Part shown: piece by piece, positions 1 through 64,000 of the stretch | Layout of the letters: the number at the start of each line of letters is the position of its first letter | Numbering within the stretch: the stretch's first letter is position 1 | Source: Coraliomargarita algicola | GTDB lineage: Bacteria > Verrucomicrobiota > Verrucomicrobiia > Opitutales > Coraliomargaritaceae | Length of the DNA: 64,000 bases | NCBI RefSeq assembly: GCF_033878955.1 | Contig: NZ_CP138858.1 | Location: 2,556,803 to 2,620,802 of the forward strand | Reading direction: 5' to 3' | Translations under genes and position numbers: made by a program | The notes under the pieces: model-generated | What the model saw: the letters and a program-made list of their open reading frames with translations, nothing else | Told to the model about the DNA's origin: nothing | Databases searched by the model: none

Positions 1-1
1 T

Positions 2-1837
2 GTGATTGTTGATGAAGCGCATCATGGAACAGCCAACAGCTACCGCGCCCTATTCGAGCATCTACATCCCCAAATATTGCTAGGATTAACAGCGACGCCC
101 GAACGCATGGATGGCAGTTCGATCTTGCCCGATTTCGACGATAGATTTGCCGCAGAAATTAGACTGTCCGAAGCACTCGAAGAGAAGCTGCTATGCCCCT
201 TTCACTACTTTGGGGTGACTGATAGTATCGATCTAACGGACGATCGTTTTTGGACAAATGGACGCTATGATTCACGTGAGCTAGAAGCCGTCCTGTCTGG
301 CGATGATATACGAGCGAAGACTCGCGTTGACACAGTCCTTCAAGCGATCGAGCGCTATCAACCCGACCTGAGTGATGTTCGAGCCATTGGTTTCTGTGCT
401 GGAGTGAAGCATGCACAATACATGGCGGATCACTTCAACCAAGCAGGCATCCCATCGGCCGTCTTGCTAGGAAGCACCGCACGAGACATTCGGGCAGAAA
501 GGCTTCGCGCCTTCCGCGAGGGGAGACTGACATTTCTATTTACCGTGGATGTGCTAAGCGAAGGCGTCGACATACCAGAAATCAATCTTGTCCTATTTCT
601 TCGTCCGACGGAAAGCCTCACTGTATTTTTGCAACAACTCGGACGCGGACTACGACACGCGATCAACAAAGACTGCCTCACAGTTTTGGATTTCGTCGGG
701 CAAACCCACCGCAAATATCGTCTGGATACAAAATTCGCAGCGCTACTTTCCCGCAAGCGTCAGCGTATAGACAAGGAAATCGAGAACGACTTCCCCAACT
801 TGCCACCAGGATGCAGCATTCAACTCGAACGAGTTGCGCGCGAACGAGTCCTCTCAAAGATCAAAGAGGTCTTAAATAACCTCAAGCAATTCATTCCAGA
901 AGTGATTCAAACTTGGGACGAAGAACAATCCAAACCACTCACTTTCGGGAATTTCATCGAAGCAACTGAGCTGTCACCCATTGAAGTCCTCTCCAAAAAA
1001 ACTTGGAGCGAATGGAAAGCCCTTGCCCATCAAAAAGCGCCCCCCAGAGATCCAGATATAAAAACTGCTCGCAAAGCATTGCCGAGACTAGTGCTACGCA
1101 ACGACCCTGACTTACTAAGCAACTTCCAAAAGCTCAACCAAGACCCCAAAGTCGAAGAAGCCACACAGACCTACGGCCGCCAGCAAGCGACCGCGATGCA
1201 CTACATTATGTGGGGTCAAAAAGGAGAAAACGTTGGCGTCGATAGCGCAGAAGGCTCCTTTAGTAAGTGGCAATCGAACCCAAGCGTAGCTGCGGATGCC
1301 GCCGAAATCGCCGCATGGAAACAATCAAAACACACAGCAAGTATTCGCAATATCCAACTCCCGTACCCATGCGACTTAAAACTACATGCACAGTATGGAT
1401 CTGCAGAAATCAAAGCAGCACTCGATTTATCCAGCATAGATAAAACAGGCCCGACCGGACAAGGCGTCATACATATCGAACCGCTCAAGACTTACGTCCA
1501 TCTCGTCACCTTCAACAAAGACGAATCCGACTTTTCGCCCACCACGCAATACAGAGACTATCCCATCAGCCGGACAAAACTGCATTGGGAAAGTCAGTCG
1601 AATACCAGTCAGTCCAGCAAGACAGGACAAAACTACATACACTTCAGAGAACGAGGCTACACGATCCTTTTCTTTGCACGTCTCAACAAAAGACAAGAGC
1701 GCGAAACCTCCCCTTTCATTTTCTTAGGAAGCGCAAAAGAACTATTGAACTATGAAGGCAACCGACCGATCTCAATGACATGGGAGCTGGATCACCCCAT
1801 TCCCGCAGAGCTGTTTGAAGAAGCTAGGTCGGTTTAA
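2..1837 (+). CDS. SF2 DEAD/DEAH-box helicase with C-terminal DUF3427-like domain (5' end outside window)
   Basis: Translated ORF shows motif II VDEAHH, motif III LTATP and a helicase C-terminal lobe (FLQQLGRGLR), followed by a ~300-aa tail typical of the ResIII+Helicase_C+DUF3427 architecture. The ORF is open to the window edge. Confidence 0.7.
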   Translation: MIVDEAHHGTANSYRALFEHLHPQILLGLTATPERMDGSSILPDFDDRFAAEIRLSEALEEKLLCPFHYFGVTDSIDLTDDRFWTNGRYDSRELEAVLSGDDIRAKTRVDTVLQAIERYQPDLSDVRAIGFCAGVKHAQYMADHFNQAGIPSAVLLGSTARDIRAERLRAFREGRLTFLFTVDVLSEGVDIPEINLVLFLRPTESLTVFLQQLGRGLRHAINKDCLTVLDFVGQTHRKYRLDTKFAALLSRKRQRIDKEIENDFPNLPPGCSIQLERVARERVLSKIKEVLNNLKQFIPEVIQTWDEEQSKPLTFGNFIEATELSPIEVLSKKTWSEWKALAHQKAPPRDPDIKTARKALPRLVLRNDPDLLSNFQKLNQDPKVEEATQTYGRQQATAMHYIMWGQKGENVGVDSAEGSFSKWQSNPSVAADAAEIAAWKQSKHTASIRNIQLPYPCDLKLHAQYGSAEIKAALDLSSIDKTGPTGQGVIHIEPLKTYVHLVTFNKDESDFSPTTQYRDYPISRTKLHWESQSNTSQSSKTGQNYIHFRERGYTILFFARLNKRQERETSPFIFLGSAKELLNYEGNRPISMTWELDHPIPAELFEEARSV

Positions 1838-1868
1838 GAAGTCTACACATTCCACACTCATTAAATCC

Positions 1869-2561
1869 ATGGATATCTTACTCTATATCATTATCGCCAT
1901 CATTGTTATCGCGATTACTTTTAAATCAATCATTCTGCCTCTCTTTACGCTGGCGACTCCAAAAGATGCAGCCCCTCAGCGCGTTGCGTCAAGAACTCAA
2001 GGATCATCAGAGCCAGAGGTGCATCCTTACATTCGCCGCGAGAGCATTCTGACACCTACGGAGCTGACATTCTTCAACGCCTTAGTACCGGTGATTAACG
2101 GGCACTGGCATATCTTCACAAAAGTCCGGCTAGAAGACTTAATCACCGTAAGGTCAGGCTTAGAGAAAAAGGAGACATACGGCTTCCGCAGTCGAATTAA
2201 ATCTCGTCACGTCGATTTTGTTCTCTGCGATAAGGAGACTCTGAAAATCCAGATGTGTATCGAGCTCGATGATAGCAGCCATCAGTCCGCCAAAGCGAAA
2301 AAAGCTGACGCCTTTAAGGACAAAGCCTTCAAAGCCGCCGGCCTCACATTAATTCGTATCCCCGCCCGACGCAGCTATAGTGACAACACTATCAAGACTT
2401 ATCTATTTGATTCCGAACCTGAATTCGCACAGGTGGCAGATAAATTGAGTTCCCCACCCGCTCACGTCGGAGCCACGCCTGCTCTAGAAGCCACCAGAGC
2501 AGCTCCCGAGAACGACGAGGATCCTCATGCTCGATGGAAACCAGCATCAATGAGGAAATAG
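1869..2561 (+). CDS. DUF2726-family membrane-anchored nuclease-like protein
   Basis: N-terminal TM helix (ILLYIIIAIIVIAITF) then the core SRHVDFVLCDKETLKIQMCIELDDSSH...LIRIP. It is a paralog of the ORF at 6740..7327, whose MDLLIY start matches the inferred start here (MDILLY at 1869). Confidence 0.6.
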   Translation: MDILLYIIIAIIVIAITFKSIILPLFTLATPKDAAPQRVASRTQGSSEPEVHPYIRRESILTPTELTFFNALVPVINGHWHIFTKVRLEDLITVRSGLEKKETYGFRSRIKSRHVDFVLCDKETLKIQMCIELDDSSHQSAKAKKADAFKDKAFKAAGLTLIRIPARRSYSDNTIKTYLFDSEPEFAQVADKLSSPPAHVGATPALEATRAAPENDEDPHARWKPASMRK

Positions 2562-3439
2562 GGACACACATTTTAAAAGCTAACCCAATCATGCACCGCG
2601 ACGCCTACAAAGCCTACCTTTACGAAAGGAATCTGAAAACAAGTCGGAAGGCGTCCTCATACCTCCGTGCACTTGATCTACTCGAACAGATGCTAAAGCG
2701 CGAAGCTTACAGCTTTTCGGATTGCCGGGACATTTGGAGTGTTCAATCAGTCGAACGCTTACAAGCGCTCTATGAGTTCGTGCTGACCGAAGCGAAACTC
2801 GGAAGCAAGACGCCTTGGTATATATCGGGATCTTCAAGTTATTTAGAGAAAGGTCACTGCTCCGCTGCTCTGATGAGCCTGCAAGAATTTTTAGTCGAAT
2901 CACATTATCAACAGGAACAACTCGAAACATTCGAATCGCATACAGGCGATGAGTCAGAACTCGCCCCAAAGCTCGAACGAAAACTGAACTACCCGAAATG
3001 GCTACTCGATGGCCTAAATCCAAAGGAAGGCAAAGATGTGGTGCGATCCGTAAAGACTCGCTTAGATCAAAGAACATTTAGCGACATCGTCTTTAAGAAT
3101 TACAATTCTACCTGCTGTGTCACCGGACTCGACATTCCTACCGTGAACCGCGCCAGTCACATCGTAGGCTGGGCCGATCCCCAAGGCAAAAAGATCAGAC
3201 TCGATCCACGCAACGGGCTCTGCCTCTCCGCGACCTACGACGCGGCCTTTGATAGGCACTTGATCAGCTTGGACGACGACTACCGGGTCATTATCTCAAA
3301 GGAAATCAAGGAACACTACAGCAGTGAAAGTGTGCAGACCTATTTTATCAGCAAGGAAGGTGATGCGATTACTCTGCCACAATCTTACTTGCCCCAAAAA
3401 GCCTATCTCGAATTTCACCGCAAAAAAGGCAATTTCTAA
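2534..3439 (+). CDS. HNH-family endonuclease (HNH_2 / restriction-endonuclease-like)
   Basis: C-terminal motif CCVTGLDIPTVNRASHIVGWAD...NGLCLSATYDAAFDRHLISLDDDYRVIIS is typical of HNH_2 nucleases. The start could also be the internal Met at 2591. Confidence 0.6.
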   Translation: METSINEEIGTHILKANPIMHRDAYKAYLYERNLKTSRKASSYLRALDLLEQMLKREAYSFSDCRDIWSVQSVERLQALYEFVLTEAKLGSKTPWYISGSSSYLEKGHCSAALMSLQEFLVESHYQQEQLETFESHTGDESELAPKLERKLNYPKWLLDGLNPKEGKDVVRSVKTRLDQRTFSDIVFKNYNSTCCVTGLDIPTVNRASHIVGWADPQGKKIRLDPRNGLCLSATYDAAFDRHLISLDDDYRVIISKEIKEHYSSESVQTYFISKEGDAITLPQSYLPQKAYLEFHRKKGNF

Positions 3440-3442
3440 CAC

Positions 3443-4134
3443 ATGCTCCCCTACACGAAGTTAAACCCGCACAGTCGCGGAAATGGCAACTATGCACTCC
3501 ACAAGCCACTGCTGTTATTATCCATTTTGGATATGACCGAATCGGGTGAAATCCGCTCTTCGCACTTAGAAAAAACTCCCGGACTAAGATTACGCTTTGA
3601 TGCGTATTGGGCGATCGTTCAAGCACGTTAGGGTGGTCTGCCAGGATTGGATCAACCTAGAAAGAGTAGTCAGAAGACAGATGTCAGAGGCCAGAGATGA
3701 ATATCAATCAGTTATGGCACTTCCTGTCTCGCCAAAATGGCGCATGCCGTGATTTTCATAACTAACTGATTCACAGTGACTGGCTTCTGTTCTCTGAACT
3801 CTGACTTCTGAATTAAGGATCAACCCTTTCACTATTTGCGCTCGCAAGGTTTCTGGACGACATACACGCCTTTTCCAAGAGCAGAAACAACTCTCCCGAC
3901 AATGGCCTCGCGTTGACACGCGATGCACACTGGATGTTTGACAAAGGCCTATGGACACTCGACGAGCAGCAGCGAGTGATCGTCGCCGACGAGATCTTTA
4001 CCGAATGGGGCCCCGAAACGGATTGGCTGCGCAAACGGCATCAGCAAGCCGCCTATTTTAACCAAGAATCCCAACTACGCCCGGCAGAGGTAAGGCTCCA
4101 TTGGCACCGAAAGAATGTCTTCAACAGCCTTTAA
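3443..4134 (+). pseudogene. disrupted HNH_2 endonuclease paralog (N- and C-terminal fragments in different frames)
   Basis: The N-fragment at 3443..3631 reads LHKPLLLLSILD. The C-fragment is open from ~3817 to 4134 and reads GLALTRDAHWMFDKGLWTLDEQQRVIVADE, matching the HNH_2 C-terminus of the neighbouring gene. Stop codons and frame changes lie between the two. Confidence 0.5.
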
Positions 4135-4310
4135 CCGCCGGCGAAGCATTGTTTTCAATATAATCTAATTTCATAACCATCTGAGACCGGACAACCTCAC
4201 AACCGGCAAGAACAATCAGGAAACTTCACGATCCAAACAATGAGGTTCCGCTAACGAAAGAAAAGCAGGAAGTATGGACTTTTTGGATCTGCCGCGAGAG
4301 AGCGCCCAGA

Positions 4311-4870
4311 TTCCCGGGATCGCCAATCTCCGCATTGGCTGCGGTGGCACGGGCCGCGACGACGCTCCCCGATCCAGAGGATCGAGGCTACGAAAGAGTG
4401 CAGGAGCTTTCCCCGGGATCGCCAATCTCCGCATTGGCTGCGGTGGCATGGGCCGCGACGACGCTCCCCGATCCAGAGGATCGAGGCTACGAAAGAGTGC
4501 GGGGGCTTTCCCCGGGATCGCCAATCTCCGCATTGGCTGCGGTGGCACCGGCCGCGACGACGCTCCCCGATCCAGAGGATCGAGGCTACGATAAAAGTGC
4601 GGGGGCTTTCCCCGGGATCGCCAATCTCCGCATTGGCTGCGGTGGCACGGGCCGCGACGACGCTCCCCGATCCAGAGGATCGAGGCTACGAAAGAGTGCG
4701 CGGGCTTTCCCCGGGATCGCCAATCTCCGCATTGGCTGCGGTGGCACGGGCCGCGACGACACTCCCCGATCCAGAGGATCGAGGCTACGATAAAAGTGCG
4801 GGGGCTTTCCCCGGGATCGCCAATCTCCCATTCGATGTTCGATGTTGGGCGTTCGATGTTCGCCCCATGC
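4311..4870. repeat. tandem array (~5.5 copies, ~100-bp period) of a hairpin-containing repeat, followed by a gttcgatgtt microsatellite tract
   Basis: cccgggatcgccaatctccgcattggc recurs at 4312, 4412, 4512, 4612, 4710 and 4811. The unit contains the inverted repeats gccaat/attggc and gatccagaggatc. Confidence 0.85.
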
Positions 4871-5142
4871 CCATGCGTCGCTTCCAGCTATGCAGGCCGC
4901 AGCAAGTGACGCCCCAACAAAATGAACCCGCAATCTAATTCTTAAAAAATCCACCATTTTCCCGTTTAACTCTCGAAAAATCAACAAATTCAACGACTGG
5001 CCGGCTTTAATTCTCCTTTTTTCCGCGCGCACGATTCATACGCACAAAAATCTAATTCTTGAAAATTCAACAGAAAGAACGTTTAATTCTTAAAATACCT
5101 ACAGATCGCGTAGATTTTAAGGCTTAATACATCTTTTTTCTT

Positions 5143-6633
5143 ATGGCTCTCCTATTCGGCACCTCGAATCCACAACGCTCTGCCGAAATCTCGCGTGAGC
5201 TGAAAGCGGGTCATTTACGAAAACTCGCTTCAAAACTCTACACAGACGACTTAAAAAGTCCTGCAGAGACGATTGTTCAACGCAACCGACTGATGATCGC
5301 GGCTCACTTTTATCCCGATGCAGTGATCAGTCACCGCTCAGCATTGGAGGGTGGCAGCGTCTCGCCAGGCGGCAAATTACACTTGAGCGTTCCCCGAAAA
5401 GGCGTGCCGCCTCGCAAACTCCCGGGTTTGGAAATCCGCATTTGGAATGGTCCAGAGCCTCAAGCGAACGACATACGCACACCACTAGGCGATGGGCTGG
5501 TAGTATACAGTGCATGCGAGGAGCGAGCTGTGCTAGAGAATTTTCAAATTGCGCGAGCTCGGGCAAATGATGAGTCCAAGACATTCTCTGGTCAGGAGCT
5601 CGAAAACTGGTTTGATCGACAACAACGGCTCGTCGGCCCCGACTGGCTTCCACAGCTTGAAGCTAAAGTGCAACAACTCGCGAACGAACTGGGCTGGCAA
5701 CGAGAGCTCGACTGTTTCAAACAGTTTATTGCCGCATTACGTGGCAAACCATCCAGCCATCAATTGGTGAGCGAGTTAGCTAGTTCACGTGCCCGGGGGA
5801 AACCTTATGATCCGGATCGTATCGCCCTATTTGCTGAACTGCACACACGCTTGGCGAGCGAACCCTTCCCCGATCTGCCCGCGCCGCCGGTAGCGGAACA
5901 TCCGAATCGGGCATTCTGGGAGGCTTATTTCTCGAACTTCATTGAGGGCACCAAATTCTCAGTCGAAGAAGCGCAAGAGTTGGTTAAAGAAACCGCAAAT
6001 GCCATTCACCTGGAAAAGAAGCGTCCGGAAGATGCGCACGACGTGAAAGAAACCTATCGACTGATCGTGGATCCGAATATCAGTGGAAGCGTCGCGAACA
6101 ATCCAGACGACTATATGAACCTGATCATTCGAAGGCACGCCCGTATGATGGCGACTCGTCATGATGTAGAGCCAGGCGTCTTTAAGACGAAAAATAATGA
6201 AGTCGGCTCACGCACATTTGTGAAACCGGAACTGGTGCGCGAAACACTCGCACGCGGATGGTTGGCCAGTCGCGAGCTGAAGTCGGCAGCATCGAGAGCA
6301 TTCTACATACTTTTTGTCGTCGCAGAGGTGCACCCATTCAAAGACGGCAATGGACGTATCTCAAGACTAGGAATGAATGCCGTGCTAGAGAATGCGCAGC
6401 AGATGCGACTGATCATCCCCACCTCGCTACGCAATGATTATATAAGCGTGCTCGAAGCCCTTACGCTGAACGGCAATGCCAATCCCTACGTGGCGTTCGC
6501 ACATAAGTTGATGGATTTTAACAGCCGTATGCCGTTTCGCTCTTTTGAGGAGTCCTACGAACACTTCAAAAAAACGGGCGCGCTCGACGAACCAACGAAC
6601 TCGAATTTCAGTCTAGAAAACTTCATTTCATGA
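5143..6633 (+). CDS. Fic/DOC family protein, class II (inhibitory motif in cis)
   Basis: Canonical Fic motif HPFKDGNGRISR. An upstream SNFIEG matches the inhibitory-helix consensus (S/T)xxxE(G/N). Confidence 0.8.
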   Translation: MALLFGTSNPQRSAEISRELKAGHLRKLASKLYTDDLKSPAETIVQRNRLMIAAHFYPDAVISHRSALEGGSVSPGGKLHLSVPRKGVPPRKLPGLEIRIWNGPEPQANDIRTPLGDGLVVYSACEERAVLENFQIARARANDESKTFSGQELENWFDRQQRLVGPDWLPQLEAKVQQLANELGWQRELDCFKQFIAALRGKPSSHQLVSELASSRARGKPYDPDRIALFAELHTRLASEPFPDLPAPPVAEHPNRAFWEAYFSNFIEGTKFSVEEAQELVKETANAIHLEKKRPEDAHDVKETYRLIVDPNISGSVANNPDDYMNLIIRRHARMMATRHDVEPGVFKTKNNEVGSRTFVKPELVRETLARGWLASRELKSAASRAFYILFVVAEVHPFKDGNGRISRLGMNAVLENAQQMRLIIPTSLRNDYISVLEALTLNGNANPYVAFAHKLMDFNSRMPFRSFEESYEHFKKTGALDEPTNSNFSLENFIS

Positions 6634-6739
6634 ACCCCAACGTCCAACAAGCCCTCAGTCAGAATTGAGGTGAGCGACTATAACGAATTTCTCCATTTCT
6701 GGTATTGATACACCAGAACTCACTCACTTTGATTTTGTC

Positions 6740-7327
6740 ATGGATCTTTTAATTTACGCCATCATTGGCCTTTTCGCTGTTTTATTTTTTGGTTTGGGAC
6801 TGGCGCGCAGCTTAATGTCGAAACCAGGCACGAAGAACCAAGCTTCCTCCAAAGCAAAACTAGATACGAATCAAGAAACGAAGCTGCCCTACCAAGCGTG
6901 CAAAAGTCTGCTGACGCCGAACGAACACGCGTTCTTTAAAGTGCTGCAACCCTTGGTCGAACCACATTGGCATCTGTTCGCTAAAGTCCGTATGGAGGAT
7001 ATCATTGAAGTCCCCAAAGAGCTGGAGTATCGTGAAAAGCAAAGCTTGAGAGGACGTATCAAATCGCGCCATATAGACTTCGTCATTTGTGACCCAACTA
7101 CACTTAAAGTATTAACCTGCATCGAGCTCGACGACAAGAGCCACCAAAAAAAGAAAAGCAAAGAGGCCGACCAATACAATGACCGGGCAATGCGCGATGC
7201 CGGAGTCAGTCTACTACGTGTCCCGGCCCGAATGAGCTACAGCGAGGAATACCTGAAAAGTTATCTGTTCGAGGAAGAAGCCCCTAGCGAATCCGCGTAT
7301 GCGCCCATAGCGACCGCGATGCATTAA
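6740..7327 (+). CDS. DUF2726-family membrane-anchored nuclease-like protein (second paralog)
   Basis: TM helix at the N-terminus, then SRHIDFVICDPTTLKVLTCIELDDKSH...LLRVP. Colinear with the ORF at 1869..2561. Confidence 0.6.
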   Translation: MDLLIYAIIGLFAVLFFGLGLARSLMSKPGTKNQASSKAKLDTNQETKLPYQACKSLLTPNEHAFFKVLQPLVEPHWHLFAKVRMEDIIEVPKELEYREKQSLRGRIKSRHIDFVICDPTTLKVLTCIELDDKSHQKKKSKEADQYNDRAMRDAGVSLLRVPARMSYSEEYLKSYLFEEEAPSESAYAPIATAMH

Positions 7328-7716
7328 AGTCAGGCCGCCTCGCAGTGTATTTATGGATACAAACGAAAAATAAAAATCATCGCACGCCAAACTTCCGAGT
7401 GGATAGACCCCAGAGCCACTAAGAACAATTAGGTCGTCCTCGCGAAAGGTTTCCAAATACCCTGCGTATTTATTTAATATACTATCTCAAAGTTCCAGCA
7501 CCTACAGCCCATCGACCGAATAATCGCGAAACAAATCCTCTGAGCGCTCCTTGGTGATATCGGTGGCATCTGTACAAATCTGCGTCCATCTGCGTCCATC
7601 TGCGTCCATCTGCGGTTATAATGTAGCGCGGGGCTTCGGAAACTATGTCAGCCATTACGATTCATATAATTTTGGTTCACTGGTAGTAGATCCAAAGATT
7701 AAACAGAGCATGGCTA

Positions 7717-8391
7717 TCAAAGTGTTCGAGTAAAACGACATTTAGGATACTGACTACACCCAAGAAACTGATTGCCTGCATTCGCTCCTCTTCGAGCCGT
7801 GCGAGTCACCAAAGGAGCTCCGCAGTTAGGACAGGTCGTATTTGATTTATGACGAGCCTTCAGGGAATTCATGTGTGTGCTGCGTGTCAGAGTTGGTGTC
7901 GCCTTTAACTCTTGAAGACGTCGATACACTGAAGACACCTCATCAGAAGAAAGCATTAATTCTCGATAGCTGCCTATATGTCTCGCAAGCCGTTCATTAA
8001 CAACATTTGGCGGCATCGAAGTTTTAAATACAGCATCCCCTATAAAAAAGATAATCGAATGAAAATAATTCTCACTAAGCCCCAAACACTCCGATAGGCA
8101 TTTTATGTGTCGATAATTTTGCCTAAGAGGATTCTGAAAAGAATGCTTCTTACCATATAGCACTTGAGTCCAGCGAGCTTGCTTGGGATCACCAAAAATC
8201 CAGCCATTATAATTCTTGGTTTCCACCACAAATATACCATAGCAAGAAACCAATATGTGATCTATTTGAGTTGTACCGCTACGCGTTGGGACGATCAAAT
8301 CATGAATACGCAAATAAACCCTGCTATCCAAGAAAGCCCACATCCCAACTGAAGCCATTTTTTCACCAAACCAACCTTTAAGGACCCCCAT
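7717..8391 (-). CDS. NERD-domain protein with C-terminal topoisomerase-type C4 zinc ribbon
   Basis: NERD core QIDHILVSCYGIFVVETKNYNGWIFG. C-terminal CPNCGAPLV...CSQYPKC. The locus is AT-rich relative to its surroundings. Confidence 0.7.
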   Translation of the reverse strand: MGVLKGWFGEKMASVGMWAFLDSRVYLRIHDLIVPTRSGTTQIDHILVSCYGIFVVETKNYNGWIFGDPKQARWTQVLYGKKHSFQNPLRQNYRHIKCLSECLGLSENYFHSIIFFIGDAVFKTSMPPNVVNERLARHIGSYRELMLSSDEVSSVYRRLQELKATPTLTRSTHMNSLKARHKSNTTCPNCGAPLVTRTARRGANAGNQFLGCSQYPKCRFTRTL

Positions 8392-8728
8392 AACTAACCT
8401 CCATAAACAAATAATTCAGTATTATGATAATATGTGAGGAAAATAACAAAACCAATCAAGACAAACCAACCACAAACATAGTCACAAAAACGATAGAATC
8501 CCCTACGTGGCCGATCCAACGGCGGTCGTCACCCCTGCGTCGCTTTCAGCTATGCATTGAGCTGCCCCCGACAAAAAGAATCCGCGACTCAACTAGCAGT
8601 GCACTGGGCTTTCAGGTCTCAGCATAGCGGTGGCTTGGATTCACGTCCATTCACGTCCATTCACGGTTAAGTATTGTAGTTACCTGATGGATACCAGTTC
8701 CAGAAAAGGATCTGTGTTCCTCGCTGCT

Positions 8729-9598
8729 TCAATCCACCATGTTCACGCGGTATTCTGCGAGTGGATGCTTGCTTTGCCATTGTGGGAGGCGTGGGCTGGG
8801 ACCTTCGATGCGAACCAGGGGCGGTGTGCGCTCGGCGAGGCCGTTGATCTTTGCCCAGAGGGTGGTGTCGCCCCAGTATTGTGGGGGCGTGTCGGCCTGC
8901 GCGACGGCGATGAAAATTTCGGCTGGACTGTGATGGCCGGCGCGGAGGGCAGCGAGGGTGTGGTATTCGAGTCGTCCGAACTCGCTGTCGGCGTAGCTGT
9001 GTTCTTGCAGCCAGCGCGTGACTGCCGCGGGAATCCATTGGATGGGGGCCTGTGATTGAGCGGCTAGCGCTTGGAATGCGGCGAGGTCTTGCTCGGCGAA
9101 GGCGCGGTCGACTTGGCAGGCAAATTCAAATTGTTCGGGGCTGACGGGCTGTCGTGTGGGGTAGCTGGCGGCCAGCTCGCTGGGCTGTAGTTGGCCGAGG
9201 CCATTGTAGCGTTCGATTCGGGGATGGGCGTCGATGCAAATGAGCTCGACTTGCGAGCGCTTCAAATGTTGTAGGCAGGTGAGAATGTGGCACAGCATCG
9301 ATTGATCGAATAGGCAGGCATCGAACCACAGCACAATCTGTGTGTCGGCGAGCATTTCGCTCAGTTTGCGGTATTGGTCCTGGAGTGTTTCCAGCACGTA
9401 TGCCTGGTCCAGGCCGCCGCCCGTGCTTTGCTCGAGGAAAACGGCGCGTGCTCGTAAAGTCGCCTCACTCGGCCAGCCCGGATTGCGGGGGCCGTCGTAG
9501 AGAATGTCGTGCCAGACAAAAACCTCGCCCGGCAGTTGTGCTTGTGTGAGTAACTGACCGGCGCAGTCGCCGCTGGTGATGTGAAGGGTTGCTGCCAT
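8729..9598 (-). CDS. DUF1835/DUF3658 domain protein
   Basis: N-terminus LHITSGDCAGQLL is typical of DUF1835. The C-terminal half resembles DUF3658. Confidence 0.5.
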   Translation of the reverse strand: MAATLHITSGDCAGQLLTQAQLPGEVFVWHDILYDGPRNPGWPSEATLRARAVFLEQSTGGGLDQAYVLETLQDQYRKLSEMLADTQIVLWFDACLFDQSMLCHILTCLQHLKRSQVELICIDAHPRIERYNGLGQLQPSELAASYPTRQPVSPEQFEFACQVDRAFAEQDLAAFQALAAQSQAPIQWIPAAVTRWLQEHSYADSEFGRLEYHTLAALRAGHHSPAEIFIAVAQADTPPQYWGDTTLWAKINGLAERTPPLVRIEGPSPRLPQWQSKHPLAEYRVNMVD

Positions 9599-9617
9599 TG
9601 AAATACGTGTGAAAGAT

Positions 9618-10247
9618 CTACAACCCGAGTCGGGTGGCGTACCATGAGGCTTCGGCGCGGGTGGAGATGCCGAGCTTGCGGTAAATCGCTTTGATGTGGC
9701 TGGCTACGGTGGTGGGCGCGATCCCTAGCTGGCTGGCGACCTCGCTGTTGCGGTATCCGCGGGAAATGAGTACGAGGGTTTCTTTCTCGCGCTCGGTTAA
9801 GAGCTCGTGGTCGGCTTCGATGGGGCCGGTGCGCTGAAAGTGCTCCATGATGCGCTTGGCGATTGAGGGCGAGAGCGCGGGAACGCCTGTGCTGAGCTCG
9901 CGCAGCTGTCGACTCAGTTGCTCGGCGGGGTGCTCTTTGAGCAAATATCCCTGCGCGCCTGCGGAGAGGGCGGCGACGATGAGGGCGTCGTCGCCCATGA
10001 TGGTGATGATCACGCAAATGGTTTGTGGGCTGCTGCGTTGGATGGCTCGCAGGGCGTCCAGGCCGGAGCCATCGGGCAAGGACAGGTCGATCAGGGCGAG
10101 GTCGAACTCGGCTTTTGCGGTGGCTGCTCGGCTGCTTTTTAAATCGGGGGCTTCTGTGATCTGACAGTGGGGGAATGCTTGGCTCACGATCGCGTTGAGC
10201 CAACGGCGATTGTCGGCCTGGTCTTCGATGATGAGGCAGCTGTTCAT
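9618..10247 (-). CDS. two-component response regulator, NarL/FixJ (LuxR HTH) family
   Basis: REC domain (LIIEDQ...DLALIDLSLPDGSG) plus a LuxR-type HTH (LTEREKETLVLISRGYRNSEVASQLGIAPTTVASHIKAIYRKLG). Confidence 0.85.
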   Translation of the reverse strand: MNSCLIIEDQADNRRWLNAIVSQAFPHCQITEAPDLKSSRAATAKAEFDLALIDLSLPDGSGLDALRAIQRSSPQTICVIITIMGDDALIVAALSAGAQGYLLKEHPAEQLSRQLRELSTGVPALSPSIAKRIMEHFQRTGPIEADHELLTEREKETLVLISRGYRNSEVASQLGIAPTTVASHIKAIYRKLGISTRAEASWYATRLGL

Positions 10248-10249
10248 TT

Positions 10250-12130
10250 CTAGGAGGGCGAAGCGTTGCAGGGAATCTCTATGCGTAAATAGGTAGTTCC
10301 CTCTAGGCTGCTCAATTTGAAACTGCCGTCAAGTGCGTCGATGCGTGCCTGGATGTTGCCCAGTCCATTGCCTGCGGGAGAGGTCGCGGGATCGAAGCCC
10401 TTGCCATTGTCGCGAATTTCTAGCTGCAGTTGATTGTCTGTAGCCGTCAGCTGGATGGCCACCTGCGTGGGCTGGGCGTGGCGTATCGCATTACTCACAG
10501 CCTCGCGTAGGATCGAGCGCAGGGCATGGCTGAGTTGATGCGAGCTGACTGCCGGCAGCTGATCGGGGGCGGACCATTTAAACTCAATGCCGACCGCTTC
10601 CAGGCGTTCGGCGGTTTCGAGTCTGAGTTCGGCCAGGGTGGTGGCCAGTGTCTCGGCGCATTCTGAGGATTGATTGATGACGGCCCGCAGGTCGGAGAGT
10701 GAATCGCGAATGCGGGCGTCTTTGGTGGCGTTTTCCGAGCTGTGCAGTGCGCTGAGTAGTTGGGCGCCGATATTGTCGTGCATGTCGCGTGCGATCCGTG
10801 TGCGCTCCTCGGCGACGCCTTTTTCGTAGGCGGCCAAGCTGGCGAGTGCATGCTCCAGCATCGAGACGAGTTCGTTGGCCTGTGCGGCGTCGCGGGGGTG
10901 GAAGAGCGCACGTCCGCCACGTGCGTAGCGCAGTTCCAGTCCGGGGAGTCGGCCGACGGGGGGCAGGACCATGGTCAGACCATCGTCCTGTAGCTGCACC
11001 TGCGTCTGTGGCTGGCCGGTCGCTTGAGTCATTTCCAAGGGTTCAAAGACGGAGTGAATGACTGCACGCCAGCGATCGACCTCGTTTTTGGTGCCTGGTG
11101 GGGCCAGTGCCACGTCCACCACGCGTTGAAACAGGTCAAAGGTGTCCTGCGAATTGCGGGGCGCGAATCGTTGCCACAGCCAAGCCCGTGCGGGGAGCCA
11201 AACAAGCCCGCAAATCAGTAAAGCGACGGCCAGTGAGGTGCCGGTGGAGAATTGCAGGCCATAGACAAAAAACAGATCCATCACCACTAGGAGCAGCACC
11301 GCGAGCGCCCAGGCCATGACGCGCCGCCACCACTCACCCAGATCGAATAGACGGTAGCGCAAGATCCCCAACGCCAGTCCGCCATAGACCAGTAGGAAGA
11401 GCAGAAAGGCGTAGCCCTGGATGGGGGAGGTATCGATACCGAAGCTTTGCGGCAGTAAGATGAAAAAGCAGAACACACTGGTGCCGACCACCCAGGAGAG
11501 CAAAAACCACTGCAGCTTGGCGCGTTCCAGCGGATGGCGTCCACTGATGCGCCAATGCGCGCCGGCCAGCACAAAGGTCGCCAGCACCCCGAGCAAGACC
11601 AGGAAGCGGCGGGCAAAGGTCATCGACTCAAAGAGGCCGATCTGCTGGGCCACAAACCAAAGCACAAAGAGCGCCACCACCGAGGGGCCGACCCAGCGTG
11701 GGGCAATGCGGCGGGGATAGACCAGCAGCAAGGCGACGAAGCTGGCGGCAAAGAGACTGCCGCCGAGGAAATTAAGATCGCTGGCCCATTGCAGCAGGGT
11801 GCCGGGTACCGCCAGTTCACGCGTGGTGTAGGTCGCCGCCGCCGGCGCGAAAAGCAGGGTGGCCGCTCCGCTCAATAATAGATAGCGCGCGCTGGCCTCG
11901 CCGGGCCGAAAGGCAAACACCGCCGCGGAGACTAGCCAGGCCACTAAGCCGACCAGGCATTGCACCCAAAAGTCGGCGGGCAGATCCAGTAAGGGCCGGC
12001 CAGCGGGATCAGGTTGCACGATAAAGCGCTGCCCGTCCGCCGCGATGAAGCTGAGCGCGGGCGCGGCCTGCATGCGGGCCAGCCGCTCCTGCCGCTCCAG
12101 AAAGCGCCGATAGTTGGCATAGTCGCCCAT
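10250..12130 (-). CDS. multi-TM sensor histidine kinase (HisKA_3/HATPase_c); true 5' end may lie at ~12420 across a frameshift
   Basis: About 8 TM helices, H-box ARDMHDNIGAQLLSAL and a C-terminal HATPase (NGKGFDP...GNGLGNI). This frame stays open upstream of 12130. An alternative frame (12420 downward) encodes a signal anchor, and the two frames meet at the G6 run 12215..12220. Confidence 0.8.
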   Translation of the reverse strand: MGDYANYRRFLERQERLARMQAAPALSFIAADGQRFIVQPDPAGRPLLDLPADFWVQCLVGLVAWLVSAAVFAFRPGEASARYLLLSGAATLLFAPAAATYTTRELAVPGTLLQWASDLNFLGGSLFAASFVALLLVYPRRIAPRWVGPSVVALFVLWFVAQQIGLFESMTFARRFLVLLGVLATFVLAGAHWRISGRHPLERAKLQWFLLSWVVGTSVFCFFILLPQSFGIDTSPIQGYAFLLFLLVYGGLALGILRYRLFDLGEWWRRVMAWALAVLLLVVMDLFFVYGLQFSTGTSLAVALLICGLVWLPARAWLWQRFAPRNSQDTFDLFQRVVDVALAPPGTKNEVDRWRAVIHSVFEPLEMTQATGQPQTQVQLQDDGLTMVLPPVGRLPGLELRYARGGRALFHPRDAAQANELVSMLEHALASLAAYEKGVAEERTRIARDMHDNIGAQLLSALHSSENATKDARIRDSLSDLRAVINQSSECAETLATTLAELRLETAERLEAVGIEFKWSAPDQLPAVSSHQLSHALRSILREAVSNAIRHAQPTQVAIQLTATDNQLQLEIRDNGKGFDPATSPAGNGLGNIQARIDALDGSFKLSSLEGTTYLRIEIPCNASPS

Positions 12131-12615
12131 GGCCCCGTCCGGCTCGACCGTGAGGTCGAAGGCGCTGAGTTCCAGCTGATCTTCCTCGGTTTCGGCCCGG
12201 ACCAGAATGGTGCCGGGGGGATGTCGGCCGCGGGGCCCTTGCTGGCGCGCGCCTGCACGCCGCTGCCCGTGTCGCTCGGGGCCAGTTTTAATCCCAGCCA
12301 GGGCTGTTGATGAGCCAGTAGAGTGACGAGCAGCATCACCGCGATTCCCAGAGCCAGGGCTCCGGTCAATAGCGTCAGCGGTGGAACTTGTCGTCGTGGT
12401 AAGGTCTGGGAAGAAGCCATGCGCGGATAACTAGCTGAAAATCCTCTGTTCAGGGGATAGCCTGATTTCGAGAGAAAAGATATGATCAAGGCTTACGCTC
12501 ATTTCGTCCATAAGCGTCAAGGATTCTTTTCTTTCTGGCGAAATCACAGCGGCCACTAGCAACGGCTTAGCTGGGTCCGCATTGCGACACGACTACCACA
12601 CGACATTCTACTACC

Positions 12616-15600
12616 ATGCAACGAAACGCCCTCTTCACGGCCGTATCTCTATTCGCGACTGCGTCGCTCCCGACCACTGCGCTGCAAGCGGCACCGGACA
12701 CGGTCGATCCCATCTTCGCCGCATCAGCGGGGCATGTCTTTGATCCAGCTGAGACGGGGGGCGTGTCATCTGTGCTGGTGCAGCCGGACGGCAAGGTCCT
12801 TTTTGGCTCGAATGAAATGGTGGGGAATTTCGGCGGCACTACCCGCCGCACTGCCCTGACGCGCTTCAATCCTGACGGGACGGTCGACTCCTATTTCTTT
12901 GCCGACAACGAACCGACCGGCTCGGACTCCGGCATTTTCTATGATGACGCCGGCTGGTCCGAGACGCATGCGCTCGGGCTGCAGTCCGACGGCAAAATTA
13001 TCGCCGCTGGGGTGATGCAGGGCGTTCGCGACGGCACCAAGCTCGCGCCCACTGTAGAGTTTCGCTCAAAGAGCATTGTGCGCTTTAATGCGGACGGCAG
13101 CATTGACACCACTTTTCAAACCAATGGCACGGCTCCCAGCAGTGGCTTTAACTACATCGAGGACATCACCATCGGCCCTGATGACAGCATTTATGCAGTC
13201 GGTGGTTTCGGTGGCTTTCGTGATAGCGAGGGAGATCCTTACACCACTTGCTACGGCATCGCACGGCTCCACCCAAACGGCTCGCTCGACACCAGCTTCG
13301 GGCTGGATCCGGCCGAGTTTGGCGTCCCTGCCGGTGCTCCCAATCTTTCCGGTTTTTTCCGTGAAGCCACGATCGATCCTTCCGGCAAAATCTATGTCGC
13401 GGGCTCGTTTCAGTATGGATACAGTTACCCGCAGACCACCATCCCTGTGGTCGCCCGGCTCTTTCCAAACGGTCGCCTCGACACTACATTCAATGCCGCA
13501 GTGCCAGCGAATACGTTATCGATTACTGGGCTGGAACTAGAGCCCGACGGGCGCCTGGTGGTGCTCGGACACACAGACAACTATCAAACACAGAGCTTTG
13601 TCGTTCGCTTGCAGTCGGATGGCTCGCTGGATTCGTCCTTTAACCTCGATCCGTCGATCACCCGAACCACTGCTCGCCCCTTGCAACGCGACGCCGCCGG
13701 GCGCTACCTGCTAACCATTCCCGATGCTTCCGGCGAGGCGCCATTGGGGGTCCTGGTTCGTATCACCTCCACGGGAGCGATTGATTCCAACTTCCGAGCC
13801 GAGGGCACAGACTCGGGCACCAGTTTCTTCAATACCTTTACCACCGGCTTCAACGGGAAGATCTACGCCGGCAGTGGCGGCACGGAAGTCAACGGCGTGC
13901 CTACGATTAAACTGGTCGGCTTTGAGGGCGATGTCGTGCCCTCCAGCTTAGCTTGGACCTACACACAGATCGCTTCAGCAGAGTCCGCAGGTTCCGTCAT
14001 CCTCTCCGTCACCCGCAGCGGCGATTTGTCGGCGGCTGCATCCGTCAGTTATGCCACCGCAGCTGGTAGCGCCAATGCCGCTGACTTCACCGCAAGCTCC
14101 GGCACACTGAATTGGCCGGCTGGCGTCGGAGGCGTGCAATCTTTCACCGTCTCGCTGATCGATGATGTTAACGTGGAGTCGGATGAGACTTTTTCCGTCA
14201 ATCTATCCTCCGCCAGCGGCGCGACGCTGAGCGCCCCATCTTCGGTTACAGTCACCATCCGTGACGACGACTCTTTGCCCGTGATCGTCACCCCACCCGC
14301 AGCGCTGACAGTCAAAGAAGGCGAGCCCGCCCGTTTCTCAGTTGCCGTTTCCAGTGCTGTCGCCCCCAGTTTTCAATGGCAGAAAAGCGGCGTCGACATC
14401 CCGGGGGCGACTTCGGCGGTGTATACGATCGCAGCCACGAACTTGGGATCTGCAGCTGATTACAACGTCATCGTGACCACAGCAGCGGGCTCGACCCCGA
14501 GCGCCGCAGCGACCTTAACCGTCAACCCACCTGCCGCCGTGCCTGAATCTGGCGTTGCCCTAAGCGGTGTCACCACTCCGGGGCCATTCACTCTTCTCGC
14601 CGACGGCTCGATGTTGATGCTCGATGGAAGCTCCTTCGCTGGCTACACCTTGCGCAAACTCGACGGCACTTTTACGGTTGATCCCGGTTTTTCAGTGAGC
14701 ACGACGCCGGAGGGCAATATTTCTTCCAGTTCGGTTTATCCTTCGCCCATCGCCTTGCCGAACGGGCAGTTTATAGTGACTGGATTCTTCTCCGAGATCA
14801 ACGGCACCGTTCGACGCCGCTTGGCTAGGATGAATGCTGACGGCACACTCGATACCAGCTTTGTGCCCTTCTTCAACGACGGTAGTTTTCCGGTCAACGA
14901 ATACACCGGCTACTTCAACGGTCTCAGCGGCGTGCACGTCGGCGACAGCGGAACGGTGTATGCCCTCGTGAATAGTAGTAATCAGGGCAACCGCCTCTTC
15001 CGTCTACTCGCCGATGGCTCCGCCGATCCGAGTTTTAGCACGGCGTTTAATTATAGCACCTACAGTGATTTTTCCGCGCTGACTGAGTTGCCCGACGGTT
15101 CTATGCTGATTGGTTATGTCGCGGGTGGATACGGCGGCTTCGTGCGTGGCATCCGACGCGTGCTGCCCGATGGCAGCTTCGCTGCCGACTTCCCGCATTT
15201 CACGACCAGTCAAAACGTGACCGGCTTTGCCCTGATTGGAAACGACCGCTTTGCGGCGATTCATGGCAATTTGTTGACCATCCACAATCTGGAGGACGGT
15301 GCTCTCTTGGAAACGCACAGTTTCACTGGTACGCTCACTTCCATTCAGCCCTATCGCGGACGCTTGTTGCTGACCGGGCCGACCGTTTTCGATTCGATTG
15401 ATTTGCCCGGCCTCGCGCTCTTTTCGTTCGACGGCACAGTCGATGACAACTTCCCCGGTGGTGCCGGACCGAACGGCTATGTGACGAATGCCCAGGTCGA
15501 TGATCAGGGGCGTATCTTGGTGTCCGGCTCCTTCACCAGCTGGAATGGCGTGAGTGCGGCCGGATTTGCCCGCCTGCTGGTCGAGCGCCCGGAAATCGGT

Positions 15601-18600
15601 TTTGCGCTGAGCGGCGCGGCTCTCTTTGAAGACGAAGGCGCACTCAGCCTGGAGCTCGTTCGTTACGGCGATCACACGCAGGCCGCTTCCGTCCGTGTCC
15701 GTAGTGTGGATGGCACAGCCGTCTCGCCCGCCGATTTTGCCGCGATCGATCAAACTATTAGCTGGGCCGCGGGCGATGCCAGCTCGAAGACTGTGAGCAT
15801 TACGCTAGTCGATGATGCGGCGATTGAAGGCGATGAAAACTTTAGCCTGCAACTCTCCGAAGTTACCGGAGGCAGCCTCGTCTCTGACACGTTGACCGTG
15901 ACTCTCTACGACGATGATTCCCTCGCGCAGATCACTGAGCCGCCTGTCGATACATTTGCTGTGCTCGGTCAGTCCGCCACGCTCAGCGTCACGGCGACCA
16001 GCCCCAGCACCATGAGCTATCAATGGTATTTCAATGGACAACCGATTGCCTCCGCGACCGATGCCACTTATAGCATCCCCTCGGTTGCCGAGGCGAATGA
16101 AGGCAGCTACAGCGTGCGCATCAGCAACGACTACGGCAGCCTCGATTCCGATGAAGTGTCGCTCACCATCATCCCCGATCCGGCCGCGCTGGTGAGTGGA
16201 TACACCGGTATTACCCTTAACAGCGGCGTCGTTGCGCTCGATGTCGCGCCCGATGGCAGTGTGATCATCGTCGGCGGGTTCACCGATGTGGGCGGCCATA
16301 CGGCGATCGACTATGTGGCCAAAGTCGATGCCAGTGGCAATCTCGATACCAATTTCGTGCCAGCCGCGATCGCGAGCGGTTCCGTCCATGACGTCGCTTT
16401 GCAAGACGACGGAAAGGTCGTGATCGTCGGCTCTTTTTACACCGTCGGCGGCGAAAGCCTGCGCGGCATGGCCCGTCTCAATGCCGACGGCTCACTCGAC
16501 ACCGACTTTGCCAGCAACATTGCTGCCGGCACCACTGGCGCCGCCAATGCAGTCGATATTCTTAGCGACGGACGCATCGTATTCGGAGGCAGCTTTACCT
16601 CATGGAATAATCAATACATCGGTGCCTACAGCGCTGCGGTGGCCAACGCCGACGGCAGCTACGCGGGGGCTATGTCGAAAAACGACTCGCAAACGATCGG
16701 AGCAATCAAAGCACTCCCCGATGGGGGCGCTCTGGTCACGGCCAGCACCACATCATCCTCGCGGCAAAAGGTCTACAAGTATGATGCCAACCTGGTGGGC
16801 CAGAGCTTCACCTATTCATCCGGGCGCACCCGGGTGGATGCGATCGACCTCGCGCCCGACGGGGACTATCTCTTCGCCGGAAACGGTCAGGTGCTCAAAA
16901 TCAATCCCGATGGCAGCACCGATCAATCTGCTTCGCTCTACAATGCCACCGAGATAGCCGCTCAAATCAACGGAAAGTACATCGCCGCCGGTGGCTCTGG
17001 CAGCGGCCGGACCGTGCGCTATCTCTCGAACGGCACGGTCGATCCTTCCTTTGCTGACGGCACCGGTTTCAATAATTCCGTCAAAGATCTCGCGATTCGC
17101 CTGGATGGCAAAGTCTGGGTCGGCGGTAACTTTACCAGCTACAACGGCAGCGCCGTCAGCTATCTTGCGCTGCTCAATGGTGATCCCATCCCGCTGGCTC
17201 TGACTGTCCAGCCCGCCGCGCTCACGGTAGTTGATCCCGGCGAGGACGTTACCCTGACCGTTGCAGCGGTCGGCACCTCGGCCCTGAGCTACCAATGGTT
17301 CCACGATGGTGATCCGCTGGTCGATGGCGCAGGCATTGCCGGTAGTCAAAGCGCCAGCCTGGTGCTCAGCGCGGTCGATGATTTGGACAACGGCGACTAC
17401 ACGGTGGTCGTGAGTAACGAAGCCGGCACCCGCACCAGCGAGATCGCGCAAGTCATCGTCTTGGGCGCTCCGCAGATTTTGAGTCTCTCCGAGGATGTCA
17501 GCCTGCTGGAGGGCAGTTCGCTCACCTTGGAAGTCGAGGCCCTCGGCGCCGGCACGCTCAGCTATCAATGGTATCGCGACGGCACTCTGTTGCCGACGCA
17601 GACTGCGGCCACGCTGAGCATTGCCCCTCTCTCCGAAGCCGATGCAGGCAGCTATACCGTGGTGGTGAGCAACAGTATTGATGACACCCCCAGCGCCGGC
17701 ATCGAAGTTGAGGTGTTGGCCAACGCCGCGGCGATTGCACCGGGCTTTACGCCGCCCACAGTCACCGGTGGTCCAGTCAACCAAGTGCTGCCCCTGCCGA
17801 ACGGACGCGTGCTGGTCGGTGGTAATTTCGCATCGATCAGCGATGGTGTGAATACCTCCGGTGCCCGCCTCGCCGTGGTCGACGAGACCGGAGCCGTCAT
17901 TCCCGTGACAGGACTCTCCGCCGATGGCTCAATCGAATCGTTGCGCCTACAGGCAGACGGCAAAATTCTGCTCGCGGGCGGGTTTAACAATATCGGCAAC
18001 AGTGCCCGCGGGAAGCTCGCCCGTCTCAATGCCGACCTCAGCCTCGACACGGTGTTCAACCCGACTGGTCTGGTCGGCTCGTATTTCGGAGCTTTCGATA
18101 TTGCAGAGGAAGTCGGCGGCACGATCATCGCCGTGGGCTCCTTTACTGACTTCGGTGGTGAGCCCACTGCCGACTACGCCGTCCGTCTCAACGATGATGG
18201 CTCCTATAACAGCAGCTTCACCTCCGGCGCGAGTAATTGGATCTATCGCGTCTTTCCACAGGCTGATGGCAAGCTGATCTTCAGCGGGTGGTTCGGTGCT
18301 TGGGGCGGCACTGGAGATGAATACATTACCCGCACCGATGCGTCCGGAGCGCAGGATACCACGATCGATTACAACACCGGTTTCTTCTACACCAGCGATG
18401 CCTTTCAGCTCGCCAACGGCGATCTGCTCGCCGCCAGCTCCTATGGCGGCGGCGCGATTCGTCTGGCCGCCGACACAGGTGCCACCATCAGTCCCTTCCC
18501 GGTCGGTGGTAATATTGTGGGTGCTGTTCGTGCTTTTGCCGAAAGCCCCGCAGGCGATATTTATATCGGGGGCTATGTGAGCAGCGCCGCCGGGCAAACC

Positions 18601-19230
18601 GCGGGCCGTCTCATCCGCCTGGACGCGGCGGGCAATCGTGACTTCAACTTCGATACCGGGACCGGCTTTGACAACTACGTCAATGATCTCGCGTTGACCG
18701 ACAGCGGTCGCATCTGGGCGGGCGGAGAGTTTACCACTTATAACGGAATCACTGCGTCCAAACTCGTGCTGCTCAAAGGTAGCGCCGTGAGCGCGCCCAG
18801 TGATCCATTCGAGACCTTCGTCGCCTCGCTCCCCGCCAATCAACAAGGCGAAGACGACGATGCCGATGGCGACGGCTGGGCCAACCTGGTCGAGTTCCTG
18901 TTTGGCACTGCGCCCGACGATGCCTCTGCCGCGCCCGCGCCATTGCCCACCGGTTCGGTGCAAAGTGGCAGCAGTTTGAACAGCAGCTACGGCTTGTCCC
19001 TCGACGCGGCCAAGAGCTACCGCGTGGTTGAAGTCGAAATTCCCGTGGATCTGCAAGGCTTGAGCGTGACCCTCGAAGCCAGCCAGGATCTCAGCTTCAG
19101 CGGCGACGCCAGCGCAACCGAAATCGGCACGCCGATCAATAACGGAAGCACCGAAATCCGCCGCTACGTGATCACCCCCGCAATCGACGATGCCGCCAAG
19201 ATGTTCTGGCGACTCAAGGTCAGCCGTTGA
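12616..19230 (+). CDS. giant (2204 aa) secreted cell-surface repeat protein
   Basis: Signal peptide. Many delta-60-type repeats (LNADGSLDTSF). Calx-beta-like modules (DDxxxEGDExFS.LS). Ig-like modules ending in ...YQW. Asp-rich Ca-binding segment DDDADGDGW. Confidence 0.8.
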   Translation: MQRNALFTAVSLFATASLPTTALQAAPDTVDPIFAASAGHVFDPAETGGVSSVLVQPDGKVLFGSNEMVGNFGGTTRRTALTRFNPDGTVDSYFFADNEPTGSDSGIFYDDAGWSETHALGLQSDGKIIAAGVMQGVRDGTKLAPTVEFRSKSIVRFNADGSIDTTFQTNGTAPSSGFNYIEDITIGPDDSIYAVGGFGGFRDSEGDPYTTCYGIARLHPNGSLDTSFGLDPAEFGVPAGAPNLSGFFREATIDPSGKIYVAGSFQYGYSYPQTTIPVVARLFPNGRLDTTFNAAVPANTLSITGLELEPDGRLVVLGHTDNYQTQSFVVRLQSDGSLDSSFNLDPSITRTTARPLQRDAAGRYLLTIPDASGEAPLGVLVRITSTGAIDSNFRAEGTDSGTSFFNTFTTGFNGKIYAGSGGTEVNGVPTIKLVGFEGDVVPSSLAWTYTQIASAESAGSVILSVTRSGDLSAAASVSYATAAGSANAADFTASSGTLNWPAGVGGVQSFTVSLIDDVNVESDETFSVNLSSASGATLSAPSSVTVTIRDDDSLPVIVTPPAALTVKEGEPARFSVAVSSAVAPSFQWQKSGVDIPGATSAVYTIAATNLGSAADYNVIVTTAAGSTPSAAATLTVNPPAAVPESGVALSGVTTPGPFTLLADGSMLMLDGSSFAGYTLRKLDGTFTVDPGFSVSTTPEGNISSSSVYPSPIALPNGQFIVTGFFSEINGTVRRRLARMNADGTLDTSFVPFFNDGSFPVNEYTGYFNGLSGVHVGDSGTVYALVNSSNQGNRLFRLLADGSADPSFSTAFNYSTYSDFSALTELPDGSMLIGYVAGGYGGFVRGIRRVLPDGSFAADFPHFTTSQNVTGFALIGNDRFAAIHGNLLTIHNLEDGALLETHSFTGTLTSIQPYRGRLLLTGPTVFDSIDLPGLALFSFDGTVDDNFPGGAGPNGYVTNAQVDDQGRILVSGSFTSWNGVSAAGFARLLVERPEIGFALSGAALFEDEGALSLELVRYGDHTQAASVRVRSVDGTAVSPADFAAIDQTISWAAGDASSKTVSITLVDDAAIEGDENFSLQLSEVTGGSLVSDTLTVTLYDDDSLAQITEPPVDTFAVLGQSATLSVTATSPSTMSYQWYFNGQPIASATDATYSIPSVAEANEGSYSVRISNDYGSLDSDEVSLTIIPDPAALVSGYTGITLNSGVVALDVAPDGSVIIVGGFTDVGGHTAIDYVAKVDASGNLDTNFVPAAIASGSVHDVALQDDGKVVIVGSFYTVGGESLRGMARLNADGSLDTDFASNIAAGTTGAANAVDILSDGRIVFGGSFTSWNNQYIGAYSAAVANADGSYAGAMSKNDSQTIGAIKALPDGGALVTASTTSSSRQKVYKYDANLVGQSFTYSSGRTRVDAIDLAPDGDYLFAGNGQVLKINPDGSTDQSASLYNATEIAAQINGKYIAAGGSGSGRTVRYLSNGTVDPSFADGTGFNNSVKDLAIRLDGKVWVGGNFTSYNGSAVSYLALLNGDPIPLALTVQPAALTVVDPGEDVTLTVAAVGTSALSYQWFHDGDPLVDGAGIAGSQSASLVLSAVDDLDNGDYTVVVSNEAGTRTSEIAQVIVLGAPQILSLSEDVSLLEGSSLTLEVEALGAGTLSYQWYRDGTLLPTQTAATLSIAPLSEADAGSYTVVVSNSIDDTPSAGIEVEVLANAAAIAPGFTPPTVTGGPVNQVLPLPNGRVLVGGNFASISDGVNTSGARLAVVDETGAVIPVTGLSADGSIESLRLQADGKILLAGGFNNIGNSARGKLARLNADLSLDTVFNPTGLVGSYFGAFDIAEEVGGTIIAVGSFTDFGGEPTADYAVRLNDDGSYNSSFTSGASNWIYRVFPQADGKLIFSGWFGAWGGTGDEYITRTDASGAQDTTIDYNTGFFYTSDAFQLANGDLLAASSYGGGAIRLAADTGATISPFPVGGNIVGAVRAFAESPAGDIYIGGYVSSAAGQTAGRLIRLDAAGNRDFNFDTGTGFDNYVNDLALTDSGRIWAGGEFTTYNGITASKLVLLKGSAVSAPSDPFETFVASLPANQQGEDDDADGDGWANLVEFLFGTAPDDASAAPAPLPTGSVQSGSSLNSSYGLSLDAAKSYRVVEVEIPVDLQGLSVTLEASQDLSFSGDASATEIGTPINNGSTEIRRYVITPAIDDAAKMFWRLKVSR

Positions 19231-19249
19231 AGCGCCCATTTGATTCCGT

Positions 19250-20600
19250 AGTCCTACATTGGATGTTCGACGTTCCCTCCTTTTGCGTGGCCTCGGTTCT
19301 CAGAACCGGGGAGCGCGGGGAATGGGGAACGTCCAACGTCCAACATCGAACGTCCAATGTTGAATAATTTTTAATTCAATGGCGTGTGCAGTCAGTATTC
19401 CGTAGCGCTACATTCGACGTTCCCAATTCCGTAGCCTCGATCCTGCGGATCGGGGAGCGTCGTTTCGGCCTCGGTTACCGCAGCCAGTGCCACCGCTGCC
19501 AATGCGGAGATTGGCGATCCCGGGAGAAAGCCGTGCAGTCACCATTCCGTAGCCCTACATTCGATGTTCGATGTTGAGCGTTCGATGTTCGACGTTCAGT
19601 ATTCCGTAGCCTCGATCCTGCGGATCGGGGAGCGTCGTTCGGCCTCGGCTACCGCAGCCAATGCGGAGATTGGCGATCCCGGGTAAGCCGTGCAGCACCA
19701 TTCCGTGGCCCTACATTCGATGTTCGACGTTGAGCGTTGGATGTTCGATGTTCGACGTTGAGCGTTGGATGTTCGATGTTCCCAATTCCGTAGCCTCGAT
19801 CCTGCGGATCGGGGAGCGTCGTTTCGGCCTCGGTTACTGCAGCCAGTGCCACCGCTGCCAATGCGGAGATTGGCGATCCCGGGGGAAGCCGTGCAGTCAG
19901 TATTCCGTAGCCTCGATCCTTCGGATCGGGGAGCGTCGTTTCGGCCTCGGCTACCGCAGCCAGTGCCACCGCTGCCAATGCGGAGATTGGCGATCCCGGG
20001 GAAAGCCGTGCAATCAGTATTCCGTAGTCCTATATTCGATGTTCGACGTTGGGCGTTGGACGTTCGACGTTCAGTATTCCGTAGCCTCGATCCTTCGGAT
20101 CGGGGAGCGTCGTTTCGGCCTCGGCTACCGCAGCCAGTGCCACCGCGGCCAATGCGGAGATTGGCGATCCCGGGGAAAGCCGTGCAGTCAGTATTCCGTG
20201 GCCCTACATTCGATGTTCGACGTTGGGCGTTGGATGTTCGATGTTCCCAATTCCGTAGCCTCGATCCTGCGGATCGGGGAGCGTTGTTTCCGCCTCGGTT
20301 ACCGCAGCCCATGCCACCGCAGCCAATGCGGAGATTGGCGATCCCGGGGAAAGCCGTGCAGTCAGTATTCCGTGGCCCTACATTCGATGTTCGACGTTCC
20401 CTCCCTTTGTGTAGCCTCGATCCTTCGGATCGGGGAGCGTCGTCTCGGCCTCGGCTACCGCAACCAGTGCCACCGCTGCCAATGCGGAGATTGGCGATCC
20501 CGGGGGAAGCCGTGCAGTCAGTATTCCGCAGTCCTACATTCGATATTCGACGTTGAGCGTTGGATGTTCGACGTTCCCTCCCTCCTCTTTCCTTCCTTTC
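19250..20600. repeat. second array (~8 copies, variable 110-185-bp period) of the same repeat family in opposite orientation, interleaved with gttcga(c/t)gtt microsatellite spacers
   Basis: The unit ...ccgtagcctcgatcctgcggatcggggagcgtcg...gccaatgcggagattggcgatcccggg is the reverse complement of the 4311..4870 unit with a ~20-bp insertion. Long ORFs in the array, on either strand, are repeat artefacts. Confidence 0.85.
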
Positions 20601-21542
20601 CTAAGGACGAATGCAGCGACCTTCCACGGGGGCTTCTTTGACTTGGGAAATGATGATGAGTGAGGTGACGACGATCAGGGCTCCGATGATGAGGCCGGGG
20701 CGTAGGTTTTCGCCGGGGATGAAGAGGGTGGATTCGATCACGCCCATCAGAGGAATCAGGAAGCGAAAGGTGGAGAGCACATTGACACTGTAGAGCTCAA
20801 TTAGACGATTCCAGAGCGTGAATGCGGTGGCGGACAGGGCCGCGAGATAGAGCGTGACCAAGAGGGTGGTGAGATTGAAGTGGGCGATGTAGCTGGACCA
20901 GGCGCTGGCAGAAATGAGCAAGAGCATGAGTCCGCCCAGACTGAGTGAAAATGCGGTGGTGCAACGACTGCCGGCGACGGGGGCGACTTTTTTCAGGAAG
21001 GTTGCGGCCACGGCGCCGGAACCGGATGCGGCGAGAAAGGCGAGCGTGCCGAGACCGGCGTTTTTTAAGTCGGCGCCGGGCTGGTAAATCGCACAGGCGA
21101 TACCGATCGAACACACGCCCAGCAGTATCCAGTGAATGCGCTGAGGCGGAGCGGTCTTGAGTATCATCGGCGCGAGCAACATCCACCAGAAACTGCCCGA
21201 GCCCAGCAGGGCCCCGAGGGTGCCGGTTGAAATGCTGAGCCCGTAGTAAAAGAAGATGTATTGAAAGAATGTCTGCCCGAGCACCACCGCCATCAGTGGT
21301 CCACGTGGGGCTTGCTTGAGTTTTTCTATGATGGGGCCACGACAGAAGGGGAGCACCATCAGTCCTGCCAGTACGAAGCGACTGCCCGCGAAGACCAGTT
21401 GTTCGCCGTAGCCGGTGATTTGTAAGGCGGCATAGCTGTTCTTGATGACGGGGAATGCGCTGCCCCATAGGGTGGCACAAATCAAAACCTGTAGGTAGAA
21501 ACTGACTGGCAATTGAGTCAGTGGTGGCGCTTTAGCTGGCAT
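20601..21542 (-). CDS. EamA/DMT-superfamily transporter
   Basis: About 10 TM helices and a duplicated EamA-like architecture. Confidence 0.6.
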   Translation of the reverse strand: MPAKAPPLTQLPVSFYLQVLICATLWGSAFPVIKNSYAALQITGYGEQLVFAGSRFVLAGLMVLPFCRGPIIEKLKQAPRGPLMAVVLGQTFFQYIFFYYGLSISTGTLGALLGSGSFWWMLLAPMILKTAPPQRIHWILLGVCSIGIACAIYQPGADLKNAGLGTLAFLAASGSGAVAATFLKKVAPVAGSRCTTAFSLSLGGLMLLLISASAWSSYIAHFNLTTLLVTLYLAALSATAFTLWNRLIELYSVNVLSTFRFLIPLMGVIESTLFIPGENLRPGLIIGALIVVTSLIIISQVKEAPVEGRCIRP

Positions 21543-21563
21543 ATGCGATGGATTCGACGCGGT

Positions 21564-22235
21564 TTAAGCGAGGCGCTGGGCCAATTCTGTGAGATCGCGC
21601 AGCACGTAGTCGGGGCGCGCGGTGTTGGGATAGAGCGCGGTGCCGGGGCGTTGGATGAAGGCGGTCTGCAAGCCGACGTTTTTTGCGCCGGCGAGGTCCC
21701 ATGCGTGCGCGGCCACCATCAATACTTGCTCGGGTTCGAGCGCGAGGTCATCGAGCACCATGCGGTAGACGCCGCTGTGTGGCTTGTATTTGCGCACGCT
21801 CTCGACGCTGTAGCTGTTGTCCAATAGCGGCGCGATGCCGGCTTGCCGAAGTTGTGACTCGGCACCGGCGCTGGAGGAATTGGTCAAAGTGGCCAGCTTG
21901 TAGCCGTTTTGTTGCAGGGCTTCCATGGCTGCGATGACCTCTGGGTGCGGCGGAAGTGTGTTTAAGCTGGGGATGATGGCTGCTTCAGCGTCTTCGCGAC
22001 TCAGCTCAATCTGATGTGTTTGGGCAATCATCATGAGGGCGGCGGCACCGATTTCTCCGAAACTATGAAAGTCATTCGTCAGAGTTTCCACCAAAGAGTA
22101 GTGCAGCATGGTCGAAAACCAGAGCGGCAGTAGATTTTCACGACCGTTCAATGCACGGCTCACCGAGCTCCGCAGAGGGCTCAGGTCGAGTAAGGTCTCG
22201 TTCACGTCGAATAGGATGAGGATGGGCTTTACCAT
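21564..22235 (-). CDS. HAD-superfamily hydrolase (type II haloacid dehalogenase-like)
   Basis: N-terminal LILFDVNETLLDL matches the HAD motif I nucleophile region. Confidence 0.6.
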   Translation of the reverse strand: MVKPILILFDVNETLLDLSPLRSSVSRALNGRENLLPLWFSTMLHYSLVETLTNDFHSFGEIGAAALMMIAQTHQIELSREDAEAAIIPSLNTLPPHPEVIAAMEALQQNGYKLATLTNSSSAGAESQLRQAGIAPLLDNSYSVESVRKYKPHSGVYRMVLDDLALEPEQVLMVAAHAWDLAGAKNVGLQTAFIQRPGTALYPNTARPDYVLRDLTELAQRLA

Positions 22236-22337
22236 GGGTCTCTATATGCTGCTTTCAGTCGATGTTCAAGCTTGTGAGTGTTTCTCTGAATAGTCTTTCG
22301 CGGGGTGAAACTGCGGATGGAGGCAGCGAAAAAAAGC

Positions 22338-22372
22338 CCGGAACCTTGAACAGGTGCCGGGCTTTGAGAAAA
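22338..22372 (-). terminator. rho-independent terminator downstream of the EF-hand gene
   Basis: GC hairpin gcccggaacc...ggtgccgggc followed by a T7 run on the minus strand. Confidence 0.5.
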
Positions 22373-22406
22373 AATGGAGCTTCAGTGCGCGCTGTGCGCT
22401 CGCAGC

Positions 22407-22700
22407 TTATTCTTCGCCTTTTTTAGCCTTCTTTGGCTTTTTGCCAGAAGCATCAGTGAATTCTTCTAATGACAGTTCACCGTCTTGATCGGCGTCCAGC
22501 TTGTCGAATTTTTTGACGAGCGCTTTGCGTTTGGCGACCTCTTCTTTAGAGAGGCCATCGCTTTGGTCCACATCCATTTTGGCGAACGCCTCAGCTGGAG
22601 TTGGCTTCTTTTTACCCTCATCCGATTTAGCAGCTTGAGAGACTGATGGAACGATGCAAGCTGCGAAGATCGCGCTGAGGAGTAATGCTTTGAGTTTCAT
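22407..22700 (-). CDS. secreted EF-hand calcium-binding protein
   Basis: Signal peptide plus two EF-hand loops (DVDQSDGLSKEE and DADQDGELSLEE). Confidence 0.75.
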   Translation of the reverse strand: MKLKALLLSAIFAACIVPSVSQAAKSDEGKKKPTPAEAFAKMDVDQSDGLSKEEVAKRKALVKKFDKLDADQDGELSLEEFTDASGKKPKKAKKGEE

Positions 22701-22872
22701 TTATTGTATCCTGTGTGTAGGGTTTTAACAGAACTAGACTGTGTTCTGTTAATACTCCCATTTGACGATTTATGTGCGCTTTACAAGTGCAATTTATGCG
22801 CTGAGAATATTTTATAGATAAGCAGCAGTCGGGGTAATATGGATGCTGGCTCGCGCTTATTATTTTTGCCTG

Positions 22873-23928
<1,056 letters not shown>

Positions 23929-24314
23929 GTGTGAAGTTTGAAGTGTGAAGTTGAAAGTGTGAAGTGAGAAGCTAGCCGGGGGAAGTTTGAAATGACTGGA
24001 GCGTTCACGTCTCGTTTTGATTCATAATAGCCCCCTGCTTCGCTCTACGAGCGATGCAGGGCAAGCAATTGGACGTTCTCACGTCGTGTAAAATTCACGT
24101 TCCGTCTAAATTCACATTCATAAACGCATATTTACCGAATTAACAGTTCAACTCATTTTTAGGTTCATTCCCAACTTGCTCCACCAAACGGGGTGCCCCA
24201 CCTCCGAGTCAGCCAGCGACACGATCCTTATTGCTCCTATCAATTCCACTGCTGTTTTCCTCCATTCGCGGGCGCGCGCTTGCCAGTGGAGATTGATTTC
24301 GCAGCGTACACAGT

Positions 24315-24698
24315 ATGATTCAGCTACCGCAAGAAATCCTTAAAGCCTGGGAAGTCCGCGATCCTGTGGCCGTATTCACCACCGTAGACGCCGAGGGCGT
24401 GCCCAACACCATTTATGTCAGTATGTGCAAACTGCGCCCCGATGGACGCGTTTTGATCGGTGATGTCCACTTCGGCAAAACCTTGGACAATTTGAAACAA
24501 GGTCGCTCCCAAGTGTCCTTCCTCTTCTTTGCCAAAGACTATTCCGCGTATCAACTCAAAGGGCAGGTCCGCTACGCCAGCGAGGGCCCCCTCTTTGAAG
24601 AAGGTCAATGCCTCGCCAAGCCCGAGTTCAGTTTAAGAGGGGTCGTGGAGATCCAGATCACACAAGTCTACAAAGGCTCCGAAGAACTCAGCGCTTGA
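24315..24698 (+). CDS. pyridoxamine 5'-phosphate oxidase-like FMN-binding family protein
   Basis: Small split-barrel-like protein with overall resemblance to the PNPOx family. Confidence 0.45.
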   Translation: MIQLPQEILKAWEVRDPVAVFTTVDAEGVPNTIYVSMCKLRPDGRVLIGDVHFGKTLDNLKQGRSQVSFLFFAKDYSAYQLKGQVRYASEGPLFEEGQCLAKPEFSLRGVVEIQITQVYKGSEELSA

Positions 24699-24810
24699 AG
24701 TTTGATTCTTCCGAACATTGCATGTCTACTGTGGTCCGATCTCTCCAGAGCCTTTCCCTGACACCGAGAACCGTTATGTCTTTCAGGCTTTATCCACTAG
24801 ATATATCGCG

Positions 24811-25620
24811 ATGATGACAAGCTCAGTGGCCACTCTCGTTAAGCAACTCCAAGCCGCCGGCGAAGCTGCGGGCTTCCAAGTCACGCACTTCGGACAGGTC
24901 GGCCTGGAAAAGCAATGGCCCCTACTCGGCATGACGCGTGCGCCCATGGTCCCTGCACCGAATAGTCAGCACATATATCTCTCTGCCGGCATCCACGGCG
25001 ACGAGCCCGCCACTTCTCAGGCAATGCTCGAACTATTGCAAAGTAACGCCCTCCCCCACGCACATCACTACTACATTTGTCCTCTCTTAAATCCCGCGGG
25101 ACTGGCCAACGGCACCCGCGAAAACCCCGACGGCATCGACCTCAACCGCGACTACCGCGACTTCGTCTCGCAAGAAACCCGCCAACACGCAGCGTGGATA
25201 CAGGCCCACATCTCCCAGCTCGACTGTGCCATCCATCTACACGAAGACTGGGAAAGCCAAGGCTTCTACCTCTACGAAATCCAACTCCCCCGCCACAGCA
25301 GTCATCCCGAGACAGGCCGCCCACAACTCAGCCTCGCACAGCGCATCTTAGCCGCCACAGAAAAACACCTGCCCACCGAAACCGCGACCGAGATCGATGG
25401 CTACCCTGCTAAGGACGGAATCATACGCATCGAAGTCGAACTACAACTCGAAGAAGGCCAGCCCGAAGCGCTTTGCCTACAAGCAAGCTTCGGCGGCAGT
25501 AACTACACCCTCGAAACCCCGTCCGCCATGGAGTTCCGCAAGCGTGTCGACACGCTCAAAGCCGCCGTTTTGGCAGCCATCGAAACAGAGCATAATTCAA
25601 GCGTTTACTCGCCATTATGA
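24811..25620 (+). CDS. M14-family zinc carboxypeptidase / succinylglutamate desuccinylase-aspartoacylase family
   Basis: SAGIHGDEPA (HxxE zinc ligands) and LHEDWE. The start is inferred at MMTSSV (24811). Confidence 0.6.
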   Translation: MMTSSVATLVKQLQAAGEAAGFQVTHFGQVGLEKQWPLLGMTRAPMVPAPNSQHIYLSAGIHGDEPATSQAMLELLQSNALPHAHHYYICPLLNPAGLANGTRENPDGIDLNRDYRDFVSQETRQHAAWIQAHISQLDCAIHLHEDWESQGFYLYEIQLPRHSSHPETGRPQLSLAQRILAATEKHLPTETATEIDGYPAKDGIIRIEVELQLEEGQPEALCLQASFGGSNYTLETPSAMEFRKRVDTLKAAVLAAIETEHNSSVYSPL

Positions 25621-28600
25621 TTCACACTGATTCGACTCAGCAAAGAATCGATTGAACTGATCAAGGTATTCAGAACACGTAACGAAGACTCATCCAGACT
25701 GAAGGCGACTTCTTGCTTACTGGTTTCGCTTAGCTCGAGTATTTGCTCACGCTGTGGCACGACTGCTTCGCGGATGGCTTGGCTGAGCTCGCGACTCTGT
25801 CCATTGGACTGCTGCAAGTGCGCGCTGATGCCTTGCAATGCTGCTAACAACTGAGGCAAATTATCGGCACCGAACTGCTCGAAGTCTGATCGCTGGGCAC
25901 GCACACGCTCGGCAGATAACGCGCCTTGATCTTGAACGACTGTCGCGAGCTGCTGGATCGCCGCGCCGATACCATTCTGCGCATCCGCTCGCCCGGAGAC
26001 AAGCGCTTGTCCGATTCCATCCAGCCCCTCTTTGAAGTCGGACAATTGCGCCACCACACGATTGATGGGGTCGCCCTCGCTGCCACCTAATAGCTTTTTA
26101 CGATTGAAGCGCTTCTTAATCTCATCCCAACGTGCACGTTCCTGTTCGGAAAGCTTGCCTTCAATCTCCTTAAATTTGAGTAGATTCGCTTCCGCTCCGT
26201 CAGTCAGAGTTTGTGCCTCTCCCGTGTAGTGATCGACAATGAGTTGTTCCACCTCTTCGTCGGTCATGATCGGCAAAAGCTTTTCAGCGATCCGATTCAT
26301 ATTACGATAGGAACCCTGCAACTTAAAGGAAGGCTCGGTGCGATAATCATCTGCCTGCGCAGCCGAACGGACGTATTCCAAGTTCACGCGTAGAATCGTA
26401 TCGCGCACCCGCATCATCATCTTCATCACCGCGACCATGTCATTGATCTCCTCCATGGAATAAGAGGATTCAAAGGTGACACCTTCACGTTGTCCCGTCT
26501 CAGCAATTTGCATTACAGCATACACATCCTTACGATCCTTACCTGCAAGAATCCCTAAGGTCCGATTCGAAGTCAGTGAGTTCTCGATATACGAGGCCTC
26601 GAAGTATTGACTATTCTCACCAATGATATCTCCCAGGTTATAAGTGTCGGCACGATTCGCCAACATATCAGGAATCTGAAACTTCCCCCCCGCCTCGGTA
26701 TAAGGATTGCCCGCCATAACTACAGCGACTTTACGCCCGCGAAAATCATAGGTGCGCGACTTCCCTTTATACACACCTTCGATGCGGCGCGTGCCGTCGC
26801 AGAGCGAGATAAACTTCTGCAAGAACTCGGGATTGGTATGCTGAATATCGTCGAGATAGATGAGAACATTATCGCCCATTTCGAAGGCCAAATTAATTTT
26901 CTCAACTTCCTGACGCGCCGCAAGATTAGGACACTGCGCCGGATCAAGTGATGTCACCTCATGCCCGAGCGAGGGCCCATTCACTTTGACAAAGGTAATG
27001 CCCAGGCGATTCGCCACATACTCCATCAAAGTAGTCTTACCATAGCCCGGCGGCGAAATAAGCAAGAGCAAGCCCATGCGGTCGGTCCTGGTATCCTCAC
27101 CGGCACTACCGATTTGCTTCGCAAAATTATCACCGATCAACGGCAGGTAAACCTCATCCAACAAACGATTTCGAACAAAGGCACTCAACACCTGTGGCTT
27201 AAACTCATTCAATCGTAGCGAGGCCTCATTCTCAATCAACAAGGCCTTCTTGCGACGTTCATAACGAAGAAACAGCGCCTGGTCGCCCGACTCGAAACGC
27301 TGCATACGCTGCATCAGATCCAAATAATTAAAGTGATACAGCCCCCCGTCTTCAATGACCCGATGGTCCCCCTTCAGGCCCGCAAGCTCGTACTTGATCG
27401 GCACATTCAGAATCTTGCGCCGTTCGAGCCCGCCACGTAGCAAATGTGCCGCAGACTCGGGCAAGAAGGTGCGTAACTCAGGGTCGAGCGCATGCGTAAC
27501 CGCGTAGCCCTCCAACCAATCATAAATCACACGATACTCACTCAACACATCCGAGCTCACCGCTTGCACCGCCTCCTTAAATGCAGCGTCAAAGCGCTTG
27601 GACAACAATTCCCGCTGGAAACGATCGATCAAATCCGCCGCTTCTTTACTGCAATAAAGATCGGCATCCTGCACAATCTCGTAAAACAGATACGCTCCCG
27701 CGGCATGGCGATCAATCGACTCAAAGAAGGCCGTATCCTGAGCAAAAGCGCCGATCGCATCACTCAATTCCTCGATGTAATTTCGCTGGGTATGATGATT
27801 GGGAAAGACGCGCAACATTTGCCCAAAAGCGTCGATGCGTTCGCGCAAATGATTCGTCAGCGCTTGTCCTGCCTGGCTATGCCAAAAGACTAAAGCACAG
27901 GCACGCACCTCGGGACTATAACGTAACAGACCGATCTTAGAGTGCGTCTCAGCGAGTTGGTCCAGTATCACACGGGCATCAAAATCATGCACTCCTTTCG
28001 TGTAAGACTCCTGATAGCGAGGTGCCATAAATTCACGTATGGACTCTAGACGCTCCTCGTCTGTGAGCTGCAAATAATCCTCCGCGCCTTGCGATTCCAA
28101 ATACTTATACGCGAGGTCCTCCGCACGGTAGACATGATCATTCTCAGAGCAGCAATGCATCTTCCAGGCAGGCTTGGTCTCTAACAATTCCGGGTCTTCC
28201 ACCTTTTCATAAAACTGGGTACCTGAGAGGTGCGTATATAAATCGCCGTCGCGCAGCACCGACGTCAACTCCAAGGCCTGCGAGTTCACCGTGAAAGCGT
28301 GGCGCCCAAATTTAATTAAGTTTTCACCATCAACAAAGAGCTCTTGTTTATCTTTGAGCTGCCGCACCGCGTCGCCCTGAATGGTTTTCAAACGGGTCAA
28401 CAACTCGTCGCCCTTCATGCCTTCGCCCAGCGTTTTCAGCTCTTCAACTAAGTCCCGCACTTTATCAACCATTAAGTCCGATGCAAAATAGCCGTTGATA
28501 TCGTTAATTTCCTTCAGGGCTTTCGAACGATTTTCAATACCGTTGAGAATGCGCTGCGCCGATTGCACGAGCTTACTGACTCGACGATTGCGCACTTCCT

Positions 28601-30869
28601 GCAAGCTCGCCTTCTTAGATTCAAAAGTGTTATAGAGCTCGGAGCGCTTGTCAGACAGGATCTCGATAAACTCATCGAATTCTGCATACTTCCCCTCCAG
28701 CTCTTCCAACTGCACGACTGCCTTCGTCAAAAATTCATCACAACGCTCAGGCTCGTCAGCGATGTCCAAATAATTGGCCACCGATTGCTCCAACAACTTA
28801 ATCTGCGCTTGAAACTGTGCGGATCCTTCCTTGCGCATCAACTCCTGACGCGAGCGTTTCACTTCTGCCTTCAAACGATTCAGTTCGGTGAATAAATCCG
28901 AAATCGCATCGATAATGCGGGTCGTTTCGGTCGCATCCTCGATCTTCAAATTCGAGACCATTTCAATCAGCATCTCCAGCTGTGCCCCCGTAGCATCCAA
29001 CTCGGCTAGCAGCTCTTTAGCCATAGCTGCAGTTTTGATTTCAGGCATCGCAGCCTCTACCTCCTGAAGCTGCTGCTGATAAGGAACGAGCGCTTGCGCT
29101 TGCAGTAAAAATTCGACCGTCGCCTGCGCCAGTGAATCGATTTGCGTCGCCACACCTTGCTCAAGTTCATCGCAGAGTGTAAGGTCGACATATTTCAAGT
29201 CCCGCAATCCGATCACTTCGCCACGCAAACGCCGCAAGCTCGCCAAGTAATCGACAAACACACGGACATCATCAGGCTGTGCACCAGCCAATTCCGTAAA
29301 CAACTTACGCGCCTGTGTCTGAACAGCCCGAGTCTGTGTCAGCGTCGATTTGCGGATACGCTGCACTTTTTCAAACTCCGCAATCGCCGCCTGGCCAGTA
29401 TCCCGAATCTGCGACAAGGTCGCTTTCAAGTTAAAGGCATCCTCGGAGCCCAACCAGAAGTAACTATCGATGGTGGCCACACAGTCTTTGACTAAGTCGA
29501 GATACAGGCCCTCATATGCATCCTCCTTCTGCAATAAGTTGTAGATACTATGGCACTCGGCGATGCAGCGCACGATACTCGCATTGCCAATCTTAAACAG
29601 ATAGCTATCGCTATTGGCCTCCACCGAAACTTCCTCCGCAGCATAGGGCGTCTGCCAGATTTGTAAGGTATGATGCTTTTGTGGCTCGTCATGCGCCTTA
29701 AAATAAATCAAGGAACCATTCTCAAAGATACTATAGCCATGCGCTTCAATCGGACTCTCCACTTTCTGCGCAATTAGATTGTATGAAAGCAGCTGATACA
29801 GTCCCTCACTTTGCTGATAAAATACATACAGAAAGTCTTCGCCATTCGGTGCTTTTAAAACACGCTCAAATGTCATTTCGCCAGCGACATGACTAAAGCG
29901 TTTAAAGTCGCCATTGTGGAGATAATAGCCATCGGCAAAAATCACGCCGTGATCTTCTGGAAGCATCACACACGAATGCGCCACCGAATCGACACGCTTC
30001 ACCTCCTTCACCTTCTCATTATAAATAAAATAACGCGTCTGCTTCTCTTGATAAGGCTTGATTCGCAAAAAGATCAGACTGCCCACACTGGCATAGTGGA
30101 TGTCGGCATCATCGAGTGTCTGATCGGGATTGTCCACCGGCTCGGTGTAAATCCCTTCCCCGCTGTCCGTATTGTCCTCGATCTTAATGGTCAAATCGCC
30201 GCCGATGGTTTCCACGAACAAACGATCCTCGATCGATACATGCGGAAAAGTTCCGGTCCGGTGCAGATCACGATGCGCGCGCGTCCATTCAAACGAATGC
30301 TGGTCGGGGAACACATACTCTTGCTCGAAGCGATTCCCCAGATAGGTCAGCTGCTCTCCCTGAATTAACCATTTGAATACTTTAATATCCCGTAGGTCAT
30401 CGCTAATCTGAAACACCATCAACAGGTGCGGACCAACAATCATGAACTTCGCGAAGAAGGTGTTTTTGTAGTATTTGTAGAGATATTGAAAATCGGCCTG
30501 AAACTCGCTGGACTCGAGGGCATTCAGCGGCTCCTCGTGAAAGGAATGGTCGGAGACATCATAGCGAAATTTGGCGAACACATCCGTCACCTCCACCTGT
30601 GACTTCAGGCCCATGTGCACATTGTAGCCAAAAATGAAACGTCCGCCCGGCAGTGCGATCATTCCACGCGGAATACAGTTATTACTGGTCTGGATACGAT
30701 CCGTCGCCAGTAAATGAGTATCCACCGCACCGAACACAGTTTTACGCTCACCATCGAGCTGCTGCACGCGCTGCAGTAGCTCCGCACTTTGAGTCGTCAA
30801 GCGATTGCGTATGACCTCATAAGCGCCCCCCTCGAGTTTTTGCCCTGCCGCTGGATTTTGACTTTCCAT
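25605..30869 (-). CDS. giant (1754 aa) coiled-coil protein with a single AAA+ (AAA_5/MoxR-like) ATPase module
   Basis: Walker A SPPGYGKTTL, Walker B VLIYLDD and sensor-1 AVVMAGNPYTE, about 480 aa from the C-terminus. About 800 aa of coiled-coil-like sequence lie upstream. Shares an operon with flotillin and NfeD. Confidence 0.7.
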   Translation of the reverse strand: MESQNPAAGQKLEGGAYEVIRNRLTTQSAELLQRVQQLDGERKTVFGAVDTHLLATDRIQTSNNCIPRGMIALPGGRFIFGYNVHMGLKSQVEVTDVFAKFRYDVSDHSFHEEPLNALESSEFQADFQYLYKYYKNTFFAKFMIVGPHLLMVFQISDDLRDIKVFKWLIQGEQLTYLGNRFEQEYVFPDQHSFEWTRAHRDLHRTGTFPHVSIEDRLFVETIGGDLTIKIEDNTDSGEGIYTEPVDNPDQTLDDADIHYASVGSLIFLRIKPYQEKQTRYFIYNEKVKEVKRVDSVAHSCVMLPEDHGVIFADGYYLHNGDFKRFSHVAGEMTFERVLKAPNGEDFLYVFYQQSEGLYQLLSYNLIAQKVESPIEAHGYSIFENGSLIYFKAHDEPQKHHTLQIWQTPYAAEEVSVEANSDSYLFKIGNASIVRCIAECHSIYNLLQKEDAYEGLYLDLVKDCVATIDSYFWLGSEDAFNLKATLSQIRDTGQAAIAEFEKVQRIRKSTLTQTRAVQTQARKLFTELAGAQPDDVRVFVDYLASLRRLRGEVIGLRDLKYVDLTLCDELEQGVATQIDSLAQATVEFLLQAQALVPYQQQLQEVEAAMPEIKTAAMAKELLAELDATGAQLEMLIEMVSNLKIEDATETTRIIDAISDLFTELNRLKAEVKRSRQELMRKEGSAQFQAQIKLLEQSVANYLDIADEPERCDEFLTKAVVQLEELEGKYAEFDEFIEILSDKRSELYNTFESKKASLQEVRNRRVSKLVQSAQRILNGIENRSKALKEINDINGYFASDLMVDKVRDLVEELKTLGEGMKGDELLTRLKTIQGDAVRQLKDKQELFVDGENLIKFGRHAFTVNSQALELTSVLRDGDLYTHLSGTQFYEKVEDPELLETKPAWKMHCCSENDHVYRAEDLAYKYLESQGAEDYLQLTDEERLESIREFMAPRYQESYTKGVHDFDARVILDQLAETHSKIGLLRYSPEVRACALVFWHSQAGQALTNHLRERIDAFGQMLRVFPNHHTQRNYIEELSDAIGAFAQDTAFFESIDRHAAGAYLFYEIVQDADLYCSKEAADLIDRFQRELLSKRFDAAFKEAVQAVSSDVLSEYRVIYDWLEGYAVTHALDPELRTFLPESAAHLLRGGLERRKILNVPIKYELAGLKGDHRVIEDGGLYHFNYLDLMQRMQRFESGDQALFLRYERRKKALLIENEASLRLNEFKPQVLSAFVRNRLLDEVYLPLIGDNFAKQIGSAGEDTRTDRMGLLLLISPPGYGKTTLMEYVANRLGITFVKVNGPSLGHEVTSLDPAQCPNLAARQEVEKINLAFEMGDNVLIYLDDIQHTNPEFLQKFISLCDGTRRIEGVYKGKSRTYDFRGRKVAVVMAGNPYTEAGGKFQIPDMLANRADTYNLGDIIGENSQYFEASYIENSLTSNRTLGILAGKDRKDVYAVMQIAETGQREGVTFESSYSMEEINDMVAVMKMMMRVRDTILRVNLEYVRSAAQADDYRTEPSFKLQGSYRNMNRIAEKLLPIMTDEEVEQLIVDHYTGEAQTLTDGAEANLLKFKEIEGKLSEQERARWDEIKKRFNRKKLLGGSEGDPINRVVAQLSDFKEGLDGIGQALVSGRADAQNGIGAAIQQLATVVQDQGALSAERVRAQRSDFEQFGADNLPQLLAALQGISAHLQQSNGQSRELSQAIREAVVPQREQILELSETSKQEVAFSLDESSLRVLNTLISSIDSLLSRISVNHNGE

Positions 30870-30961
30870 AGTGGATCTACTAGCTGTTTTAAAGTTTTGC
30901 GGCGTCCGGCAGCGACACCAGTTTGGTATCGCTGCCCGCTACGCCTGGAGAATGCAAGCGA

Positions 30962-33040
30962 CTACTTCTGACCAAGCATCAGAAATTTCTGAACACTCTC
31001 GTTGGCCAAACCAAACTTCTCGGCCAAACCTGCGAGTCCGCGAATGCGACTTAGCTTATCCTGGTCATTGGTCTCTGAAGCGAGTTTCAACATCAGATTC
31101 GCCACAGACAGATCCTTCACCGTAGCCACATCGATATTAAAATCCTTGAGCCAGTTCGAAACCTGCGCTCTGAAGTATTCCGGATCTCCATTGAAGAAGG
31201 TCTCCTTCACATCAGTTAGCGCGGGACTACTGCTTAAGGTGCGCTCAAAAGACTTACCACGGGTGACGGCACCAATGATGTCATTATAGAATTCAGTGCT
31301 ACCGCCCACGATGTCGACCTTGGTATTCTTAAGCGACTCGGAAAGCACCTGAGCCTGATGGCGTGCGATCTCTTCGTTGACGCGAATGCTCTCAAGTTCG
31401 ATCTCCTTATCTTTTTCAAGGCGTAGCTTAAACTCTTCGTGCTCCTTACCGGCCTCGTTGAAGAGTTTCATCGCAGCAGCCTTTTCAGTGATGCCCTTCG
31501 CATCTGCTTCAAACTTGAGTTCAGAGGTCTTCGCGTCCGCCTCGCCCTGTCTCAGGCTTGCAGTGGCTTTGGCTTCCATCACTTTGGCTTCACCCAAACC
31601 TTGTGCTGCCGTCTCAGCGGCAACACCTTCAGCCAAATGCTTCTTCGCCAAAGCTTGCTTCACCGATGCCGCTTCTTCTGCTTCTGCGGCAATCACGATT
31701 TCCTCGGAGGACAACTCAGTCGCACGCTTACTGGACTCCGCCTTGCGCACTTGCTTATAAAACTCTTCGTCGGCCTTTAGCTTCTCTGCCTCTTGGCTGG
31801 CCTCAGCATCCTTTAAGCGAGTGAGCTTCTCACGCTCGGCCTTTTCTTCCGCATCGGTAATCGACACCCGCTTCTGACGATCGGCTGTAGCAAAGGCTTC
31901 CGTATCCTTAATCTTCTCCTGCTCGACCACGACGGTCTTTTCAACCATCACGCGCTCCTTGATCACATCCTGAATATTACGTTTCTCGATTTCGACGGCT
32001 TTGGTCTTTTCGATGTCTGCCAAGGTGGTGACCTTATCACGCTCCACCACTTCAAGCTGGCGGTCGCGCTCAACACGCTCTGTTTCAACCGCTTCCGTCT
32101 TTTGCTTATTCTTTTCTGCGACAATCACTTGGCGCTCCATATTCTGTTGCGCGATTTGTAATTCCTCCTCGGTATTGATCCGGGCCTGCTCGGCGCGTAA
32201 ACGTTGCTCTTCGGAGACACGCTTCGCCTCCGCCTCTTCACGAGAGCGGATCACCGCGATCTCACGCTTCTGCTTCTCTTCCGCTTCCGCCTGTTGCTTC
32301 TCCATCTCCAACACGGCTTCGATACGCTGCACATCGTTTTGCTTGATGGTTTGGATGCGGCGATTGGCGATCTCATTCTCCAGAATTGCTTGCGTCGCGG
32401 TACGCTCAGCAATCTTCTTGATACCCTCAGAGTCTAAAATGTTATCAGGATTCAATGCCTCCAGTGGCGTTTGCTCGAGGTAGTCAATGGCCACGTCTTC
32501 CAGCGCATAACCATTCAAATCCTGCCCAATGACTTCGATGATCTTATTACGAAAATCAATGCGATCGGTGTAAAGACTCTCAAAGTCGAACTGCTTACCC
32601 GCAGTCTTTAAAGCCTCCGAGAACTTCGCATCAAATAGCTCGCGAATCTTATCCAGATCCGATGCACGCTCACAACCGACGGCCTTCGCGACCGCTTTGA
32701 CATCGTTCTCGTGTGGGTTCACCCGCACATAGAAGCCCACACTGATATCCGCTCGCACGTTATCTTGGCAAATCAGGCCGTCCTTACCACGGCGATCCAA
32801 GGGCAAGTGCTGCACCCGCAAATCCATGATCTCCAATTTGTGCAGGACCGGCACACTCACCATACCCGCAAACGAGACCTGTGTGCCACCAAAGCCATTA
32901 CGCACCAGCGCATAGCCTTGATCCACCTTACGGTACATTTTAATCAGTGTGACCAACAGGCCCACAATCGCCGCAGCAATCCCCAGCAACACTGTGAGTC
33001 CCACAGATTCAATAATAGCAAGTGAGTATAATATATTCAT
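30962..33040 (-). CDS. flotillin (SPFH/Band-7) family protein, YqiK-like
   Basis: N-terminal TM anchor, SPFH core and a long EA-rich coiled-coil tail. Confidence 0.85.
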   Translation of the reverse strand: MNILYSLAIIESVGLTVLLGIAAAIVGLLVTLIKMYRKVDQGYALVRNGFGGTQVSFAGMVSVPVLHKLEIMDLRVQHLPLDRRGKDGLICQDNVRADISVGFYVRVNPHENDVKAVAKAVGCERASDLDKIRELFDAKFSEALKTAGKQFDFESLYTDRIDFRNKIIEVIGQDLNGYALEDVAIDYLEQTPLEALNPDNILDSEGIKKIAERTATQAILENEIANRRIQTIKQNDVQRIEAVLEMEKQQAEAEEKQKREIAVIRSREEAEAKRVSEEQRLRAEQARINTEEELQIAQQNMERQVIVAEKNKQKTEAVETERVERDRQLEVVERDKVTTLADIEKTKAVEIEKRNIQDVIKERVMVEKTVVVEQEKIKDTEAFATADRQKRVSITDAEEKAEREKLTRLKDAEASQEAEKLKADEEFYKQVRKAESSKRATELSSEEIVIAAEAEEAASVKQALAKKHLAEGVAAETAAQGLGEAKVMEAKATASLRQGEADAKTSELKFEADAKGITEKAAAMKLFNEAGKEHEEFKLRLEKDKEIELESIRVNEEIARHQAQVLSESLKNTKVDIVGGSTEFYNDIIGAVTRGKSFERTLSSSPALTDVKETFFNGDPEYFRAQVSNWLKDFNIDVATVKDLSVANLMLKLASETNDQDKLSRIRGLAGLAEKFGLANESVQKFLMLGQK

Positions 33041-33044
33041 TTTT

Positions 33045-33716
33045 TTAGATCTTGGTTAATTCGTTGGTTATTTTCCTGACTGTATAAAGCATGTGCTGTG
33101 AATCCTCACTGATGATTAAAGCGGAATCTCCCGCTAGCAGCGGCCCGGATTCGGAGGCTGAGCGTACATTGATGACCAAGGGCCCCTCCGGGGTGCTGAC
33201 TTCCGCTTGTCCAAAATGAGCGTCCACACGATCTGAGCGCACACGGCAGGTGCGGCCAATCATCGTGAGATTACCATCAGTCTTATCCTCGAGGCGTTTG
33301 TAGAATACCGCCACCGGCCACAAAGCCAGTGACGAAATAATCAATCCAGGAATCGCGACTGCAAAAGAAACGGCGAAACCAATCACTCCAGAATTACCGG
33401 AGTTAAGATAAAAGTTACCAATTAAAGCCATCGCCCAAGCACAAATCACCAGCCCAGACACCACCACCATCAAGGGCAAACTCCCCAAATGAATAAACTC
33501 CATGACACCCGCTAATGCCCCCGCACCGGGATTGGCATCCACATCCACGTCCGCGTCTACGTCGACATCCGCATCGACATCCAGGTCGAACCCAAGGAAA
33601 TCCAAATCCACGATCCCAAAAACCGCAATGAGCCAGTACAACAATACCAGGACCAACATTAGGGTCCATGGCAAATTATACCAACGTAGGGCTTCAGTAA
33701 ACAATTCTTCAATCAT
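33045..33716 (-). CDS. NfeD/YqiJ-like inner-membrane protein
   Basis: Multi-TM N-terminus, acidic (DVDA)n linker and a C-terminal OB-fold-like domain. Sits 4 bp upstream of the flotillin, as in E. coli yqiJK. Confidence 0.6.
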   Translation of the reverse strand: MIEELFTEALRWYNLPWTLMLVLVLLYWLIAVFGIVDLDFLGFDLDVDADVDVDADVDVDANPGAGALAGVMEFIHLGSLPLMVVVSGLVICAWAMALIGNFYLNSGNSGVIGFAVSFAVAIPGLIISSLALWPVAVFYKRLEDKTDGNLTMIGRTCRVRSDRVDAHFGQAEVSTPEGPLVINVRSASESGPLLAGDSALIISEDSQHMLYTVRKITNELTKI

Positions 33717-33828
33717 GCAATTTCAGGGCAGAATGATAACACGAAATCTGAGAAGATATATTACAATAAGCGAGCGATTTTATACAATCACCTTGCCTAA
33801 ATAAGCAAAAACCTCGAAATCCTTAAGC

Positions 33829-34311
33829 GTGCAATCTCACGAAATCATCAAAACTTGCTTTGCCAACAGCTCCCCCAAGGCGCTCGCCGCCGAGCTCGGC
33901 ATTTCGCAATCGCTCATCTACAAATGGTCACAACCGGTGGGCGAGTCTCAGAGCGGCTCCAAAAATCCGCTAGACAGAGTCTGCGCCCTCAACCAGGCCT
34001 GCAGCGATAACCAACTGATCAAATGGCTCGCCGCTCAGGCTGACGGCTACTTCGTACCGAATAAAGTGGTGCACTCTGAGCTCGATGCACTCAACCCCGC
34101 CACGCACGAAATGGTCAGCCAATTCGCCTCCCTACTGGGAGCCATCGCCCACGCAGGACTCGACGAGAGAATCACCCGCGAAGAAGCGGCCGACATACGG
34201 CAGCGCTGGGACACCTTAAAGTCCTTTGCCGACGGCTTTGTAAATGCCTGCGAACGCGGCGACTTCGATAAAATGAAGGAAATCGAAAAACAGTGGCAGC
34301 AGAGCAGTTAG
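33829..34311 (+). CDS. phage CII-like / YdaS-type HTH DNA-binding protein
   Basis: HTH LAAELGISQSLIYKWSQP. Divergent from the yqiJ-flotillin-AAA operon. Confidence 0.45.
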   Translation: MQSHEIIKTCFANSSPKALAAELGISQSLIYKWSQPVGESQSGSKNPLDRVCALNQACSDNQLIKWLAAQADGYFVPNKVVHSELDALNPATHEMVSQFASLLGAIAHAGLDERITREEAADIRQRWDTLKSFADGFVNACERGDFDKMKEIEKQWQQSS

Positions 34312-34507
34312 AGCGTTTCTCAAAAATAGAATTATATTCAGAAAAAGCTGATAAAATCTCTGCGAGTGTAGCGGATCGGCAAAGCCGTTTCGAGCGAGTG
34401 ATGTCGCGCTGCCGCAAGTCGAAATCGCTTCGCGATTCCGCTACATTTAAACGAAAAATCATCGGTCAATATCTCAGCCTGAAAGACCCAAGAAACAGAT
34501 AAACATA

Positions 34508-34540
34508 AAAGCCCCGCAACTTTGCAGCTGCGGGGCTCTA
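34508..34540 (-). terminator. rho-independent terminator after rpsJ
   Basis: agccccgcagctgcaaagttgcggggct followed by tttt on the minus strand. Confidence 0.5.
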
Positions 34541-34583
34541 AAACACTCACCAATCCTAAGATTGGGGCTACCTAAAAAAATGC

Positions 34584-34892
34584 TTAGACGTTGATAGAAA
34601 TATCAACACCAGCAGGGAGGTTGAGCTTCTTGAGCTCGTCCACTGTGGCTGCAGTCGGCTCGACGATGTCGATCAAACGCTTGTGTGTGCGAACTTCGAA
34701 CTGATCCATCGACTTCTTATTAACGTGAACGGAACGATTCACAGTGAACTTTTCGATTTTAGTAGGAAGGGGCACAGGGCCAGCAACGCGAGCGCCGGAA
34801 CGCTTAGCTGTTTCGACGATGTCCGCAGCGGACTGGTCAATTACGCGATAATCAAAGCCTTTGAGGCGAATACGGATACGTGGTGTGCTCAT
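34584..34892 (-). CDS. rpsJ: 30S ribosomal protein S10
   Basis: [21 protein letters not shown]... is canonical S10. Confidence 0.95.
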
Positions 34893-34958
34893 ATTATATA
34901 TTTGTTTGGTTAAGTTGTTGGTTTAAAAATTCGTTTTACTGAACTCGCTGGTCTCGCT

Positions 34959-37106
34959 CTAGTAACGGCCGCGAGTCGAGGTTTCTAAAATTTTATTGAG
35001 AACGTTTTGTGGAACCGCCTCGAAGGACTCAGGCTGCATACTATAAGAGGCACGCCCCTTACTGAGTGAACGCACAACAGTGGCGTATCCGAACATTTCC
35101 TGCAAGGGCACCAGAGCAGCGATTGTAACAAACGCAGTCTTGCCCACCACATTCTGGATCTGACCACGGCGACGGTTCAAATCTCCCATGATATCGCCCT
35201 GATACTCGTCGGGCGTCTCCACCTCGACCTTCATCATCGGCTCCAGCAATTGCGGACCGGCCTTTTCCATAGCATCACGGAATGCAAAGATACCGGCCAT
35301 TTTGAACGACATCTCCGAGGAGTCGACCTCATGAAAGGAGCCATCAAAGAGTGTGACCTTGAAATCAACAACGGGATAACCGCAGACGGAACCATTGTTG
35401 GCGGCTTCGCGTATGCCATCCAAGGTGGGCTTGATAAATTCCTTGGGAATCACGCCACCGACCGTCTTATCTACGATTTCAATTCCAGCTCCGCGCTCCA
35501 GTGGCTCCAGCTTAATGCGTGCGTGACCATACTGACCACTTCCACCGGTTTGGCGCACAAACTTACCCTCACCCTCAGATGCCATGGTAACTGTTTCACG
35601 ATAGGCGATCTGCGGACGGCCGGCTTCAGCGCCGACTTTAAACTCACGGAAGAGACGATCCTTAATGATTTCGAGGTGCAGTTCGCCCATGCCGGCAATG
35701 ATAGTCTGACCGGTTTCTTCATCCGAACTCACCACAAAGGTAGGATCTTCTTCGGACAGGCGCTGCAAACCGGTCGCCATCTTTTCTTGATCGGCGGTAG
35801 TCTTCGGCTCGATGGACATCGAGATCACCGGCTCTGGAAATGTGGGTGGCTCAAGGCGCACATCAAATCCCTTAGCACACAATGTATCGCCCGTAACGAC
35901 ATCGCGCGCACCGACGATCGCGCAAATATCCCCCGAGTAAGCCACATCAATGTCTTCACGGGAATCTGCCTTCATGACCAGCAGTCGCGAAATTCGCTCG
36001 GTTTTACCCGTGCGCGGATTGTAAAGGGCAGTGCCTTTCGCAAGTGTGCCTGAATAAACCCGCATAAAAACGAGCTTACCCACATAGCCGTCATTCATCA
36101 GCTTAAAAGCAAGTCCGGCAAATTGAGCGTTATCGTCGGGGGCGACTTCGAGATCGCGTCCTTGCTCGGTCTCCCCCTTCATCGGTGGCAAATCAAGCGG
36201 GCATGGCAAATAGTTGACAACGGATTCGAGAACCGCTTGCACCCCCTTGTTCTTAAAGGCACTGCCAGGAATCACTCCACAGAAGCCCAGCGAAATCGTG
36301 GCGGCACGAATGGCAGCACGAATATCGTCTGCAGAAAGTTCTTCACCTTCGAGGTATTTATCAGCCAGCGCGTCATCAAAATCGGCAAGGGCTTCGATCA
36401 GCTTCTCGCGATACTCATTGGCTTGATCGACGTAATCGGCTGGAATCTCCGTCACATCAAAGGTCATCCCGCTAGGGTCTGCCGCGTCGTAGATGCGGGC
36501 ATTCATCGATGCCAGATCAATCAGACCTATAAAATCTTCTTCCGAACCGATCGGCAAAAAGATTGGATGGGCGTTTGCCGCGAGGCGCTCACGCATGGAT
36601 TCGATCGCAGCAAAAAAATCTGCCCCCACGCGATCCATCTTATTCACAAATGCGATGCGCGGGACATGATACTTCGTCATTTGCCGCCAGACCGTTTCGG
36701 ACTGTGGTTGCACACCAGCAACGGCACAAAAAACACCGATAGTGCCATCCAGCACTCGCAATGAGCGCTCGACTTCGGCCGTAAAATCGACGTGACCGGG
36801 AGTGTCGATGATATTGATCTTATTACAGATCCCGGCGAACGGACCCTCTTGATTGGTCCAATTGCAAGTAATCGCGGCCGAAGTGATCGTGATGCCACGT
36901 TCGCGCTCCTGCTCCATCCAGTCGGTAACCGCGCTACCTTCATGGACTTCGCCCATTTTATGGACGACACCTGCGTAAAATAAAATTCTTTCCGTCGTCG
37001 TCGTCTTGCCCGCATCGATATGCGCAGCTATGCCAATATTACGCGTATGCTCCAAGGGGAACTTACGCTTCGGCGAGTTAGCGGACGCTGTACTAGTAGC
37101 GGACAT
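34959..37106 (-). CDS. fusA: elongation factor G
   Basis: [20 protein letters not shown] and a full-length EF-G. Confidence 0.95.
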
Positions 37107-37156
37107 AGAAGAGATTCGACTGGAAAAGAACGGGGAATGCGAGGTGAGTCCGCGGA

Positions 37157-37630
37157 CTACCAGCGCAAGTGTGCGAAGGCACGATTCGCTTGAGCCATGC
37201 GGTGCACTTCTTCCTTCTTCTTAACAACGCCACCCGTATTGTTATAAGCGTCGATAATTTCATCAGCCAAAGCCTCATTCATAGGAACGCCCTTACGGCT
37301 ACGAGCCGCATTGACCATCCAACGGAAAGCAAGTGCTTGCTGACGCTCGAAAGAGATTTCGACGGGCACTTGATACGTAGCACCACCGACACGACGGCTC
37401 TTCACTTCAAGCTTAGGACGTGAGTTCTCAAGTGCACCCATAACCAGATCGACTGGATCGCCCTTTTCGAGCTTCTCGCTGACACGCTGGAATGCGGTGT
37501 AAACGATCTTTTGAGCCACAGTGCGCTTACCACGCTCCATGATCATATTCACAAGATTGGCAACCAGAGTGCTATTATAGCGAGGATCTGGAATAAGAGG
37601 ACGTTTTACGGCTTGGCGACGACGTGACAT
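37157..37630 (-). CDS. rpsG: 30S ribosomal protein S7
   Basis: Canonical S7 sequence. Confidence 0.95.
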
Positions 37631-37700
37631 AGTAAGAAAGAAATAAGATTTAAGAAATCAGAATTAAGAAACACCTAATTTAAGAAGCACTTAACAGGCT

Positions 37701-38081
37701 TCAGGAAGCCTCCTTAGGACGCTTCACGCCATACTTAGAACGGCTACGGCGACGCTTCTCTACTCCAACACAGTCAAGTGTGCCACGAACGATGTGATAG
37801 CGAACACCAGGAAGGTCCTTCACACGACCACCACGCACCAGCACGATACTGTGCTCCTGCAAGTTGTGACCTTCATCAGGAATGTAGGCAATCACTTCGA
37901 TGCCATTAGTCAGACGAACCTTAGCCACCTTACGGATAGCAGAGTTCGGCTTTTTAGGCGTACGAGTCATAACTTGAACACAGACACCACGGCGAAATGG
38001 GTTCTTGTCCAGGTGACGAGACTTGGATTTTACCTTTTGAACAACACGAGGGTTGCGGACTAGTTGGTTAATTGTTGGCAT
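37701..38081 (-). CDS. rpsL: 30S ribosomal protein S12
   Basis: MPTINQLVR...PKKPNSA is canonical S12. Confidence 0.95.
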
Positions 38082-38400
38082 TGAAATTGATCGCTGGAAT
38101 TAGAGAAAGACGGCGAAAGTAGCGCTTGGCCTTTCCTGTGCAAGTACCTTTTTGCATTTTTTTTGAGGAACGAAATCACGCCCAGCGTACTATCCATGCG
38201 GGTTCCAGAGCCTCAGTGGATTATACATAAATAGGAGGTGCACATTTTTGCCCTCTTAGATGCCAGACAAATGCGATAACGCCCAGAGAGAATGGCAACG
38301 CAAACAAATAACACCAACAAGCTGCGCCAACCGCACAAACAGCCTCAGCCCACTCAACTCGCAGGCTTGCAAATACAGCTCTGGCCCACAATCTCGCCCC

Positions 38401-39612
38401 ATGCTCACTAGCCTACTCGGATACTGTTTATTAATCGCCTTTGCCTGGCTTTGCTCCAGCGCTCGTAAAAACATCAACTGGAGAACAGTCCTAGGAGCGA
38501 TCGTCATACAATTCGGCTTCGGCGCGCTGGTCCTCTATTCCCCATGGGGCAAATTCGGGCTTGAAGTCCTTTCAGTCATGGTCGGCGACGTCATCAACTT
38601 TGGCTTTGTAGGCATTGAATTCCTATTCGGCGGACTGGCCGGCCACAAACACAACCTAGGCTTCCTCTTCGCCTTCACGGTATTACCAGTGATCATATTT
38701 TTCTCATCGCTGATCTCCGTACTCTACTTCTTACGAGTCATGCCCATCATCGTCGCCTCATTGGGCGGCGTCATCCAGAAGCTACTCGGCACCAGTCGCG
38801 CGGAATCGCTCAGCGCGACCGCCAATATTTTTGTGGGACAAACTGAGGCACCACTCGTCATCAAGCCCTACCTGGCGCGCATGACCAAGTCGGAATTTTT
38901 TGCCATCATGGTCGGCGGACTCTCCTCAATCGCAGGCAGCGTAATGGCCGGCTACGCCAGCATGGGAGTCAGCCTGGAATTCCTACTGGCGGCCTGCTTC
39001 ATGGCGGCCCCCGCAGGCCTACTCTTTGCCAAACTGCTCATGCCCGAAACCGAAGTGCCCAATAATGAAAAGCTGCCAGAGGCAATCGACGGAGCCCCCG
39101 TCAATGTATTCGACGCAGCGGCGCAAGGCGCCAGCGACGGTCTCAAGCTCGCACTCAATGTCGGCGCCATGCTAATCGCATTCGTCGGACTCATCGCCCT
39201 GAGCAATGGAATACTTGGCAACGTCGGCGACCGTCTCGGACTGGATAACCTCAGCATACAATTATTACTAGGCTACGCCTTCTGCCCACTTGCCTGGATC
39301 TTAGGCATCCCATGGGAGCACGCGATCCAGGGCGGCGCCATCATCGGCCAAAAAATCGTGCTCAACGAATTTGTCGCATTCCTGGAATTTACCAATATAA
39401 AAGAGACACTCAACCTGCGTAGCCAAGCGATACTCACCTTTGCACTGTGCGGCTTTGCCAACTTTTCATCCATCGCCATCCTACTAGGCGGGCTTGGCAG
39501 CCTAATCCCCCAACGTCGCAGCGAAATCGCACAACTCGGCATGCGCGCCCTGCTCGCAGCTTCGCTAGCCAACTTCTCCAGCGGCGCAATCGCCGGAATG
39601 CTCGTGCAGTAA
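38401..39612 (+). CDS. NupC/CNT-family concentrative nucleoside transporter
   Basis: Multi-TM protein with a NupC-like C-terminus ([15 protein letters not shown]...). The start is inferred at MLTSLLG. Confidence 0.7.
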
Positions 39613-39659
39613 GCATTTCAGAGTTGCCAATTCAACTAGCCTTAGCGTTGTTTGGACAC

Positions 39660-40535
39660 ATGAAACTCATCGACGGTAACGCTATAGCAGAATCCATTAT
39701 CGAAGAGCTGACCACTCAGGTCAGCCAAATCCAAGGGAAAAAGCCCGTAGTGGCCTTCATCAGAGTAGGCGACGACCCCGCCTCCGTCTCCTACGTGCGC
39801 AAAAAAGAAAAGACCGCCCAGCGCATTGGCATCGAAAGTCGCCTTTACCTGCTCCCCGAAGATGTCAGCAAGGAAGCCCTGTTTGCACAAATCGACAGCC
39901 TCAACGCCGATGCCGACATCAACGGAATCCTAATCCAAGCGCCCCTGCCCAAACACATCGACGAAACAGAGACTTTTAACCGCGTGCTCCCCAGCAAAGA
40001 TGTCGATGGCTTCAACACACTGAACATCGGCAAGCTCTGCCAAGAAGATGACAGCGGCTTCGTCGCCTGCACCCCCGCTGGCATCGTAGAACTCATTCAA
40101 CGCAGTGACATCGAGACCGAAGGCAAACATGTCGTCGTACTCGGCCGCAGCCAAATCGTAGGCAAGCCCGCAGCCCTACTCATGATGCGCAAAGCACTCC
40201 CCGGCAATGCCACAGTCACCGTCTGCCACTCCCGCACCCAAGACCTCCCCGGTATCACACGCCAAGCCGACATACTGATCGCTGCGATCGGACGCGCCAA
40301 CTTCGTTACCGGCGACATGGTCAAGGAGGGCGTAGCCGTTATCGATGTGGGCATCAACCGCGTCGAAGACAGCAGCAAGAAGCGCGGCTACCGCCTAGTC
40401 GGCGACGTCGAATTCGATGCCGTGGCCCCCAAAGCTTCACAAATCACTCCCGTCCCCGGAGGCGTCGGCCCAATGACCGTTGCCATGCTCATGCACAACA
40501 CACTCCGTGCATTCAAAGCTGCTCAAGCCGGATGA
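39660..40535 (+). CDS. folD: bifunctional methylenetetrahydrofolate dehydrogenase/cyclohydrolase
   Basis: Colinear with FolD ([10 protein letters not shown]...GGVGPMT). Confidence 0.9.
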
Positions 40536-41191
40536 GCACCCCCGAACCCAAACCAGACGAGCACGCGAAAGAAAGCTCCCAGCCCAAAGCTCCCAGCGCG
40601 GGCAACCTGCTCGACTCGATTTTCCGCAAAGACGGCCCCATGCCGCCTGCCAGCGTTCGCCTGCGTGCCCTCGCCTTCCTACTCGACTTCATCCTAATCT
40701 CGGCAGTGGCCTCTGTCATTATCTGGAAAATCGTGCTGCCTCAATCACACCCGGCGGCATTCACCGAGCTATCCGAATGGACACAAGCCGTCGTGACTTG
40801 GTATAGCGAGCGTGCCAGCACGCCCGATGCGACGATCCCGGAACCGAGCAAAAATCTCACCCGCGCCCTCGCGGTTGCCAACGAACTACAAATGCTCACT
40901 TTTTGGCTCTACTTCGCAATTGGAGAAGCCTTCTTCGCCGGCAGCTCACTCGGCAAGCGGATCTGTCGCATACGCAGCGTCAGCACCGTCACTTTAAGCA
41001 CGCCCCCGATCATGTCTGGCATCGTTCGCGGCGGCCTAAAAACTCTCACACTCTATCTATTCTTCCCCTTTGGCCTAATCGCCACCCTCGCGACCCTGTT
41101 TTTCAACAAACGGCGCCAAATGGGGCACGATTTAATGAGCCGCACCGCTGTTATCGACGAAAAACTCGTAAATATGCAGAGTTCAAAGTAA
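40532..41191 (+). CDS. RDD-family membrane protein
   Basis: TM pattern with conserved R/D positions. Confidence 0.4.
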
Positions 41192-41317
41192 GACACATTG
41201 CGTATCCGTCATCCTACGTTTTCTGTTTTGCCAAAATCATAATTATAGATCACATTTAGACTCAGAATTAGAAACTTTACTTGATCTTAGATCCTCCACA
41301 CTCAGAACAGCGCCATT

Positions 41318-42430
41318 TTGATCAGAAAACAACAGCCCAAAATCCTCGTCGTCGACGACCAACCGATCAACATTAAGCTGCTCCAACGCAAACTAGAGCG
41401 CCAAGGCATGGATGTCTACGTGGCCTACAATGGGCGCGAATGTTTAAGCACCGTCGCAGAAACCAAGCCAGACCTCATTCTGCTCGACATTATGATGCCT
41501 GAGATGGACGGCATCGAGACCTGCCAACGCCTCAAGTCAAACCCTCTCACCGAGACCATCCCCATCATTTTCATCACCGCGAAAGCCTCCAAGGAAGGGA
41601 AACTTGAAGGCCTGGACGCGGGCGCTGTCGACTATATCACCAAGCCGATCGACCTCGACGAAACGCTCGCCCGCGTGCGCACACAGCTGCGCCTACAGGA
41701 AATGTTTCGCGAAAACCTCCAACTACAGGTACGCCTCGGCGACGCACGCAAAGCCGCGGCCGTCGGCGCGATCACCCAAGGCATCGCACATAACTTAAAC
41801 AACCTGCTCGGTGTCGTCGTCGGCTACCTCGACCTGATTAAAAACGGTCACGACAGCCCCGACATGGTCAAACACAGCGTCGGCCTGATGGATAATGCCA
41901 TCACCCGCATGGTAAATATCATACGCCAGCTCGGCACCATCGCCAACAACGAACGCCTCGAACTCACCACACTTTCCGCCTCGGATCTAATCGAAAGCAG
42001 TGTCGAGCGCTACCGCACAGAGTATGAAGTCCCAAGCCAGGTCACCATCGAATCCTCACTCGACAGCGACACCAACATCTCGGCCAACGCGGAAACCTTC
42101 GAGATCATCTTGGGCAAGCTCCTGATTAACGCATGGGAAAGCTACCCCAAAAACACACCCGCAGAAGAGCGCAGCATCATTTTAAAGGCCAGCATCGATC
42201 GTGAACGTGGCCCCGCCATGCTAAAACTACAAGTGACCGACCATGGCACAGGCATCTCCCCCGAGGTGAGCGACACACTATTTGAGCCCTTCATTACGAC
42301 CAAAACTTCAGTCGGACGCGGCATGGGCCTCACCATCGCACGCCACACCATCCGCAACCTCGAAGGCGAACTCCATTTAAAAGAAAATCCCGAAGGCGGC
42401 GTCACCGCCACCTTCACCCACCCTCTGTAA
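41318..42430 (+). CDS. hybrid response-regulator receiver / histidine kinase
   Basis: N-terminal REC (KILVVDDQ...DLILLDIMMPEMDG), an H-box region and a C-terminal HATPase. Confidence 0.8.
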   Translation: MIRKQQPKILVVDDQPINIKLLQRKLERQGMDVYVAYNGRECLSTVAETKPDLILLDIMMPEMDGIETCQRLKSNPLTETIPIIFITAKASKEGKLEGLDAGAVDYITKPIDLDETLARVRTQLRLQEMFRENLQLQVRLGDARKAAAVGAITQGIAHNLNNLLGVVVGYLDLIKNGHDSPDMVKHSVGLMDNAITRMVNIIRQLGTIANNERLELTTLSASDLIESSVERYRTEYEVPSQVTIESSLDSDTNISANAETFEIILGKLLINAWESYPKNTPAEERSIILKASIDRERGPAMLKLQVTDHGTGISPEVSDTLFEPFITTKTSVGRGMGLTIARHTIRNLEGELHLKENPEGGVTATFTHPL

Positions 42431-42449
42431 GCAGGCTAGAACAATACTT

Positions 42450-43256
42450 ATGCCAATTCGTATCGCATTTATCGGAGCCGGCCGCATGGCCTCAGCCATC
42501 GTCCGCGGCCTCCTCGAAAAAGAACATTACGCCCCCGAAGAAATCGCCTGCACATGTGGCGATGACCCAACCGGCCCCGCACTCGCGGAGGCCACCGGCA
42601 TTCAGTTTCTAAAAGATATCACGCCCGCACTCTACGAAACAGAGGCCGTCGTGCTTGCATGTAAGCCACAACAGTTCGCCGCCATCAGCCCCGAACTCGC
42701 CGAAGCGGCTCGCGGCAAACTCATACTCTCCATCCTCGCGGGCACACCACTCGTGCGCTTGAGCGAGAAATTCGCCCACGCCCGCAACATCGTGCGCACT
42801 ATGCCCAACACGCCCGGCCAAATCGGCGCAGGCGTGACAGCCTTTGCCCCCCTGCGTGAACTTTCAGACAAAGACAACGGCATCGTGGAGAACACCCTCA
42901 GCTCTTTGGGTAATTTTCACGAAGTCGATGAAGTCGACCTCGACGCCGTCACCGCACTCAGTGGCAGTGGCCCCGCCTATGTCTTCGAGTTTGCTGCCGC
43001 ACTACGCGAAGCAGGCGTCAGCTGCGGTCTGGACGAAGGGCTGGCCGACGCACTCGCCATCGACACCCTACTCGGTGCCGCCATGCTGCTGGCCGAAAGC
43101 GAAGAGACACCCGAAGCTCTGCGCAACGCGGTCACCTCCCCCGGTGGCACCACCGCCGCCGCCCTCAAAGTCTTTCAAGAAGGCGACTTTCGCGGTCTAG
43201 TCGAGCGCGCCCTGGCCGCAGCCAAAGCACGCTCACTCGAACTCGCCGCCGAATAG
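42450..43256 (+). CDS. proC: pyrroline-5-carboxylate reductase
   Basis: IAFIGAGRMA Rossmann motif and a ProC-like C-terminus. Confidence 0.9.
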   Translation: MPIRIAFIGAGRMASAIVRGLLEKEHYAPEEIACTCGDDPTGPALAEATGIQFLKDITPALYETEAVVLACKPQQFAAISPELAEAARGKLILSILAGTPLVRLSEKFAHARNIVRTMPNTPGQIGAGVTAFAPLRELSDKDNGIVENTLSSLGNFHEVDEVDLDAVTALSGSGPAYVFEFAAALREAGVSCGLDEGLADALAIDTLLGAAMLLAESEETPEALRNAVTSPGGTTAAALKVFQEGDFRGLVERALAAAKARSLELAAE

Positions 43257-43276
43257 TCGCGAAATAGCAGCAGAGC

Positions 43277-43891
43277 CTAGTATTTCACACTGCAGCCATA
43301 CGGCACTGTCGTCGCGTCTTCGATCGGCTCCCCGGCCTTGGCACTGGCATAGGCCGCCTTCACATAATTTTTGGCCTTGGCGATATCACTTTGACGAGCC
43401 GACTTGATGCTATCAATCGCCCCTTGGTAAAGCAAAGTGCCCTCCGGATCGATTAAAAACATATGGGGAGTGGTACGCGCGCCATATTGACGCCCCACCG
43501 CACCGGAAGGGTCCAGCAACATCGCAGTGGAATGCATCCCCTCGGACTCACGTAATGCTTCGCCCTCAGCAGGAGTCACATAGCCCTGCTTGCCCTCTGC
43601 CGAAGAAACGATTTGCAACCAGACCACGCCATCTTCCGTCATCGACTTTTGCAAGGCCTGCATATCGCCCTCGCCATAGTGCTTCATCACAAACGGACAA
43701 TAGCGGTTCGTCCACTCTAGGACCACATATTTGCCCGCAAAATCCGACAAGCTGTGCGTCGCGCCCACCGTATCGGTCAGCGTAAAATCAGGAGCTTTCG
43801 CGCCCGTCTCAACGCTCGCAGACAAAGAGGATACAAAAACGAAAGAAGTCGCCAAGAGAACAGATAGATAGTTTTTCATAATATGATTCAA
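43277..43891 (-). CDS. secreted thioredoxin-fold (redoxin/AhpC-TSA-like) protein
   Basis: Signal peptide with an overall thioredoxin-like pattern around the single Cys. Confidence 0.4.
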   Translation of the reverse strand: MNHIMKNYLSVLLATSFVFVSSLSASVETGAKAPDFTLTDTVGATHSLSDFAGKYVVLEWTNRYCPFVMKHYGEGDMQALQKSMTEDGVVWLQIVSSAEGKQGYVTPAEGEALRESEGMHSTAMLLDPSGAVGRQYGARTTPHMFLIDPEGTLLYQGAIDSIKSARQSDIAKAKNYVKAAYASAKAGEPIEDATTVPYGCSVKY

Positions 43892-44044
43892 TTTTGTTGG
43901 TAATAAGTGAGAGTCAGCAAAGAGACTTTATTCCTAGCTAATTTCAAGTTGCCAGTAGAGATTCTAAAAAGCCTTGAGCACGCACCTAATTTAAGATTAA
44001 AAAGCCCGTAGAACAGCGTCCACTGACACAAACCAAGATCACCT

Positions 44045-45256
44045 ATGAATGCACTCATCTACAGTAACGAATATCCACCCTACAATTATGGCGGCGCAGG
44101 AGTGCATGTTGAATATCTAACCAAGGAACTCGCCAAACTACCCGATGTGGACGTCGATGTGCGCGCTTTTGGCGATCAAGAACAGAGCGGCTACCCGCTC
44201 AAGGTAAAAGGCTATCCCGTCGACACCAGTCAGTATGGTGCGCCCAAGCACTTACACTCCATCTTCGGCAGCTCCCAGCGAGCCATCACTTACAACGCCG
44301 ACGGCAACGAGGCCGACGTTGTACACTGCCACACCTGGTATACTCACCTAGCCGGCATCATGACTAAGATGAACTACGGCATCCCGCTCGTCATCACCGG
44401 CCACTCTTTGGAACCCCTCCGCCCCTGGAAACGCGAGCAACTCAAAGGCGGTTACGACTTTAGCAGCTGGGTCGAAAAGACCGCACTTGAAATGGCCGAC
44501 GCCGTGGTCGCCGTATCTGAAGGCACCAAGACCGACATCCTCAAACACTTCAATGTAGCTCCCGAAAAAGTGCATGTGATTTATAACGGCATCGACACTG
44601 AAGAATACAAGCCCGTCGATCCCAGCCCTGCGCTGTCCAAGTTCAACATTCCCAATGACAAGCCGTACGTACTCTTCGTCGGCCGCATCACACGCCAAAA
44701 GGGCATCATCCACCTAGTCGAAGCGATCAAGTACATGAACGACAATTATAATGTCGTGCTCTGCGCCGGCGCGCCCGACACCGAGGAGATCGCCGCCGAG
44801 ATGAAAGCCGCTGTCGCCGCAGCCAGCCAAGAGCGCGATGGCATTTATTGGGTCGACGAAATGGTCAATAAGACCGACATCATTCAGCTCTACTCCGGAG
44901 CCGCCGTCTTCTGCTGCCCGTCCATCTATGAGCCCTTCGGCATTATCAATCTCGAAGCCATGGCCTGTGAAACCCCCGTTGTCGGCTCCGCCGTAGGCGG
45001 CATCCCCGAAGTCGTCGTCCACGACGAAACCGGCTTCCTGGTCCCCGTCGCGCAACAACACGAGAGCCCCTTCGCGCCACTCCATCCCACCGCATACGCC
45101 AAGGACCTGGCACATCAAGTCAACCGCTTGATGGACGATCCCGCAAAACGCGAACGCTTCGCCAAAGCCGGCCGCAAACGCGCCGTCGAACAATTCAGCT
45201 GGACCAGCATCGCCCAACAAACGCGCGACCTCTACGTCTCCCTACAAAAATCTTAA
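44045..45256 (+). CDS. GT4 glycosyltransferase, GlgM-like (alpha-maltose-1-phosphate synthase / glycogen synthase-like)
   Basis: N-terminal YPPYNYGGAGVHV and a GT4 C-terminal domain. Immediately upstream of glgE. Confidence 0.55.
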   Translation: MNALIYSNEYPPYNYGGAGVHVEYLTKELAKLPDVDVDVRAFGDQEQSGYPLKVKGYPVDTSQYGAPKHLHSIFGSSQRAITYNADGNEADVVHCHTWYTHLAGIMTKMNYGIPLVITGHSLEPLRPWKREQLKGGYDFSSWVEKTALEMADAVVAVSEGTKTDILKHFNVAPEKVHVIYNGIDTEEYKPVDPSPALSKFNIPNDKPYVLFVGRITRQKGIIHLVEAIKYMNDNYNVVLCAGAPDTEEIAAEMKAAVAAASQERDGIYWVDEMVNKTDIIQLYSGAAVFCCPSIYEPFGIINLEAMACETPVVGSAVGGIPEVVVHDETGFLVPVAQQHESPFAPLHPTAYAKDLAHQVNRLMDDPAKRERFAKAGRKRAVEQFSWTSIAQQTRDLYVSLQKS

Positions 45257-45295
45257 TTCTTCTTTCCTAATTCCTCTTTCCTAATTCTCCCCAAA

Positions 45296-47263
45296 ATGTC
45301 TCTCTTAGCTAAAACCGCAGGCACTCGCCGTGTCGTCATCGATCACGTCACCCCGTCAATCGACGGCGGACGCAACCCCTTCAAACGGGTCATCGGCGAT
45401 TGGATCCCTTTCCAAGCCTATGCCTTTGCCGATTCACACGACCTCTTACAAGTCGAACTACGTATTCGCAAGGTAGATACAAATGACTGGCAAGTGCTCC
45501 CCATGGCAGCATTGGGCAACGACGAGTTTGAGACCACCTACCGCACCGACAGCATCGGCCTCTTCGAATATGAAGTCGCTGGCGTGATCGACCACTACGG
45601 CAGCTGGTATGAAGGCTTTAAGAAAAAGCACCAAGAAGGCGTCCCCCTCGACTTGGAATGCCGCATCGGCGCCGAACTGCTCGAACACGCAGCCGACCGC
45701 GCCAGCGAATACCACGCCGAACAACTACGCGAATGGGCCGCTCACCTCGCCGATTCCAGTGCCGACATCGAGACGCGCATCAGCCTAGCCTATAGCCGCC
45801 ATGTGGCCGACATCGCCCGCAGCTACCCCCAGCGCGCATGGGAGACCACCAGCCCCCGCTCCCTGATGCTGATCGAGCGCGAACTTGCCGCCTTCAGCGC
45901 TTGGTATGAATATTTCCCACGCTCCTGCTTCTACGATGGCGTCACCCATGGCAGTTTCAAAGACGCCGCCAAACGCCTACCCCAGATCCACGAGATGGGC
46001 TTCAACATCGTATACTTCCCACCGATCCATCCAATCGGTCGCGAGTTTCGTAAAGGCAAAAACAACACCCTCACTCCCGGCCCCGACGACGTGGGCAGCC
46101 CATGGGCAGTCGGCGCAGCCGAAGGCGGCCACAAATCCATCCTCCCCGAGTTAGGCACCCTCGAAGACTTTAAACACTTCCTCGACGAAGCCGAAATGCG
46201 CGGCATGGAGGTTGCCCTCGACATCGCCTTCCAATGCGCGCCCGATCACCCCTGGGTCAAAGAACACCCACAATGGTTCCGCTGGCGCCCGGACGGCACC
46301 GTGCAATACGCCGAAAATCCGCCCAAGAAATACCAGGACATCCTGCCCATCAACTTCGAGTCCGACGACTGGGAAAACCTCTGGGACGAGCTCAAAAGCG
46401 TCTTCGAATATTGGATCGAGCAAGGCGTCAAAGTGTTCCGCGTCGACAACCCACACACCAAGTCGATGGAGTTCTGGCGCTGGTGCATCCTCAATATCAA
46501 GGCGCAGCACCCCGAAGTCATCTTCCTCGCCGAAGCCTTCACCCGTCCCAAGCGCAAATACTTCCTGGCCAAAGGCGGCTTCACCCACGGCTACACCTAT
46601 TTCACCTGGCGCAACACCGCAGCCGAGCTGCAGCAATACGTTGAAGAGCTCACGCAGGGCGACTCCAAGGATTACTTCTGGCCCAACTTCTGGCCCAATA
46701 CGCCCGACATTCTACACGCCGACCTGCAAACCGGCAACCGCGCCACCTTCATCGGTCGCTACATACTCGCGGCCACACTCTCTTCCAACGTCGGTATCTA
46801 TGGACCCGCCTACGAGCTACTCGACCATGAGCCCTATCCCGGCAAAGAGGAAAACAATCACAGCGAGAAGTATCAGCTCAAGGCCTGGGACCTCGACAAG
46901 CCCGGCAATATTCGCGCCGAAATCAGCCGTGTAAATGCCATTCGCAACAACCACGAAGCCTTCCAGCGCACCTTTAATGTGCAGTTCATCCCCTGCACCA
47001 ACACTCACATTATCGCCTACTTAAAGCAGAACTTCGAAAAGACTGACCGCTTCATCGTGGTGGTCAACATGGACTGGGAAAACAAACAAGTCGGCAGCCT
47101 CGACCTCAGCGGCGCAGCCCTGGGCCTCGCCGCAGGAGCCAGCCTACGCCTCGTCGATCAATTCGCCGCAGCCCCCAAGGAATATCTGTGGCACGACAGC
47201 TTCCCCTACCTGGAGCTCAACCCACACACCTGTCCTGCGCATATTTTCCAGATTATCGATTAA
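45296..47263 (+). CDS. glgE: alpha-1,4-glucan:maltose-1-phosphate maltosyltransferase
   Basis: GH13_3 and colinear with GlgE. Confidence 0.85.
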   Translation: MSLLAKTAGTRRVVIDHVTPSIDGGRNPFKRVIGDWIPFQAYAFADSHDLLQVELRIRKVDTNDWQVLPMAALGNDEFETTYRTDSIGLFEYEVAGVIDHYGSWYEGFKKKHQEGVPLDLECRIGAELLEHAADRASEYHAEQLREWAAHLADSSADIETRISLAYSRHVADIARSYPQRAWETTSPRSLMLIERELAAFSAWYEYFPRSCFYDGVTHGSFKDAAKRLPQIHEMGFNIVYFPPIHPIGREFRKGKNNTLTPGPDDVGSPWAVGAAEGGHKSILPELGTLEDFKHFLDEAEMRGMEVALDIAFQCAPDHPWVKEHPQWFRWRPDGTVQYAENPPKKYQDILPINFESDDWENLWDELKSVFEYWIEQGVKVFRVDNPHTKSMEFWRWCILNIKAQHPEVIFLAEAFTRPKRKYFLAKGGFTHGYTYFTWRNTAAELQQYVEELTQGDSKDYFWPNFWPNTPDILHADLQTGNRATFIGRYILAATLSSNVGIYGPAYELLDHEPYPGKEENNHSEKYQLKAWDLDKPGNIRAEISRVNAIRNNHEAFQRTFNVQFIPCTNTHIIAYLKQNFEKTDRFIVVVNMDWENKQVGSLDLSGAALGLAAGASLRLVDQFAAAPKEYLWHDSFPYLELNPHTCPAHIFQIID

Positions 47264-47343
47264 GCAATTCCGATCTTTCAAATATTGTGTGATGCAAAAT
47301 CCCCCGGCTCCGTAAGAAAGCATTCCATTGCCTACGCGTCGAC

Positions 47344-47597
47344 ATGCCCCTGGGATTGACATCTATAACCACACGAAAGCTGCCCGAGCATACCAACGTC
47401 GTTTCTGAGCTAATGCGTCCAGCGCCCGTGCCCAGAGTATTGCAATAGCTCGCGTCCAAGCTGGACTCGGTATTGGCGAACTCGACTTGCTAGTCGCGGC
47501 CCTCTCGGCAGAACAAGGCGTAGCCATCGCCACACGGAATGTTAGCGACTTCGAGCAAACTGGCATTCAAGTAATCAATCCGTGCGCTGAAGCCTAA
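47344..47597 (+). pseudogene. degraded vapC (PIN-domain toxin) remnant
   Basis: The N-fragment ...HTNVVSELMRPAPVPRVLQ* matches the VapC N-terminus DTNVISELMRPxP. The C-fragment, in another frame, reads ...GELDLLVAALSAEQGVAIATRNVSDFEQTGIQVINP. The middle ~50 aa are missing and no antitoxin is present. Confidence 0.45.
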
Positions 47598-47713
47598 CAG
47601 CAGCACTTAGTGCACGCTGCGGATGGGATCATCCGCCCTCCCAAGGACGCATTTTCGACTGTGAATAGCTTCTGCTTGCATTGAAGATAAGGGGGCGCAA
47701 TCTCCCCCTTCCC

Positions 47714-50700
47714 ATGCCAGAGAAAGATACTGAATTCGTCCACCTTCACGTCCATACAGATCACAGTCTGCTGGATGGTTGTAGCCGGACGGATCGACTG
47801 TGCGCACGTGCCGCCGAACTGGGGATGAAGGCCCTCTCGATCACCGACCACGGTGTGCTCTATGGTCTGACCAGTTTTTTTAAACAAGCAGAAAAGCATG
47901 GGATCAAGCCGCTGCTAGGCTGCGAAGTCTACCTCGTCTACGAAGATCAACTGGCCACCGTCAACGAAGAGCGCGCCAAACAAAAGTCCCGCCACATGGG
48001 GCTACTCGCACGCAATTTCACGGGTTACCAGAATCTGTGCAAAATCGTATCCAAGGCGCATACGCAAGGCTTCTACCGCAACCCGCGCACCGACCTTAAA
48101 ACTCTGGCCGAACACAGCGAAGGCCTGATCGGCTTTTCCGGCTGCTTGGCTGCCGTCATTCCGCAGTATCTGCTCAAGGGCGAGTTCGAAGAAGCCCGCG
48201 CGGCGGCCGCCAAGTTTATCGATATTTTCGGCAAGGACTACTTCATCATCGAGATCATGGATCACGGGATCGAAGAACAGCGTCGCATCATACCGGGCCT
48301 ACTCAAAATTGCGGCTGAATTTGACCTCAAAGTCGTCGCCACCAATGATGTACACTACGTCAATAAAACCGATTGGGAGCCGCACGACTCACTGCTGTGT
48401 ATCCAAACCGGAGCGAAGATACGCGACGAGAAACGTATGCGCTATGATGCGCAACAGTTCTACCTAAAGTCGCGTGAAGAGATGGACCTCGCCTTCAAAG
48501 AAGTGCCTGAGTCCATCACCAACACTTCCGCCATCGCAGAGATGTGCGAGGTCAAACTCCCCTTCGGCGAAGACCACTATCCTGTTTACGAACGCCCCGC
48601 CGAAATCGAAAGTGGTAACGACCATGTCAATTTTGAGCGCGTGCTGGACATCTACGTCGCCAAGAAAAACGAAATTTTGGTGCGCGACGGCAAAGAGCCG
48701 ATCGAACTCTCGGAGGCCGAACGAATTAAGCACAAAAGCAACGGACTCTACCTGTTCGAGCTTTGTAAAATCGGCCTAAAGGAACGCTACGGCACCGACT
48801 ACGATGCCTGCCGGGCGGACTGGGAAAATGCCTCCGCCCAAGACAAGCGCTATTGCGAACAACTCGAATACGAGCTCGCCATTATCACCGGCACGGGCTT
48901 CGTAGATTACTTCCTGATCGTTTGGGACTTCATTGCCTGGGCACGCAAACAAGGTATCCCCGTCGGCCCTGGCCGTGGTTCGGGTGCAGGTTGTATTGTC
49001 GCCTACGTGCTGAAGATTACAGACATCGATCCTCTCAGTTTCGGCCTGCTATTCGAGCGGATGCTTAACTTGGAACGTGTCTCGCCACCTGACTTCGACG
49101 TCGACTTCTGTATGCGGCGACGCGATGAAGTGGTCAATTATGTGCGCGATAAATACGGCAAAGACCGCGTGGCCAATATCATTACCTTCGGCACCTTTGG
49201 AGCCAAAATGATCATTCGCGACTTGGCACGCGTCAACGATCTGGAGTTTGCCGAGGCCAACAAACTGGCCAAGATGATCCCCGACGAGCTGAACATTACG
49301 CTCGACGACTCTGTCAAGAAATCGCCGGAACTCGCGGCCGAGGTCAACCGAAACCCCGTCGCCCGATCCATCCTCGACCAAGGCCGCGTGATCGAGGGGA
49401 TGATTCGCAACACAGGTAAACATGCCTGTGGTGTGATCATCGCTGACCAAGACATTACCAATCTAATCCCCGTCACCCTGCAGGAAGGTGATTTGACCAC
49501 GCAGTATCCCAAGGGCCCCTCGGAAGACCTGGGCCTGCTCAAGATGGACTTCTTGGGCCTCAAGACATTGACGGTGATCTCCGATGCAGAGAAGAATGTA
49601 CGCATGACGCGTGACATGCCCGACTTCAACGTCGAGAAAGTCTCACTCAAAGACAAAGAAACCTTCGACCTGCTCAACTCCGGTCGCACCACCGCCGTCT
49701 TCCAATTGGAATCCGGTGGCATGCAGCAGCTCTGTCGTCAGATCGGCCTGAGCTCCTTCGAGGAGATTATCGCGTTGATCGCGCTCTATCGTCCTGGGCC
49801 GATGCAGTTCATACCGCAGTTCATCGAAGGTAAAAAAGATCCCTCTACGGTGCAGATTCCCCACCCTTTGCTAAAAGAGCTAGTGCAGGAAACTTACGGG
49901 GTATTGGTTTACCAAGAACAGGTGATGCAATCTGCACAGATCATCGCAGGCTATACACTAGGCGGTGCGGATATTTTGCGCCGCGCGATGGGTAAGAAGA
50001 TTAAGTCGGTGATGGATGAGCAAAAGGGCGTCTTCATCAAAGGCGCCAAGGAAACCAACAACATCGACCGTAAAACCGCCGAATCGATCTTTGCCTTGCT
50101 GGAGAAATTTGCCCAATACGGTTTTAATAAGTCGCACTCCGCAGCTTATGCGATGCTCAGTTATCGCACTGCGTATTTAAAAGCCAACTACCCGGTGGAG
50201 TTCATGGCGGCCGTGCTCACCTCCGAGCAAGGCAATGCGGACAAGCTATCCAATTTCCTCGCAGAGTGTAACGCGATGAACGTGCCGGTGCTCAGCCCGG
50301 ATGTAAATGAGTCCGGAGCGGACTTCACCCCAGTCATTGAAAAGGGCGAAGGTTGTATTCGTTTCGGTATGGCATCCATCAAAGGCGTCGGCGAAGGTGC
50401 CGCCAAAGTGATCATCGCCGAACGCGACGCCAATGGCACTTACAAAGATTTCACCGACTTCATCGTTCGCAACTCCGACAAAGCCGTCAATCGACGGGTG
50501 ATGGAAGCGCTGATCAAAACCGGTGGCTTCGACTCGCTGGGCGAGGACCGTGCCAGCCTACTCGATGGGCTCGACTCCGAACTCGCCGAAGCAGAAAGCG
50601 CCCGCAAAGATCGCGAAGCGGGCCAAAGCAGCCTCTTCGACATGCTCGGCGATGATAGTGGCGTGGCCGACGAAGACAAACCTGGCAGCAATCGACGCAC

Positions 50701-51412
50701 TGTCGAGGAGATGGGCATGACCGAAAAGCTCCGCTACGAAAAAGAACTGCTGGGCTTCTACATCTCCGGGCACCCCATGGATGCTTATGCCGCTCTCGAC
50801 GATGCCATCGACAGCTTTCGCCACCCCGACGACCTGTTTAACTTTGACGACCGCAGCAGCTTCCGTCTGTGCGGAATCGTCAGCAATTTACAGATCAAAT
50901 ACACGCGCAAAGACAGCAAGCAAATGGCAGTCTTCAATCTGGCCACTCGCAACCATAGCTTCGAGATGATCATGTTTCCCGATCCATATGCCAAGGAGGG
51001 GCACCGCTTGGAGGATGGAAAACTCGCATTGATCCATGGCATTATCGGTCGCCGCAATGGAGAGATGAGCCTGGCCGCGCATAACATCTTCGATCTAGAG
51101 GTCTCGATTCCGAAACTCATTCAACGCATTAATTTCATCCTCTACCCGAATAGCAAAGCCGTCGAATTCATCAACCTACTACGCGACACCATCGACGAGC
51201 AATACGGAGAGACGCGTGTGAATATCAGCTTCCTGGTCGAAGACCAAATCCTGGAGGCCCAAACGGCGCAATCACTCACCTTCACAATCACCGGCACTAA
51301 TTTCAAATCACTACGCCGCCACCCCGCCCTCGCCGGGGTGCGAATCGAAGCCATCGACTTGAAACCGATTGATGATCGCAAGCCGTGGGAAAAGCGAGGG
51401 AAGAAATTCTAG
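47714..51412 (+). CDS. dnaE: DNA polymerase III alpha subunit
   Basis: PHP domain ([13 protein letters not shown]) and a full-length DnaE. Confidence 0.95.
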
Positions 51413-52575
51413 GACTGTGCCATACGAATCAATTTCGTCTCCGCATCATAGAAATAATCCGGGATCTCTTCAGACAAAGTCAGACGAATCGCCTCTTCAA
51501 TCACTGCTAGCGGTGCCACGAACCACTCTCGCGGCGTATGTCGTTTGCCTACGTCATCAAAAACATCGATTTCTAGGCAAGCTTTTGCAAAAAACTTATG
51601 CAGCAACAGTTCCAGCTTCTGCGGATTGAGGTTATAGCACTCAAAGCTAGTAACAATTCTAACTGGTGCCATCAAATATGTAGGATCATCTGCAGCGTTT
51701 TTAATGCGTTCTTCCACCGAGCCACGGCTGTAGCCGATTTTGTATAAATCCTTATTTTGCGCAATCTTCGGATTCTGGCTTCGAGACCTTAACACATAGA
51801 TAGTTCCAGTTTGCTGATCGGTATCCGTCAGGCCATCGAGTTCTTTGACCAAGCGATCTTCATGCTCAGTAATGCGACGCCCATCTTTATACAGTTCACG
51901 CGCCAGCGATCGTAGCAACATCGCAGACTCTGTCCCATTTTCAAAGATGCAGCGCATCCGCGCGTTGACCTTACCACCTTTAAGCTCTTTTTCACCGACT
52001 GCTGCGACGTAGGCCATGATGCCTTTGAGCACAAAAAACTGCCCAGTTTCGATCTGTTGCTCATTGGCAAAAGGTAACATCTGCCGCTTACCGCTTCTCA
52101 AGTCTTGATGACAATTTTTAAACAGTGGCTCAAAGCGATCAAAGTCTTCGCATGCTTCACGCTGCGCGATGTAGTCGGGCATCTCAATCTGACTTCGGAC
52201 ATGCTTCAGGTTGAAGATGTCTACCTCGGGCGCAGGATCATCTAAAAGCCCAAGGTCGTCATCGTTATAAATATCTTCCATCGATGCGGGTGGTTCCAGT
52301 GTCGCGAGCAGACCAAATTCATCGAAGTTCTGTAGCAGCTGCAACTTTGCTTCGTCTTTGCGCAGTGCACTGAGGCTCATCGCCAATTGCGCTTCTTGCA
52401 TATTTGATGGATTCACTTCGGGCTCACGCGCATGTAAGCGATAAAACTCGGTGATCTGGTGAAATTTATCGATCAAGCGCTCTTCTGCACTTTGCGCGGT
52501 CGACTGCACTGGCTTCACATCCAGCAAGCCGAGATCATCATCCGCGATCAATTGTTTTAGTTGCTCGGCATCCAT
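51409..52575 (-). CDS. T5orf172 / GIY-YIG-like domain protein (YeeC-like)
   Basis: C-terminal TIYVLRSR...[16 protein letters not shown]...LHKFF...EWF resembles T5orf172. Size is close to the B. subtilis YeeC-type protein. Confidence 0.55.
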
Positions 52576-52577
52576 GC

Positions 52578-54497
52578 TTAAAGTCCCTGCTGCTTGCGTT
52601 GCTGCTTAATAAACACTAATGCCTCGGCCATCCGCTTTTCCTGTCCATCATAGGCAGTCAAGGAAGGTGGACGCCCATGCGTCTTCACAAAGGCTTTGAT
52701 TTTAGGCCACAACAGTAGCGCTTCCGCTTCGGTCATTTGCAAACGAGTGGTCGCGATGCAGTCCATGATCGCCTTCAGCACGGGGGGCGTCACCTGCTTG
52801 GAAAGGATCTCAAAGGCTTTCTGGAAGGGGTTGATGGAATCGATCAAGTCGATGTTGAGCTCATCGATATTGATAAACTGGTTCGCCATGCGGATGATAC
52901 GGCGATCGCCGCCATCTTCCATCACCGCGCCCACCATGACAGAGTCCACCACAACATGCTGACGCAATTCCTCACATTCACGCTCATCGAGGTCGGGGTA
53001 TTTCTTTTGAATGATCTTTGGAATCAAGACCTTATTGATCACCTCGGGGTCGACATCGCCCGGCATGGCTTTTTGCATCGAACGATCTTGTAAAATCGTC
53101 GCCTTTAAATCGTTGAGGTCGGATTCGATGATGTCCTTCACGCGTTGTGAGCTGGGCTCCTTAAATCCTCGGATCTTCAGTTCCCCAGGCGCGTTGACCT
53201 CATCCTCTGAAACACGGGTTTTAAACTTAAAATGGGGCGCTAGCACTTGCTCCATCAACAAGGAACATGTGATCGCCTTGAGCATATTATTCACCGCAAA
53301 GCTGACCTCGTCGTCACCTGCATCGGGCTGTGCGATCAGATTAGTAAACTGCGCGTGCGTCTTGTTCGTGCTATCACGAGTGCAGCGCCCGATGATCTGC
53401 ACCACTTCCGTCAAAGAGCCGCGATAGCCGACCGTCAGAGCATGCTCGCAAAAGGGCCAGTCAAAGCCTTCTTTCGCCATGCCCAGCGCGATAATTAAGT
53501 CCATCTCTTCAGGCTGACGGATCTTGCGCAGATAATTCACCACTCGGTCGCGTTGCTCTTTAACGTCCCAGACCAAGTCGGCTACCTTGAGCTGCTTTTG
53601 ATCGCCATGCCGTTCGACCGTCATAATGCCCGTTTCTGGATCAGTATAAATGACACGCCCGATCATGCCGAGAATATGCCCGACCTCACCATGCTTGTCC
53701 TTGGTCGATTCGCCTGCGTTCGGACTTGGAATATGGAGAATCGTTTTCTTATCCGTATCCAGCACCTCCGCAATCGCCGAAGTATAACGGCCCTGATAAA
53801 AGTGATACCCGATCCCCAGCGATTTAAGGTGCTGGTAGCCGTTGAGCTGCTCATAATAATTATAGGTGACATGCCGGAACAGCGCTTCGTCCTCAGGTGC
53901 GAGCACGGGCACGCGATCTCCACGGAAGTAAGAGCCAGTCATCGCCACAATATGCGCACTGGACTTCGCCAGGACATCCCGCAGCACTTCTCCTAGCTGG
54001 TTGTCACTATCCGCAGAAACATGGTGAAACTCGTCAATCGCCAGTAGCACATTGTCAAAGGCGGACGTCTCGACTTCTTTAAATGCGTAGCGAAGGGTCG
54101 CGTGTGTGCACAGCAGCACAGAATCATAGCTAGTTAAAAACTCCCGAAACTGCCGCACTTTACCCGCATCCCCATCCGTCGCGCACAAGTCACAATGCGG
54201 CTCCAAGCTCCAATCATGCGGGAAGCCATAAGCCGACAAACGAGTCGACGCAAAGGACGCCGCGATCGATCGCTCTGGCACCGCCACGATGGTTTTACGC
54301 ACGCCCTGATGCTGCATCTTATCCAAGGCCAAAAACATCAAGGCCCGCGATTTACCCGAAGCAGGCGGCGCTTTGACTAACAAGTATTGCGCATCACGCT
54401 GGGCATACACCCGCGCCTGCATTTCGCGCATGCCGAAGGCATCGGTATTGGTGCTCTGGCCTGTCTGGCCGTAAGTGACTTCTACGAGGTTAGGCAT
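52578..54497 (-). CDS. SF2 DExH-box helicase (YeeB-like)
   Basis: Walker A APPASGKS and DExH motif AIDEFHHV. About 640 aa. Confidence 0.7.
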   Translation of the reverse strand: MPNLVEVTYGQTGQSTNTDAFGMREMQARVYAQRDAQYLLVKAPPASGKSRALMFLALDKMQHQGVRKTIVAVPERSIAASFASTRLSAYGFPHDWSLEPHCDLCATDGDAGKVRQFREFLTSYDSVLLCTHATLRYAFKEVETSAFDNVLLAIDEFHHVSADSDNQLGEVLRDVLAKSSAHIVAMTGSYFRGDRVPVLAPEDEALFRHVTYNYYEQLNGYQHLKSLGIGYHFYQGRYTSAIAEVLDTDKKTILHIPSPNAGESTKDKHGEVGHILGMIGRVIYTDPETGIMTVERHGDQKQLKVADLVWDVKEQRDRVVNYLRKIRQPEEMDLIIALGMAKEGFDWPFCEHALTVGYRGSLTEVVQIIGRCTRDSTNKTHAQFTNLIAQPDAGDDEVSFAVNNMLKAITCSLLMEQVLAPHFKFKTRVSEDEVNAPGELKIRGFKEPSSQRVKDIIESDLNDLKATILQDRSMQKAMPGDVDPEVINKVLIPKIIQKKYPDLDERECEELRQHVVVDSVMVGAVMEDGGDRRIIRMANQFINIDELNIDLIDSINPFQKAFEILSKQVTPPVLKAIMDCIATTRLQMTEAEALLLWPKIKAFVKTHGRPPSLTAYDGQEKRMAEALVFIKQQRKQQGL

Positions 54498-54503
54498 TAT
54501 AAA

Positions 54504-55340
54504 CTAAAAAAGTAATGTTTGAGCATCATAAGGTGTGGGAACGACACTGATGATCACATAAGGATTGGGTGCACGTTTGTTGTGGTGCTGCAAAGTTGTG
54601 CCTAGCACGAGGGTGAGATCGTATTTTCCGCTTTGAACGAAAGTGTCCCAATACTTTTCGCGCACCTTCTGAACAGCAACCGCTTCATCTCCATCCGCAT
54701 TTTTTAGACAGTTCCAATAGAGTGCACCGATTTCCCAATCCTCAATCATCAGCTTCGGCGTTTTGCCACTGACATCTTTGAATTTATAGGAGAATTTATA
54801 AGGCAATTTTTTGACCACCTTGAACTCTTCTTCAATCGTCGCCTCGTCTTTAAACAGATCAAATTGCTGCTTCTGCGCTTCTAACAACTCAAGCTTCTTG
54901 GGATTCCACTCACGATCCGTTTTTTCGACGACAAAATCCGTCATCTCTTGGGGTTTATAATGTGCCAATGAGGCGAGATTCCCATGCGCTTGTTCGATTA
55001 ATTCCGCGATGTTCGTCTCTAGTGCGACTTGATTGTGGAAGGCTTCTTTCCGAGCCAACCATTTATCCGCAGTCGGGATTGGTCCGCCGATTAACTTCAG
55101 ACTATCCGGATTTTTGATCTTATAACTTTCTGGGCGACCATCAGTGGTCGATTTCTCGATATCCGCTTCGACCCACTGATACTTCTGATACTGACTGCCG
55201 TCCTGTAGCTGGCGAAAGCACACTGGATAAATACGTCGCCATTCCCCGCTTTCATTCACTCCCGCGGTACAGACTAATTCAGCATACTTGCTCGACAGCG
55301 TGGGGTAGGTTTTTACAGCTATCAGAATTCGCTCGATCAT
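54504..55340 (-). CDS. hypothetical protein (no recognisable motifs)
   Basis: ORF sits between the helicase (7-bp gap) and the Panacea-DUF488 gene (4-bp overlap). Confidence 0.5.
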   Translation of the reverse strand: MIERILIAVKTYPTLSSKYAELVCTAGVNESGEWRRIYPVCFRQLQDGSQYQKYQWVEADIEKSTTDGRPESYKIKNPDSLKLIGGPIPTADKWLARKEAFHNQVALETNIAELIEQAHGNLASLAHYKPQEMTDFVVEKTDREWNPKKLELLEAQKQQFDLFKDEATIEEEFKVVKKLPYKFSYKFKDVSGKTPKLMIEDWEIGALYWNCLKNADGDEAVAVQKVREKYWDTFVQSGKYDLTLVLGTTLQHHNKRAPNPYVIISVVPTPYDAQTLLF

Positions 55341-56251
55341 AGATGCGTTACTTTGTAACCAATATCGGCCTCAAGTAAATCGCTAATGCAATGACGGTGA
55401 CAACAATGAGGCTCCGCTTCGAAACAAGTCAACGCGACACGTTTGTTTTGCTCAATCACCTCTTGTAAACGTTCCAAGCCTTCACGGCGGGTCGGAAGTT
55501 CTTCTCGATAGCCCGCAAAGAGACGCTCGTAATCGGCCATCGAGTTAAGCTCCTGCCGCTTATCAGACTCAATCCCTAACTCTGGAAAATGGACGTATTC
55601 GATCCCAAGCTTCGGTAAGACCTTGCTTAGCATTCTCGAAGAAAACCCAAATTTACGACTCAGTGGATTACGTCGCACATCACAAAGCACGGACACTCGA
55701 TTGCGAATGAGTTTATTCAAATATTCCTCAAAATGAATACCTTCGTAACCAATGGTAAAAACGATCACTTCTTCTGGTTTCACTTCAGGTAATGAGGCCG
55801 CCACCGCATTTAACTCCTCCTGGCTGAGCAGACGTTCCTTCATTTCGCTGTGGATTGCATAGAAAGGGAAGCGACGATAGGTCGTGTGCACCAAGTCCTC
55901 TCCGCGTTCTGGATGACGATAAAGCCAGCGCTTAACTGCACGCCGTTCTTCGTTCTGACGCGCCCAACTCTCGCGGCTAATATCTTCAACTAATGAGAAC
56001 TCCTTCTCACCTACTGAAATCCAGCCCCGTTTGTCCATCAGGTCAAGGTCATCGGCGGCCAGAAAAGAGTAGCAACCATAGCGAAAAGGCACGAAAGCAT
56101 AATGCTCAGCCTCTTTCTCTGCATGATAAAGAAAGAGGAGTTTTTGCAGATCCATTTTAGACACCGCCCCATCCAACGCCTCCAAAAAGAATAGAAGAAG
56201 TCGTTGGCGCTTATAGGTCGGCGCCTTTGGTTTTACTGAACGAGTGATCAT
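55337..56251 (-). CDS. Panacea (DUF4065/SocA-like)-DUF488 fusion protein
   Basis: N-terminus MDLQKLLFLYHAE...FVPFRYGCYS resembles the GepA/Panacea antitoxin domain. The C-terminal ~150 aa resemble DUF488 (YeaO-like). Confidence 0.5.
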   Translation of the reverse strand: MITRSVKPKAPTYKRQRLLLFFLEALDGAVSKMDLQKLLFLYHAEKEAEHYAFVPFRYGCYSFLAADDLDLMDKRGWISVGEKEFSLVEDISRESWARQNEERRAVKRWLYRHPERGEDLVHTTYRRFPFYAIHSEMKERLLSQEELNAVAASLPEVKPEEVIVFTIGYEGIHFEEYLNKLIRNRVSVLCDVRRNPLSRKFGFSSRMLSKVLPKLGIEYVHFPELGIESDKRQELNSMADYERLFAGYREELPTRREGLERLQEVIEQNKRVALTCFEAEPHCCHRHCISDLLEADIGYKVTHL

Positions 56252-56316
56252 TATTTTAAGATTGAATCAATGTATGCTTTGAAGCAAAGCTGAAATTTCC
56301 TCATAAAGAGACTCGA

Positions 56317-57066
56317 TCATTTCACGCTCAAATCCTTCGTTTTACGATCAATTTTAATATAACGGTCAAGGTATGGAATTATTTCAGGATGCTGGAACGC
56401 TGGTGCATAAGATGATCTATAATACCCTTCTTCTGATTGAACTCTTCTCCGACTTGAAGTTGAATAATATAAATTTTTATAAATCAGCGCAGGTCGAGAC
56501 AAGTGCCCCTTCTTTTCTAGGATCGCTTCAAGCAGACCACCTACAATTTTATAAGCAAGTGGATTGCTTACCGCGTTTTTAATCGACTCAAGCTCTAGAG
56601 AGAGCGAATTAACAATTTTATTCTCTGTTTCTATTTCATAATCTAAAACTCGGCAATATCGCCTAATAAACCAAACAGTCTCATCAAGTTTCCACACTTC
56701 ATACGGATCTGTATGGTGGGACCTTTCAAAATATCGAGATGGAGTGTTCTTCTGTAATCTCTTGATGAATTCGTAAACATTGTCGTTCAATTCCAACTCA
56801 AATTTCAGTTCCTTTGTTTTAAGAAGGCACTGATCAATACTATGCTGAACCTTCTTTGCCTCGACACGATTGAAGAGCAAAATTGCCTTTAAGTATTTTT
56901 CGATACATTGCTGCGCTAAGGCTAAATATTGAGGTATTAAGCCATTGTGATAGCAAACTCTCGCTGCAATATAATCTTGATCAGCGATTTCACGGAACAC
57001 TCTAACCGCATAAGTATTAATGGCACATTTAATTGAGTGAGGTTCACTAGTTATGTCGTCACTCAT
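56317..57066 (-). CDS. HEPN-like protein (Rx4-6H motif)
   Basis: RYFERSHH fits the HEPN Rx4-6H motif. The gene is strongly AT-rich relative to its flanks and overlaps the MTase stop by 4 bp. Confidence 0.45.
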   Translation of the reverse strand: MSDDITSEPHSIKCAINTYAVRVFREIADQDYIAARVCYHNGLIPQYLALAQQCIEKYLKAILLFNRVEAKKVQHSIDQCLLKTKELKFELELNDNVYEFIKRLQKNTPSRYFERSHHTDPYEVWKLDETVWFIRRYCRVLDYEIETENKIVNSLSLELESIKNAVSNPLAYKIVGGLLEAILEKKGHLSRPALIYKNLYYSTSSRRRVQSEEGYYRSSYAPAFQHPEIIPYLDRYIKIDRKTKDLSVK

Positions 57067-59732
57067 TTCTTCCCCTCCTGTTCTTTTGCGATCATGGCTT
57101 CGTAGCGTTTGAAGAGATGTTCGAGGCGTTCTTCGTCGGAGGTGAAAGGTGCTTTTTGGTAGAGGCGGTCGACGGTGAGATCGAGTGCTTGGTGCGCGGC
57201 ACGCAGGCCGGCGGGCATTTTGTCCGGATCATAGAGCTGAGCCATCGTCTTTTCCGGATGGTTCTCGCGCTCTTGCAAGACCTGCATCACCTGCGTCGTT
57301 AGTTCCTGCTTTTGCGTAGCGCTTAAGTTGGGGACGGGGAAGGTGTTATAGCAGAGCCCTGCCGAATAACGATAGTCGGTTTTTAAACGTCCCGCCACTG
57401 CGCGCACCCAAGTCATGTGCATGCGAGAGGTGAGTAGGCCGAAGATAGTGGGATCGGCGTCGTAGATTGCGTATGCGAGATTAGATATGACGGTATCTTT
57501 ATCCAGAAAACCAGATGGCACATATTCGCGTCGTTCTGAACTCACTTCTGGAATGATGACCGATTCAGATTTCTGATACCGAATTTCGCTAAATGCATGT
57601 GCCCTCTCTGCATCCTCTCGGGTCGTGGCTTTCTGGCTAGCTAATCGCATTTCTCGAACTTGATTAATACGATTAAATACTGGCTTAGTCTCAAGTGCTT
57701 GTTGCAGGTCTTGATTTTCGATCCAAAGACAATAGCGAACACTGCCTCTAATAAATTCAACTGAGCCAATGTATTTCTTTAATAACGAAGCAGCCGATGG
57801 GTATTCTTCAATCAGGCTCCGGCGCTCTTCTACGGACAAGATCAAATTACCACCATCAACAGGTTTACTACCATAACTGATCGGGGGCAGGTTTGAGATG
57901 GACCGTGAACGCTTAAATACGATTACATCTGCCCCAGTTGATAGATAAGGATTGATCACTTTTACGTGACTAGCCAAGCCTCCACGATAGAGAATTGCGG
58001 CCTCATTTGATTTAACCCGGAGCCCAACAATCGCACAGGTGACGCCTGCATTCCCTTTCGCGTTATTTGTCCATTTGAATGACTGATGCGCAAATCCAAT
58101 TTCTAAGCCACGCTTTAAAACATGAGGCCACAGCAATGCGACCTGTTCGCCCTGACAAATCGAATTAGTAGTCACAAATGCAGCTTTTATGTTGGAATTC
58201 GTGATAAACTTTCCCGCCTTAAAAAACCAACAAGCAATGAAGTCTAAATTCTTGTAGCCCTTTATTCCTGTAAAAACATACGCCATATCGGATTTGTGCA
58301 AAGCAGTCTGCATGCTGGCTCCCAGATACGGCGGATTGCCCAAGATATAAATCTCATCGCCGTCTTCCTTCGGGCAGACGCTTTCCCAATCGATGCGGCA
58401 GGCGTTGGCGCATTTAATATTGGCTCCATCGCGGAGCGGGAGGTTGTCGGGAGCTTGGCCGCAGACACGTTTAGACTCCAAGTTCATCTGATGCTCGGTC
58501 AACCAAAGCGCCAGCACGGCGGTCTCGGCGGCGAAGTCGGCAATTTCGATGCCGTAGAACTGGCTGACTTGTAGGCCTGAAAGTGGGAGTTCGCCGGTTG
58601 TCCGCTGCAACTCTTGAAAGATGTCCATCTCCAAGCGACGCAGCTCCTTGTAGGCGATGATCAGGAAATTACCCGAACCACAGGCAGGGTCGAAGATTTT
58701 CACCTTAGCGATGCGTTCCAGCAGACGATGGAGTGCTTGTGATTGGCCGCGCCGGAGGCTGCAGGCCTTTTCAAAGGCCTCACGAAAATCGTTTAAAAAG
58801 AGCGGCTCGATCACCTTCATGATGTTGGTCACCGAGGTGTAGTGCTGCCCTAGATTGTGCCTTTCTTCGGGATCGATCACCGCTTGGAACATCGAACCGA
58901 AAATGTCGGGGTTGATGTCGGCCCAGCTAAGCTCACCCGCTTCCAGCATCATGCGGCGCGCCTTCATCGAGAACTCAGGAATCGGAAAATGCTCACGAAA
59001 GAGTCCACCATTCACATAGGGCAGGCTCTGCAAGTGTTGCGGTAGGCCCGCGCGCGATTTACGGTCGAGAATATCGAACAGTCGCACAAAAAAGTCGTGC
59101 AAGTCGCTACCGTCGGCCGCGGTGTGTGAGGCAATGGCGTTACTGATCGCATTCTCTTCCGGAAAGATGCCGGTGTCCTCCGCATAAAAGCAGAACAGCA
59201 AGCGCGCCAGAAAGACATTCATGGCATGGCTATTGGCTTCCACGAACTCCGGATTGTGAGAGCGGATCGCATCAAATAGCTTGGCCATGCGCTCAGCAGC
59301 CTTGATGTCGGCTGGGTTCTCGTTGGAAAGTTTGGTCTTCTCCATCCCTGCTAGCGGCAGGAAGAAGTCGAAATGGCTCGGCAAGTCCGCCAATTTACAG
59401 TCCAGCGTGTCGTCCGTCTTACGATCCAGCGCCACCAGATGTTGAAAATCAGTGACCAACAAAAAGCGCGGATCATTGGACAGCATGGCTTTGTCCGACT
59501 TCAACGTATCCAGAGTCGCAAACAAATCGCCCTCGGTCGGCTTAAAGTAGAGCTTCTTCTTAAACAACAAGTCGCCCTCCAGCTTAGCCAAATTCATCGT
59601 GCCCGACTTCAGACGTGTGACATTCGCCTGCGGCGTGCCATAGGCTTCAAGAAATGCATAGATAAACTCGCTTTGCTCGGGGAGTTTCCGAACTAGTGAT
59701 GTAATGTTGTCAGCGACCTCAAAGTAATGCAT
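57063..59732 (-). CDS. MmeI/YeeA-family N6-adenine DNA methyltransferase (Type IIL/IIG-like, 889 aa)
   Basis: Motif I FDPACGSGNFL and motif IV GNPPY. MmeI-like N-terminal region and a C-terminal TRD-like region. Confidence 0.75.
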   Translation of the reverse strand: MHYFEVADNITSLVRKLPEQSEFIYAFLEAYGTPQANVTRLKSGTMNLAKLEGDLLFKKKLYFKPTEGDLFATLDTLKSDKAMLSNDPRFLLVTDFQHLVALDRKTDDTLDCKLADLPSHFDFFLPLAGMEKTKLSNENPADIKAAERMAKLFDAIRSHNPEFVEANSHAMNVFLARLLFCFYAEDTGIFPEENAISNAIASHTAADGSDLHDFFVRLFDILDRKSRAGLPQHLQSLPYVNGGLFREHFPIPEFSMKARRMMLEAGELSWADINPDIFGSMFQAVIDPEERHNLGQHYTSVTNIMKVIEPLFLNDFREAFEKACSLRRGQSQALHRLLERIAKVKIFDPACGSGNFLIIAYKELRRLEMDIFQELQRTTGELPLSGLQVSQFYGIEIADFAAETAVLALWLTEHQMNLESKRVCGQAPDNLPLRDGANIKCANACRIDWESVCPKEDGDEIYILGNPPYLGASMQTALHKSDMAYVFTGIKGYKNLDFIACWFFKAGKFITNSNIKAAFVTTNSICQGEQVALLWPHVLKRGLEIGFAHQSFKWTNNAKGNAGVTCAIVGLRVKSNEAAILYRGGLASHVKVINPYLSTGADVIVFKRSRSISNLPPISYGSKPVDGGNLILSVEERRSLIEEYPSAASLLKKYIGSVEFIRGSVRYCLWIENQDLQQALETKPVFNRINQVREMRLASQKATTREDAERAHAFSEIRYQKSESVIIPEVSSERREYVPSGFLDKDTVISNLAYAIYDADPTIFGLLTSRMHMTWVRAVAGRLKTDYRYSAGLCYNTFPVPNLSATQKQELTTQVMQVLQERENHPEKTMAQLYDPDKMPAGLRAAHQALDLTVDRLYQKAPFTSDEERLEHLFKRYEAMIAKEQEGKK

Positions 59733-60116
59733 CCAGACAACAAAGTGACTATTCTTGACTGCGTCAATTAAGTTAAAAATCCGTCAAATCGCATTAGTAT
59801 AAATAGAAACCGCTTCGCCAATTCGATAGACTCATGCTTGTCGAACGAACTTCGCTACAAACGACTCTCCCGAGGCACGAACTTCTTACTGCATTGTTAT
59901 ACATAGCAGGGGTACCAAACAAATCAGCACCAACACCAAATCTAGCAAAAGCGACTAAACTCACAGCTACGTGGCAATGGTGAGTATTCAAATATAGGAT
60001 ACGATTAAGTTTCGTTTTTTGAGACTTAAAAAGAGCTTGCATACACATTTGCATCGCCTCAAAAGCTAGTTTGGCACGAAAAAAGCTCTAGCGAGCAATC
60101 ACCACACACAACCATT

Positions 60117-60686
60117 ATGCGATCTACATCTAAACTCCCCATCGTATGCCTCGTAGCACTTTTCGTAGCGGGTTCAGCCTCAGCCGCAGTCAACGTAACA
60201 CTTGAGGCGGTGGGGGTCGACGTCGTTGCGACAGTAACTGGCACTGCCAATCTTACAGATCTGACTTATGAAGACTCCGGTAACTTTGGCGGTGGCGGGC
60301 TCTCGAGTAGCGCGGGTTCGTTTTTAGTAGGAACAGGTGAATTTGACATATACTCCCTCCTGCCCTCGATCCCATTTGGACCTGGGGGAAATTTCACGAG
60401 CGACAGCAACACGGGGAGTGCGCTTGGAGTATTTTTCTATACTACAATTACCACATTGCTAGTGCCCGCTGACTACGCTTCTGGCGAGAGCCTCAATGCA
60501 ACATCGACCTTCAATAACAAGACAATCGCAGATATCGGCGCGACGCCAGGCAGCTACGTATGGAACTGGGGGACTGGTGCAAACGCCGACAGCGTCACGC
60601 TGACCGTCGTGCCCGAAAGCAACACTTACGCGGCTCTGGCTGGTATCTTCGCACTGGCCTGCGTGGCGATGCGTCGACGCAAGTAG
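60117..60686 (+). CDS. PEP-CTERM-anchored secreted protein
   Basis: Signal peptide and a C-terminal VPESNTYAALAGIFALACVAMRRRK. Confidence 0.8.
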   Translation: MRSTSKLPIVCLVALFVAGSASAAVNVTLEAVGVDVVATVTGTANLTDLTYEDSGNFGGGGLSSSAGSFLVGTGEFDIYSLLPSIPFGPGGNFTSDSNTGSALGVFFYTTITTLLVPADYASGESLNATSTFNNKTIADIGATPGSYVWNWGTGANADSVTLTVVPESNTYAALAGIFALACVAMRRRK

Positions 60687-60734
60687 TGCTTTAAATTCAA
60701 GTTGCCATCTTGGGCGCGTGGACTGAAGTTCTGG

Positions 60735-61405
60735 CCATGCTCCCGATTCACGAACAGTTTTATACCTTCCAAGGCGAAGGCGTGCACGCGGGCCGAGCGG
60801 CTTATTTTATTCGCACCTTTGGTTGTCCGGTGCATTGCCCTTGGTGTGATTCTGCGGGGACTTGGCACCCGGACTATATTCCCGAAAAAATCCAACGCTT
60901 CTCGGTCGAGACTCTGGTCACGGAAGTAGCCAAGACCAAGGCTGAGTTTGTCGTCGTCACCGGCGGCGAGCCCGCAATTCACAATCTAGCGCCCCTAGTC
61001 GATGCGCTGCATGCAATCGAACAAAAGGTGCATTTAGAAACGAGCGGTGCCTTTGAAATCAAGGGGGACTTCGACTGGATCACCCTCAGCCCGAAACGCT
61101 GGAAGCTGCCGCTAGCGGTCAACCTTGAGCGCGCGGACGAATTTAAAATCATCGTCGATCGCGAGGAAGCGATTGAGGAATACGCCGAGGTGATCGGAGC
61201 AACGACCAAGCCCGTTTGGCTACATCCTGAATGGTCGAGGCACAACGATGCCGCCACCTTAGACGCGATTACGGAATGGGTGAAAGCGCAGGGCGCCCCC
61301 TACCGCGCAGGCTGGCAGATGCACAAACACTATGCAGCCGACCTCAAAGACACGCGCAGCGCACCCGCCGCCCCTTTAGGCGGTGATCCGAAACAGGGCT
61401 TCTGA
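60735..61405 (+). CDS. queE: 7-carboxy-7-deazaguanine synthase (radical SAM)
   Basis: [12 protein letters not shown] (CxxxCxxC) and a QueE-like sequence. Confidence 0.8.
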
Positions 61406-61507
61406 TAGTGTCCGTTTATGTCAGCTCGAAGAAAACTGCTCTCACACAGCGCGGACGTGACAAGTCGCGCCCCTACAAATAGCATCCGCATGAGCAGCTA
61501 AAAAAAG

Positions 61508-61537
61508 CCCGCGCAGTTTTCACTGGGCGGGCTTCGG
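61508..61537 (-). terminator. rho-independent terminator after the PPIase gene
   Basis: agcccgcccagtgaaaactgcgcgggct followed by ttttttt on the minus strand. Confidence 0.5.
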
Positions 61538-61558
61538 AAATGAATGTAGCGAAATCGC

Positions 61559-62731
61559 TTAATCGACGAGGTAGGCCTTCACGATTTTTTGCTCTTCGAC
61601 GGGCTTGTCGCCGGCACCGGTTTCGACCTTCTCAATCTTCACCACGTTGTCATAGCCTTTCACGACTTTACCAAAAATGGTGTGCTTGTCGTTGAGCCAC
61701 TCAGGCTTGCTGGTGGTAATAAAAAACTGACTACCGTTTGTCATGGGACCGGAATTGGCCATCGCGAGCATGCCTTCGCTGTCGAAACGAGCTTCAGGGC
61801 TGAACTCATCGGGAAAATTCTTGCCCCAGATGGACTCGCCACCGGTGCCTTGGCCCAAGGGGTCGCCACCTTGAATCATAAAGCCATCGATCACACGGTG
61901 AAAGATGAGATCATTGTAATAGCCGTCTTCGATGTGACCCACAAAGTTCGCCACAGCAAGCGGTGCGATGCTGGGCATTAACTCGATTTCGACATCACCT
62001 TGTGTCGTTTCGAGCACGATGTTAAAGTTGTCCTTCTCCTTCCACTCATCCGCAACATCCTTAAACTCGGCCATAGCGGCTTCTTGTGCTGCAGCCTGAG
62101 CTGCCATCATTTCAGCTTGCTGCGCTTGCATGCTCGCTTGAGCGGCTTGAATACGAGTCTGAATGAACTCCTGGAAAGCAGGCATCTTGGCCTCTAAGCT
62201 AGGATCTGGAGCCTGGTCCATGGCGCCCTTGGCGAAACCTTTGCTAATCTTGCCAGCTTCTTCACTGCCGAAACCGAGTTGCTGTAATCCGGACTGCATC
62301 ACGATCACAGCACCAATCTTTTGCAATGAAGCGGAGCTGATGCTGGGAAATTCTTCCGCTGCAGCCTGAATGGCTTCGGCGCGTGCTTGTGCCTCGGCAA
62401 ATGCGGCTTCGACATCAGCTTGATCGAACGCACGCAGATCCAACTCGCCTGTTAAACCTTTTTCAAGACCATCGGCAAGCACCGCCACTTGCTCTGCGTC
62501 GAGCTGTAAGGAAGCCACACCACCGCCTTGAGCTGTGAGATAGCCTACAATTTCGATCAACTCGTCTTCGGACACTTCCACAGCTTCAACGGCTGCGGCG
62601 ACTGCTGGAGTGGCGTGGTCGTGACCGGCGTGATCATGTCCCGCGTGATCGTGACCTGCGTGATCTTGAGCAAATGCTGGAGTCGCGGCCATTAGCGCCA
62701 CGAGAAGAAATCGATACGATTTGGAATACAT
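61559..62731 (-). CDS. secreted cyclophilin-type peptidyl-prolyl isomerase with His-rich N-terminal extension
   Basis: C-terminal FHRVIDGFMIQGGDP cyclophilin core. N-terminal signal peptide followed by (HAGHD)x3. Confidence 0.85.
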   Translation of the reverse strand: MYSKSYRFLLVALMAATPAFAQDHAGHDHAGHDHAGHDHATPAVAAAVEAVEVSEDELIEIVGYLTAQGGGVASLQLDAEQVAVLADGLEKGLTGELDLRAFDQADVEAAFAEAQARAEAIQAAAEEFPSISSASLQKIGAVIVMQSGLQQLGFGSEEAGKISKGFAKGAMDQAPDPSLEAKMPAFQEFIQTRIQAAQASMQAQQAEMMAAQAAAQEAAMAEFKDVADEWKEKDNFNIVLETTQGDVEIELMPSIAPLAVANFVGHIEDGYYNDLIFHRVIDGFMIQGGDPLGQGTGGESIWGKNFPDEFSPEARFDSEGMLAMANSGPMTNGSQFFITTSKPEWLNDKHTIFGKVVKGYDNVVKIEKVETGAGDKPVEEQKIVKAYLVD

Positions 62732-62901
62732 ATAAGTGTTGTGTGAATAGAATTTCGGGGTGAAAGGCCGCTAGATTTGCGCCTCGAATCAAAAGGTCAA
62801 CTGACTATCTTGATTTTGAAGAGACAGAGCCTGAACAATAAAGTTCATAATTAGCTCCCTTTAAGCGATCGGGCTCACTGTTGATCGCCTGCGATTGCCG
62901 T

Positions 62902-64000
62902 CTATCCGAGATCGTATTGATCGATCCGCTTACGCAAGGTCGCACGTGTCATCCCGAGTATTTCAGCGGCGCGAACTTGCTTCCCACCGGACTCTCCAAG
63001 TGCACGGGCAATCAGTGCACGTTCGGCATGTTCCAAAATGTTGGTATCATGCGAATCACGTAATGCCTGGTAAACGGCATCATAGGGATCGGGAAGTGGC
63101 TGCCCCAACAGGGTTGTAGGGTCGGGTGCAGGCACTCGCTCGGCCACTGCCGCAGTTTCCATAGTTTCCTGAGGGGCGACTTCAACGACTGCGTCTTCCG
63201 CAACAGGCTCGACTTCGGTGGTAGATGGCTCAGGCGCGGCCGATGGAGACGCGGCATGGATCGCCTTCACGACTTCTTGTGGCAGATCTTTGATCAGAAT
63301 CATGTCGCCCTGCGCCAGCACTGCGCTGCGGTAAATGAGATTCTCGAGTTCGCGCACGTTGCCTGGCCAGCGATATTGATTGAGCAGGGCCAGTGCTTCG
63401 GGCGAAATGGACTTGGTGTCGGCCTTGCTGTCACGGGCGAGGCGCTTCAACACGAAGTCGATCAGTTTCGGCACATCCTCTTTGCGCTCACGCAGCGGCG
63501 GCAATTGAATGCGAACGACATTAAGACGGTAATAAAGGTCTTCGCGGAAGGTCTTGTCTTTGACCATTTCTTCCAGCGGCTTATTCGTGGCCGCCAGCAT
63601 GCGGACGTTGACCTTGATGGTCTCGCTGCTGCCGACGCGTTGAATCTCGCCTTCTTGTAGGGCGCGCAGGATTTTGGTCTGAGTGGTCAACGCCATGTCG
63701 CCAATCTCATCGAGGAAAATCGTGCCTCCATCACAGAGTTCGAACTTACCGATACGTTGATTGGTCGCACCAGTGAAAGAGCCTTTTTCATGGCCGAAGA
63801 GCTCGCTCTCGATCAAATTTTCCGGAATCGCTGCGCAATTGACTGCGATATAGGGCTTCTGGGCACGCAGACTATTTTGATAAATAGCACGAGCGATCAG
63901 CTCCTTACCGGTGCCACTCTCACCAGTCACCATCACGGTGACATCGCTGGCGGCGACTTGACCGATCATTTTAAAAACTTCCTGCATCGCGGAAGAGCTT
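62902..64000 (-). CDS. sigma-54-dependent transcriptional activator (NtrC family), N-terminus beyond window
   Basis: GESGTGKE Walker A, GAFTGA-like region and a C-terminal Fis-type HTH. The frame is open to the window edge. Confidence 0.85.

Follow-up and report, generated by a model that had tools for sequence, protein, structure and literature searches.

Two arrays of a composite two-hairpin intergenic repeat, probably of the REP/BIME kind, in Coraliomargarita algicola

Two intergenic regions of the Coraliomargarita algicola window (the entire 64-kb stretch of DNA analysed here), and no others within it, contain arrays of a composite repeat, which we refer to as arrays A and B. Each unit consists of two different hairpins, H1 and H2, joined by a short linker. 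We interpret the arrays, with a probability of roughly 0.6, as clusters in which a composite palindromic intergenic repeat has been amplified in tandem, of the REP, BIME or 'tandem REP array' kind. The chromosome that carries them resembles that of the marine genus Thalassobacterium (Puniceicoccaceae, Verrucomicrobiota). The anatomy of the modules, the GTAG tag of H2, a compensatory stem variant and the extragenic position are established by the observations below. The parts of the arrays and their edges are as follows.

4175–4312: leader 'Y', conserved and non-coding, before the first array A unit
4313–4828, + strand: array A overall, five full 99/100-nt H1-H2 units and then a truncated sixth
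4313–4809, + strand: the five full units of array A, starting at 4313, 4412, 4511, 4611 and 4710
4367–4387, 4466–4486, 4565–4585, 4665–4685 and 4764–4784, GTAG tag on the − strand: H2 stem-loops of array A
4810–4828, + strand: truncated sixth H1 (CCCGGGATCGCCAATCTCC), fused to the heptamer module at a common ATCTCC
4830–4864, + strand: heptamer tract (ATTCGATGTTCGATGTTGGGCGTTCGATGTTCGCC) closing array A
4897–5100: stretch 'X', conserved, A+T-rich and non-coding, upstream of fic
19243–20576: array B overall, seven full units on the − strand and one partial
19243–19426, + strand: start of array B, directly past the adhesin stop codon (19230)
19427–20504, − strand (that of H1): the seven full H1-H2 units of array B, with heptamer tracts interleaved on the + strand
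19498–19524, 19657–19683, 19857–19883, 19974–20000, 20148–20174, 20322–20348 and 20478–20504, − strand: H1 copies of array B
19435–19455, 19610–19630, 19794–19814, 19911–19931, 20085–20105, 20259–20279 and 20415–20435, + strand: GTAG-H2 stem-loops of array B
20519–20576, + strand: end of array B, the last linker and a heptamer tract

Array A is regular, with unit-to-unit spacings of 99, 99, 100 and 99, and Tandem Repeats Finder reports 4313–4832 as 5.2 copies of period 99 with 96% matches. The strict ~100-bp period given in the initial annotation describes A, where its ~5.5 units resolve into five full units and the truncated sixth, and does not extend to B, where its ~8 units are seven full and one partial. 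H1 copies in array B are irregularly spaced (159, 200, 117, 174, 174 and 156) because a third module, the heptamer tracts, is interleaved with them. The start of array B contains a short heptamer stub, a variant REP, an inverted heptamer tract (19331–19365) and a degenerate linker; its partial unit (19243–19365) carries H2 in the variant form, the variant REP at 19287–19311 reading GTGG-CCTCGGTTC-TCA-GAACCGGGG. Relative to array A units, six of the seven array B units have a 15-nt linker insertion, the exception being the unit at 19603–19683. Twenty-five nucleotides separate the end of array B from the EamA stop codon (20601, − strand), and the array occupies the gap between the convergent adhesin and EamA genes (stop codons 19230 and 20601).

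All 12 window copies of H1 (CCCGGGATCGCCAATCTCCGCATTGGC, with the palindrome GCCAAT-N6-ATTGGC) are identical over the 27 nt of the element. The stem of H2 is 9 bp long, including one T-G position, and its loop is 3 nt, as seen in 33 copies from the window and related loci; 26 of these 33 have a GTAG tag outside the stem, and the remaining ones have GTAT (3), TTTG (2), GTGG (1) or GCAG (1). There are two types of H2 stem, CCTCGATCC/GGATCGGGG (n = 27) and CCTCGGTTC/GAACCGGGG (n = 6), differing by compensatory changes, and this is the sole variation in the stems of H1 and H2 among 23 aligned full units from four sources, in which loops and linker are variable. By its stem, loop, tag and sub-families we classify H2 as a predicted GTAG-tagged REP; H1 has neither a GTAG nor a CGTC tag, which is atypical for a REP. 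The conserved cores that had been described as common to both arrays do match in 12 of 12 units, against 0.00 expected in 100 shuffles, and neither is found elsewhere in the window; likewise, a profile HMM made from the 12 units and run on the 64 kb recovers exactly those 12, with E-values of 1e-25 to 1e-26 in array A and 1e-22 to 1e-24 in array B.

The orientation of H1 and H2 is constant in all 12 units. Heptamer tracts of the GTTCGAYG type, correctly noted in both arrays by the initial annotation and mapped here as a separate module, are on the + strand in both arrays with the sole exception of 19331–19365. Since they are oriented alike in A and B, the module is independent of H1-H2, and for the same reason the arrays are not the simple reverse complements they were taken to be. 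What remains of that description is a set of inverted A-B matches of 52–69 nt with 83–98% identity, the longest exact match being 48 nt; the strand of the heptamers and the 15-nt linker insertion depart from it.

At the edges of the arrays the modules are joined mosaic-fashion at microhomology. The fusion of truncated H1 and heptamers that ends array A is present identically in T. maritimum (L010, ~88–115), and the junction of ...ATCTCC with CATTCGATG is seen again at the end of another module (T. maritimum L010 1436–1450 and 3696–3712). At its left end, leader 'Y' coincides with the start of a small, truncated ORF (ATG 4174, − strand). Window positions 4159–4447, which include the leader, are 93% identical to T. 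sedimentorum (L001), positions 4227–4522 are 95% identical to T. maritimum (L016), and the last ~55 nt of the leader have a copy before another unit in T. maritimum (L010 1123–1178). Stretch 'X' includes a sigma-70-like match (5067–5096); its region 4899–5074 is 75.6% identical to T. sedimentorum L001 5839–5695, where the counterpart is upstream of a different gene (Mrr).

Comparison with relatives, beginning with Thalassobacterium maritimum (87–98% identical to the window), shows that array copy number varies. The array A site has five units in the window, three in T. maritimum and one or two in T. sedimentorum, and the adhesin/EamA junction has seven in the window versus one in a metagenome contig (L037), where a single B-type unit adjoins the adhesin stop and is 91–95% identical to the window units. 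Because a relative has a single unit at this junction, we conclude that array B grew in place; growth in place is observed at both sites. T. maritimum contigs terminate inside arrays. In T. maritimum and T. sedimentorum the composite unit was seen in an exact-22-mer scan only in the neighbourhoods corresponding to the two in the window, so that the unit is not ubiquitous. The collection scans required the exact H1 22-mer and did not cover H2 alone; for this reason, and because draft assemblies collapse repeats, the unit counts are lower bounds.

The two arrays lie in very different surroundings, in which the following genes were recognised.

1–3439, + strand: defence-type genes left of array A (DUF3427 helicase, DUF2726 protein and HNH endonuclease, by Pfam)
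5143–9598: variable part of the bracketed segment (Fic, DUF2726, NERD and DUF1835, by Pfam)
5143–6633: Fic, SoFic-like in PADLOC
6740–7327: DUF2726
7717–8391, − strand: NERD with Zn-ribbon
8729–9598, − strand: DUF1835, in other contexts in relatives
9618–19230: conserved part of the segment (response regulator, kinase and surface protein, by Pfam)
9618–10247, − strand: LuxR response regulator
10250–12130, − strand: histidine kinase
12616–19230, + strand: 2204-aa adhesin/surface protein, DUF5122/Ig/Calx-beta
20601–23928, − strand: conserved genes right of array B (EamA transporter, HAD hydrolase, EF-hand protein and RuvB, by Pfam)

Pfam agrees with the gene content first listed for the segment (Fic, DUF2726, NERD, DUF1835, the LuxR regulator and kinase, and the 2204-aa protein), but the proposal that the arrays bracket a discrete accessory segment does not survive. 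Array A is inside a variable anti-phage defence island and array B is at a conserved junction, so that the two do not bound a mobile 14.5-kb segment. The segment itself is heterogeneous, variable from 4.9 to 9.6 kb and conserved from 9.6 kb through to 24 kb. G+C content rises from ~48% to ~60% near 8.5 kb, within the segment, and low-G+C defence genes extend left of array A (1–3439), where PADLOC reports mREase_IV (3.4e-115) and HNH (9.4e-41), the DUF3427 helicase matching a type IV methyl-directed restriction enzyme. Of this left region only 1–1837 is common to T. maritimum, and within 5143–9598 only 6688–7279 aligns. Homology resumes exactly at 9619 and takes in the response regulator, kinase, adhesin, array B, EamA, HAD and RuvB; 9618–19230 is 90–92% identical to T. 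maritimum scaffold_78, with the same gene order in metagenome contigs L023 and L037–L039, and 20601–23928 is 90–96% identical to T. maritimum L006 and 72–93% to L019/L037. For the histidine kinase, T. maritimum has an ortholog at 99%, and homologs at 50–74% occur across Verrucomicrobia.

The association of the repeat with a variable region is upheld, as genes differ on both sides of array A between the window and T. maritimum. Left of the array the window carries DUF2726, HNH and remnants of genes, and right of it Fic; in T. maritimum the left side is occupied by two Mrr-type nucleases, an HNH in inverted orientation and three further genes, and Fic is absent. Array A in T. maritimum has a divergent, promoter-side position, and several of the variable T. 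maritimum genes are flanked by repeat-bearing intergenic regions. Pfam gave no recombinase gene in 1–24 kb, and no integrase was found in 1–34 kb.

H1 is found more widely than the composite unit. Exact copies (22–27 nt) are present at 33 loci in genomes or metagenomes, which belong to several lineages of Puniceicoccaceae and to a few other bins; the sequence that follows H1 is unrelated among them, and no copy was found in viral contigs. Eight of the 33 loci have a second, inverted copy that pairs with H1 over 21 bp, and the interior enclosed by the two is not conserved. These elements of other Puniceicoccaceae, 112–156 nt long with H1 as inverted, co-varying ends and with variable interiors, appear from their sequences to be REPIN/MITE-like; no target-site duplication is visible at the eight complete ones. 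Neither a RAYT nor another transposase is among the families listed for 99 H1-neighbouring ORFs and 21 window ORFs, and the 99 neighbours include no candidate protein encoded consistently.

Several known systems resemble these arrays in part. E. coli BIMEs are tandem, intergenic mosaics of palindromic units and conserved linker motifs, and tandem intergenic palindromes with conserved linkers are present here also; however, same-family REPs alternate in orientation in BIMEs, whereas the window has two unrelated palindromes in constant orientation, and we rejected an E. coli-type BIME because H1 and H2 differ and have the same orientation in 12/12 units. The array units are not REPINs or MITEs either, as each has a single H1 without an inverted partner. 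Other candidates rejected are an integron cassette array, the units being head-to-tail with no genes between them and no integrase having been found in 1–34 kb, and a CRISPR array, as the initial annotation had rightly excluded: the sequences between H1 copies are themselves repeated at 86–96%, and no Cas family is among the window proteins scanned. STRR of cyanobacteria are short tandem heptamers and BOX elements of Streptococcus pneumoniae are modular; the GTTCGAYG-type tracts resemble the former, and the modular build with one variable-number module the latter, but without sequence relationship and in unrelated hosts, so that both are analogies only. A classical REP family is dispersed in tens to thousands of copies. 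Counting against the REP/BIME-like reading are the few sites of the composite unit, the lack of a transposase among the families listed, the atypical H1 and the location of array A in T. maritimum away from the usual 3' position of REPs.

The closest parallels are in Pseudomonas fluorescens SBW25 and in the GTAG REPs. SBW25 has ordered tandem arrays in which two REP types (GI and GIII) alternate with fixed spacing, head-to-tail, in up to 12 copies and in both orientations in the genome, and related single elements form inverted doublets (REPINs) elsewhere (Bertels & Rainey 2011, PMC3116915, which also names BIMEs). The present arrays likewise alternate H1 with H2, in five copies in one orientation and seven in the other, and inverted doublets of H1 occur in other Puniceicoccaceae. 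However, this is a different phylum with different sequences, the arrays here are 14.4 kb apart and not on opposite replichores, array B is irregular with its heptamer module, and no RAYT is among the families listed for the ORFs scanned. GTAG REPs, including those of Opitutus terrae, have GTAG outside a 5–13-bp stem with a short (2–20-nt) loop, sub-families with complementary stem changes and occasional GTGG tags; they are extragenic, often between convergent genes, and form tandem-reiterated clusters with flanking DNA (Di Nocera et al. 2013, PMC3733652). H2 shares all of these traits (tag, stem, loop, sub-families, GTGG, location and tandem clusters), but copy number here appears low and local, and H2 in full units is always coupled to H1. 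The H2 sequence is not in the text of the supplementary files of PMC3733652. In the literature we found no description of a REP-like repeat for Puniceicoccaceae, and Opitutus terrae alone for Verrucomicrobia.

An alternative explanation is that the arrays act in cis as RNA: their stacked hairpins would end transcription, or shield the adhesin and EamA mRNAs at the 3' end, and the arrays would be selected rather than selfish. Array B fills the convergent gap, stems are invariant and loops variable, and the junction has retained a unit in a relative with only 76% adhesin identity. H2 also folds strongly as RNA on its GTAG strand (−15.2 kcal/mol, against −10.1 on the complement), which in array B is sense for the adhesin, and the conserved T/G position is a G-U pair there but a C-A mismatch on the opposite strand. 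Whole-unit folding is no more stable than shuffled sequence (|z| ≤ 1.4). There are no T runs after the hairpins, and the one terminator-like match in array B is not above shuffles; a single hairpin would suffice, and seven copies of varying number suggest amplification; in T. maritimum, array A is situated elsewhere than at a 3' end; and the 91–95% unit identity equals that of the EamA flank (92.7%) and is therefore not clearly above background. We consider this explanation unlikely. It is hardly credible that the arrays represent a new small structured RNA gene in tandem, or code for a repetitive protein, even though the period of 99 nt is divisible by three and both arrays are traversed by long ORFs on either strand. 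Several frames are open on both strands, as expected for a stop-free repeat. Any frame is broken by the steps of 100 nt in A and 200 nt in B, and no array ORF matches Pfam above the curated threshold (the sole match is DUF5073, 18.1 bits against a cut-off of 27), so that these ORFs are not coding; an Rfam search of the arrays matched no family. Together with the folding energy, these results largely refute such genes.

The initial annotation had suggested the inverted arrays as possible recombination substrates, either inverting the 14.5-kb segment or serving as entry and exit points for accessory genes. An exact identity of 48 nt is long enough for RecA-dependent recombination, the 52–69-nt matches are many, and both the differing gene content beside array A in close relatives and the repeat-bearing regions flanking variable T. 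maritimum genes would fit. Nevertheless, all five readable junctions in relatives have the un-inverted configuration of the window (A-right in T. maritimum; adhesin-B and B-EamA in T. maritimum and metagenome contigs), so that no inversion is seen among them; in T. maritimum the A-type and B-type variants of the unit remain confined to their respective loci, which argues against frequent A-B exchange; the variable region passes left of A and ends at 9619, which is 9.6 kb short of B; conserved, core-like sequence makes up the right two-thirds of the segment; and no recombinase gene was found in 1–24 kb. This proposal is quite improbable. We give slightly less credence to the arrays being clustered sites for a putative H1-recognising protein, such as a nucleoid-associated, gyrase-type or partition-like factor or the transposase of H1-ended elements. 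The 26–27 nt H1 identity across several families could reflect a constrained binding site rather than selfish DNA, and the identity of all 12 window copies, the exact 22–27 nt at 33 loci with unrelated sequence following and the confinement of variation in related H1 copies to the loop would agree with this; but identity across loci is partly forced by the exact-match search, no such protein is encoded consistently beside H1, and a pure H1-site model leaves the retention of H2 and linker unexplained. It is equally doubtful that H1 is a strictly conserved site for a putative protein and that H1-H2 arrays and leader form junctions driving cassette-like replacement of anti-phage genes (Mrr, HNH, DUF2726, Fic and NERD) in the defence island of Thalassobacterium, a system that might also, on occasion, flip the adhesin/two-component block.

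Under the REP/BIME-like reading, the repeat may have been seeded by a transposase, either a single-strand hairpin-recognising (RAYT/IS200-like) one or another, and multiplied locally by replication slippage or unequal recombination, and the present-day arrays would be mostly selfish or neutral DNA. As likely by-products, the convergent adhesin and EamA transcripts would have strong RNA hairpins in their 3' regions, and patches of homology could favour insertions, deletions and gene replacement in the island around array A. REP/BIME-like tandem clusters are a known kind, and what is new is a family with an unusual two-hairpin composite unit, which illustrates how a single copy can expand into a tandem array without leaving its site. 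Such arrays disrupt short-read assemblies and could act as variable-number markers for strain typing, and they flag a defence island that differs in gene content between relatives at 87–98% identity. A new biological question would arise only if H1 has a dedicated binding protein.

The invariant 22-mer GATCGCCAATCTCCGCATTGGC is present five times on the + strand in array A, with starts at 4318, 4417, 4516, 4616 and 4715, and seven times on the – strand in array B, between 19498 and 20499; it occurs nowhere else in the 64 kb, and shuffles expect 0.00 copies. A second core, CTCCCCGATCCNNAGGATCGAGGCTACG, is likewise found in five and seven copies, and a profile HMM trained on the 12 units recovers those 12 alone when searched against the window. 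The two hairpin-repeat arrays of the initial annotation are therefore borne out as strongly non-random features, with the corrected layout shown here.

4313–4828, + strand: array A, a tandem cluster of H1–H2 units
4810–4828: sixth H1 of array A, cut after CCAATCTCC and then fused to a heptamer tract
19243–20576: array B, a second tandem cluster of H1–H2 units
19243–19365: partial unit that opens array B

Array A is regular (TRF: 4313–4832, period 99, 5.2 copies, 96% matches), and the spacing in array B is uneven (159, 200, 117, 174, 174 and 156). The arrays had also been described as reverse complements of each other, which is correct for the H1–H2 part, where the longest exact inverted match is 48 nt, but not for the heptamer tracts; these GTTCGAYG-like runs are on the + strand in array A and array B alike, except at 19331–19365. 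The tracts therefore constitute an independent module, and the inversion of array A relative to array B is limited to H1–H2. The joint between the modules, at which ATCTCC is followed directly by CATTCGATG, recurs.

Each unit is composed of H1, a linker and H2, in that order. The 27-nt H1, CCCGGGATCGCCAATCTCCGCATTGGC, has a 6 bp stem and a 6 nt loop (–6.9 to –8.3 kcal/mol, RNA fold), and H2, which reads GTAG-CCTCGATCC-NNN-GGATCGGGG-AGCGTCGT on the + strand of array B, has a 9 bp stem and a 3 nt loop. As RNA, H2 folds at –15.2 kcal/mol on the GTAG strand (+ in array B) compared with –10.1 on the opposite strand, because a conserved T-G position forms a G-U pair on just one of them. GTAG is the tag of 26 of the 33 H2 copies in the window and related loci, and the stems are of two types, CCTCGATCC/GGATCGGGG and CCTCGGTTC/GAACCGGGG, with compensatory changes between them. 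When 23 full units are aligned, the H1 and H2 stems are invariant save for the H2 stem variant, and it is the linker and loops that vary; six of the seven array B units have a 15-nt linker insertion relative to the array A units.

Folding of the unit, which had been proposed as a check, gave a negative result at the level of the whole unit: MFE z-scores of –0.6 to +1.4 on both strands are no better than shuffles, and rule out a globally folded unit. Rfam searches of the window, array A and 20 related loci, at gathering and permissive thresholds, found nothing relevant, only an unrelated tmRNA and group II intron and a chance snoRNA (E = 0.9), and we dropped a known RNA family as an explanation. 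Similarly, no ORF running through the arrays has an above-threshold Pfam match, and together with the frame shifts arising from 100-nt and 200-nt spacings this rules out a coding repeat. We conclude that the unit is two local hairpins, and neither a larger folded RNA nor coding. A sigma-54 promoter in the TGGCAC linker was also rejected on inspection of the sequence, as the distance to the nearest GC does not fit.

A single scan of 185,579 species genomes identified the 22-mer at 17 loci, mainly in Puniceicoccaceae; metagenomes contributed a further 16 loci, and a viral scan found none in viral contigs. The window shares 87–98% identity across alignable stretches with Thalassobacterium maritimum SDUM461003 (species description in PMC11980603), in which exact H1 matches are of three kinds only: on scaffold_61, the array A neighbourhood; at the ends of scaffolds 78 and 69, which lie on either side of array B; and in a 412-nt collapsed repeat contig. 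T. sedimentorum has a sole H1 match, on a 5.9-kb scaffold that corresponds by homology to the neighbourhood of array A. Among these loci the complete H1–H2 composite is confined to Thalassobacterium-like sequences, and other loci carry H1 alone; in answer to the count suggested in the initial annotation, the unit is by this exact 22-mer scan restricted rather than ubiquitous. A transposase adjoining H1 was rejected, since none is among the Pfam families listed for 99 neighbouring ORFs and the scan gave housekeeping genes and Mrr nucleases instead. Exact H1 copies are also seen in contigs binned outside Puniceicoccaceae, L008 (Chitinispirillaceae), L011 (Victivallales) and L017 (Chthoniobacteraceae). 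The first is likely mis-binned, because the same sample has a Puniceicoccaceae bin with four H1 elements; the copies in L011 and L017 could reflect transfer of the element. In a Verrucomicrobia bin, one lone H1 (L003, 423–444) precedes a tmRNA gene (588–941) by about 150 nt, on the opposite strand.

Array B fills the gap between two convergent genes, those for the 2204-aa surface protein, or adhesin (stop at 19230), and for EamA (stop at 20601). T. maritimum and metagenome contigs share the arrangement response regulator–kinase–adhesin–repeat–EamA–HAD–RuvB. On the 45-kb contig L037, which spans the adhesin/EamA junction, the gap is 508 nt and contains one B-type unit with 91–95% identity to those of the window, abutting the adhesin stop at the identical point. 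With one unit there and seven in the window, array B has expanded in place. Identities of the flanks to this contig are mosaic (kinase and regulator 72%, HAD 72%, RuvB 88%), so that unit conservation has no clear excess over background; we discounted greater conservation of the unit than of its neighbours as evidence of selection, because it holds against the adhesin side (76%) but not the EamA side (92.7%). Neither the EamA nor the Fic protein of the window has an identical protein on record.

Array A varies in copy number: the window has five full units, T. maritimum has three and T. sedimentorum has one or two. In all three it is preceded by a leader of identical kind, a conserved non-coding stretch. 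To its left are DUF2726, HNH and gene remnants in the window, and two Mrr-type nucleases, three more genes and an oppositely oriented HNH gene in T. maritimum. On the right, Fic is present in the window and absent from T. maritimum; past a shared DUF2726 gene, T. maritimum has repeat units, cyclophilin and PNPOx-like genes and the window has NERD and DUF1835. These differences on both sides sustain the proposed tie between the repeat and a variable region. The variable genes are mostly of defence type, and PADLOC reports a type IV methyl-directed restriction enzyme (3.4e-115), HNH (9.4e-41) and a SoFic-like Fic. Within the remnants (3443–4174), short ORFs at 3443–3631 and 3913–4134 resemble fragments of one gene, and a small ORF (MKLDY...) retains its first ~17 codons; it is intact in T. 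maritimum (L016 5497–5700, –) and T. sedimentorum (L001 4243–4350).

The arrays had further been thought to bracket an accessory segment of about 14.5 kb. Homology to T. maritimum scaffold_78 starts precisely where the response regulator has its stop codon, at 9619; past this point T. maritimum has DUF2492 and cupin genes and the window has DUF1835. For the kinase there is a 99% ortholog in T. maritimum, with 50–74% homologs across Verrucomicrobia, and the G+C content is ~48% over 1–8.5 kb and ~60% over 9–22 kb. Taken together, these divide the segment into a variable part (4.9–9.6 kb) and a conserved part (9.6–19.2 kb). The variable part runs on, past array A, into variable sequence on its left; the arrays are not segment boundaries, and the bracket does not hold. 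The G+C step itself, at ~8400–8800, is near 9619 but not coincident with it.

Inversion mediated by the arrays, also suggested initially, can be assessed at five junctions that are readable in relatives.

Array A, right side: T. maritimum, window orientation
Adhesin–array B: T. maritimum and metagenome contigs, window orientation
Array B–EamA: T. maritimum and metagenome contigs, window orientation

All five are un-inverted, and the A-type and B-type unit variants each stay at their own locus across species; among these relatives neither gives any sign of inversion or of exchange between A and B. A homolog of the PNPOx-like gene (24315–24698) is oppositely oriented near array A in T. maritimum and T. 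sedimentorum, but we rejected this as evidence of inversion because identity is only 85% and the next gene is different, making a paralog possible. The DUF1835 (8729–9598) and AstE/AspA-like (24718–25620) genes are 15 kb apart on opposite strands in the window, and within ~1.3 kb of each other on the same strand in two relatives (L034 and L035). An old inversion of ~8.7–24.7 kb, with array B inside, would restore this adjacency, although the lead is a weak one since gene order differs between the two relatives. Further along, 25605–33716 encodes a 1754-aa DUF3686/DUF7902/AAA ATPase protein followed by 692-aa and 223-aa proteins, the latter two with no match in Pfam, NCBIfam or PADLOC; the three adjoin a phage CII-like regulator (33829–34311) and may be an uncharacterised system.

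Eight of the H1-only loci contain a 112–156-nt element with H1 at its start and, at the other end, a co-varying copy in inverted orientation (GCCAGAC-AGGA-GTCTGGCGNTCCCGG). Pairing between the two ends extends over 21 bp, and the interior is variable and non-conserved; no target duplication is visible at the eight elements, and they have no Rfam match. They share the build of a REPIN or MITE, and look like an undescribed family of this type in other Puniceicoccaceae. Several other repeat modules are seen in the window or its relatives. In T. maritimum, T. sedimentorum and metagenome contigs, H1 is followed by a conserved ~150-nt module (...GGGCGGGACGCCCACTCTCCATATTCACACTCCCG...GCCGCTTGAAAGCGGGACTTGTAGCCCGGCAC) that is absent from the window. 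Heptamer tracts lie right after the stop codons of EamA, cyclophilin and PNPOx-like genes, and their sense strand is always C-rich and G-poor (GGGAACGTCGAACATCCAACG...), which in this small sample would suit a Rho-loading site. Repeated GGACG-containing decamers (ATCTGCGTCC and ATTCACGTCC, + strand) are intergenic, at the bounds of variable genes, and are plentiful upstream of genes in related scaffolds. Directly upstream of ruvB are about six copies of a GTGTGAA heptamer (23929–23971); at the matching site a metagenome relative carries H1 (L019 5057–5078). In a metagenome relative, another mosaic repeat occurs in direct copies on both sides of the regulator–kinase–adhesin block and carries a different GTAG hairpin, GTAGCGGGGCTCTTTAGACCCCG. 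Several contigs stop shortly past the regulator gene.

L002 519–650, L005 524–655, L013 1086–1220: 112–156-nt element
L012 ~7550–7685, L030 ~1420–1551, – strand: 112–156-nt element
L008, L014, L029: 112–156-nt element
L010 1262–1440 and 3556–3700; L001 3329–3510, 3788–3960 and 1505–1690; L025/L031: ~150-nt module after H1
Window 20538–20572; L001 1170–1215 and 3310–3360; L010 1440–1490; L037 2600–2650: heptamer tracts directly after stop codons
Window 7567–7614 and 8639–8665; L001 430–640; L010 2990–3180 and 4440–4790: GGACG decamers
L023 76–183 and 10057–10164; L037 2650–2990 and 12800–12950: mosaic repeat with GTAGCGGGGCTCTTTAGACCCCG

GTAG REPs have been reported from the PVC superphylum, Opitutus terrae being rich in them, with GTGG variants and with clusters of units reiterated in tandem together with flanking DNA (PMC3733652); H2 has the structure that defines them. 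The closest precedent for the whole H1–H2 arrangement is in Pseudomonas fluorescens SBW25, which has ordered tandem arrays of two alternating REP types in both orientations (PMC3116915). In view of both, the arrays are most likely REP/BIME-like clusters, even though three things point against this: the low and local copy number so far, the failure to find a RAYT among the families listed for H1-neighbouring and window ORFs, and the fact that H1 is strictly identical. Hairpin elements of transposon origin would have been joined into the composite unit, which may then have been amplified locally via slippage or unequal recombination, and the units might act as RNA hairpins or as recombination patches. 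The first reading finds no support in relatives where it has the arrays bracket a mobile or invertible segment, and stands in its association with a variable region: the structure is real and highly non-random, probably belongs to a known kind of element, and accompanies variable DNA.

Follow-up and report, generated by a model that had tools for sequence, protein, structure and literature searches.

In Escherichia coli (yqiJ-yqiK) and Bacillus subtilis (yuaF-floT), as in the locus described here, the gene for an NfeD-like membrane protein precedes that for a flotillin anchored at its N-terminus. A survey of this NfeD-flotillin (SPFH2) pair never mentions an ATPase (Hinderhofer et al. 2009, PMC2636767). 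An operon type that also includes a giant ATPase was described by comparative genomics by Ravi et al. 2024 (mSystems, PMC11237479), with or without a CesT/Tir-PspA pair. According to that work, "abbreviated operons" without the pair are widely distributed, the prototype is the neighbourhood of Dokdonia donghaensis ANH61663.1, and the inferred role is in sub-membrane assembly and dynamics. The 64-kb stretch of Coraliomargarita algicola DNA analysed here (the window) carries a three-gene, same-strand unit in which an NfeD-like gene is followed by a YqiK-family flotillin gene and a gene for a 1754-aa ATPase. The association of the three is real, well conserved and already published in 2024. From the interpretation given in an earlier note on this DNA, the single unit, the linkage to flotillin and the divergent placement of the CII-like gene stand; the novelty does not, since the giant ATPase that it placed outside the canonical picture belongs to the operon type of Ravi et al. 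Two small additions are made here: one is a conserved palindrome in the promoter region that the operon and a divergent CII-like gene have in common, the other a stable hairpin in the gap from the flotillin gene to the ATPase gene. The passages of Ravi et al. 2024 consulted here mention neither of these, nor the CII-like regulator. The features of the locus are as follows.

33829..34311, plus strand: CII-like transcription factor, 160 aa
33761..33785, no strand assigned: palindromic motif in the 112-bp gap that separates the CII-like gene from the operon
33045..33716, minus strand: YqiJ/YuaF-type NfeD-like membrane protein, 223 aa, encoded by the operon's first gene
30962..33040, minus strand: YqiK-family flotillin, 692 aa
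30901..30945, minus strand: stable RNA hairpin in the 92-nt gap from the flotillin stop codon to the giant start codon
25605..30869, minus strand: giant soluble ATPase, 1754 aa
34508..34539, minus strand: strong intrinsic terminator 3' of rpsJ, with a 14-bp stem (8 G-C pairs) and then a T-rich tail

All four coding sequences match the ORF list exactly at the coordinates first proposed. A gap of 4 nt separates the NfeD-like gene from the flotillin gene and one of 92 nt the flotillin gene from the giant gene; the neighbours of the operon are housekeeping genes (ruvB, rpsL-rpsG-fusA-rpsJ, folD, dnaE). The terminator closes the upstream rpsL-rpsG-fusA-rpsJ unit and so separates its transcription from that of the flotillin operon, in agreement with the single NfeD-flotillin-giant unit that had been proposed. 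For the 92-nt gap the folding energy is -34.8 kcal/mol (z-score -3.6), a value equalled by 0 of 200 shuffles; no T-run lies 3' of its hairpin, and stem-loops are frequent in the same gap of other loci. The hairpin may tune the ratio of scaffold to ATPase expression.

The NfeD-like protein has about 3-4 hydrophobic segments by hydrophobicity scan, followed by a soluble C-terminal domain. It matches Pfam YqiJ_N (24.1 bits, cut-off 23) and E. coli YqiJ (BLASTP E 1e-4), and its family profile aligns with YqiJ over 183 columns (hhalign probability 97.1%, E 5e-11). The flotillin is 27% identical to E. coli K-12 YqiK over 424 aa (BLASTP E 3e-37; hhalign probability 99.95%), and NCBI and JGI name its homologues "flotillin family protein" or "YqiK"; a Pfam search with it gave no match even at E<=10, and its family profile found nothing in the PDB. 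The identities assigned earlier to both proteins are thus upheld by homology. At its N-terminus the flotillin has a membrane anchor (aa 1-37); it also has an SPFH domain, a long helical region rich in Glu, Ala and Lys, and a C-terminal region common to other giant-linked flotillins. As the single anchor is followed by Lys/Arg residues, the positive-inside rule predicts that the bulk of the protein is cytoplasmic. It shares 38-41% identity, over nearly the full length, with the giant-linked flotillins of Pseudomonas plasmid pQBR103 and Streptomyces, and the identity to the Streptomyces protein runs right through the C-terminal region. Judged by sequence, giant-linked flotillins are a subfamily of their own, distinct from E. 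coli YqiK.

Of 60 related loci whose upstream sequence extends over at least 3.5 kb, from at least seven phyla, 57 have a same-strand flotillin gene directly 5' of the giant gene: 18/18 in Verrucomicrobiota, 7/7 in Planctomycetota, 23/25 in Bacteroidota, 5/5 in Clostridia, 2/3 in Desulfobacterota and 1/1 in Kiritimatiellota. The giant gene has no neighbouring flotillin in the other three (L025, L035, L047), and an NfeD-like homologue precedes the flotillin in 50 of the 60. The adjacency is also annotated in pQBR103 and Streptomyces (37-38% identity). The linkage is not due to chance, conservation of the trio extends over many bacterial phyla, and the possibility raised earlier that the giant gene is unlinked from flotillin in relatives does not hold. 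In 16 of the 25 Bacteroidota loci, genes for CesT_Tir_1 (173.6 bits) and PspA (138.8 bits) lie upstream in the same orientation, adjoined by a divergent XRE-HTH/S24 regulator. The supplement of Ravi et al. 2024 (PMC11237479) has a row for Dokdonia donghaensis with this gene order, and the PspA-containing form also occurs on pQBR103.

The divergent gene next to the operon was confirmed in both placement and CII-like identity (Pfam Phage_CP76, 31.9 bits; PHROG 101 "CII-like transcriptional activator", E 2e-13). A homologue occupies the same divergent position in five other Verrucomicrobiota loci (L001, L002, L007, L010, L028); one lies upstream on the same strand in a Kiritimatiellota locus (L026), and in L036 one lies upstream of the NfeD-like gene, about 6 kb farther off. 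The palindrome, with the consensus TTACAA-N13-TT(G/A)TAA and the variant GTATAA-N13-TTGTAA in the window, aligns in six genomes of different classes. The strict form occurs nine times in about 3.2 Mb, counting both strands, and four of these occurrences fall in CII-bearing loci, between the gene for the CII-like protein and that for the NfeD-like one; near-matches lie in the CII/NfeD intergenic region of L007 and upstream of the NfeD-like gene of L018. A consensus promoter scan placed promoter-like sites on the plus strand at the palindrome region, which could be an operator, an overlapping divergent promoter pair, or both. The regulation suggested in the earlier note would fit this conserved placement and the shared palindrome, and the CII-like protein is a candidate regulator of the flotillin operon.

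The giant protein is 100% identical to an NCBI protein annotated as "DNA repair ATPase" in C. algicola, and a hydrophobicity scan found no segment at the transmembrane-helix threshold. More than 4,600 homologues were found, with 45-55% identity across phyla over about 1,600 aa. Our literature search returned no papers on DUF3686, PF12458, or "DNA repair ATPase" with flotillin. AlphaFold2 models (mean pLDDT 84.8 and 80.6) and Pfam matches divide the protein as follows.

29457..30782, minus strand: N-terminal beta-propeller domain (Pfam DUF3686, aa 30-471, 592.8 bits, E 4.5e-178)
28347..29603, minus strand: long-helix (coiled-coil-like) region, aa 423-841 by AlphaFold2 secondary structure
28842-29096, minus strand: Pfam DUF7902, aa 592-676, 90.6 bits, inside the long-helix region
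27185..28229, minus strand: compact, confidently modelled helical domain and linker helix, aa 881-1228
26355..27184, minus strand: single AAA+ module, about aa 1229-1505
25608..26072, minus strand: variable, low-confidence helical C-terminal tail, aa 1600-1754

The N-terminus is beta-rich, as had been read from the sequence: aa 52-406 are modelled as such, most blocks at pLDDT of about 80-93, and Foldseek matches the region to WD40 and other propellers of 6-7 blades (E 1e-6 to 1e-4). DUF3686 forms 704 clusters at 50% identity among 1.84 billion representatives, and almost all full-length members have 1600-1900 aa. The stretch of about 800 aa once described as coiled-coil-like does contain some 420 aa of long helices, but about 340 aa of it are a globular helical domain (about aa 890-1225). 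No fold match was found for this domain and its linker helix, all matches to the model that holds them falling in its AAA+ part. The C-terminal tail is poorly conserved (mean column identity 0.29, 1% invariant columns, pLDDT mostly <65).

No part of the protein is more conserved than its AAA+ core, which has Pfam matches to AAA (PF00004, 34.6 bits), AAA_22 (28.1) and AAA_5 (25.2), all above their cut-offs and all beginning at aa 1265-1268. The three motifs reported at first are all present: Walker A (GPPGYGKTT, K1278), of which GYGKTT (aa 1275-1280) lies 479 aa from the C-terminus, against about 480 reported; Walker B, YLDD (aa 1338-1341; D1340, D1341); and MAGNPYTE (aa 1385-1392), with the sensor-1 residue N1388. 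A predicted beta-hairpin (aa 1362-1375) precedes the sensor-1 strand, and R1406 is a candidate arginine finger. Walker A does not vary within the family, nor do the sensor-1 Asn and the candidate Arg finger; Walker B has Asp in place of the usual Glu in every member examined. With Asp-Asp rather than Asp-Glu, the module may be a slow ATPase or a nucleotide-gated switch instead of a motor. Substrate-threading AAA+ unfoldases usually have an aromatic residue at the pore loop equivalent to the one after strand beta-2 (aa 1298-1310), where the giant has none.

On balance we favour the view that the trio is a three-part machine at the inner face of the cytoplasmic membrane, in which an ATP-dependent remodeller or assembly factor would work on a flotillin/NfeD scaffold. 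The YqiJ/NfeD-like protein and the YqiK-family flotillin would form a membrane-anchored SPFH scaffold facing the cytoplasm, to which the soluble 1754-aa protein would be recruited, probably through its beta-propeller and long helical arms; the C-terminal region that sets giant-linked flotillins apart from E. coli YqiK is a candidate docking site. The giant would oligomerise through its single MoxR-like AAA+ module and, by binding and hydrolysing ATP, would build up, take apart or reshape the flotillin assembly or its clients. The trio may be part of an envelope-stress or membrane-maintenance network, being apparently co-transcribed with a CesT/Tir-like chaperone and the ESCRT-III-like PspA in Bacteroidota and pQBR103, and standing alone beside the CII-like regulator in the window. 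We infer these contacts, the ATPase activity, its substrate and the stress role from gene order, homology, cross-phylum synteny, domain architecture and the intact, invariant nucleotide-binding motifs. The membrane-remodelling idea of the earlier note is plausible and agrees with the inference of Ravi et al., its basis being gene context. Four observations were counted against the three-part machine: the Asp-Asp Walker B, the beta-2 loop without an aromatic residue, the 3/60 unlinked loci and the window without PspA.

It is also conceivable, although unlikely, that the giant is an analogue of Vps4 that disassembles or recycles PspA/ESCRT-III-like polymers in membrane repair, with flotillin-NfeD as its landing platform only. 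The PspA and chaperone genes in the operons of 16/25 Bacteroidota loci and pQBR103 point this way, as do a 2025 review according to which a Vps4-like ATPase is seemingly absent in bacteria (PMC7619361) and the B. subtilis SPFH protein YdjI, reportedly needed for the membrane localisation of PspA. No PspA-like gene was detectable within the window, and the PspA of this genome would have to be encoded elsewhere.

Quality control of the HflK/C-FtsH kind, in which a flotillin cage would corral membrane clients and the AAA+ module would extract or unfold them, to be repaired or to be degraded by a separate protease, is a doubtful reading. SPFH proteins have been described as cages or domes, HflK/C encloses the AAA+ protease FtsH, and the locus follows the same overall SPFH, NfeD and AAA+ logic; the giant, however, has neither protease domain nor transmembrane segment, its beta-2 loop lacks the aromatic residue, and no protease gene recurs in the neighbourhood clusters. 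We put similarly little trust in a nucleotide-gated scaffold, where the propeller and long helices would be a coat-like or cytoskeletal element beneath the membrane and the AAA+ module only an ATP-dependent oligomerisation switch. The invariant Asp-Asp Walker B is consistent with such a switch, and a precedent is the D2 domain of NSF, whose Walker B is also Asp-Asp and which binds ATP and barely hydrolyses it. For the propeller-plus-helical architecture Foldseek gives weak matches, to IFT-A, Vps18 and nucleoporin-type proteins, but these are generic propeller matches with low TM-scores, and the invariant sensor-1 Asn and candidate Arg finger suggest that hydrolysis is under selection.

An anti-phage or conflict system, sensing phage-induced membrane damage and triggering a protective or abortive response, is very improbable. 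It would fit the phage-type regulators (CII-like in the window, XRE-HTH with S24 peptidase in Bacteroidota), the tie to the "phage shock" protein PspA, the copy on the megaplasmid pQBR103 and the small selfish nuclease-like genes often inserted in the operon. Against this, PADLOC matched none of the four proteins, no relative was found among 50,697 phage records or 2.9 million viral contigs, and matches in the plasmid database are limited to 13 records, among them several plasmids of 0.39-0.56 Mb and records of 1.7 to 11.9 Mb in length. The cross-phylum identity of the giant was judged unusually slow divergence for a defence gene, and the context is housekeeping, the two defence-like islands of the window lying elsewhere. 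There is thus no sign of a defence or phage origin of the trio, and the ATPase was not assignable to a known defence or nuclease system. That the giant acts on DNA like RuvB or an SMC-type protein is scarcely credible. The NCBI and Pfam names, RuvB as top Foldseek match and weak RuvB_N matches around Walker A point to it, but the database name "DNA repair ATPase" is unsupported.

Compared with known systems, the locus differs from E. coli yqiJ-yqiK, which has no third gene (sibD/ibsD are annotated after yqiK), and its flotillin is 139 aa longer than YqiK, in a distinct subfamily sharing the C-terminal region. From MoxR-family ATPases such as CbbQ and NorQ, and from the related modules of midasin and dynein, the giant differs in its Asp-Asp Walker B, in having no predicted hairpin inside helix 2 and in embedding the module in a 1754-aa propeller/coiled-coil protein; no VWA-domain partner was noticed in its conserved neighbourhood, and sequence searches with it reach no MoxR structure. 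HflK/C-FtsH likewise joins an SPFH scaffold to an AAA+ enzyme at the inner membrane, but FtsH is a membrane-anchored protease whereas the giant is soluble. As with Vps4/ESCRT-III of archaea and eukaryotes, some members of the giant family are AAA+ ATPases with a genomic coupling to an ESCRT-III-family protein, here PspA; unlike Vps4, the giant has no MIT domain and is not closely related to classical AAA proteins, and PspA is absent from most giant operons, including that of the window. The nearest system is the operon of Ravi et al., of which the window holds the abbreviated form, without PspA or CesT/Tir genes and with a divergent CII-like regulator where an HTH-plus-protease regulator is listed for Dokdonia. 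Both have the same three proteins in one order and on one strand, and Flavobacteriia loci show the full published order, with giants 45-47% identical to the window protein.

The flotillin operon is composed of three minus-strand genes (hereafter the trio), encoding an NfeD-like protein of the YqiJ type, a flotillin of the YqiK family and a giant protein, with a CII-like gene placed divergently. The coordinates that the earlier note had assigned to these four genes were reproduced exactly by the ORF list. Counted within the window, the operon and its neighbours are arranged as follows:

22873-23928: ruvB, a neighbour of the trio
24718-25620, plus strand: M14/AstE-AspA-like carboxypeptidase-fold gene (M14-like peptidase), converging on the giant gene with a 16-nt overlap with its 3' end
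25605-30869, minus strand: giant gene, 1754 aa
30901-30945: hairpin without a T-run, between the flotillin and giant genes (gap -34.8 kcal/mol, z-score -3.6)
30962-33040, minus strand: flotillin gene, 692 aa
33045-33716, minus strand: NfeD-like gene, 223 aa
33761-33785: palindrome (window variant GTATAA-N13-TTGTAA), in the 112-bp region between the CII-like gene and the operon
33829-34311, plus strand: divergent CII-like gene, 160 aa
34508-34539: strong terminator, at the end of the ribosomal-protein unit
34584-38081, minus strand: rpsL-rpsG-fusA-rpsJ, with tuf absent between fusA and rpsJ

The NfeD-like and flotillin genes are separated by 4 nt, and the flotillin and giant genes by 92 nt. As the terminator closes the ribosomal-protein unit, the flotillin operon is a separate transcription unit, and because the M14-like gene faces the giant gene and runs into its 3' end, the operon has no downstream member in this genome. 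A consensus scan identified no sigma-70-like promoter on the operon strand, and the total count of sites equals that expected by chance. The genes around the trio are housekeeping genes, namely ruvB, rpsL-rpsG-fusA-rpsJ, folD, proC, glgE and dnaE. Elsewhere, the window has a defence-like gene cluster of lower GC content (2-8391), a gene for a 2204-aa repeat protein, and a minus-strand low-GC island (51409-59732, GC down to 0.44) that also encodes a T5orf172/MUG113-domain protein and a DEAD-box helicase-like protein:

2-1837, plus strand: DUF3427 helicase, defence-like cluster
2534-3439, plus strand: HNH endonuclease, defence-like cluster
5143-6633, plus strand: Fic-domain protein, defence-like cluster
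6740-7327, plus strand: DUF2726 protein, defence-like cluster
7717-8391, minus strand: NERD nuclease with a topoisomerase-type zinc ribbon, defence-like cluster
9618-12130: LuxR-type two-component pair, adjoining the gene for the 2204-aa protein
12616-19230, plus strand: 2204-aa protein with DUF5122 beta-propeller repeats and several Ig and Calx-beta domains
57063-59732, minus strand: complete MmeI-family restriction-modification enzyme, in the low-GC island

One genome per species was scanned with a 14-sequence alignment of the giant. The scan recovered at least 568 relatives, and 80 loci were kept, from Verrucomicrobiota, Planctomycetota, Bacteroidota, Desulfobacterota, Clostridia, Kiritimatiellota and Omnitrophota, with giants 44-77% identical to that of the window over ~1,600 residues. 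Linkage was counted in the 60 loci where at least 3.5 kb of sequence precedes the giant gene. In 57 of these, the flotillin gene comes immediately before the giant gene in the same orientation, bearing out the linkage to flotillin that had been proposed, and the NfeD-like gene is upstream of the flotillin gene in 50. The three exceptions (loci L025, L035 and L047) have unrelated neighbours (TPR, DUF4258, DUF2147, Uma2, TonB_C) and look like rearrangements. The flotillin and giant genes are also annotated as neighbours on the Pseudomonas fluorescens plasmid pQBR103 and on a linear plasmid of Streptomyces, where identity is 37-38%. The trio is a real and strongly conserved feature that the earlier note described correctly, and its anatomy, homology and synteny are matters of observation. 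Two kinds of additional gene were noticed at the related loci. Small DUF559 and PDDEXK_3 nuclease-like genes are repeatedly found between the flotillin and giant genes (L038:9524-9946 and L014:9507-9926, and small ORFs of a similar kind in L032, L042 and L003), and L047 has a Uma2 endonuclease-like gene (L047:5921-6508) directly upstream of the giant; these look like selfish insertions into the operon. In three Bacteroidota loci (L040:7084-8416, L069 and L073), three recurrent genes, one with DUF4178 and two uncharacterised, come after the giant in the same orientation; they may be an extra, lineage-specific extension of the operon.

The 692-aa protein has no Pfam Band_7 or Flot match even at E<=10, and its 29-sequence family profile retrieved nothing from the PDB, so its identity as a flotillin needed a direct test. 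Compared with E. coli K-12 YqiK, it is 27% identical over 424 aa (BLASTP, E 3e-37), and hhalign gives a probability of 99.95% with the SPFH domain and the coiled coil covered; on this sequence evidence we consider the identity settled. A single-sequence match to QmcA (E 9e-4) lies within the coiled coil and probably reflects composition. The single N-terminal anchor of the protein (aa 1-37) precedes basic residues, so that by the positive-inside rule the bulk of the protein would face the cytoplasm. It shares 38% identity over 607 aa with the giant-adjacent flotillin of the Pseudomonas plasmid pQBR103 and 41% over 673 aa, C-terminal region included, with that of Streptomyces; it is far closer to these than to YqiK, and the giant-linked flotillins thus form a subfamily of their own. 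For the 223-aa protein, the Pfam YqiJ_N model scores just above its cut-off (24.1 against 23 bits), and a 20-sequence family profile aligns with E. coli YqiJ over the whole length (hhalign probability 97.1%, E 5e-11). This NfeD-like protein has three to four hydrophobic segments.

The giant is 100% identical to an NCBI protein of Coraliomargarita algicola (Verrucomicrobiota) named 'DNA repair ATPase'. Pfam assigns DUF3686 (PF12458) to aa 30-471 (E 4.5e-178, 592.8 bits against a cut-off of 25), passing the gathering threshold over profile positions 1-448 of 448, and DUF7902 to aa 592-676, also above its cut-off; AAA, AAA_22 and AAA_5 all start at aa 1265-1268, again above their cut-offs. Two AlphaFold2 models, each built from a 64-sequence alignment (mean pLDDT 84.8 and 80.6), predict an N-terminal helix, a beta-rich domain (aa 52-406), long helices (aa 423-841), a compact and confident helical domain (~aa 890-1225), the AAA+ core, conserved helices to ~aa 1600 and a variable tail. 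By Foldseek, the modelled beta-rich domain matches WD40 and other propellers of six to seven blades in the PDB (E 1e-6 to 1e-4). This propeller domain marks a compact family, with 704 clusters at 50% identity among 1.84 billion representatives, and the full-length members are almost all 1600-1900 aa long with the propeller at the N-terminus. As no hydrophobic segment reaches the transmembrane threshold, the giant is predicted to be soluble. The sequence motifs listed in the earlier note are all present. In family alignments of 14 and of 64 sequences, the Walker A Lys, Walker B D1340 and D1341, sensor-1 N1388 and R1406 never vary. The family as a whole carries Asp-Asp at Walker B in place of Asp-Glu. 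Conservation across several phyla is highest in the AAA+ core (57% invariant columns) and lowest in the C-terminal tail (1%). The 'AAA_5/MoxR-like' label given to the ATPase module may hold at the level of the fold, because the core matches RuvB, CbbQ, NorQ, ClpA and MCM (all E ~1e-4). Foldseek points to no clear clade. PDB sequence searches with the module reach Cdc48, p97, Rix7 and RuvB only around Walker A.

The 160-aa protein scores 31.9 bits with the Pfam model Phage_CP76 and matches PHROG 101, 'CII-like transcriptional activator' (E 2e-13). The palindrome between its gene and the operon has the consensus TTACAA-N13-TT(G/A)TAA and aligns across six genomes of different classes. Its strict form occurs nine times in ~3.2 Mb, both strands counted, and four of these occurrences are intergenic, falling between the CII-like gene and the NfeD-like gene at loci that bear CII; near-matches are found in the corresponding region of locus L007 and, at locus L018, upstream of the NfeD-like gene. 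The palindrome could serve as an operator, mark overlapping divergent promoters, or do both. L007, a Verrucomicrobiales genome, carries a second, perfect copy (TTACAA-N13-TTGTAA, L007:1041-1066) ~6 kb upstream of the operon; the ORFs beside it look spurious, and therefore no target gene can be named. The suggestion that the CII-like protein may be a dedicated regulator of the operon is supported by the palindrome for only a part of Verrucomicrobiota (6 of 18 loci) and for Kiritimatiellota; Bacteroidota have a different regulator at the equivalent position. Stem-loops often occur at other loci in the gap that separates the flotillin gene from the giant gene. In the window, the hairpin there might set how much scaffold is made relative to ATPase.

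The best-supported mechanism for the trio is a scaffold-docked, ATP-dependent giant, and we infer the protein contacts, ATPase activity and substrate of such a machine as follows. The NfeD-like protein and the flotillin would build a cytoplasm-facing SPFH scaffold, on which the soluble giant would dock by means of its propeller and helical arms. The giant would oligomerise via its MoxR-like AAA+ module and spend ATP on building, dismantling or remodelling the scaffold or its clients, and the whole trio would belong to an envelope-stress network that includes PspA. The Asp-Asp Walker B and a loop after strand beta-2 that has no aromatic residue argue against the giant being a simple motor. A more specific proposal, which we regard as rather unlikely, is that the giant is an ATP-driven remodeller of bacterial sub-membrane scaffolds and a functional counterpart of Vps4, docked on a dedicated flotillin/NfeD platform, recycling SPFH assemblies and/or ESCRT-III-like PspA polymers in membrane repair and, in this lineage, turned on by the CII-like activator at the conserved palindromic site. 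A Vps4-like role on PspA is attractive because, according to a recent review (PMC7619361), bacteria appear to have no such ATPase for ESCRT-III-like PspA proteins, and it is weakened because most lineages have no PspA in the operon. Two further rivals to the scaffold-docked mechanism are an extraction role of the trio similar to that of HflK/C-FtsH and a role of the giant as a nucleotide-gated structural scaffold.

A function in defence is disfavoured. None of the four proteins has a match in PADLOC-DB 2.0 at E<=0.01, no relative turned up in the phage collection or in a scan of IMG/VR viral contigs, and only 13 records of the plasmid collection match, some of them records of 1.7 to 11.9 Mb and several of them large plasmids. 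In these searches the ATPase is not assigned to a known defence system, and the slow sequence divergence of the giant and the housekeeping genomic context also argue against this function. A literal 'DNA repair' ATPase is likewise disfavoured, as no RuvB_N, RuvB lid or RuvB_C domain is above threshold in the giant (RuvB_N reaches 20.8 bits against a cut-off of 27, over only 45 residues around Walker A), its NCBIfam RuvB scores are ~20 against cut-offs of 282-299, its partners are membrane proteins and a genuine ruvB, which scores 240.6 bits, lies nearby.

The giant bears on two questions, the function of bacterial flotillins and the remodelling of PspA polymers. In many phyla its gene order ties it to one specific subfamily of flotillins, which makes it a practical experimental entry point to both questions, and its AAA+ core changes very slowly. 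Among the tractable hosts that have it are Pseudomonas fluorescens with pQBR103, Proteus, Vibrio, Streptomyces and Flavobacteriia. We found no experimental work on the giant ATPase in the literature, and Hinderhofer et al. 2009 (PMC2636767) mention no ATPase.

Among known ATPases, the MoxR clade is defined by a beta-hairpin insert in helix 2. In the predicted model of the giant, the stretch from strand beta-2 to helix 2 (aa 1302-1315) has only a loop and a short helix, and a beta-hairpin is predicted instead at aa 1362-1375, before the sensor-1 strand; MoxR structures are not reached by sequence searches with the AAA+ module. The recurrent neighbour clusters comprise only flotillin, NfeD, PspA, CesT/Tir, the XRE-S24 regulator and the CII-like regulator, and, with part of the neighbouring ORFs scanned against Pfam, no VWA-domain partner, a MoxR trait, was noticed among them. 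The giant also differs from Vps4 and the classical AAA proteins, as it has no N-terminal MIT domain, no Asp-Glu Walker B and no close sequence similarity to classical AAA.

The closest known system is the operon of Ravi et al. (mSystems 2024, PMC11237479; preprint 2020), which unites CesT/Tir-PspA with three further genes; 'abbreviated operons', with flotillin, the YqiJ/YuaF protein and sometimes the ATPase, are described there as more widely distributed. The idea that the giant ATPase lies beyond the known flotillin picture is therefore not upheld, the association being already known from this published comparative genomics and from Pfam/NCBI annotation. The gene order given for Dokdonia donghaensis in a supplementary table of that paper was recovered in 16 of the 25 Bacteroidota loci: a divergent XRE-HTH/S24 regulator, CesT_Tir_1 (PF22550, 173.6 bits), PspA (PF04012, 138.8 bits), NfeD-like, flotillin and giant. 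Giants of Flavobacteriia loci with this order (e.g. L057, L072 and L078) are 45-47% identical to that of the window. Queries from related loci detected no homologue of PspA, CesT/Tir or XRE-S24 in the 64-kb window (tblastn), which therefore holds the abbreviated form. On pQBR103 (L082, P. fluorescens SBW25, 425 kb), the trio is joined to a YjfI-PspA-polyamine operon: at 84437-97641 of the record, the SPFH and giant genes end a same-strand run that carries YjfI, PspA, a rhomboid protease, DUF2491, DUF350, DUF1190 and a glutathionylspermidine synthase-like gene. This run appears to join two types of PspA operon that are treated separately by Ravi et al. The conserved palindrome and the hairpin are small additions to the published operon, and the trio is of value as a well-defined, neglected target and not as a new discovery, its association being published and its family being in Pfam. 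The window shares with the published operon a YqiJ/YuaF-type multi-pass membrane protein, a flotillin with transmembrane, band-7/SPFH, coiled-coil and flotillin regions (the Pfam Band_7 model being silent on the window sequence), an AAA+ ATPase fused to an N-terminal beta-propeller and coiled coil (here DUF3686 and AAA, with the AlphaFold2 models), and the adjacency of the three genes on the same strand across lineages.

Follow-up and report, generated by a model that had tools for sequence, protein, structure and literature searches.

Gene content and setting of the locus

The locus was found in Coraliomargarita algicola (GCF_033878955.1, contig NZ_CP138858.1), within a stretch of 64,000 nt (positions 2,556,803 to 2,620,802 of the forward strand) that is referred to below as the window. 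Six co-oriented genes had been placed here by the initial annotation, and all six minus-strand ORFs were present where it put them. The features are as follows.

g1, 57063..59732, minus strand, 889 aa: YeeA/DnmA-type MmeI-family N6-adenine DNA methyltransferase with target-recognition domain, apparently without the PD-ExK nuclease triad
g2, 56317..57066, minus strand, 249 aa: HEPN-domain protein, embedded cargo module 1
g3, 55337..56251, minus strand, 304 aa: PDC-M19A, with an N-terminal domain like the DarG C-terminal domain, followed by DUF488
g4, 54504..55340, minus strand, 278 aa: PDC-M19B, dual OB-fold, ssDNA-binding-like
g5, 52578..54497, minus strand, 639 aa: YeeB-type SF2 (DEAD/ResIII) helicase
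g6, 51409..52575, minus strand, 388 aa: YeeC-type T5orf172/GIY-YIG-like protein
Cargo slot, 54498..57062, minus strand: 2.57 kb holding g2, g3 and g4 at the methyltransferase-helicase junction
Upstream leader, 59733..60116, no strand assigned: putative promoter region of the operon, with only small, non-conserved ORFs

The 4-bp overlaps of the g2 start with the g1 stop (57063-57066) and of g3 with g4 (55337-55340) were as originally described, as was the 2-bp spacing of g5 and g6. Between g4 and g5, however, lie 6 bp and not the reported 7 bp, and a gap of 65 bp between g2 and g3 (56252-56316) had been left out. The six genes are presumably co-transcribed. A sigma-70-like site was sought on the minus strand of 59733..60116 and not found, and the ORFs at 59794-60054 and 60059-60250 had no Pfam or NCBIfam match and no tblastn match in any fetched locus. 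At the other end, the stop codon of g6 overlaps that of dnaE, which is transcribed towards it (47681-51412; Pfam DNA_pol3_alpha).

The housekeeping flanks and heterogeneous composition reported earlier were borne out: the flanks carry dnaE and genes for GlgE, a QueE-like protein and cyclophilin, and the GC content is 0.40-0.49 over approximately 54.5-58.5 kb versus 0.53-0.55 in the flanks, with the lowest value of the locus (0.395) at the g2 region. No tRNA gene, integrase or flanking repeats were found around the locus. Among three Opitutales genomes (that of the window and those carrying loci L002 and L001), the cassette stands in three different chromosomal contexts, consistent with a mobile element.

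The calls of an MmeI-family methyltransferase with an NPPY motif, a DEAD/ResIII helicase and a T5orf172/MUG113 domain were confirmed by Pfam. The g1 protein matched MmeI_N, hel, Mtase, TRD and C (MmeI_Mtase, 4e-104; MmeI_TRD, 1.9e-80; MmeI_C, 2.6e-22) as well as the PADLOC profile REase_MTase_IIG (1034 bits), and carries the motifs FDPACGSGNF and NPPY. The catalytic residues of MmeI are D70, E80 and K82 (Morgan et al. 2009). Since the phmmer alignment of g1 to MmeI (5hr4; E value of 1.4e-195) begins at g1 residue 87 and MmeI residue 107, past these residues, g1 appears at the sequence level to lack the N-terminal PD-ExK triad and its first ~100 residues to have diverged from MmeI; no D...ExK string was found in g1 residues 1-86. 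The g5 protein matched DEAD, ResIII and Helicase_C and contains a DEFH motif, and g6 matched MUG113 (4.5e-14) and T5orf172 (5e-11).

The inserted genes

The HEPN assignment of the 249-aa g2 protein was upheld by Pfam (PF05168; 8.5e-11, 42.5 bits against a cut-off of 22). In its family of 472 homologues N66-R67...H75 is conserved with a spacing of x7 (x6 in 3 of 20 sequences) versus the canonical Rx4-6H; R111-Y112 is invariant, and the His after it is not conserved. One homologue, 56% identical, is encoded in this slot of a four-gene locus (L085) with the order methyltransferase-HEPN-helicase-T5orf172 and no PDC-M19 genes. Others were found in unrelated defence-like contexts. The neighbours of the homologues are an MmeI methyltransferase, an AAA_21+DUF4435 ATPase or genes without an evident functional link. 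A search of the locus with Pfam for an NTase-domain gene, the MNT antitoxin of the HEPN-MNT type, returned none. We regard g2 as a stand-alone HEPN protein that is probably an abortive-infection effector of the RNase type.

The 278-aa g4 product, previously listed as an orphan, had no Pfam match but proved to match the PADLOC profile of PDC-M19B (PDLC04508; 6.8e-100; residues 3-277 on profile positions 4-268 of 269) and to have 6,821 homologues. The g3 product matched PDC-M19A equally well (PDLC04505; 2.5e-100; residues 13-303 on profile positions 2-293 of 294). The status of this system in supplementary file 8 of Payne et al. (2024, bioRxiv 10.1101/2024.01.29.577857) is 'Assign as candidate PDC-M19', and a literature search for PDC-M19 by name found no paper. 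In the window the A gene lies directly 5' of the B gene on the same strand. The same order, M19A then M19B, was observed in 77 of 80 genomes. A contig end truncates the remaining three, and in L049 the genes are 1.9 kb apart; g4 is an obligate partner of g3.

The g3 protein had been described as a Panacea-DUF488 fusion. The DUF488 part was confirmed by Pfam, and residues 175-293 adopt a PTP-like fold with conserved C276...C284-H-R286. The Panacea part was not confirmed: no DUF4065/Panacea match was obtained for g3 at E<=0.01 or for residues 1-170 at E<=1, although HMMER speed filters may mask very weak matches, and the best fold match of the N-terminal domain (residues ~10-150) was the C-terminal, DarT-binding domain of DarG. 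The model of g4 showed a dual OB-fold, with matches to OB-fold ssDNA binders and not to ARTs.

An R-M-like gene was found no more than three genes from the M19 pair in 24 of 78 loci. In seven loci the pair is sandwiched on the same strand between a methyltransferase gene and a helicase or Res gene, the systems concerned being of type III, IIG, I and yeeABC. One of the seven is L002, from an Opitutales metagenome-assembled genome (MAG), with the order MT-[427 aa + DUF2513]-M19A-M19B-helicase-T5orf172 and no HEPN gene; it is the only one of 80 M19 loci with yeeABC, which is absent from the other 79. This recurrence could mean that PDC-M19 is not autonomous and is an R-M accessory needing the neighbouring methyltransferase or helicase, for example as a guard that senses R-M inhibition or by acting on ssDNA from the translocating helicase. 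The ssDNA-binding-like OB-fold partner would suit a role beside a helicase, and PrrC in EcoprrI provides a precedent. However, 54 of 78 loci (about two-thirds) had no R-M-like neighbour within three genes, as judged with a limited reference set, and many of these pairs lie beside housekeeping genes. In L001 the pair comes after an XRE-HTH/M78-peptidase regulator pair, and only a 36-aa methyltransferase remnant is found beside it. A Gordonia prophage immunity cassette and Sulfolobus plasmids, moreover, carry distant M19B homologues on their own. We therefore consider such a dependence on R-M genes unlikely.

The yeeABC frame and its cargo slot

The YeeA/YeeB/YeeC-type group of MmeI-like proteins, a 'Type I-like' R-M group, was defined in Morgan et al. 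(2009). The proposal that the methyltransferase, helicase and T5orf172 genes form such a triad stood, with Pfam and PADLOC identities, gene order and sizes all in agreement. Homologues of g5 were found on 265 plasmids beside a DNA methyltransferase and a GIY-YIG nuclease (53-67% identity), the plasmid helicases abutting MmeI-like methyltransferases; further homologues (61-92%) were found in 80 metagenome loci. In 75 of 77 related loci the helicase gene is followed by the T5orf172 gene at a distance of at most 100 bp. Judged by sequence, the frame is of the YeeA/YeeB/YeeC type by the group definition of Morgan et al. and by these plasmid and metagenome relatives.

In B. subtilis, dnmA-yeeBC confers neither restriction nor phage protection, and DnmA controls gene expression (Fernandez et al. 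2020/2023). The frame might likewise be a non-restricting relic, as proposed for that species, its methyltransferase an orphan epigenetic regulator and the HEPN and M19 genes selfish TA-like addiction modules that stabilise the island. The antitoxin-like (DarG-CTD-like) domain of M19A would fit this, as would the persistence of the M19 pair beside the remnant in L001. On the other hand, none of the six ORFs is truncated, and they retain the family-invariant motifs (FDPACGSGNF/NPPY, GKS...DEFH...QIIGRCTR and the T5orf172 GIY/YIG-like strings). In many lineages the helicase and the T5orf172 protein are conserved, at 61-92% and 31-78% identity, respectively, and their junction does not vary, which argues for selection, and yeeAB knockouts of Vibrio crassostreae lost resistance to some phages (Piel et al. 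2021). A degenerate frame stabilised by addiction modules thus seems improbable.

The canonical abutting order of methyltransferase, helicase and GIY-YIG genes was seen on a Bacillus plasmid (L081; helicase 67% identical), an empty-site comparator in which the methyltransferase stop overlaps the helicase start. Among 66 metagenome yeeABC loci, this junction measured <=150 bp in 47 and held 0.5-5.4 kb of cargo in 19 (29%), all 33 insert ORFs being co-oriented with the operon. The cargo included RhuM/PDC-S05 (six loci), HamA, CAP12-TIR, YhcG/DUF1016, PDDEXK_3, HigB, a KAP NTPase and HerA, and it varied even among the nearest helicase relatives (80-92% identity). In the closest of these (L090, 92%), an ORF that by eye resembles HATPase_c_4 proteins lies just upstream of the helicase gene, with no M19B match. 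The three inserted genes had been set apart from the YeeABC triad in the initial annotation; M19 or a g2-type HEPN occurred in none of the 66 other yeeABC loci.

That all six genes are one co-evolved, integrated defence system of a new type, as first suggested, is highly improbable and largely refuted: the tight packing, co-orientation and two overlapping junctions, and the placement of M19A/M19B between the same methyltransferase and helicase in L002, would favour it, but it is contradicted by the co-occurrence data, in that no other locus has all six genes, different genes fill the HEPN position in L002, L085 has HEPN without M19, none of the 66 yeeABC loci has M19 or HEPN, 79 of 80 M19 loci lack yeeABC, and cargo changes between close relatives. 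We conclude, with a probability of about 0.8, that the locus is a yeeABC-type R-M-like operon with two independent embedded defence modules, HEPN and PDC-M19. Nor is the island of an undescribed type: embedding of defence genes in defence operons has been described for Hma, BREX, DISARM and type I R-M hosts (Payne et al. 2024), and the locus is a new instance of it.

Proposed mechanism and comparison with known systems

We propose that the frame works as a Type I-like R-M system, in which a methyltransferase/specificity protein of the MmeI family, devoid of the nuclease triad, would act with an SF2 helicase and a T5orf172/GIY-YIG nuclease-like protein. Following Morgan et al. (2009), the methyltransferase would tag an asymmetric site as self on one strand, recognise unmethylated sites on incoming DNA and recruit the helicase and GIY-YIG subunit, leading to cutting of that DNA. 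The methyltransferase-helicase junction is a recurrent cargo slot, in which this lineage captured two independent modules in operon orientation. Probably the cargo is expressed and transferred together with its host operon, adding defence layers, and may serve as a backup upon R-M inhibition, like PrrC in EcoprrI.

In M19A, a DarG-CTD-like domain for partner binding is joined to a PTP-like DUF488 enzyme domain that contains Cys; our guess is that M19A restrains M19B, or links this enzyme domain to M19B, until an invader's ssDNA intermediates are present. A more elaborate picture, which we consider unlikely, is that PDC-M19 is a new two-component immune module using DarTG logic with a different chemistry. 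M19B, toxic or a sensor, would bind invader ssDNA intermediates and be held by an ssDNA-mimic DarG-CTD-like domain of M19A, and the Cys-dependent DUF488 enzyme fused to this domain would reverse or install a phosphate-linked nucleic-acid modification. Between methylase and translocase genes the pair would then be a guard that is set off once the R-M complex has been disabled, and the yeeABC junction a dedicated docking slot for guards.

If the composite reading is true, the locus clearly illustrates layered immunity, in which a restriction-like operon carries exchangeable defence cargo. The junction is filled in ~29% of sampled loci, and its contents are not constant even between near relatives; it could therefore be searched for new defence genes, an approach already taken with Hma, BREX, DISARM and type I R-M. 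The modelled folds offer the widespread candidate PDC-M19 a structural hypothesis (a DarG-CTD-like domain plus a PTP-like DUF488, paired with a dual-OB protein), to which is added a clear contextual preference for the position between methylase and helicase genes; together these make PDC-M19 directly testable. Current concepts are unchanged by the locus, and its arrangement is fairly ordinary.

As in the embedded systems of Payne et al. (2024), accessory defence genes are nested, co-oriented, among the genes of a multi-gene defence operon. The g3/g4 pair matches a candidate catalogued there (E ~1e-100), and the slot cargo elsewhere (RhuM, which is PDC-S05; HamA; TIR; PD-(D/E)xK) is the usual embedded repertoire. 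The differences are that the host is a yeeABC/MmeI-like operon, and for M19 mostly a type III-like operon, and that a single slot holds a stack of two unrelated modules. With yeeABC systems the locus shares a methyltransferase with target-recognition domain and seemingly no PD-ExK triad, a DEAD-type SF2 helicase, a T5orf172/GIY-YIG gene directly 3' of it, and the same gene order and sizes (889, 639 and 388 aa); here, however, methyltransferase and helicase are 2.57 kb apart with three extra genes, whereas canonically they abut (71% of sampled loci).

Like PrrC in the EcoprrI type Ic R-M operon, g2 is a HEPN-domain protein between modification and restriction/translocase genes, a shared position that suggests a latent backup released upon R-M inhibition. 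In contrast to PrrC, g2 lacks an ABC-ATPase N-domain and departs from the canonical Arg/His spacing, and its homologues also occur outside R-M operons. With DarTG, g3 shares a domain like the C-terminal, DarT-binding domain of DarG, but its enzyme domain is a PTP-like DUF488 and not a macrodomain or NADAR, its partner is a dual-OB protein and not the ADP-ribosyltransferase DarT, and the DarG-like gene precedes its partner gene, the reverse of the DarTG order. The likeness to Panacea antitoxins (Kurata et al. 2022) is conceptual, lying in a possible antitoxin module with a toxin- or partner-binding domain that is encoded beside its partner.

Layout of the locus and its yeeABC frame

All six co-oriented ORFs claimed in the initial annotation of this Coraliomargarita algicola (Verrucomicrobiota, Opitutales) DNA were present on the minus strand. 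The features of the window referred to here are as follows.

51409-59732, minus strand: the six genes g1 (methyltransferase, MTase), g2 (HEPN protein), g3 and g4 (the PDC-M19A/PDC-M19B pair, here M19), g5 (helicase) and g6 (T5orf172 protein)
51409-51412: overlap (4 bp) of the stop codons of g6 and the convergent dnaE (Pfam DNA_pol3_alpha, PHP), leaving zero intergenic room for a terminator beside an essential replication gene
59448-59468, minus strand: codons for residues 95 to 105 of g1
59794-60250: small ORFs upstream of g1
44045-45256, plus strand: GT4 glycosyltransferase gene adjoining GlgE

The 4-bp overlaps at g1/g2 and g3/g4 and the 2-bp gap at g5/g6 were as described, but the g4/g5 gap is 6 bp rather than 7 bp, and a 65-bp gap between g2 and g3 had gone unmentioned. 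The reported compositional heterogeneity was reproduced, with a GC content of 0.40-0.49 over about 54.5-58.5 kb versus 0.53-0.55 in the flanks and the minimum over g2, as were the housekeeping surroundings (dnaE, GlgE, a glycosyltransferase, a QueE-like radical-SAM protein, a cyclophilin and a sigma-54 activator). The GT4 gene also matched the Pfam family GT4-conflict (3.4e-17); given its neighbor GlgE, it is probably a glycogen/alpha-glucan enzyme and not a defense gene. At the island edges, neither att-like or flanking repeats nor a tRNA gene or integrase turned up when repeats were searched for, tRNAs scanned for and the flanks annotated. The promoter/terminator scan, whose consensus may not apply to Verrucomicrobiota, returned fewer promoter-like sites than in shuffled sequence and nothing informative in the g2-g3 gap or ahead of g1. 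The small ORFs in that leading stretch showed neither family matches nor conservation and were therefore treated as noncoding. When the whole locus was compared with plasmids by megablast, the sole match was a 279-bp helicase segment at 75% identity, and thus no near-identical mobile copy is known.

The g1 product contains all five MmeI Pfam domains (MTase, 4e-104; TRD, 2e-80) and was matched along its full length by the PADLOC type IIG REase-MTase model. Its alignment with the sequence of the MmeI crystal structure begins only at g1 residue 87 (MmeI residue 107), and the catalytic residues of MmeI are D70, E80 and K82 (Morgan 2009). No D...ExK string was found in residues 1 to 86 of g1 or in 42 related proteins, and this is the feature by which Morgan et al. 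(2009) set apart the YeeA subgroup, defined as MmeI homologs without the endonuclease motif and "invariably" flanked by YeeB, a helicase of the DEAD family, and YeeC, a GIY-YIG protein. Since g5 is a DEAD/ResIII/Helicase_C protein and g6 carries a C-terminal T5orf172/MUG113 domain (Pfam), the assignment of g1, g5 and g6 to the YeeA/YeeB/YeeC triad was upheld by the MmeI, DEAD and T5orf172 profile matches together with the missing g1 motif. The YeeA-type MTases share a PD-(D/E)xK-looking string, D95-x7-D103-x-K105 in g1, which was scored in the MTase N termini of the window, L081, L085 and L091-L169 (D95 in 39/43, D103 in 43/43 and K105 in 34/43 sequences). Its D95 and D103 align with D115 and D123 of MmeI, beyond the published triad, and judged from sequence the string could be either structural or a cryptic active site. 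In Vibrio crassostreae, yeeAB knockouts lost resistance to some phages, whereas neither restriction nor protection was detected for B. subtilis dnmA-yeeBC; the activity of yeeABC is thus lineage-dependent.

A cargo slot between methyltransferase and helicase

Homologs of the g5 helicase at 53-67% identity were found on 265 plasmids. The insert-free form of the locus is displayed by the Bacillus plasmid L081, in which a DNA methyltransferase, a helicase and a GIY-YIG nuclease abut in that order. We surveyed 80 metagenome loci whose helicases share 61-92% identity with g5. Between the helicase and nuclease genes there is practically no room for cargo, T5orf172 lying within 100 bp after the helicase in 75/77 loci. 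Among the 66 loci containing both the MTase C terminus and the helicase, these genes were no more than 150 bp apart in 47 (71%) and 0.5-5.4 kb apart in 19 (29%), and all 33 insert ORFs in the 19 occupied slots pointed in the operon direction. The inserts make up the usual embedded-defense repertoire, and their recurrence and co-orientation identify the MTase-helicase junction as a recurrent cargo slot, held in the window by g2, g3 and g4. RhuM-family genes were the commonest cargo (6/19 occupied slots). The presence of cargo in this junction at about 29% of the sampled loci seems to be new.

Table. Cargo found in the MTase-helicase slot of yeeABC loci
RhuM (PADLOC PDC-S05), in six loci: L097, L113, L122, L134, L162 and L163
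Bro-N/KilA-N/ORF6N; DUF6119; DUF3800
YhcG/DUF1016 and PDDEXK_3 nucleases
HamA with a DEAD helicase
CAP12/Pycsar TIR domain; HigB
SLFN-AlbA_2/HATPase_c_4; KAP NTPase; HerA

The embedded HEPN gene and M19 pair

The HEPN domain of g2 (PF05168, 8.5e-11) belongs to a family that has kept E56-K57-x-x-K60, N66-R67, H75, R111-Y112 and a C-terminal extension. A spacer of x7 separates R67 from H75 (x6 in three sequences) and lies slightly beyond the canonical Rx4-6H range, so that g2 is at most a plausible RNase. There was no MNT-type antitoxin gene at the locus, and pairing of g2 with g3 as toxin and antitoxin was rejected, as the two were never seen together elsewhere. The four-gene contig L085 has the order MTase, HEPN (56% identical to g2), helicase and T5orf172, with M19 absent. 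In L084 (2-3152), a gene ending in MmeI_C overlaps by 4 bp a HEPN gene 69% identical to g2, and DUF4326, Abi_2 and HATPase_c_4 genes then replace the helicase and T5orf172; DUF4326 has been placed in the rhodanese-phosphatase superfamily (PMC9503650). RNase HII was encoded near this locus, as also near the M19 locus L002. Marinobacter homologs of g2 (44% identity) directly follow a 505- to 534-aa AAA_21/ABC and DUF4435 (OLD/PARIS-like) ATPase (L087:5319-7747 and L088:1897-4238), and this ATPase and HEPN could form a distinct two-gene system. A distant homolog in Citrifermentans had no evident partner gene in its neighborhood.

The g3 product was previously described as a Panacea-DUF488 fusion. 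The DUF488 domain was found at its C terminus (4e-27), but no DUF4065 match was obtained in Pfam scans (E<=1) of g3 and its N-terminal 170 residues, and the Panacea call was rejected; the idea behind it, that DUF488 is joined to a binding domain of antitoxin type, is nonetheless reasonable. Likewise, g4 had been called an orphan and has no Pfam match, but its family has 6,821 matches, with 56-83% identity across phyla, and PADLOC profiles PDC-M19A and PDC-M19B were matched end to end by g3 (2.5e-100) and g4 (6.8e-100), respectively. The 278-aa g4 product matches hypothetical protein SH580_10505 at 100% identity. Sequence profiles gave no significant PDB relatives of either protein; the fold-level description, with a predicted DarG-CTD-like domain preceding DUF488 in M19A and a predicted dual-OB fold in M19B, seems to be new.

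Among 80 genomes carrying the g4 family, a g3 homolog lay upstream of the g4 homolog in 77 (in one, L049, 1.9 kb away), and the remaining 3 ended at a contig edge. Distant M19B homologs (29-31% identity) without a DUF488 partner were found directly behind the immunity repressor gene in temperate Gordonia phages (L170:2518-4322, Nymphadora gp44-gp43) and adjoining the integrase of archaeal conjugative plasmids (L171:3501-4367, Sulfolobus islandicus pSOG2), so that on mobile elements the dual-OB protein may be capable of working without a partner. The upstream phage gene gp44, the annotated repressor, was considered as an M19A homolog and showed no similarity.

Across the 80 genomes, the 79 same-strand neighbors at distances of up to 300 bp from the pair were led by ResIII (10), N6_Mtase (7), Eco57I (6), N6_N4_Mtase (5), DEAD (4), SWI2_SNF2 (3) and TaqI_C (3). 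On clustering, an ~890-aa ResIII protein was found directly downstream of the pair in 11 loci and an ~625- to 750-aa N6_N4 methylase directly upstream in 8, so that M19 there has a type III-like mod gene on one side and a res gene on the other. Further neighbors were type IIG (5 loci), HsdM (4) and HsdS (4) genes. Scored against a small reference set, an R-M-like gene lay within three genes of the pair in 24/78 loci (23 on the same strand), and the pair was clearly sandwiched in 7; the remaining loci adjoin unrelated genes, so M19 also exists on its own. That M19 prefers to lie between a methylase and a helicase gene, above all in type III-like operons, seems to be new. In L005:1228-3582 (plus strand), the ResIII-type helicase directly downstream of M19 carries a C-terminal Pribosyltran domain (1.2e-12), a combination that is unusual in Res proteins of type III-like systems.

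Mosaic composition, proposed working and known systems

The six genes had been read as one unit, consistent with a defense island of an undescribed type. Only 1 of the 80 M19 loci, the Opitutales metagenome-assembled genome L002, has yeeABC around the pair (identities of 73% for the MmeI-type MTase, 80% for the helicase and 68% for T5orf172), and there two other genes stand at the HEPN position, one for a DUF2513 protein and one for a 427-aa protein to which Pfam gave no significant match. The g2-type HEPN was found in 0/80 M19 loci, and the 66 yeeABC loci from metagenomes contained neither it nor M19. In L090, which has the closest helicase relative (92%), the ORF immediately upstream of the helicase looks HATPase_c_4-like by eye, and there is no M19B match. 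In L001 (Thalassobacterium maritimum, 6999-10837), all that is left of an MmeI-type MTase is a 36-aa piece of its N terminus, ahead of an XRE-HTH gene, an M78-peptidase gene (PADLOC capP-like) and the intact M19 pair, without helicase or T5orf172; this looks like a decayed yeeABC host that kept its cargo and gained its own regulator pair. The window, L002 and L001 lie in three different chromosomal contexts. Since cargo varies from locus to locus, with L002 lacking HEPN and L085 lacking M19, and the contexts differ as well, a co-evolved system was rejected in favor of a mosaic with fast cargo turnover, in which HEPN and M19 are two independent modules. The initial observation is confirmed and its interpretation partly supported.

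Beyond the gene content, folds, modularity and slot usage established here, the locus may work as follows. By family, g1 would methylate one strand of an asymmetric site and provide sequence recognition, and g5 and g6 would translocate and cleave, a division of labor speculated upon by Morgan (2009). Expression and transfer of HEPN and M19 are probably shared with the operon, and the two modules probably add mechanistically different defense layers; by analogy, a PrrC-like guard role is possible. M19B would bind single-stranded DNA and M19A would dock on it via the DarG-CTD-like domain, either masking M19B until invader single-stranded DNA competes or bringing a Cys-dependent DUF488 enzyme to its substrate. 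We consider it unlikely that M19 guards R-M systems in a DarTG-like manner based on OB and DUF488 domains.

No experimental test of PDC-M19 was found in the literature. Payne et al. (2024) recovered the PDC candidates through "guilt by embedding" in Hma, BREX, DISARM and type I R-M systems, with 96.7% of embedded genes co-oriented with the host system and PrrC-EcoprrI treated as a backup paradigm; the cassette FAM_02799>>FAM_02993 appears in their supplementary table as "candidate PDC-M19." The occurrence of M19 inside R-M operons is the pattern underlying that catalog. The locus joins a known R-M-like triad to a cataloged candidate pair and a HEPN protein; this combination is new, but the embedding of defense genes in a defense operon is a phenomenon already described.

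Follow-up and report, generated by a model that had tools for sequence, protein, structure and literature searches.

An adjacent HEPN gene and DUF488 fusion in Coraliomargarita algicola appear to be independent cassettes embedded in a DnmA-YeeB-YeeC operon

We analyzed a 64,000-nt stretch of the Coraliomargarita algicola genome (hereafter, the window), in which a gene encoding a HEPN-domain protein is followed by a gene encoding an N-terminal domain fused to DUF488. The first-pass annotation had proposed that these two genes form a toxin-antitoxin-like module. Comparison of the loci that encode relatives of either protein speaks against such a pair, and the two genes appear instead to be independent cassettes. 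As judged from gene neighborhoods, the HEPN gene seems to travel with the DNA methylase upstream of it, and the conserved partner of the fusion is the 278-aa gene downstream, which lay outside the coordinates originally flagged. The fusion and this partner (M19A and M19B) constitute PDC-M19, a candidate phage-defense pair listed in PADLOC. The region belongs to kinds that are already catalogued: PDC-M19, HEPN genes linked to R-M systems, and DnmA-YeeB-YeeC systems.

The genes belong to a six-gene operon on the minus strand, running from position 59732 to position 51409 and flanked by dnaE and, at the opposite end, by PEP-CTERM and queE-like genes. It begins with an MmeI-family DNA methyltransferase of the DnmA/YeeA type (57063..59732, 889 aa), followed by the AT-rich HEPN gene (56317..57066, 249 aa), M19A (55337..56251, 304 aa), M19B (54504..55340, 278 aa), a YeeB-like SF2 DEAD/ResIII helicase (52578..54497, 639 aa; Pfam DEAD, ResIII, and Helicase_C), and, as the last gene, a YeeC-like protein with a C-terminal T5orf172/MUG113 (GIY-YIG-type) domain (51409..52575, 388 aa). 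The reading frames of the HEPN protein and the fusion are exactly those initially reported. The HEPN gene starts within the last 4 nt of the methyltransferase gene, and M19B likewise within the last 4 nt of M19A; the gap between M19B and the helicase is 6 nt, and the YeeC-like gene runs 4 nt into the convergent dnaE. The HEPN gene is separated from the PDC-M19 cassette by a 65-bp spacer of 31% GC (56252..56316), whose minus strand contained no consensus promoter or terminator. Scans of the operon and of the entire window for promoters, terminators, and tRNAs yielded nothing informative.

The location inside a methyltransferase/helicase system was correctly recognized at first pass, and the system can be assigned to the DnmA/YeeA-YeeB-YeeC family (PMC2731913, PMC9973331); the operon is a DnmA-YeeB-YeeC system in which three additional genes separate dnmA from yeeB. 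The methyltransferase matched all five MmeI Pfam domains (MmeI_Mtase E 4e-104) and scored 1034 bits against the PADLOC model REase_MTase_IIG. Its alignment to MmeI (PDB 5HR4) begins only at aa 87, which fits the MmeI subgroup that has a divergent first ~100 aa and no PD-ExK. The protein presumably has no equivalents of the MmeI residues D70, E80, and K82. Members of this subgroup, in which the first ~100 aa differ and PD-ExK is absent, were described as having no endonuclease activity and as “invariably” adjoining a DEAD helicase (YeeB) and a GIY-YIG-type protein (YeeC) (Morgan et al. 2009, PMC2731913), and the gene order dnmA-yeeB-yeeC was reported to be conserved (Fernandez et al. 2023, PMC9973331). 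The window shares these components: an MmeI homologue divergent in its first ~90 aa, then a DEAD helicase and a T5orf172/GIY-YIG protein, the latter matching PF13455 (E 4.5e-14) and PF10544 (E 5e-11) at aa 257-365. The sizes of the three proteins (889, 639, and 388 aa) also match those of B. subtilis DnmA, YeeB, and YeeC (~879, ~599, and ~382 aa). Whereas methylase and helicase are adjacent in the canonical system, the HEPN gene, M19A, and M19B stand between them in the window. The B. subtilis system was inactive against the phages tested, and the same study cites protective homologues from Vibrio crassostreae (Fernandez et al. 2023, PMC9973331).

To assess the proposed pairing, we searched with the window proteins 80 genome loci that encode relatives of the 304-aa fusion (39-73% identity, many phyla), and, for the reverse test, examined 87 loci encoding HEPN relatives. 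A HEPN homologue was found in none of the 80 M19A loci, and neither the fusion nor M19B was found in any of the 87 HEPN loci. Two further operons of the same type each carry one of the two cassettes. Locus L082 encodes the methyltransferase (68% identity), the HEPN protein (56%), the helicase (83%), and the T5orf172 protein (71%), with no M19A or M19B. Conversely, locus L002 encodes the methyltransferase (73%), M19A (72%), M19B (74%), the helicase (80%), and the T5orf172 protein (68%), with no HEPN gene; its HEPN slot is occupied by a 427-aa coiled-coil/membrane protein, whose gene also overlaps the methyltransferase stop by 4 nt, and a DUF2513 protein. The window helicase is thus 80-83% identical to those of the two loci, and T5orf172 orthologues hold the equivalent slot in both. 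Taken together, the zero co-occurrence and these two operons indicate that the HEPN gene and the fusion are independent cassettes that are neighbors here by chance, and they should therefore not be pursued as a pair. A DUF488-only gene occurs in one of the 87 HEPN loci; it is unrelated and lies on the other strand.

The HEPN protein matched PF05168 at aa 22-117 (42.5 bits, gathering cut-off 22; E 8.5e-11), and the motif RYFERSHH at aa 111-118 supplies R111-x5-H117. The early identification of a HEPN domain with an Rx4-6H motif was therefore sound, although the family does not conserve the histidine: the alignment shows R111 and Y112 to be invariant, while the motif position holds His in only 7 of 120 sequences, Tyr in 83, and Phe in 20. 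The histidine is kept in the window protein and in two close methyltransferase-linked relatives (P0122 and P0123). The gene has a GC content of 37.3% (GC3 33.6%), compared with 50.6% for the methyltransferase, 52.9% for the helicase, 47.4% for M19A, and 45.8% for M19B. Its AT-richness had been taken to suggest separate acquisition. The low GC content and the variability of the slot are borne out, but the homologues in L082 (43% versus 49-52% for neighboring genes) and L081 (41% versus 53-57%) are AT-richer too, so that low GC is a trait of the clade and no proof of recent arrival.

In the closest HEPN contexts, namely the window, L081 (69% identity), and L082-L084 (56%), the gene always lies directly 3' of an MmeI-like methyltransferase. 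No YeeB or YeeC follows it in L081, where DUF4326 and Abi_2 genes are found instead. In 80 metagenome loci that encode more remote relatives (33-46% identity), no adjoining methyltransferase or helicase was seen, and neighbor clustering revealed no recurrent partner. The HEPN protein had no match in PADLOC, its family profile retrieved nothing from PDB sequences, and the window operon contains no minimal nucleotidyltransferase of the kind expected for a HEPN-MNT toxin-antitoxin system.

HEPN genes nested in R-M operons have been described previously. At least 16 HEPN clades were tied to R-M systems by Anantharaman et al. 2013, who proposed a PrrC-like logic in which R-M proteins restrain an RNase that is released once the R-M system is neutralized (PMC3710099), and HEC-08, a HEPN defense consisting of one embedded gene and dependent on the motif histidine, was validated by Payne et al. 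(bioRxiv 10.1101/2024.01.29.577857). Like PrrC/EcoprrI, the R-M-linked HEPN genes, and HEC-08, the window gene is nested between modification and restriction genes, and Rx4-6H is present in its clade. Unlike PrrC/EcoprrI, it has no ABC ATPase domain, being of the classic PF05168 type with a 130-aa C-terminal half, and, unlike both PrrC/EcoprrI and HEC-08, its wider family does not conserve the motif histidine. By analogy, this first cassette, translationally coupled to the methylase, may be read as an RNase appended to the R-M system in the manner of PrrC, with the caveat of the non-conserved histidine.

The second cassette matched the two PADLOC PDC-M19 models over nearly their whole lengths, M19A at aa 13-303 of 304 (E 2.5e-100) and M19B at aa 3-277 of 278 (E 6.8e-100). 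An M19B homologue lies directly downstream of M19A in 74 of the 80 loci, the six exceptions including one contig end and one pseudogene, and in 10 of 11 viral contigs found via M19B the gene immediately upstream encodes M19A or DUF488. The families are large and similar in size, with 6584 (M19A) and 6821 (M19B) matches, and both have PHROG matches. We regard the partnership of M19A and M19B as highly probable. PDC-M19 is listed as cassette CAS_00089 (FAM_02799>>FAM_02993) in the supplement of Payne et al., who mined genes embedded in BREX, DISARM, type I R-M, and Hma systems, released 145 phage defense candidates, and obtained protection from 6 of 9 similarly embedded cassettes that were tested (bioRxiv 10.1101/2024.01.29.577857). 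PDC-M19 did not turn up in the main texts of the literature searched, and that of Payne et al. offers no domain interpretation. As in the catalogued cassette, the window genes match both models at full length, are adjacent and co-oriented, and are embedded in an R-M-type system; unlike the hosts mined by Payne et al., the host here is DnmA-YeeB-YeeC. The arrangement, initially thought to be undescribed, is so only in part: the fusion and its partner are catalogued as PDC-M19, and HEPN genes in R-M operons have been described (PMC3710099).

The C-terminal domain of M19A (aa 161-304 plus stop, 55337..55771, minus strand) is DUF488, as first annotated, with the whole PF04343 profile covered at aa 175-293 (95.6 bits, gathering 22.2; E 4.2e-27). 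Its conserved motifs are TIGYEG, CDVRxNPxSRKFGF, LGI, and ALTCFE...CHRHC, and Pfam labels the matching subfamily “Active DUF488-N3 subclade”. DUF488 proteins also occur in the PADLOC candidates PDC-M45B and PDC-M45C, and stand-alone forms are widespread, phages included. Literature searches for DUF488, also under COG5483, PF04343, and DUF488-N3, returned no functional data. A candidate four-Cys metal site in DUF488 was rejected, as the DUF488 protein of a Gordonia phage does not conserve C190 and C288. We also compared M19A with DUF4326, which is encoded beside an M19B-like gene in L176 and beside the HEPN gene in L081; the hhalign result was non-significant. In that alignment only the CxC/E...CH motif aligns.

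The N-terminal domain (aa 1-160, 55772..56251, minus strand), which contains a winged helix, had been likened to Panacea on the basis of the segment DLQKLLFLYHAE...FVPFRYGCYS (aa 34-62 of the 304-aa protein). The Panacea profile PF13274 matched neither the window domain nor any of 28 family N-domains at E<=10 and was absent from the precomputed annotations of the best 120 M19A homologues; a regular-expression search of ~1.4 Mb of loci found no genuine Panacea proteins. A Pfam check of both proteins of the supposed pair thus returned HEPN and DUF488 and no Panacea. The domain does, however, resemble the C-terminal, toxin-binding domain of DarG. The NCBIfam DarG model matched M19A weakly (aa 24-94 versus DarG 181-251, E 1e-3), and the only above-noise match of a profile of the 28 N-domains to the whole PDB was DarG 7YK3 (E 0.025), with LQKLLFLY...FVPYxFGCYSF in the M19A family aligned to IQKLMYF...FTPGRYGPYSE in DarG. 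In a Foldseek comparison with viral models, the N-domain weakly matched a “SocA-like Panacea domain” protein (prob 0.90, E 0.15). DUF4065 (Panacea) proteins were reported in 2026 to be homologous to the DarG C-terminal antitoxin domain (PMC13621843). Given the DarG and SocA-like matches and the missing PF13274 match, the Panacea idea was right for the fold class and wrong for family membership, and the analysis supports an N-domain that is Panacea-like in fold class, via the DarG C-terminal domain, without being a PF13274 member. In layout the domain resembles Panacea PanA, with a KLxKLL... helix, a small beta-hairpin that carries a conserved Gly, and helices around it; a conserved two-gene operon is also shared, and the M19A motif FVPxxxG[CSGP][YF]S matches both FTPGRYGPYS of DarG and the GPV region of Panacea; unlike PanA, M19A never matches PF13274. 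We know of no PanA protein described as fused to DUF488.

M19B consists of an N-terminal OB fold (~aa 1-90) and a highly conserved alpha/beta domain. Its structure matches were OB folds only, resembling ssDNA binders rather than enzymes, and its profile retrieved nothing from PDB sequences. Conservation of the protein is extreme, with many invariant polar residues.

PDC-M19 is recurrently embedded in R-M operons. A recurrent arrangement recognized by neighbor clustering, in at least 22 of the 80 loci and one viral contig, consists of a type III-like Mod (N6_N4_Mtase, ~740 aa), M19A, M19B, and a Res helicase (ResIII, ~900 aa), with gaps of ~5 to 35 nt in the examples checked and with Mod and Res well conserved (55-84% identity to one representative). 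Elsewhere, the pair follows a PLD-SNF2 helicase and an Eco57I-type methylase (L052, L056), follows a type I HsdR and an AAA_13 (PrrC/RloC-type) ATPase (L078), or adjoins an HsdM-like N6 methylase (L009, L013). An R-M methylase or helicase was found nearby in at least 38 of the 80 loci, a lower bound because few query proteins were used; with these representative queries, no R-M gene was recognized near the other 42. Such settings agree with the origin of the PDC list, which comprises genes embedded in defense systems. A distant version of the pair also occurs in temperate Gordonia phages, such as Nymphadora, where gp42, a DUF488-only protein of 150 aa (35% identity, E 7e-21), and gp43, which is M19B-like (29% identity, E 2e-25), are encoded by convergent genes that adjoin the immunity repressor and the integrase. 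Since this phage pair has no N-domain, the link between DUF488 and M19B is apparently old and does not require that domain.

Our best explanation of the region, to which we give about an even chance, is that two independent cassettes, an R-M-linked HEPN gene and a DarTG-like PDC-M19, sit between methylase and helicase. DarG joins an enzyme that reverses the toxin product to a C-terminal DarT-binding domain. Several features of PDC-M19 recall this organization: in the PDB, the M19A N-domain best matches the very domain of DarG that inhibits DarT; M19A likewise joins a binding domain to a second, probably enzymatic, domain; and M19B has an OB fold of the ssDNA-binder type, DarT being a toxin that acts on ssDNA. 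The DarG C-terminal domain binds DarT, reportedly through ssDNA mimicry (Deep et al. 2023, cited in PMC13621843). Unlike DarTG, however, PDC-M19 has neither a macrodomain nor a DarT ADP-ribosyltransferase fold according to Pfam, NCBIfam, and PADLOC, and both its domain order (binder, then enzyme) and its gene order (putative antitoxin first) are reversed; the sequence link of M19A to DarTG is marginal.

By analogy with DarTG, M19B, with its OB fold and conserved alpha/beta domain, would be a nucleic-acid-directed effector that the M19A N-domain binds and blocks, and DUF488 would be a hydrolase counteracting the M19B product, undoing or preventing damage. M19A would then be a two-mode antitoxin, and M19B would be set free when a phage infects or when the surrounding R-M system fails; the co-transcribed module could provide a second layer of defense. 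What the analysis shows is the gene content, the assignment of domains and folds, the partnership of M19A with M19B, the independence of the HEPN gene, and the repeated embedding in R-M operons; we infer the identity of the toxin, the enzymatic activity, the physical binding, and the trigger, and a DarTG-like system is the most economical reading; the assignment of M19B as effector and M19A as antitoxin is a tentative one, plausible but held at somewhat less than even confidence.

The polarity may also be reversed, following a CapRel logic in which DUF488 is the toxic effector, the N-domain is its autoinhibitor or sensor, and M19B triggers release as an OB-fold nucleic-acid sensor or adaptor. 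This is possible, if unlikely. In its favor are the Pfam name “Active DUF488-N3 subclade”, the DUF488 proteins in PDC-M45B and PDC-M45C, and an M19B fold closer to ssDNA binders than to enzymes; yet stand-alone DUF488 proteins are widespread, even in phages, which is unusual for a partnerless toxin, the Gordonia phage pair has no N-domain, and the conservation and invariant polar residues of M19B suggest more than a sensor. Rather improbable, in our view, is a role of M19A and M19B as accessory subunits in restriction systems that depend on a helicase, where they might control the Res/YeeB motor on ssDNA or limit self-restriction. The tight Mod-M19A-M19B-Res operons with their well-conserved Mod and Res, and the recurrence of the pair in the same slot between modification and restriction genes in two unrelated R-M architectures, are as expected for subunits, but the 42 loci without an R-M gene recognized by the representative queries are not, the host-operon type works without M19AB (L082; the B. 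subtilis and Vibrio systems, PMC9973331), and a related pair resides in the immunity region of a temperate phage, where no R-M system is present.

We consider it very improbable that the genes are passengers without a defense role, acting for example in DNA repair, or selfish addiction modules that stabilize the island: DUF488 has no known function and B. subtilis DnmA-YeeB-YeeC gave no phage protection (PMC9973331), but the two families are strongly and repeatedly linked to R-M operons and to a prophage immunity region, each has matches in PHROG, and 6 of 9 similarly embedded cassettes were protective (Payne et al.). Finally, the originally proposed RNase toxin (HEPN) with the downstream Panacea-like/DUF488 fusion as its antitoxin is hardly credible, as the co-orientation of the two genes 65 bp apart, the Rx5H motif, and the antitoxin-type fold of the M19A N-domain are outweighed by the absence of co-occurrence in the 80 and 87 loci, the occurrence of either gene alone in the same operon type, the near-obligate M19B partner of M19A, and the tendency of the closest HEPN relatives to track the methyltransferase rather than M19A.

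The interest of the region rests on the biology of DUF488 and M19B rather than on the proposed HEPN pair. Our analysis provides a first domain-level reading of a widespread candidate defense pair with ~6,500 relatives per protein, in which M19A would combine an antitoxin-type binder with DUF488, and M19B would be its OB-fold partner, and it places the pair between the methylase and the motor or nuclease genes of at least three R-M architectures. DUF488 is very common and its function is not known, and the M19 context offers a concrete, testable hypothesis. Phages reportedly use orphan antitoxin-like enzymes against DarTG (PMC11825919), and stand-alone phage DUF488 proteins would parallel these if PDC-M19 is DarTG-like. 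In its most specific form, which we think unlikely though worth stating, PDC-M19 would be a new R-M-coupled module whose ssDNA-mimicking, DarG-CTD/Panacea-like N-domain plugs the OB groove of M19B, an effector of a kind not previously recognized, and whose DUF488 domain is an “eraser” hydrolase. If true, this would give DUF488 its first function, and the stand-alone DUF488 proteins of phages would be orphan antitoxins against M19B-type toxins.

The MTase/helicase system at window positions 51409-59732 is a member of the DnmA(YeeA)-YeeB-YeeC family. Its methylase is an MmeI homologue that lacks the N-terminal nuclease region, and its other components are a DEAD helicase and a protein of the T5orf172/GIY-YIG type. 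Three additional genes, encoding the HEPN protein, M19A and M19B, are embedded in the operon and interrupt it. Its YeeC-like gene ends against the convergent dnaE gene (47681-51412), the two sharing 4 nt (51409-51412), and the island therefore directly adjoins an essential gene with zero intergenic space. No tRNA was found in the entire window, and no integrase was detected among the ten profile-scanned proteins between positions 47681 and 62731.

Alignment of the HEPN-family relatives of the window protein (gene at 56317-57066) revealed that R111, Y112 and H75 are invariant, together with a block of N-terminal residues. The histidine of the Rx4-6H motif is replaced by tyrosine or phenylalanine in most members, being retained only in the methylase-linked clade and a few others. 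A distant homologue in Marinobacter (L085, 6319-8747) lies directly behind a fused ABC-ATPase/DUF4435 (OLD/PARIS-like) gene, in a neighbourhood that contains transposases as well as an HTH gene next to one for a HigB-like toxin. At another relative's locus (L142), a DUF488 domain gene (8558-8986) is found on the opposite strand, about 0.9 kb from the HEPN-family gene. This is the only HEPN-family comparison locus with such a gene in the vicinity; the gene lacks the N-domain of M19A, M19B is absent from the locus, and we treat the proximity as coincidence.

DUF4326 protein genes were identified in two settings, namely behind the closest HEPN relative (L081, 1161-1553) and behind an M19B-like gene without any DUF488 partner (L176, 6861-7217). 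The CxC...CH motif at the DUF4326 end aligns with the CFE...CHR of DUF488; comparing the two domains by hhalign yielded no significant similarity.

The M19A-M19B pair also recurs in a compact four-gene operon, in which a type III-like methylase gene (Mod), M19A, M19B and a ResIII helicase gene (Res) follow in this order, for example at L036 (7860-14407). The same operon was observed at L004, L017, L022, L025, L027, L044, L048, L169 and others, with Mod and Res 55-84% identical between loci. Separate DUF488-only and M19B-like genes (gp42 and gp43) converge in the temperate Gordonia phage Nymphadora (L168, 4334-5631), where the record annotates the DUF488-only protein as "HipA toxin?". Both adjoin the immunity repressor and integrase, a site typical for prophage-encoded defence genes.

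In the operon most closely related to that of the window (L002), the HEPN gene is replaced, directly after the methylase, by genes for a 427-aa coiled-coil/transmembrane protein and a DUF2513 protein (7386-9134), the former overlapping the MTase stop by 4 nt. The position behind the methylase appears to be an exchangeable effector slot.
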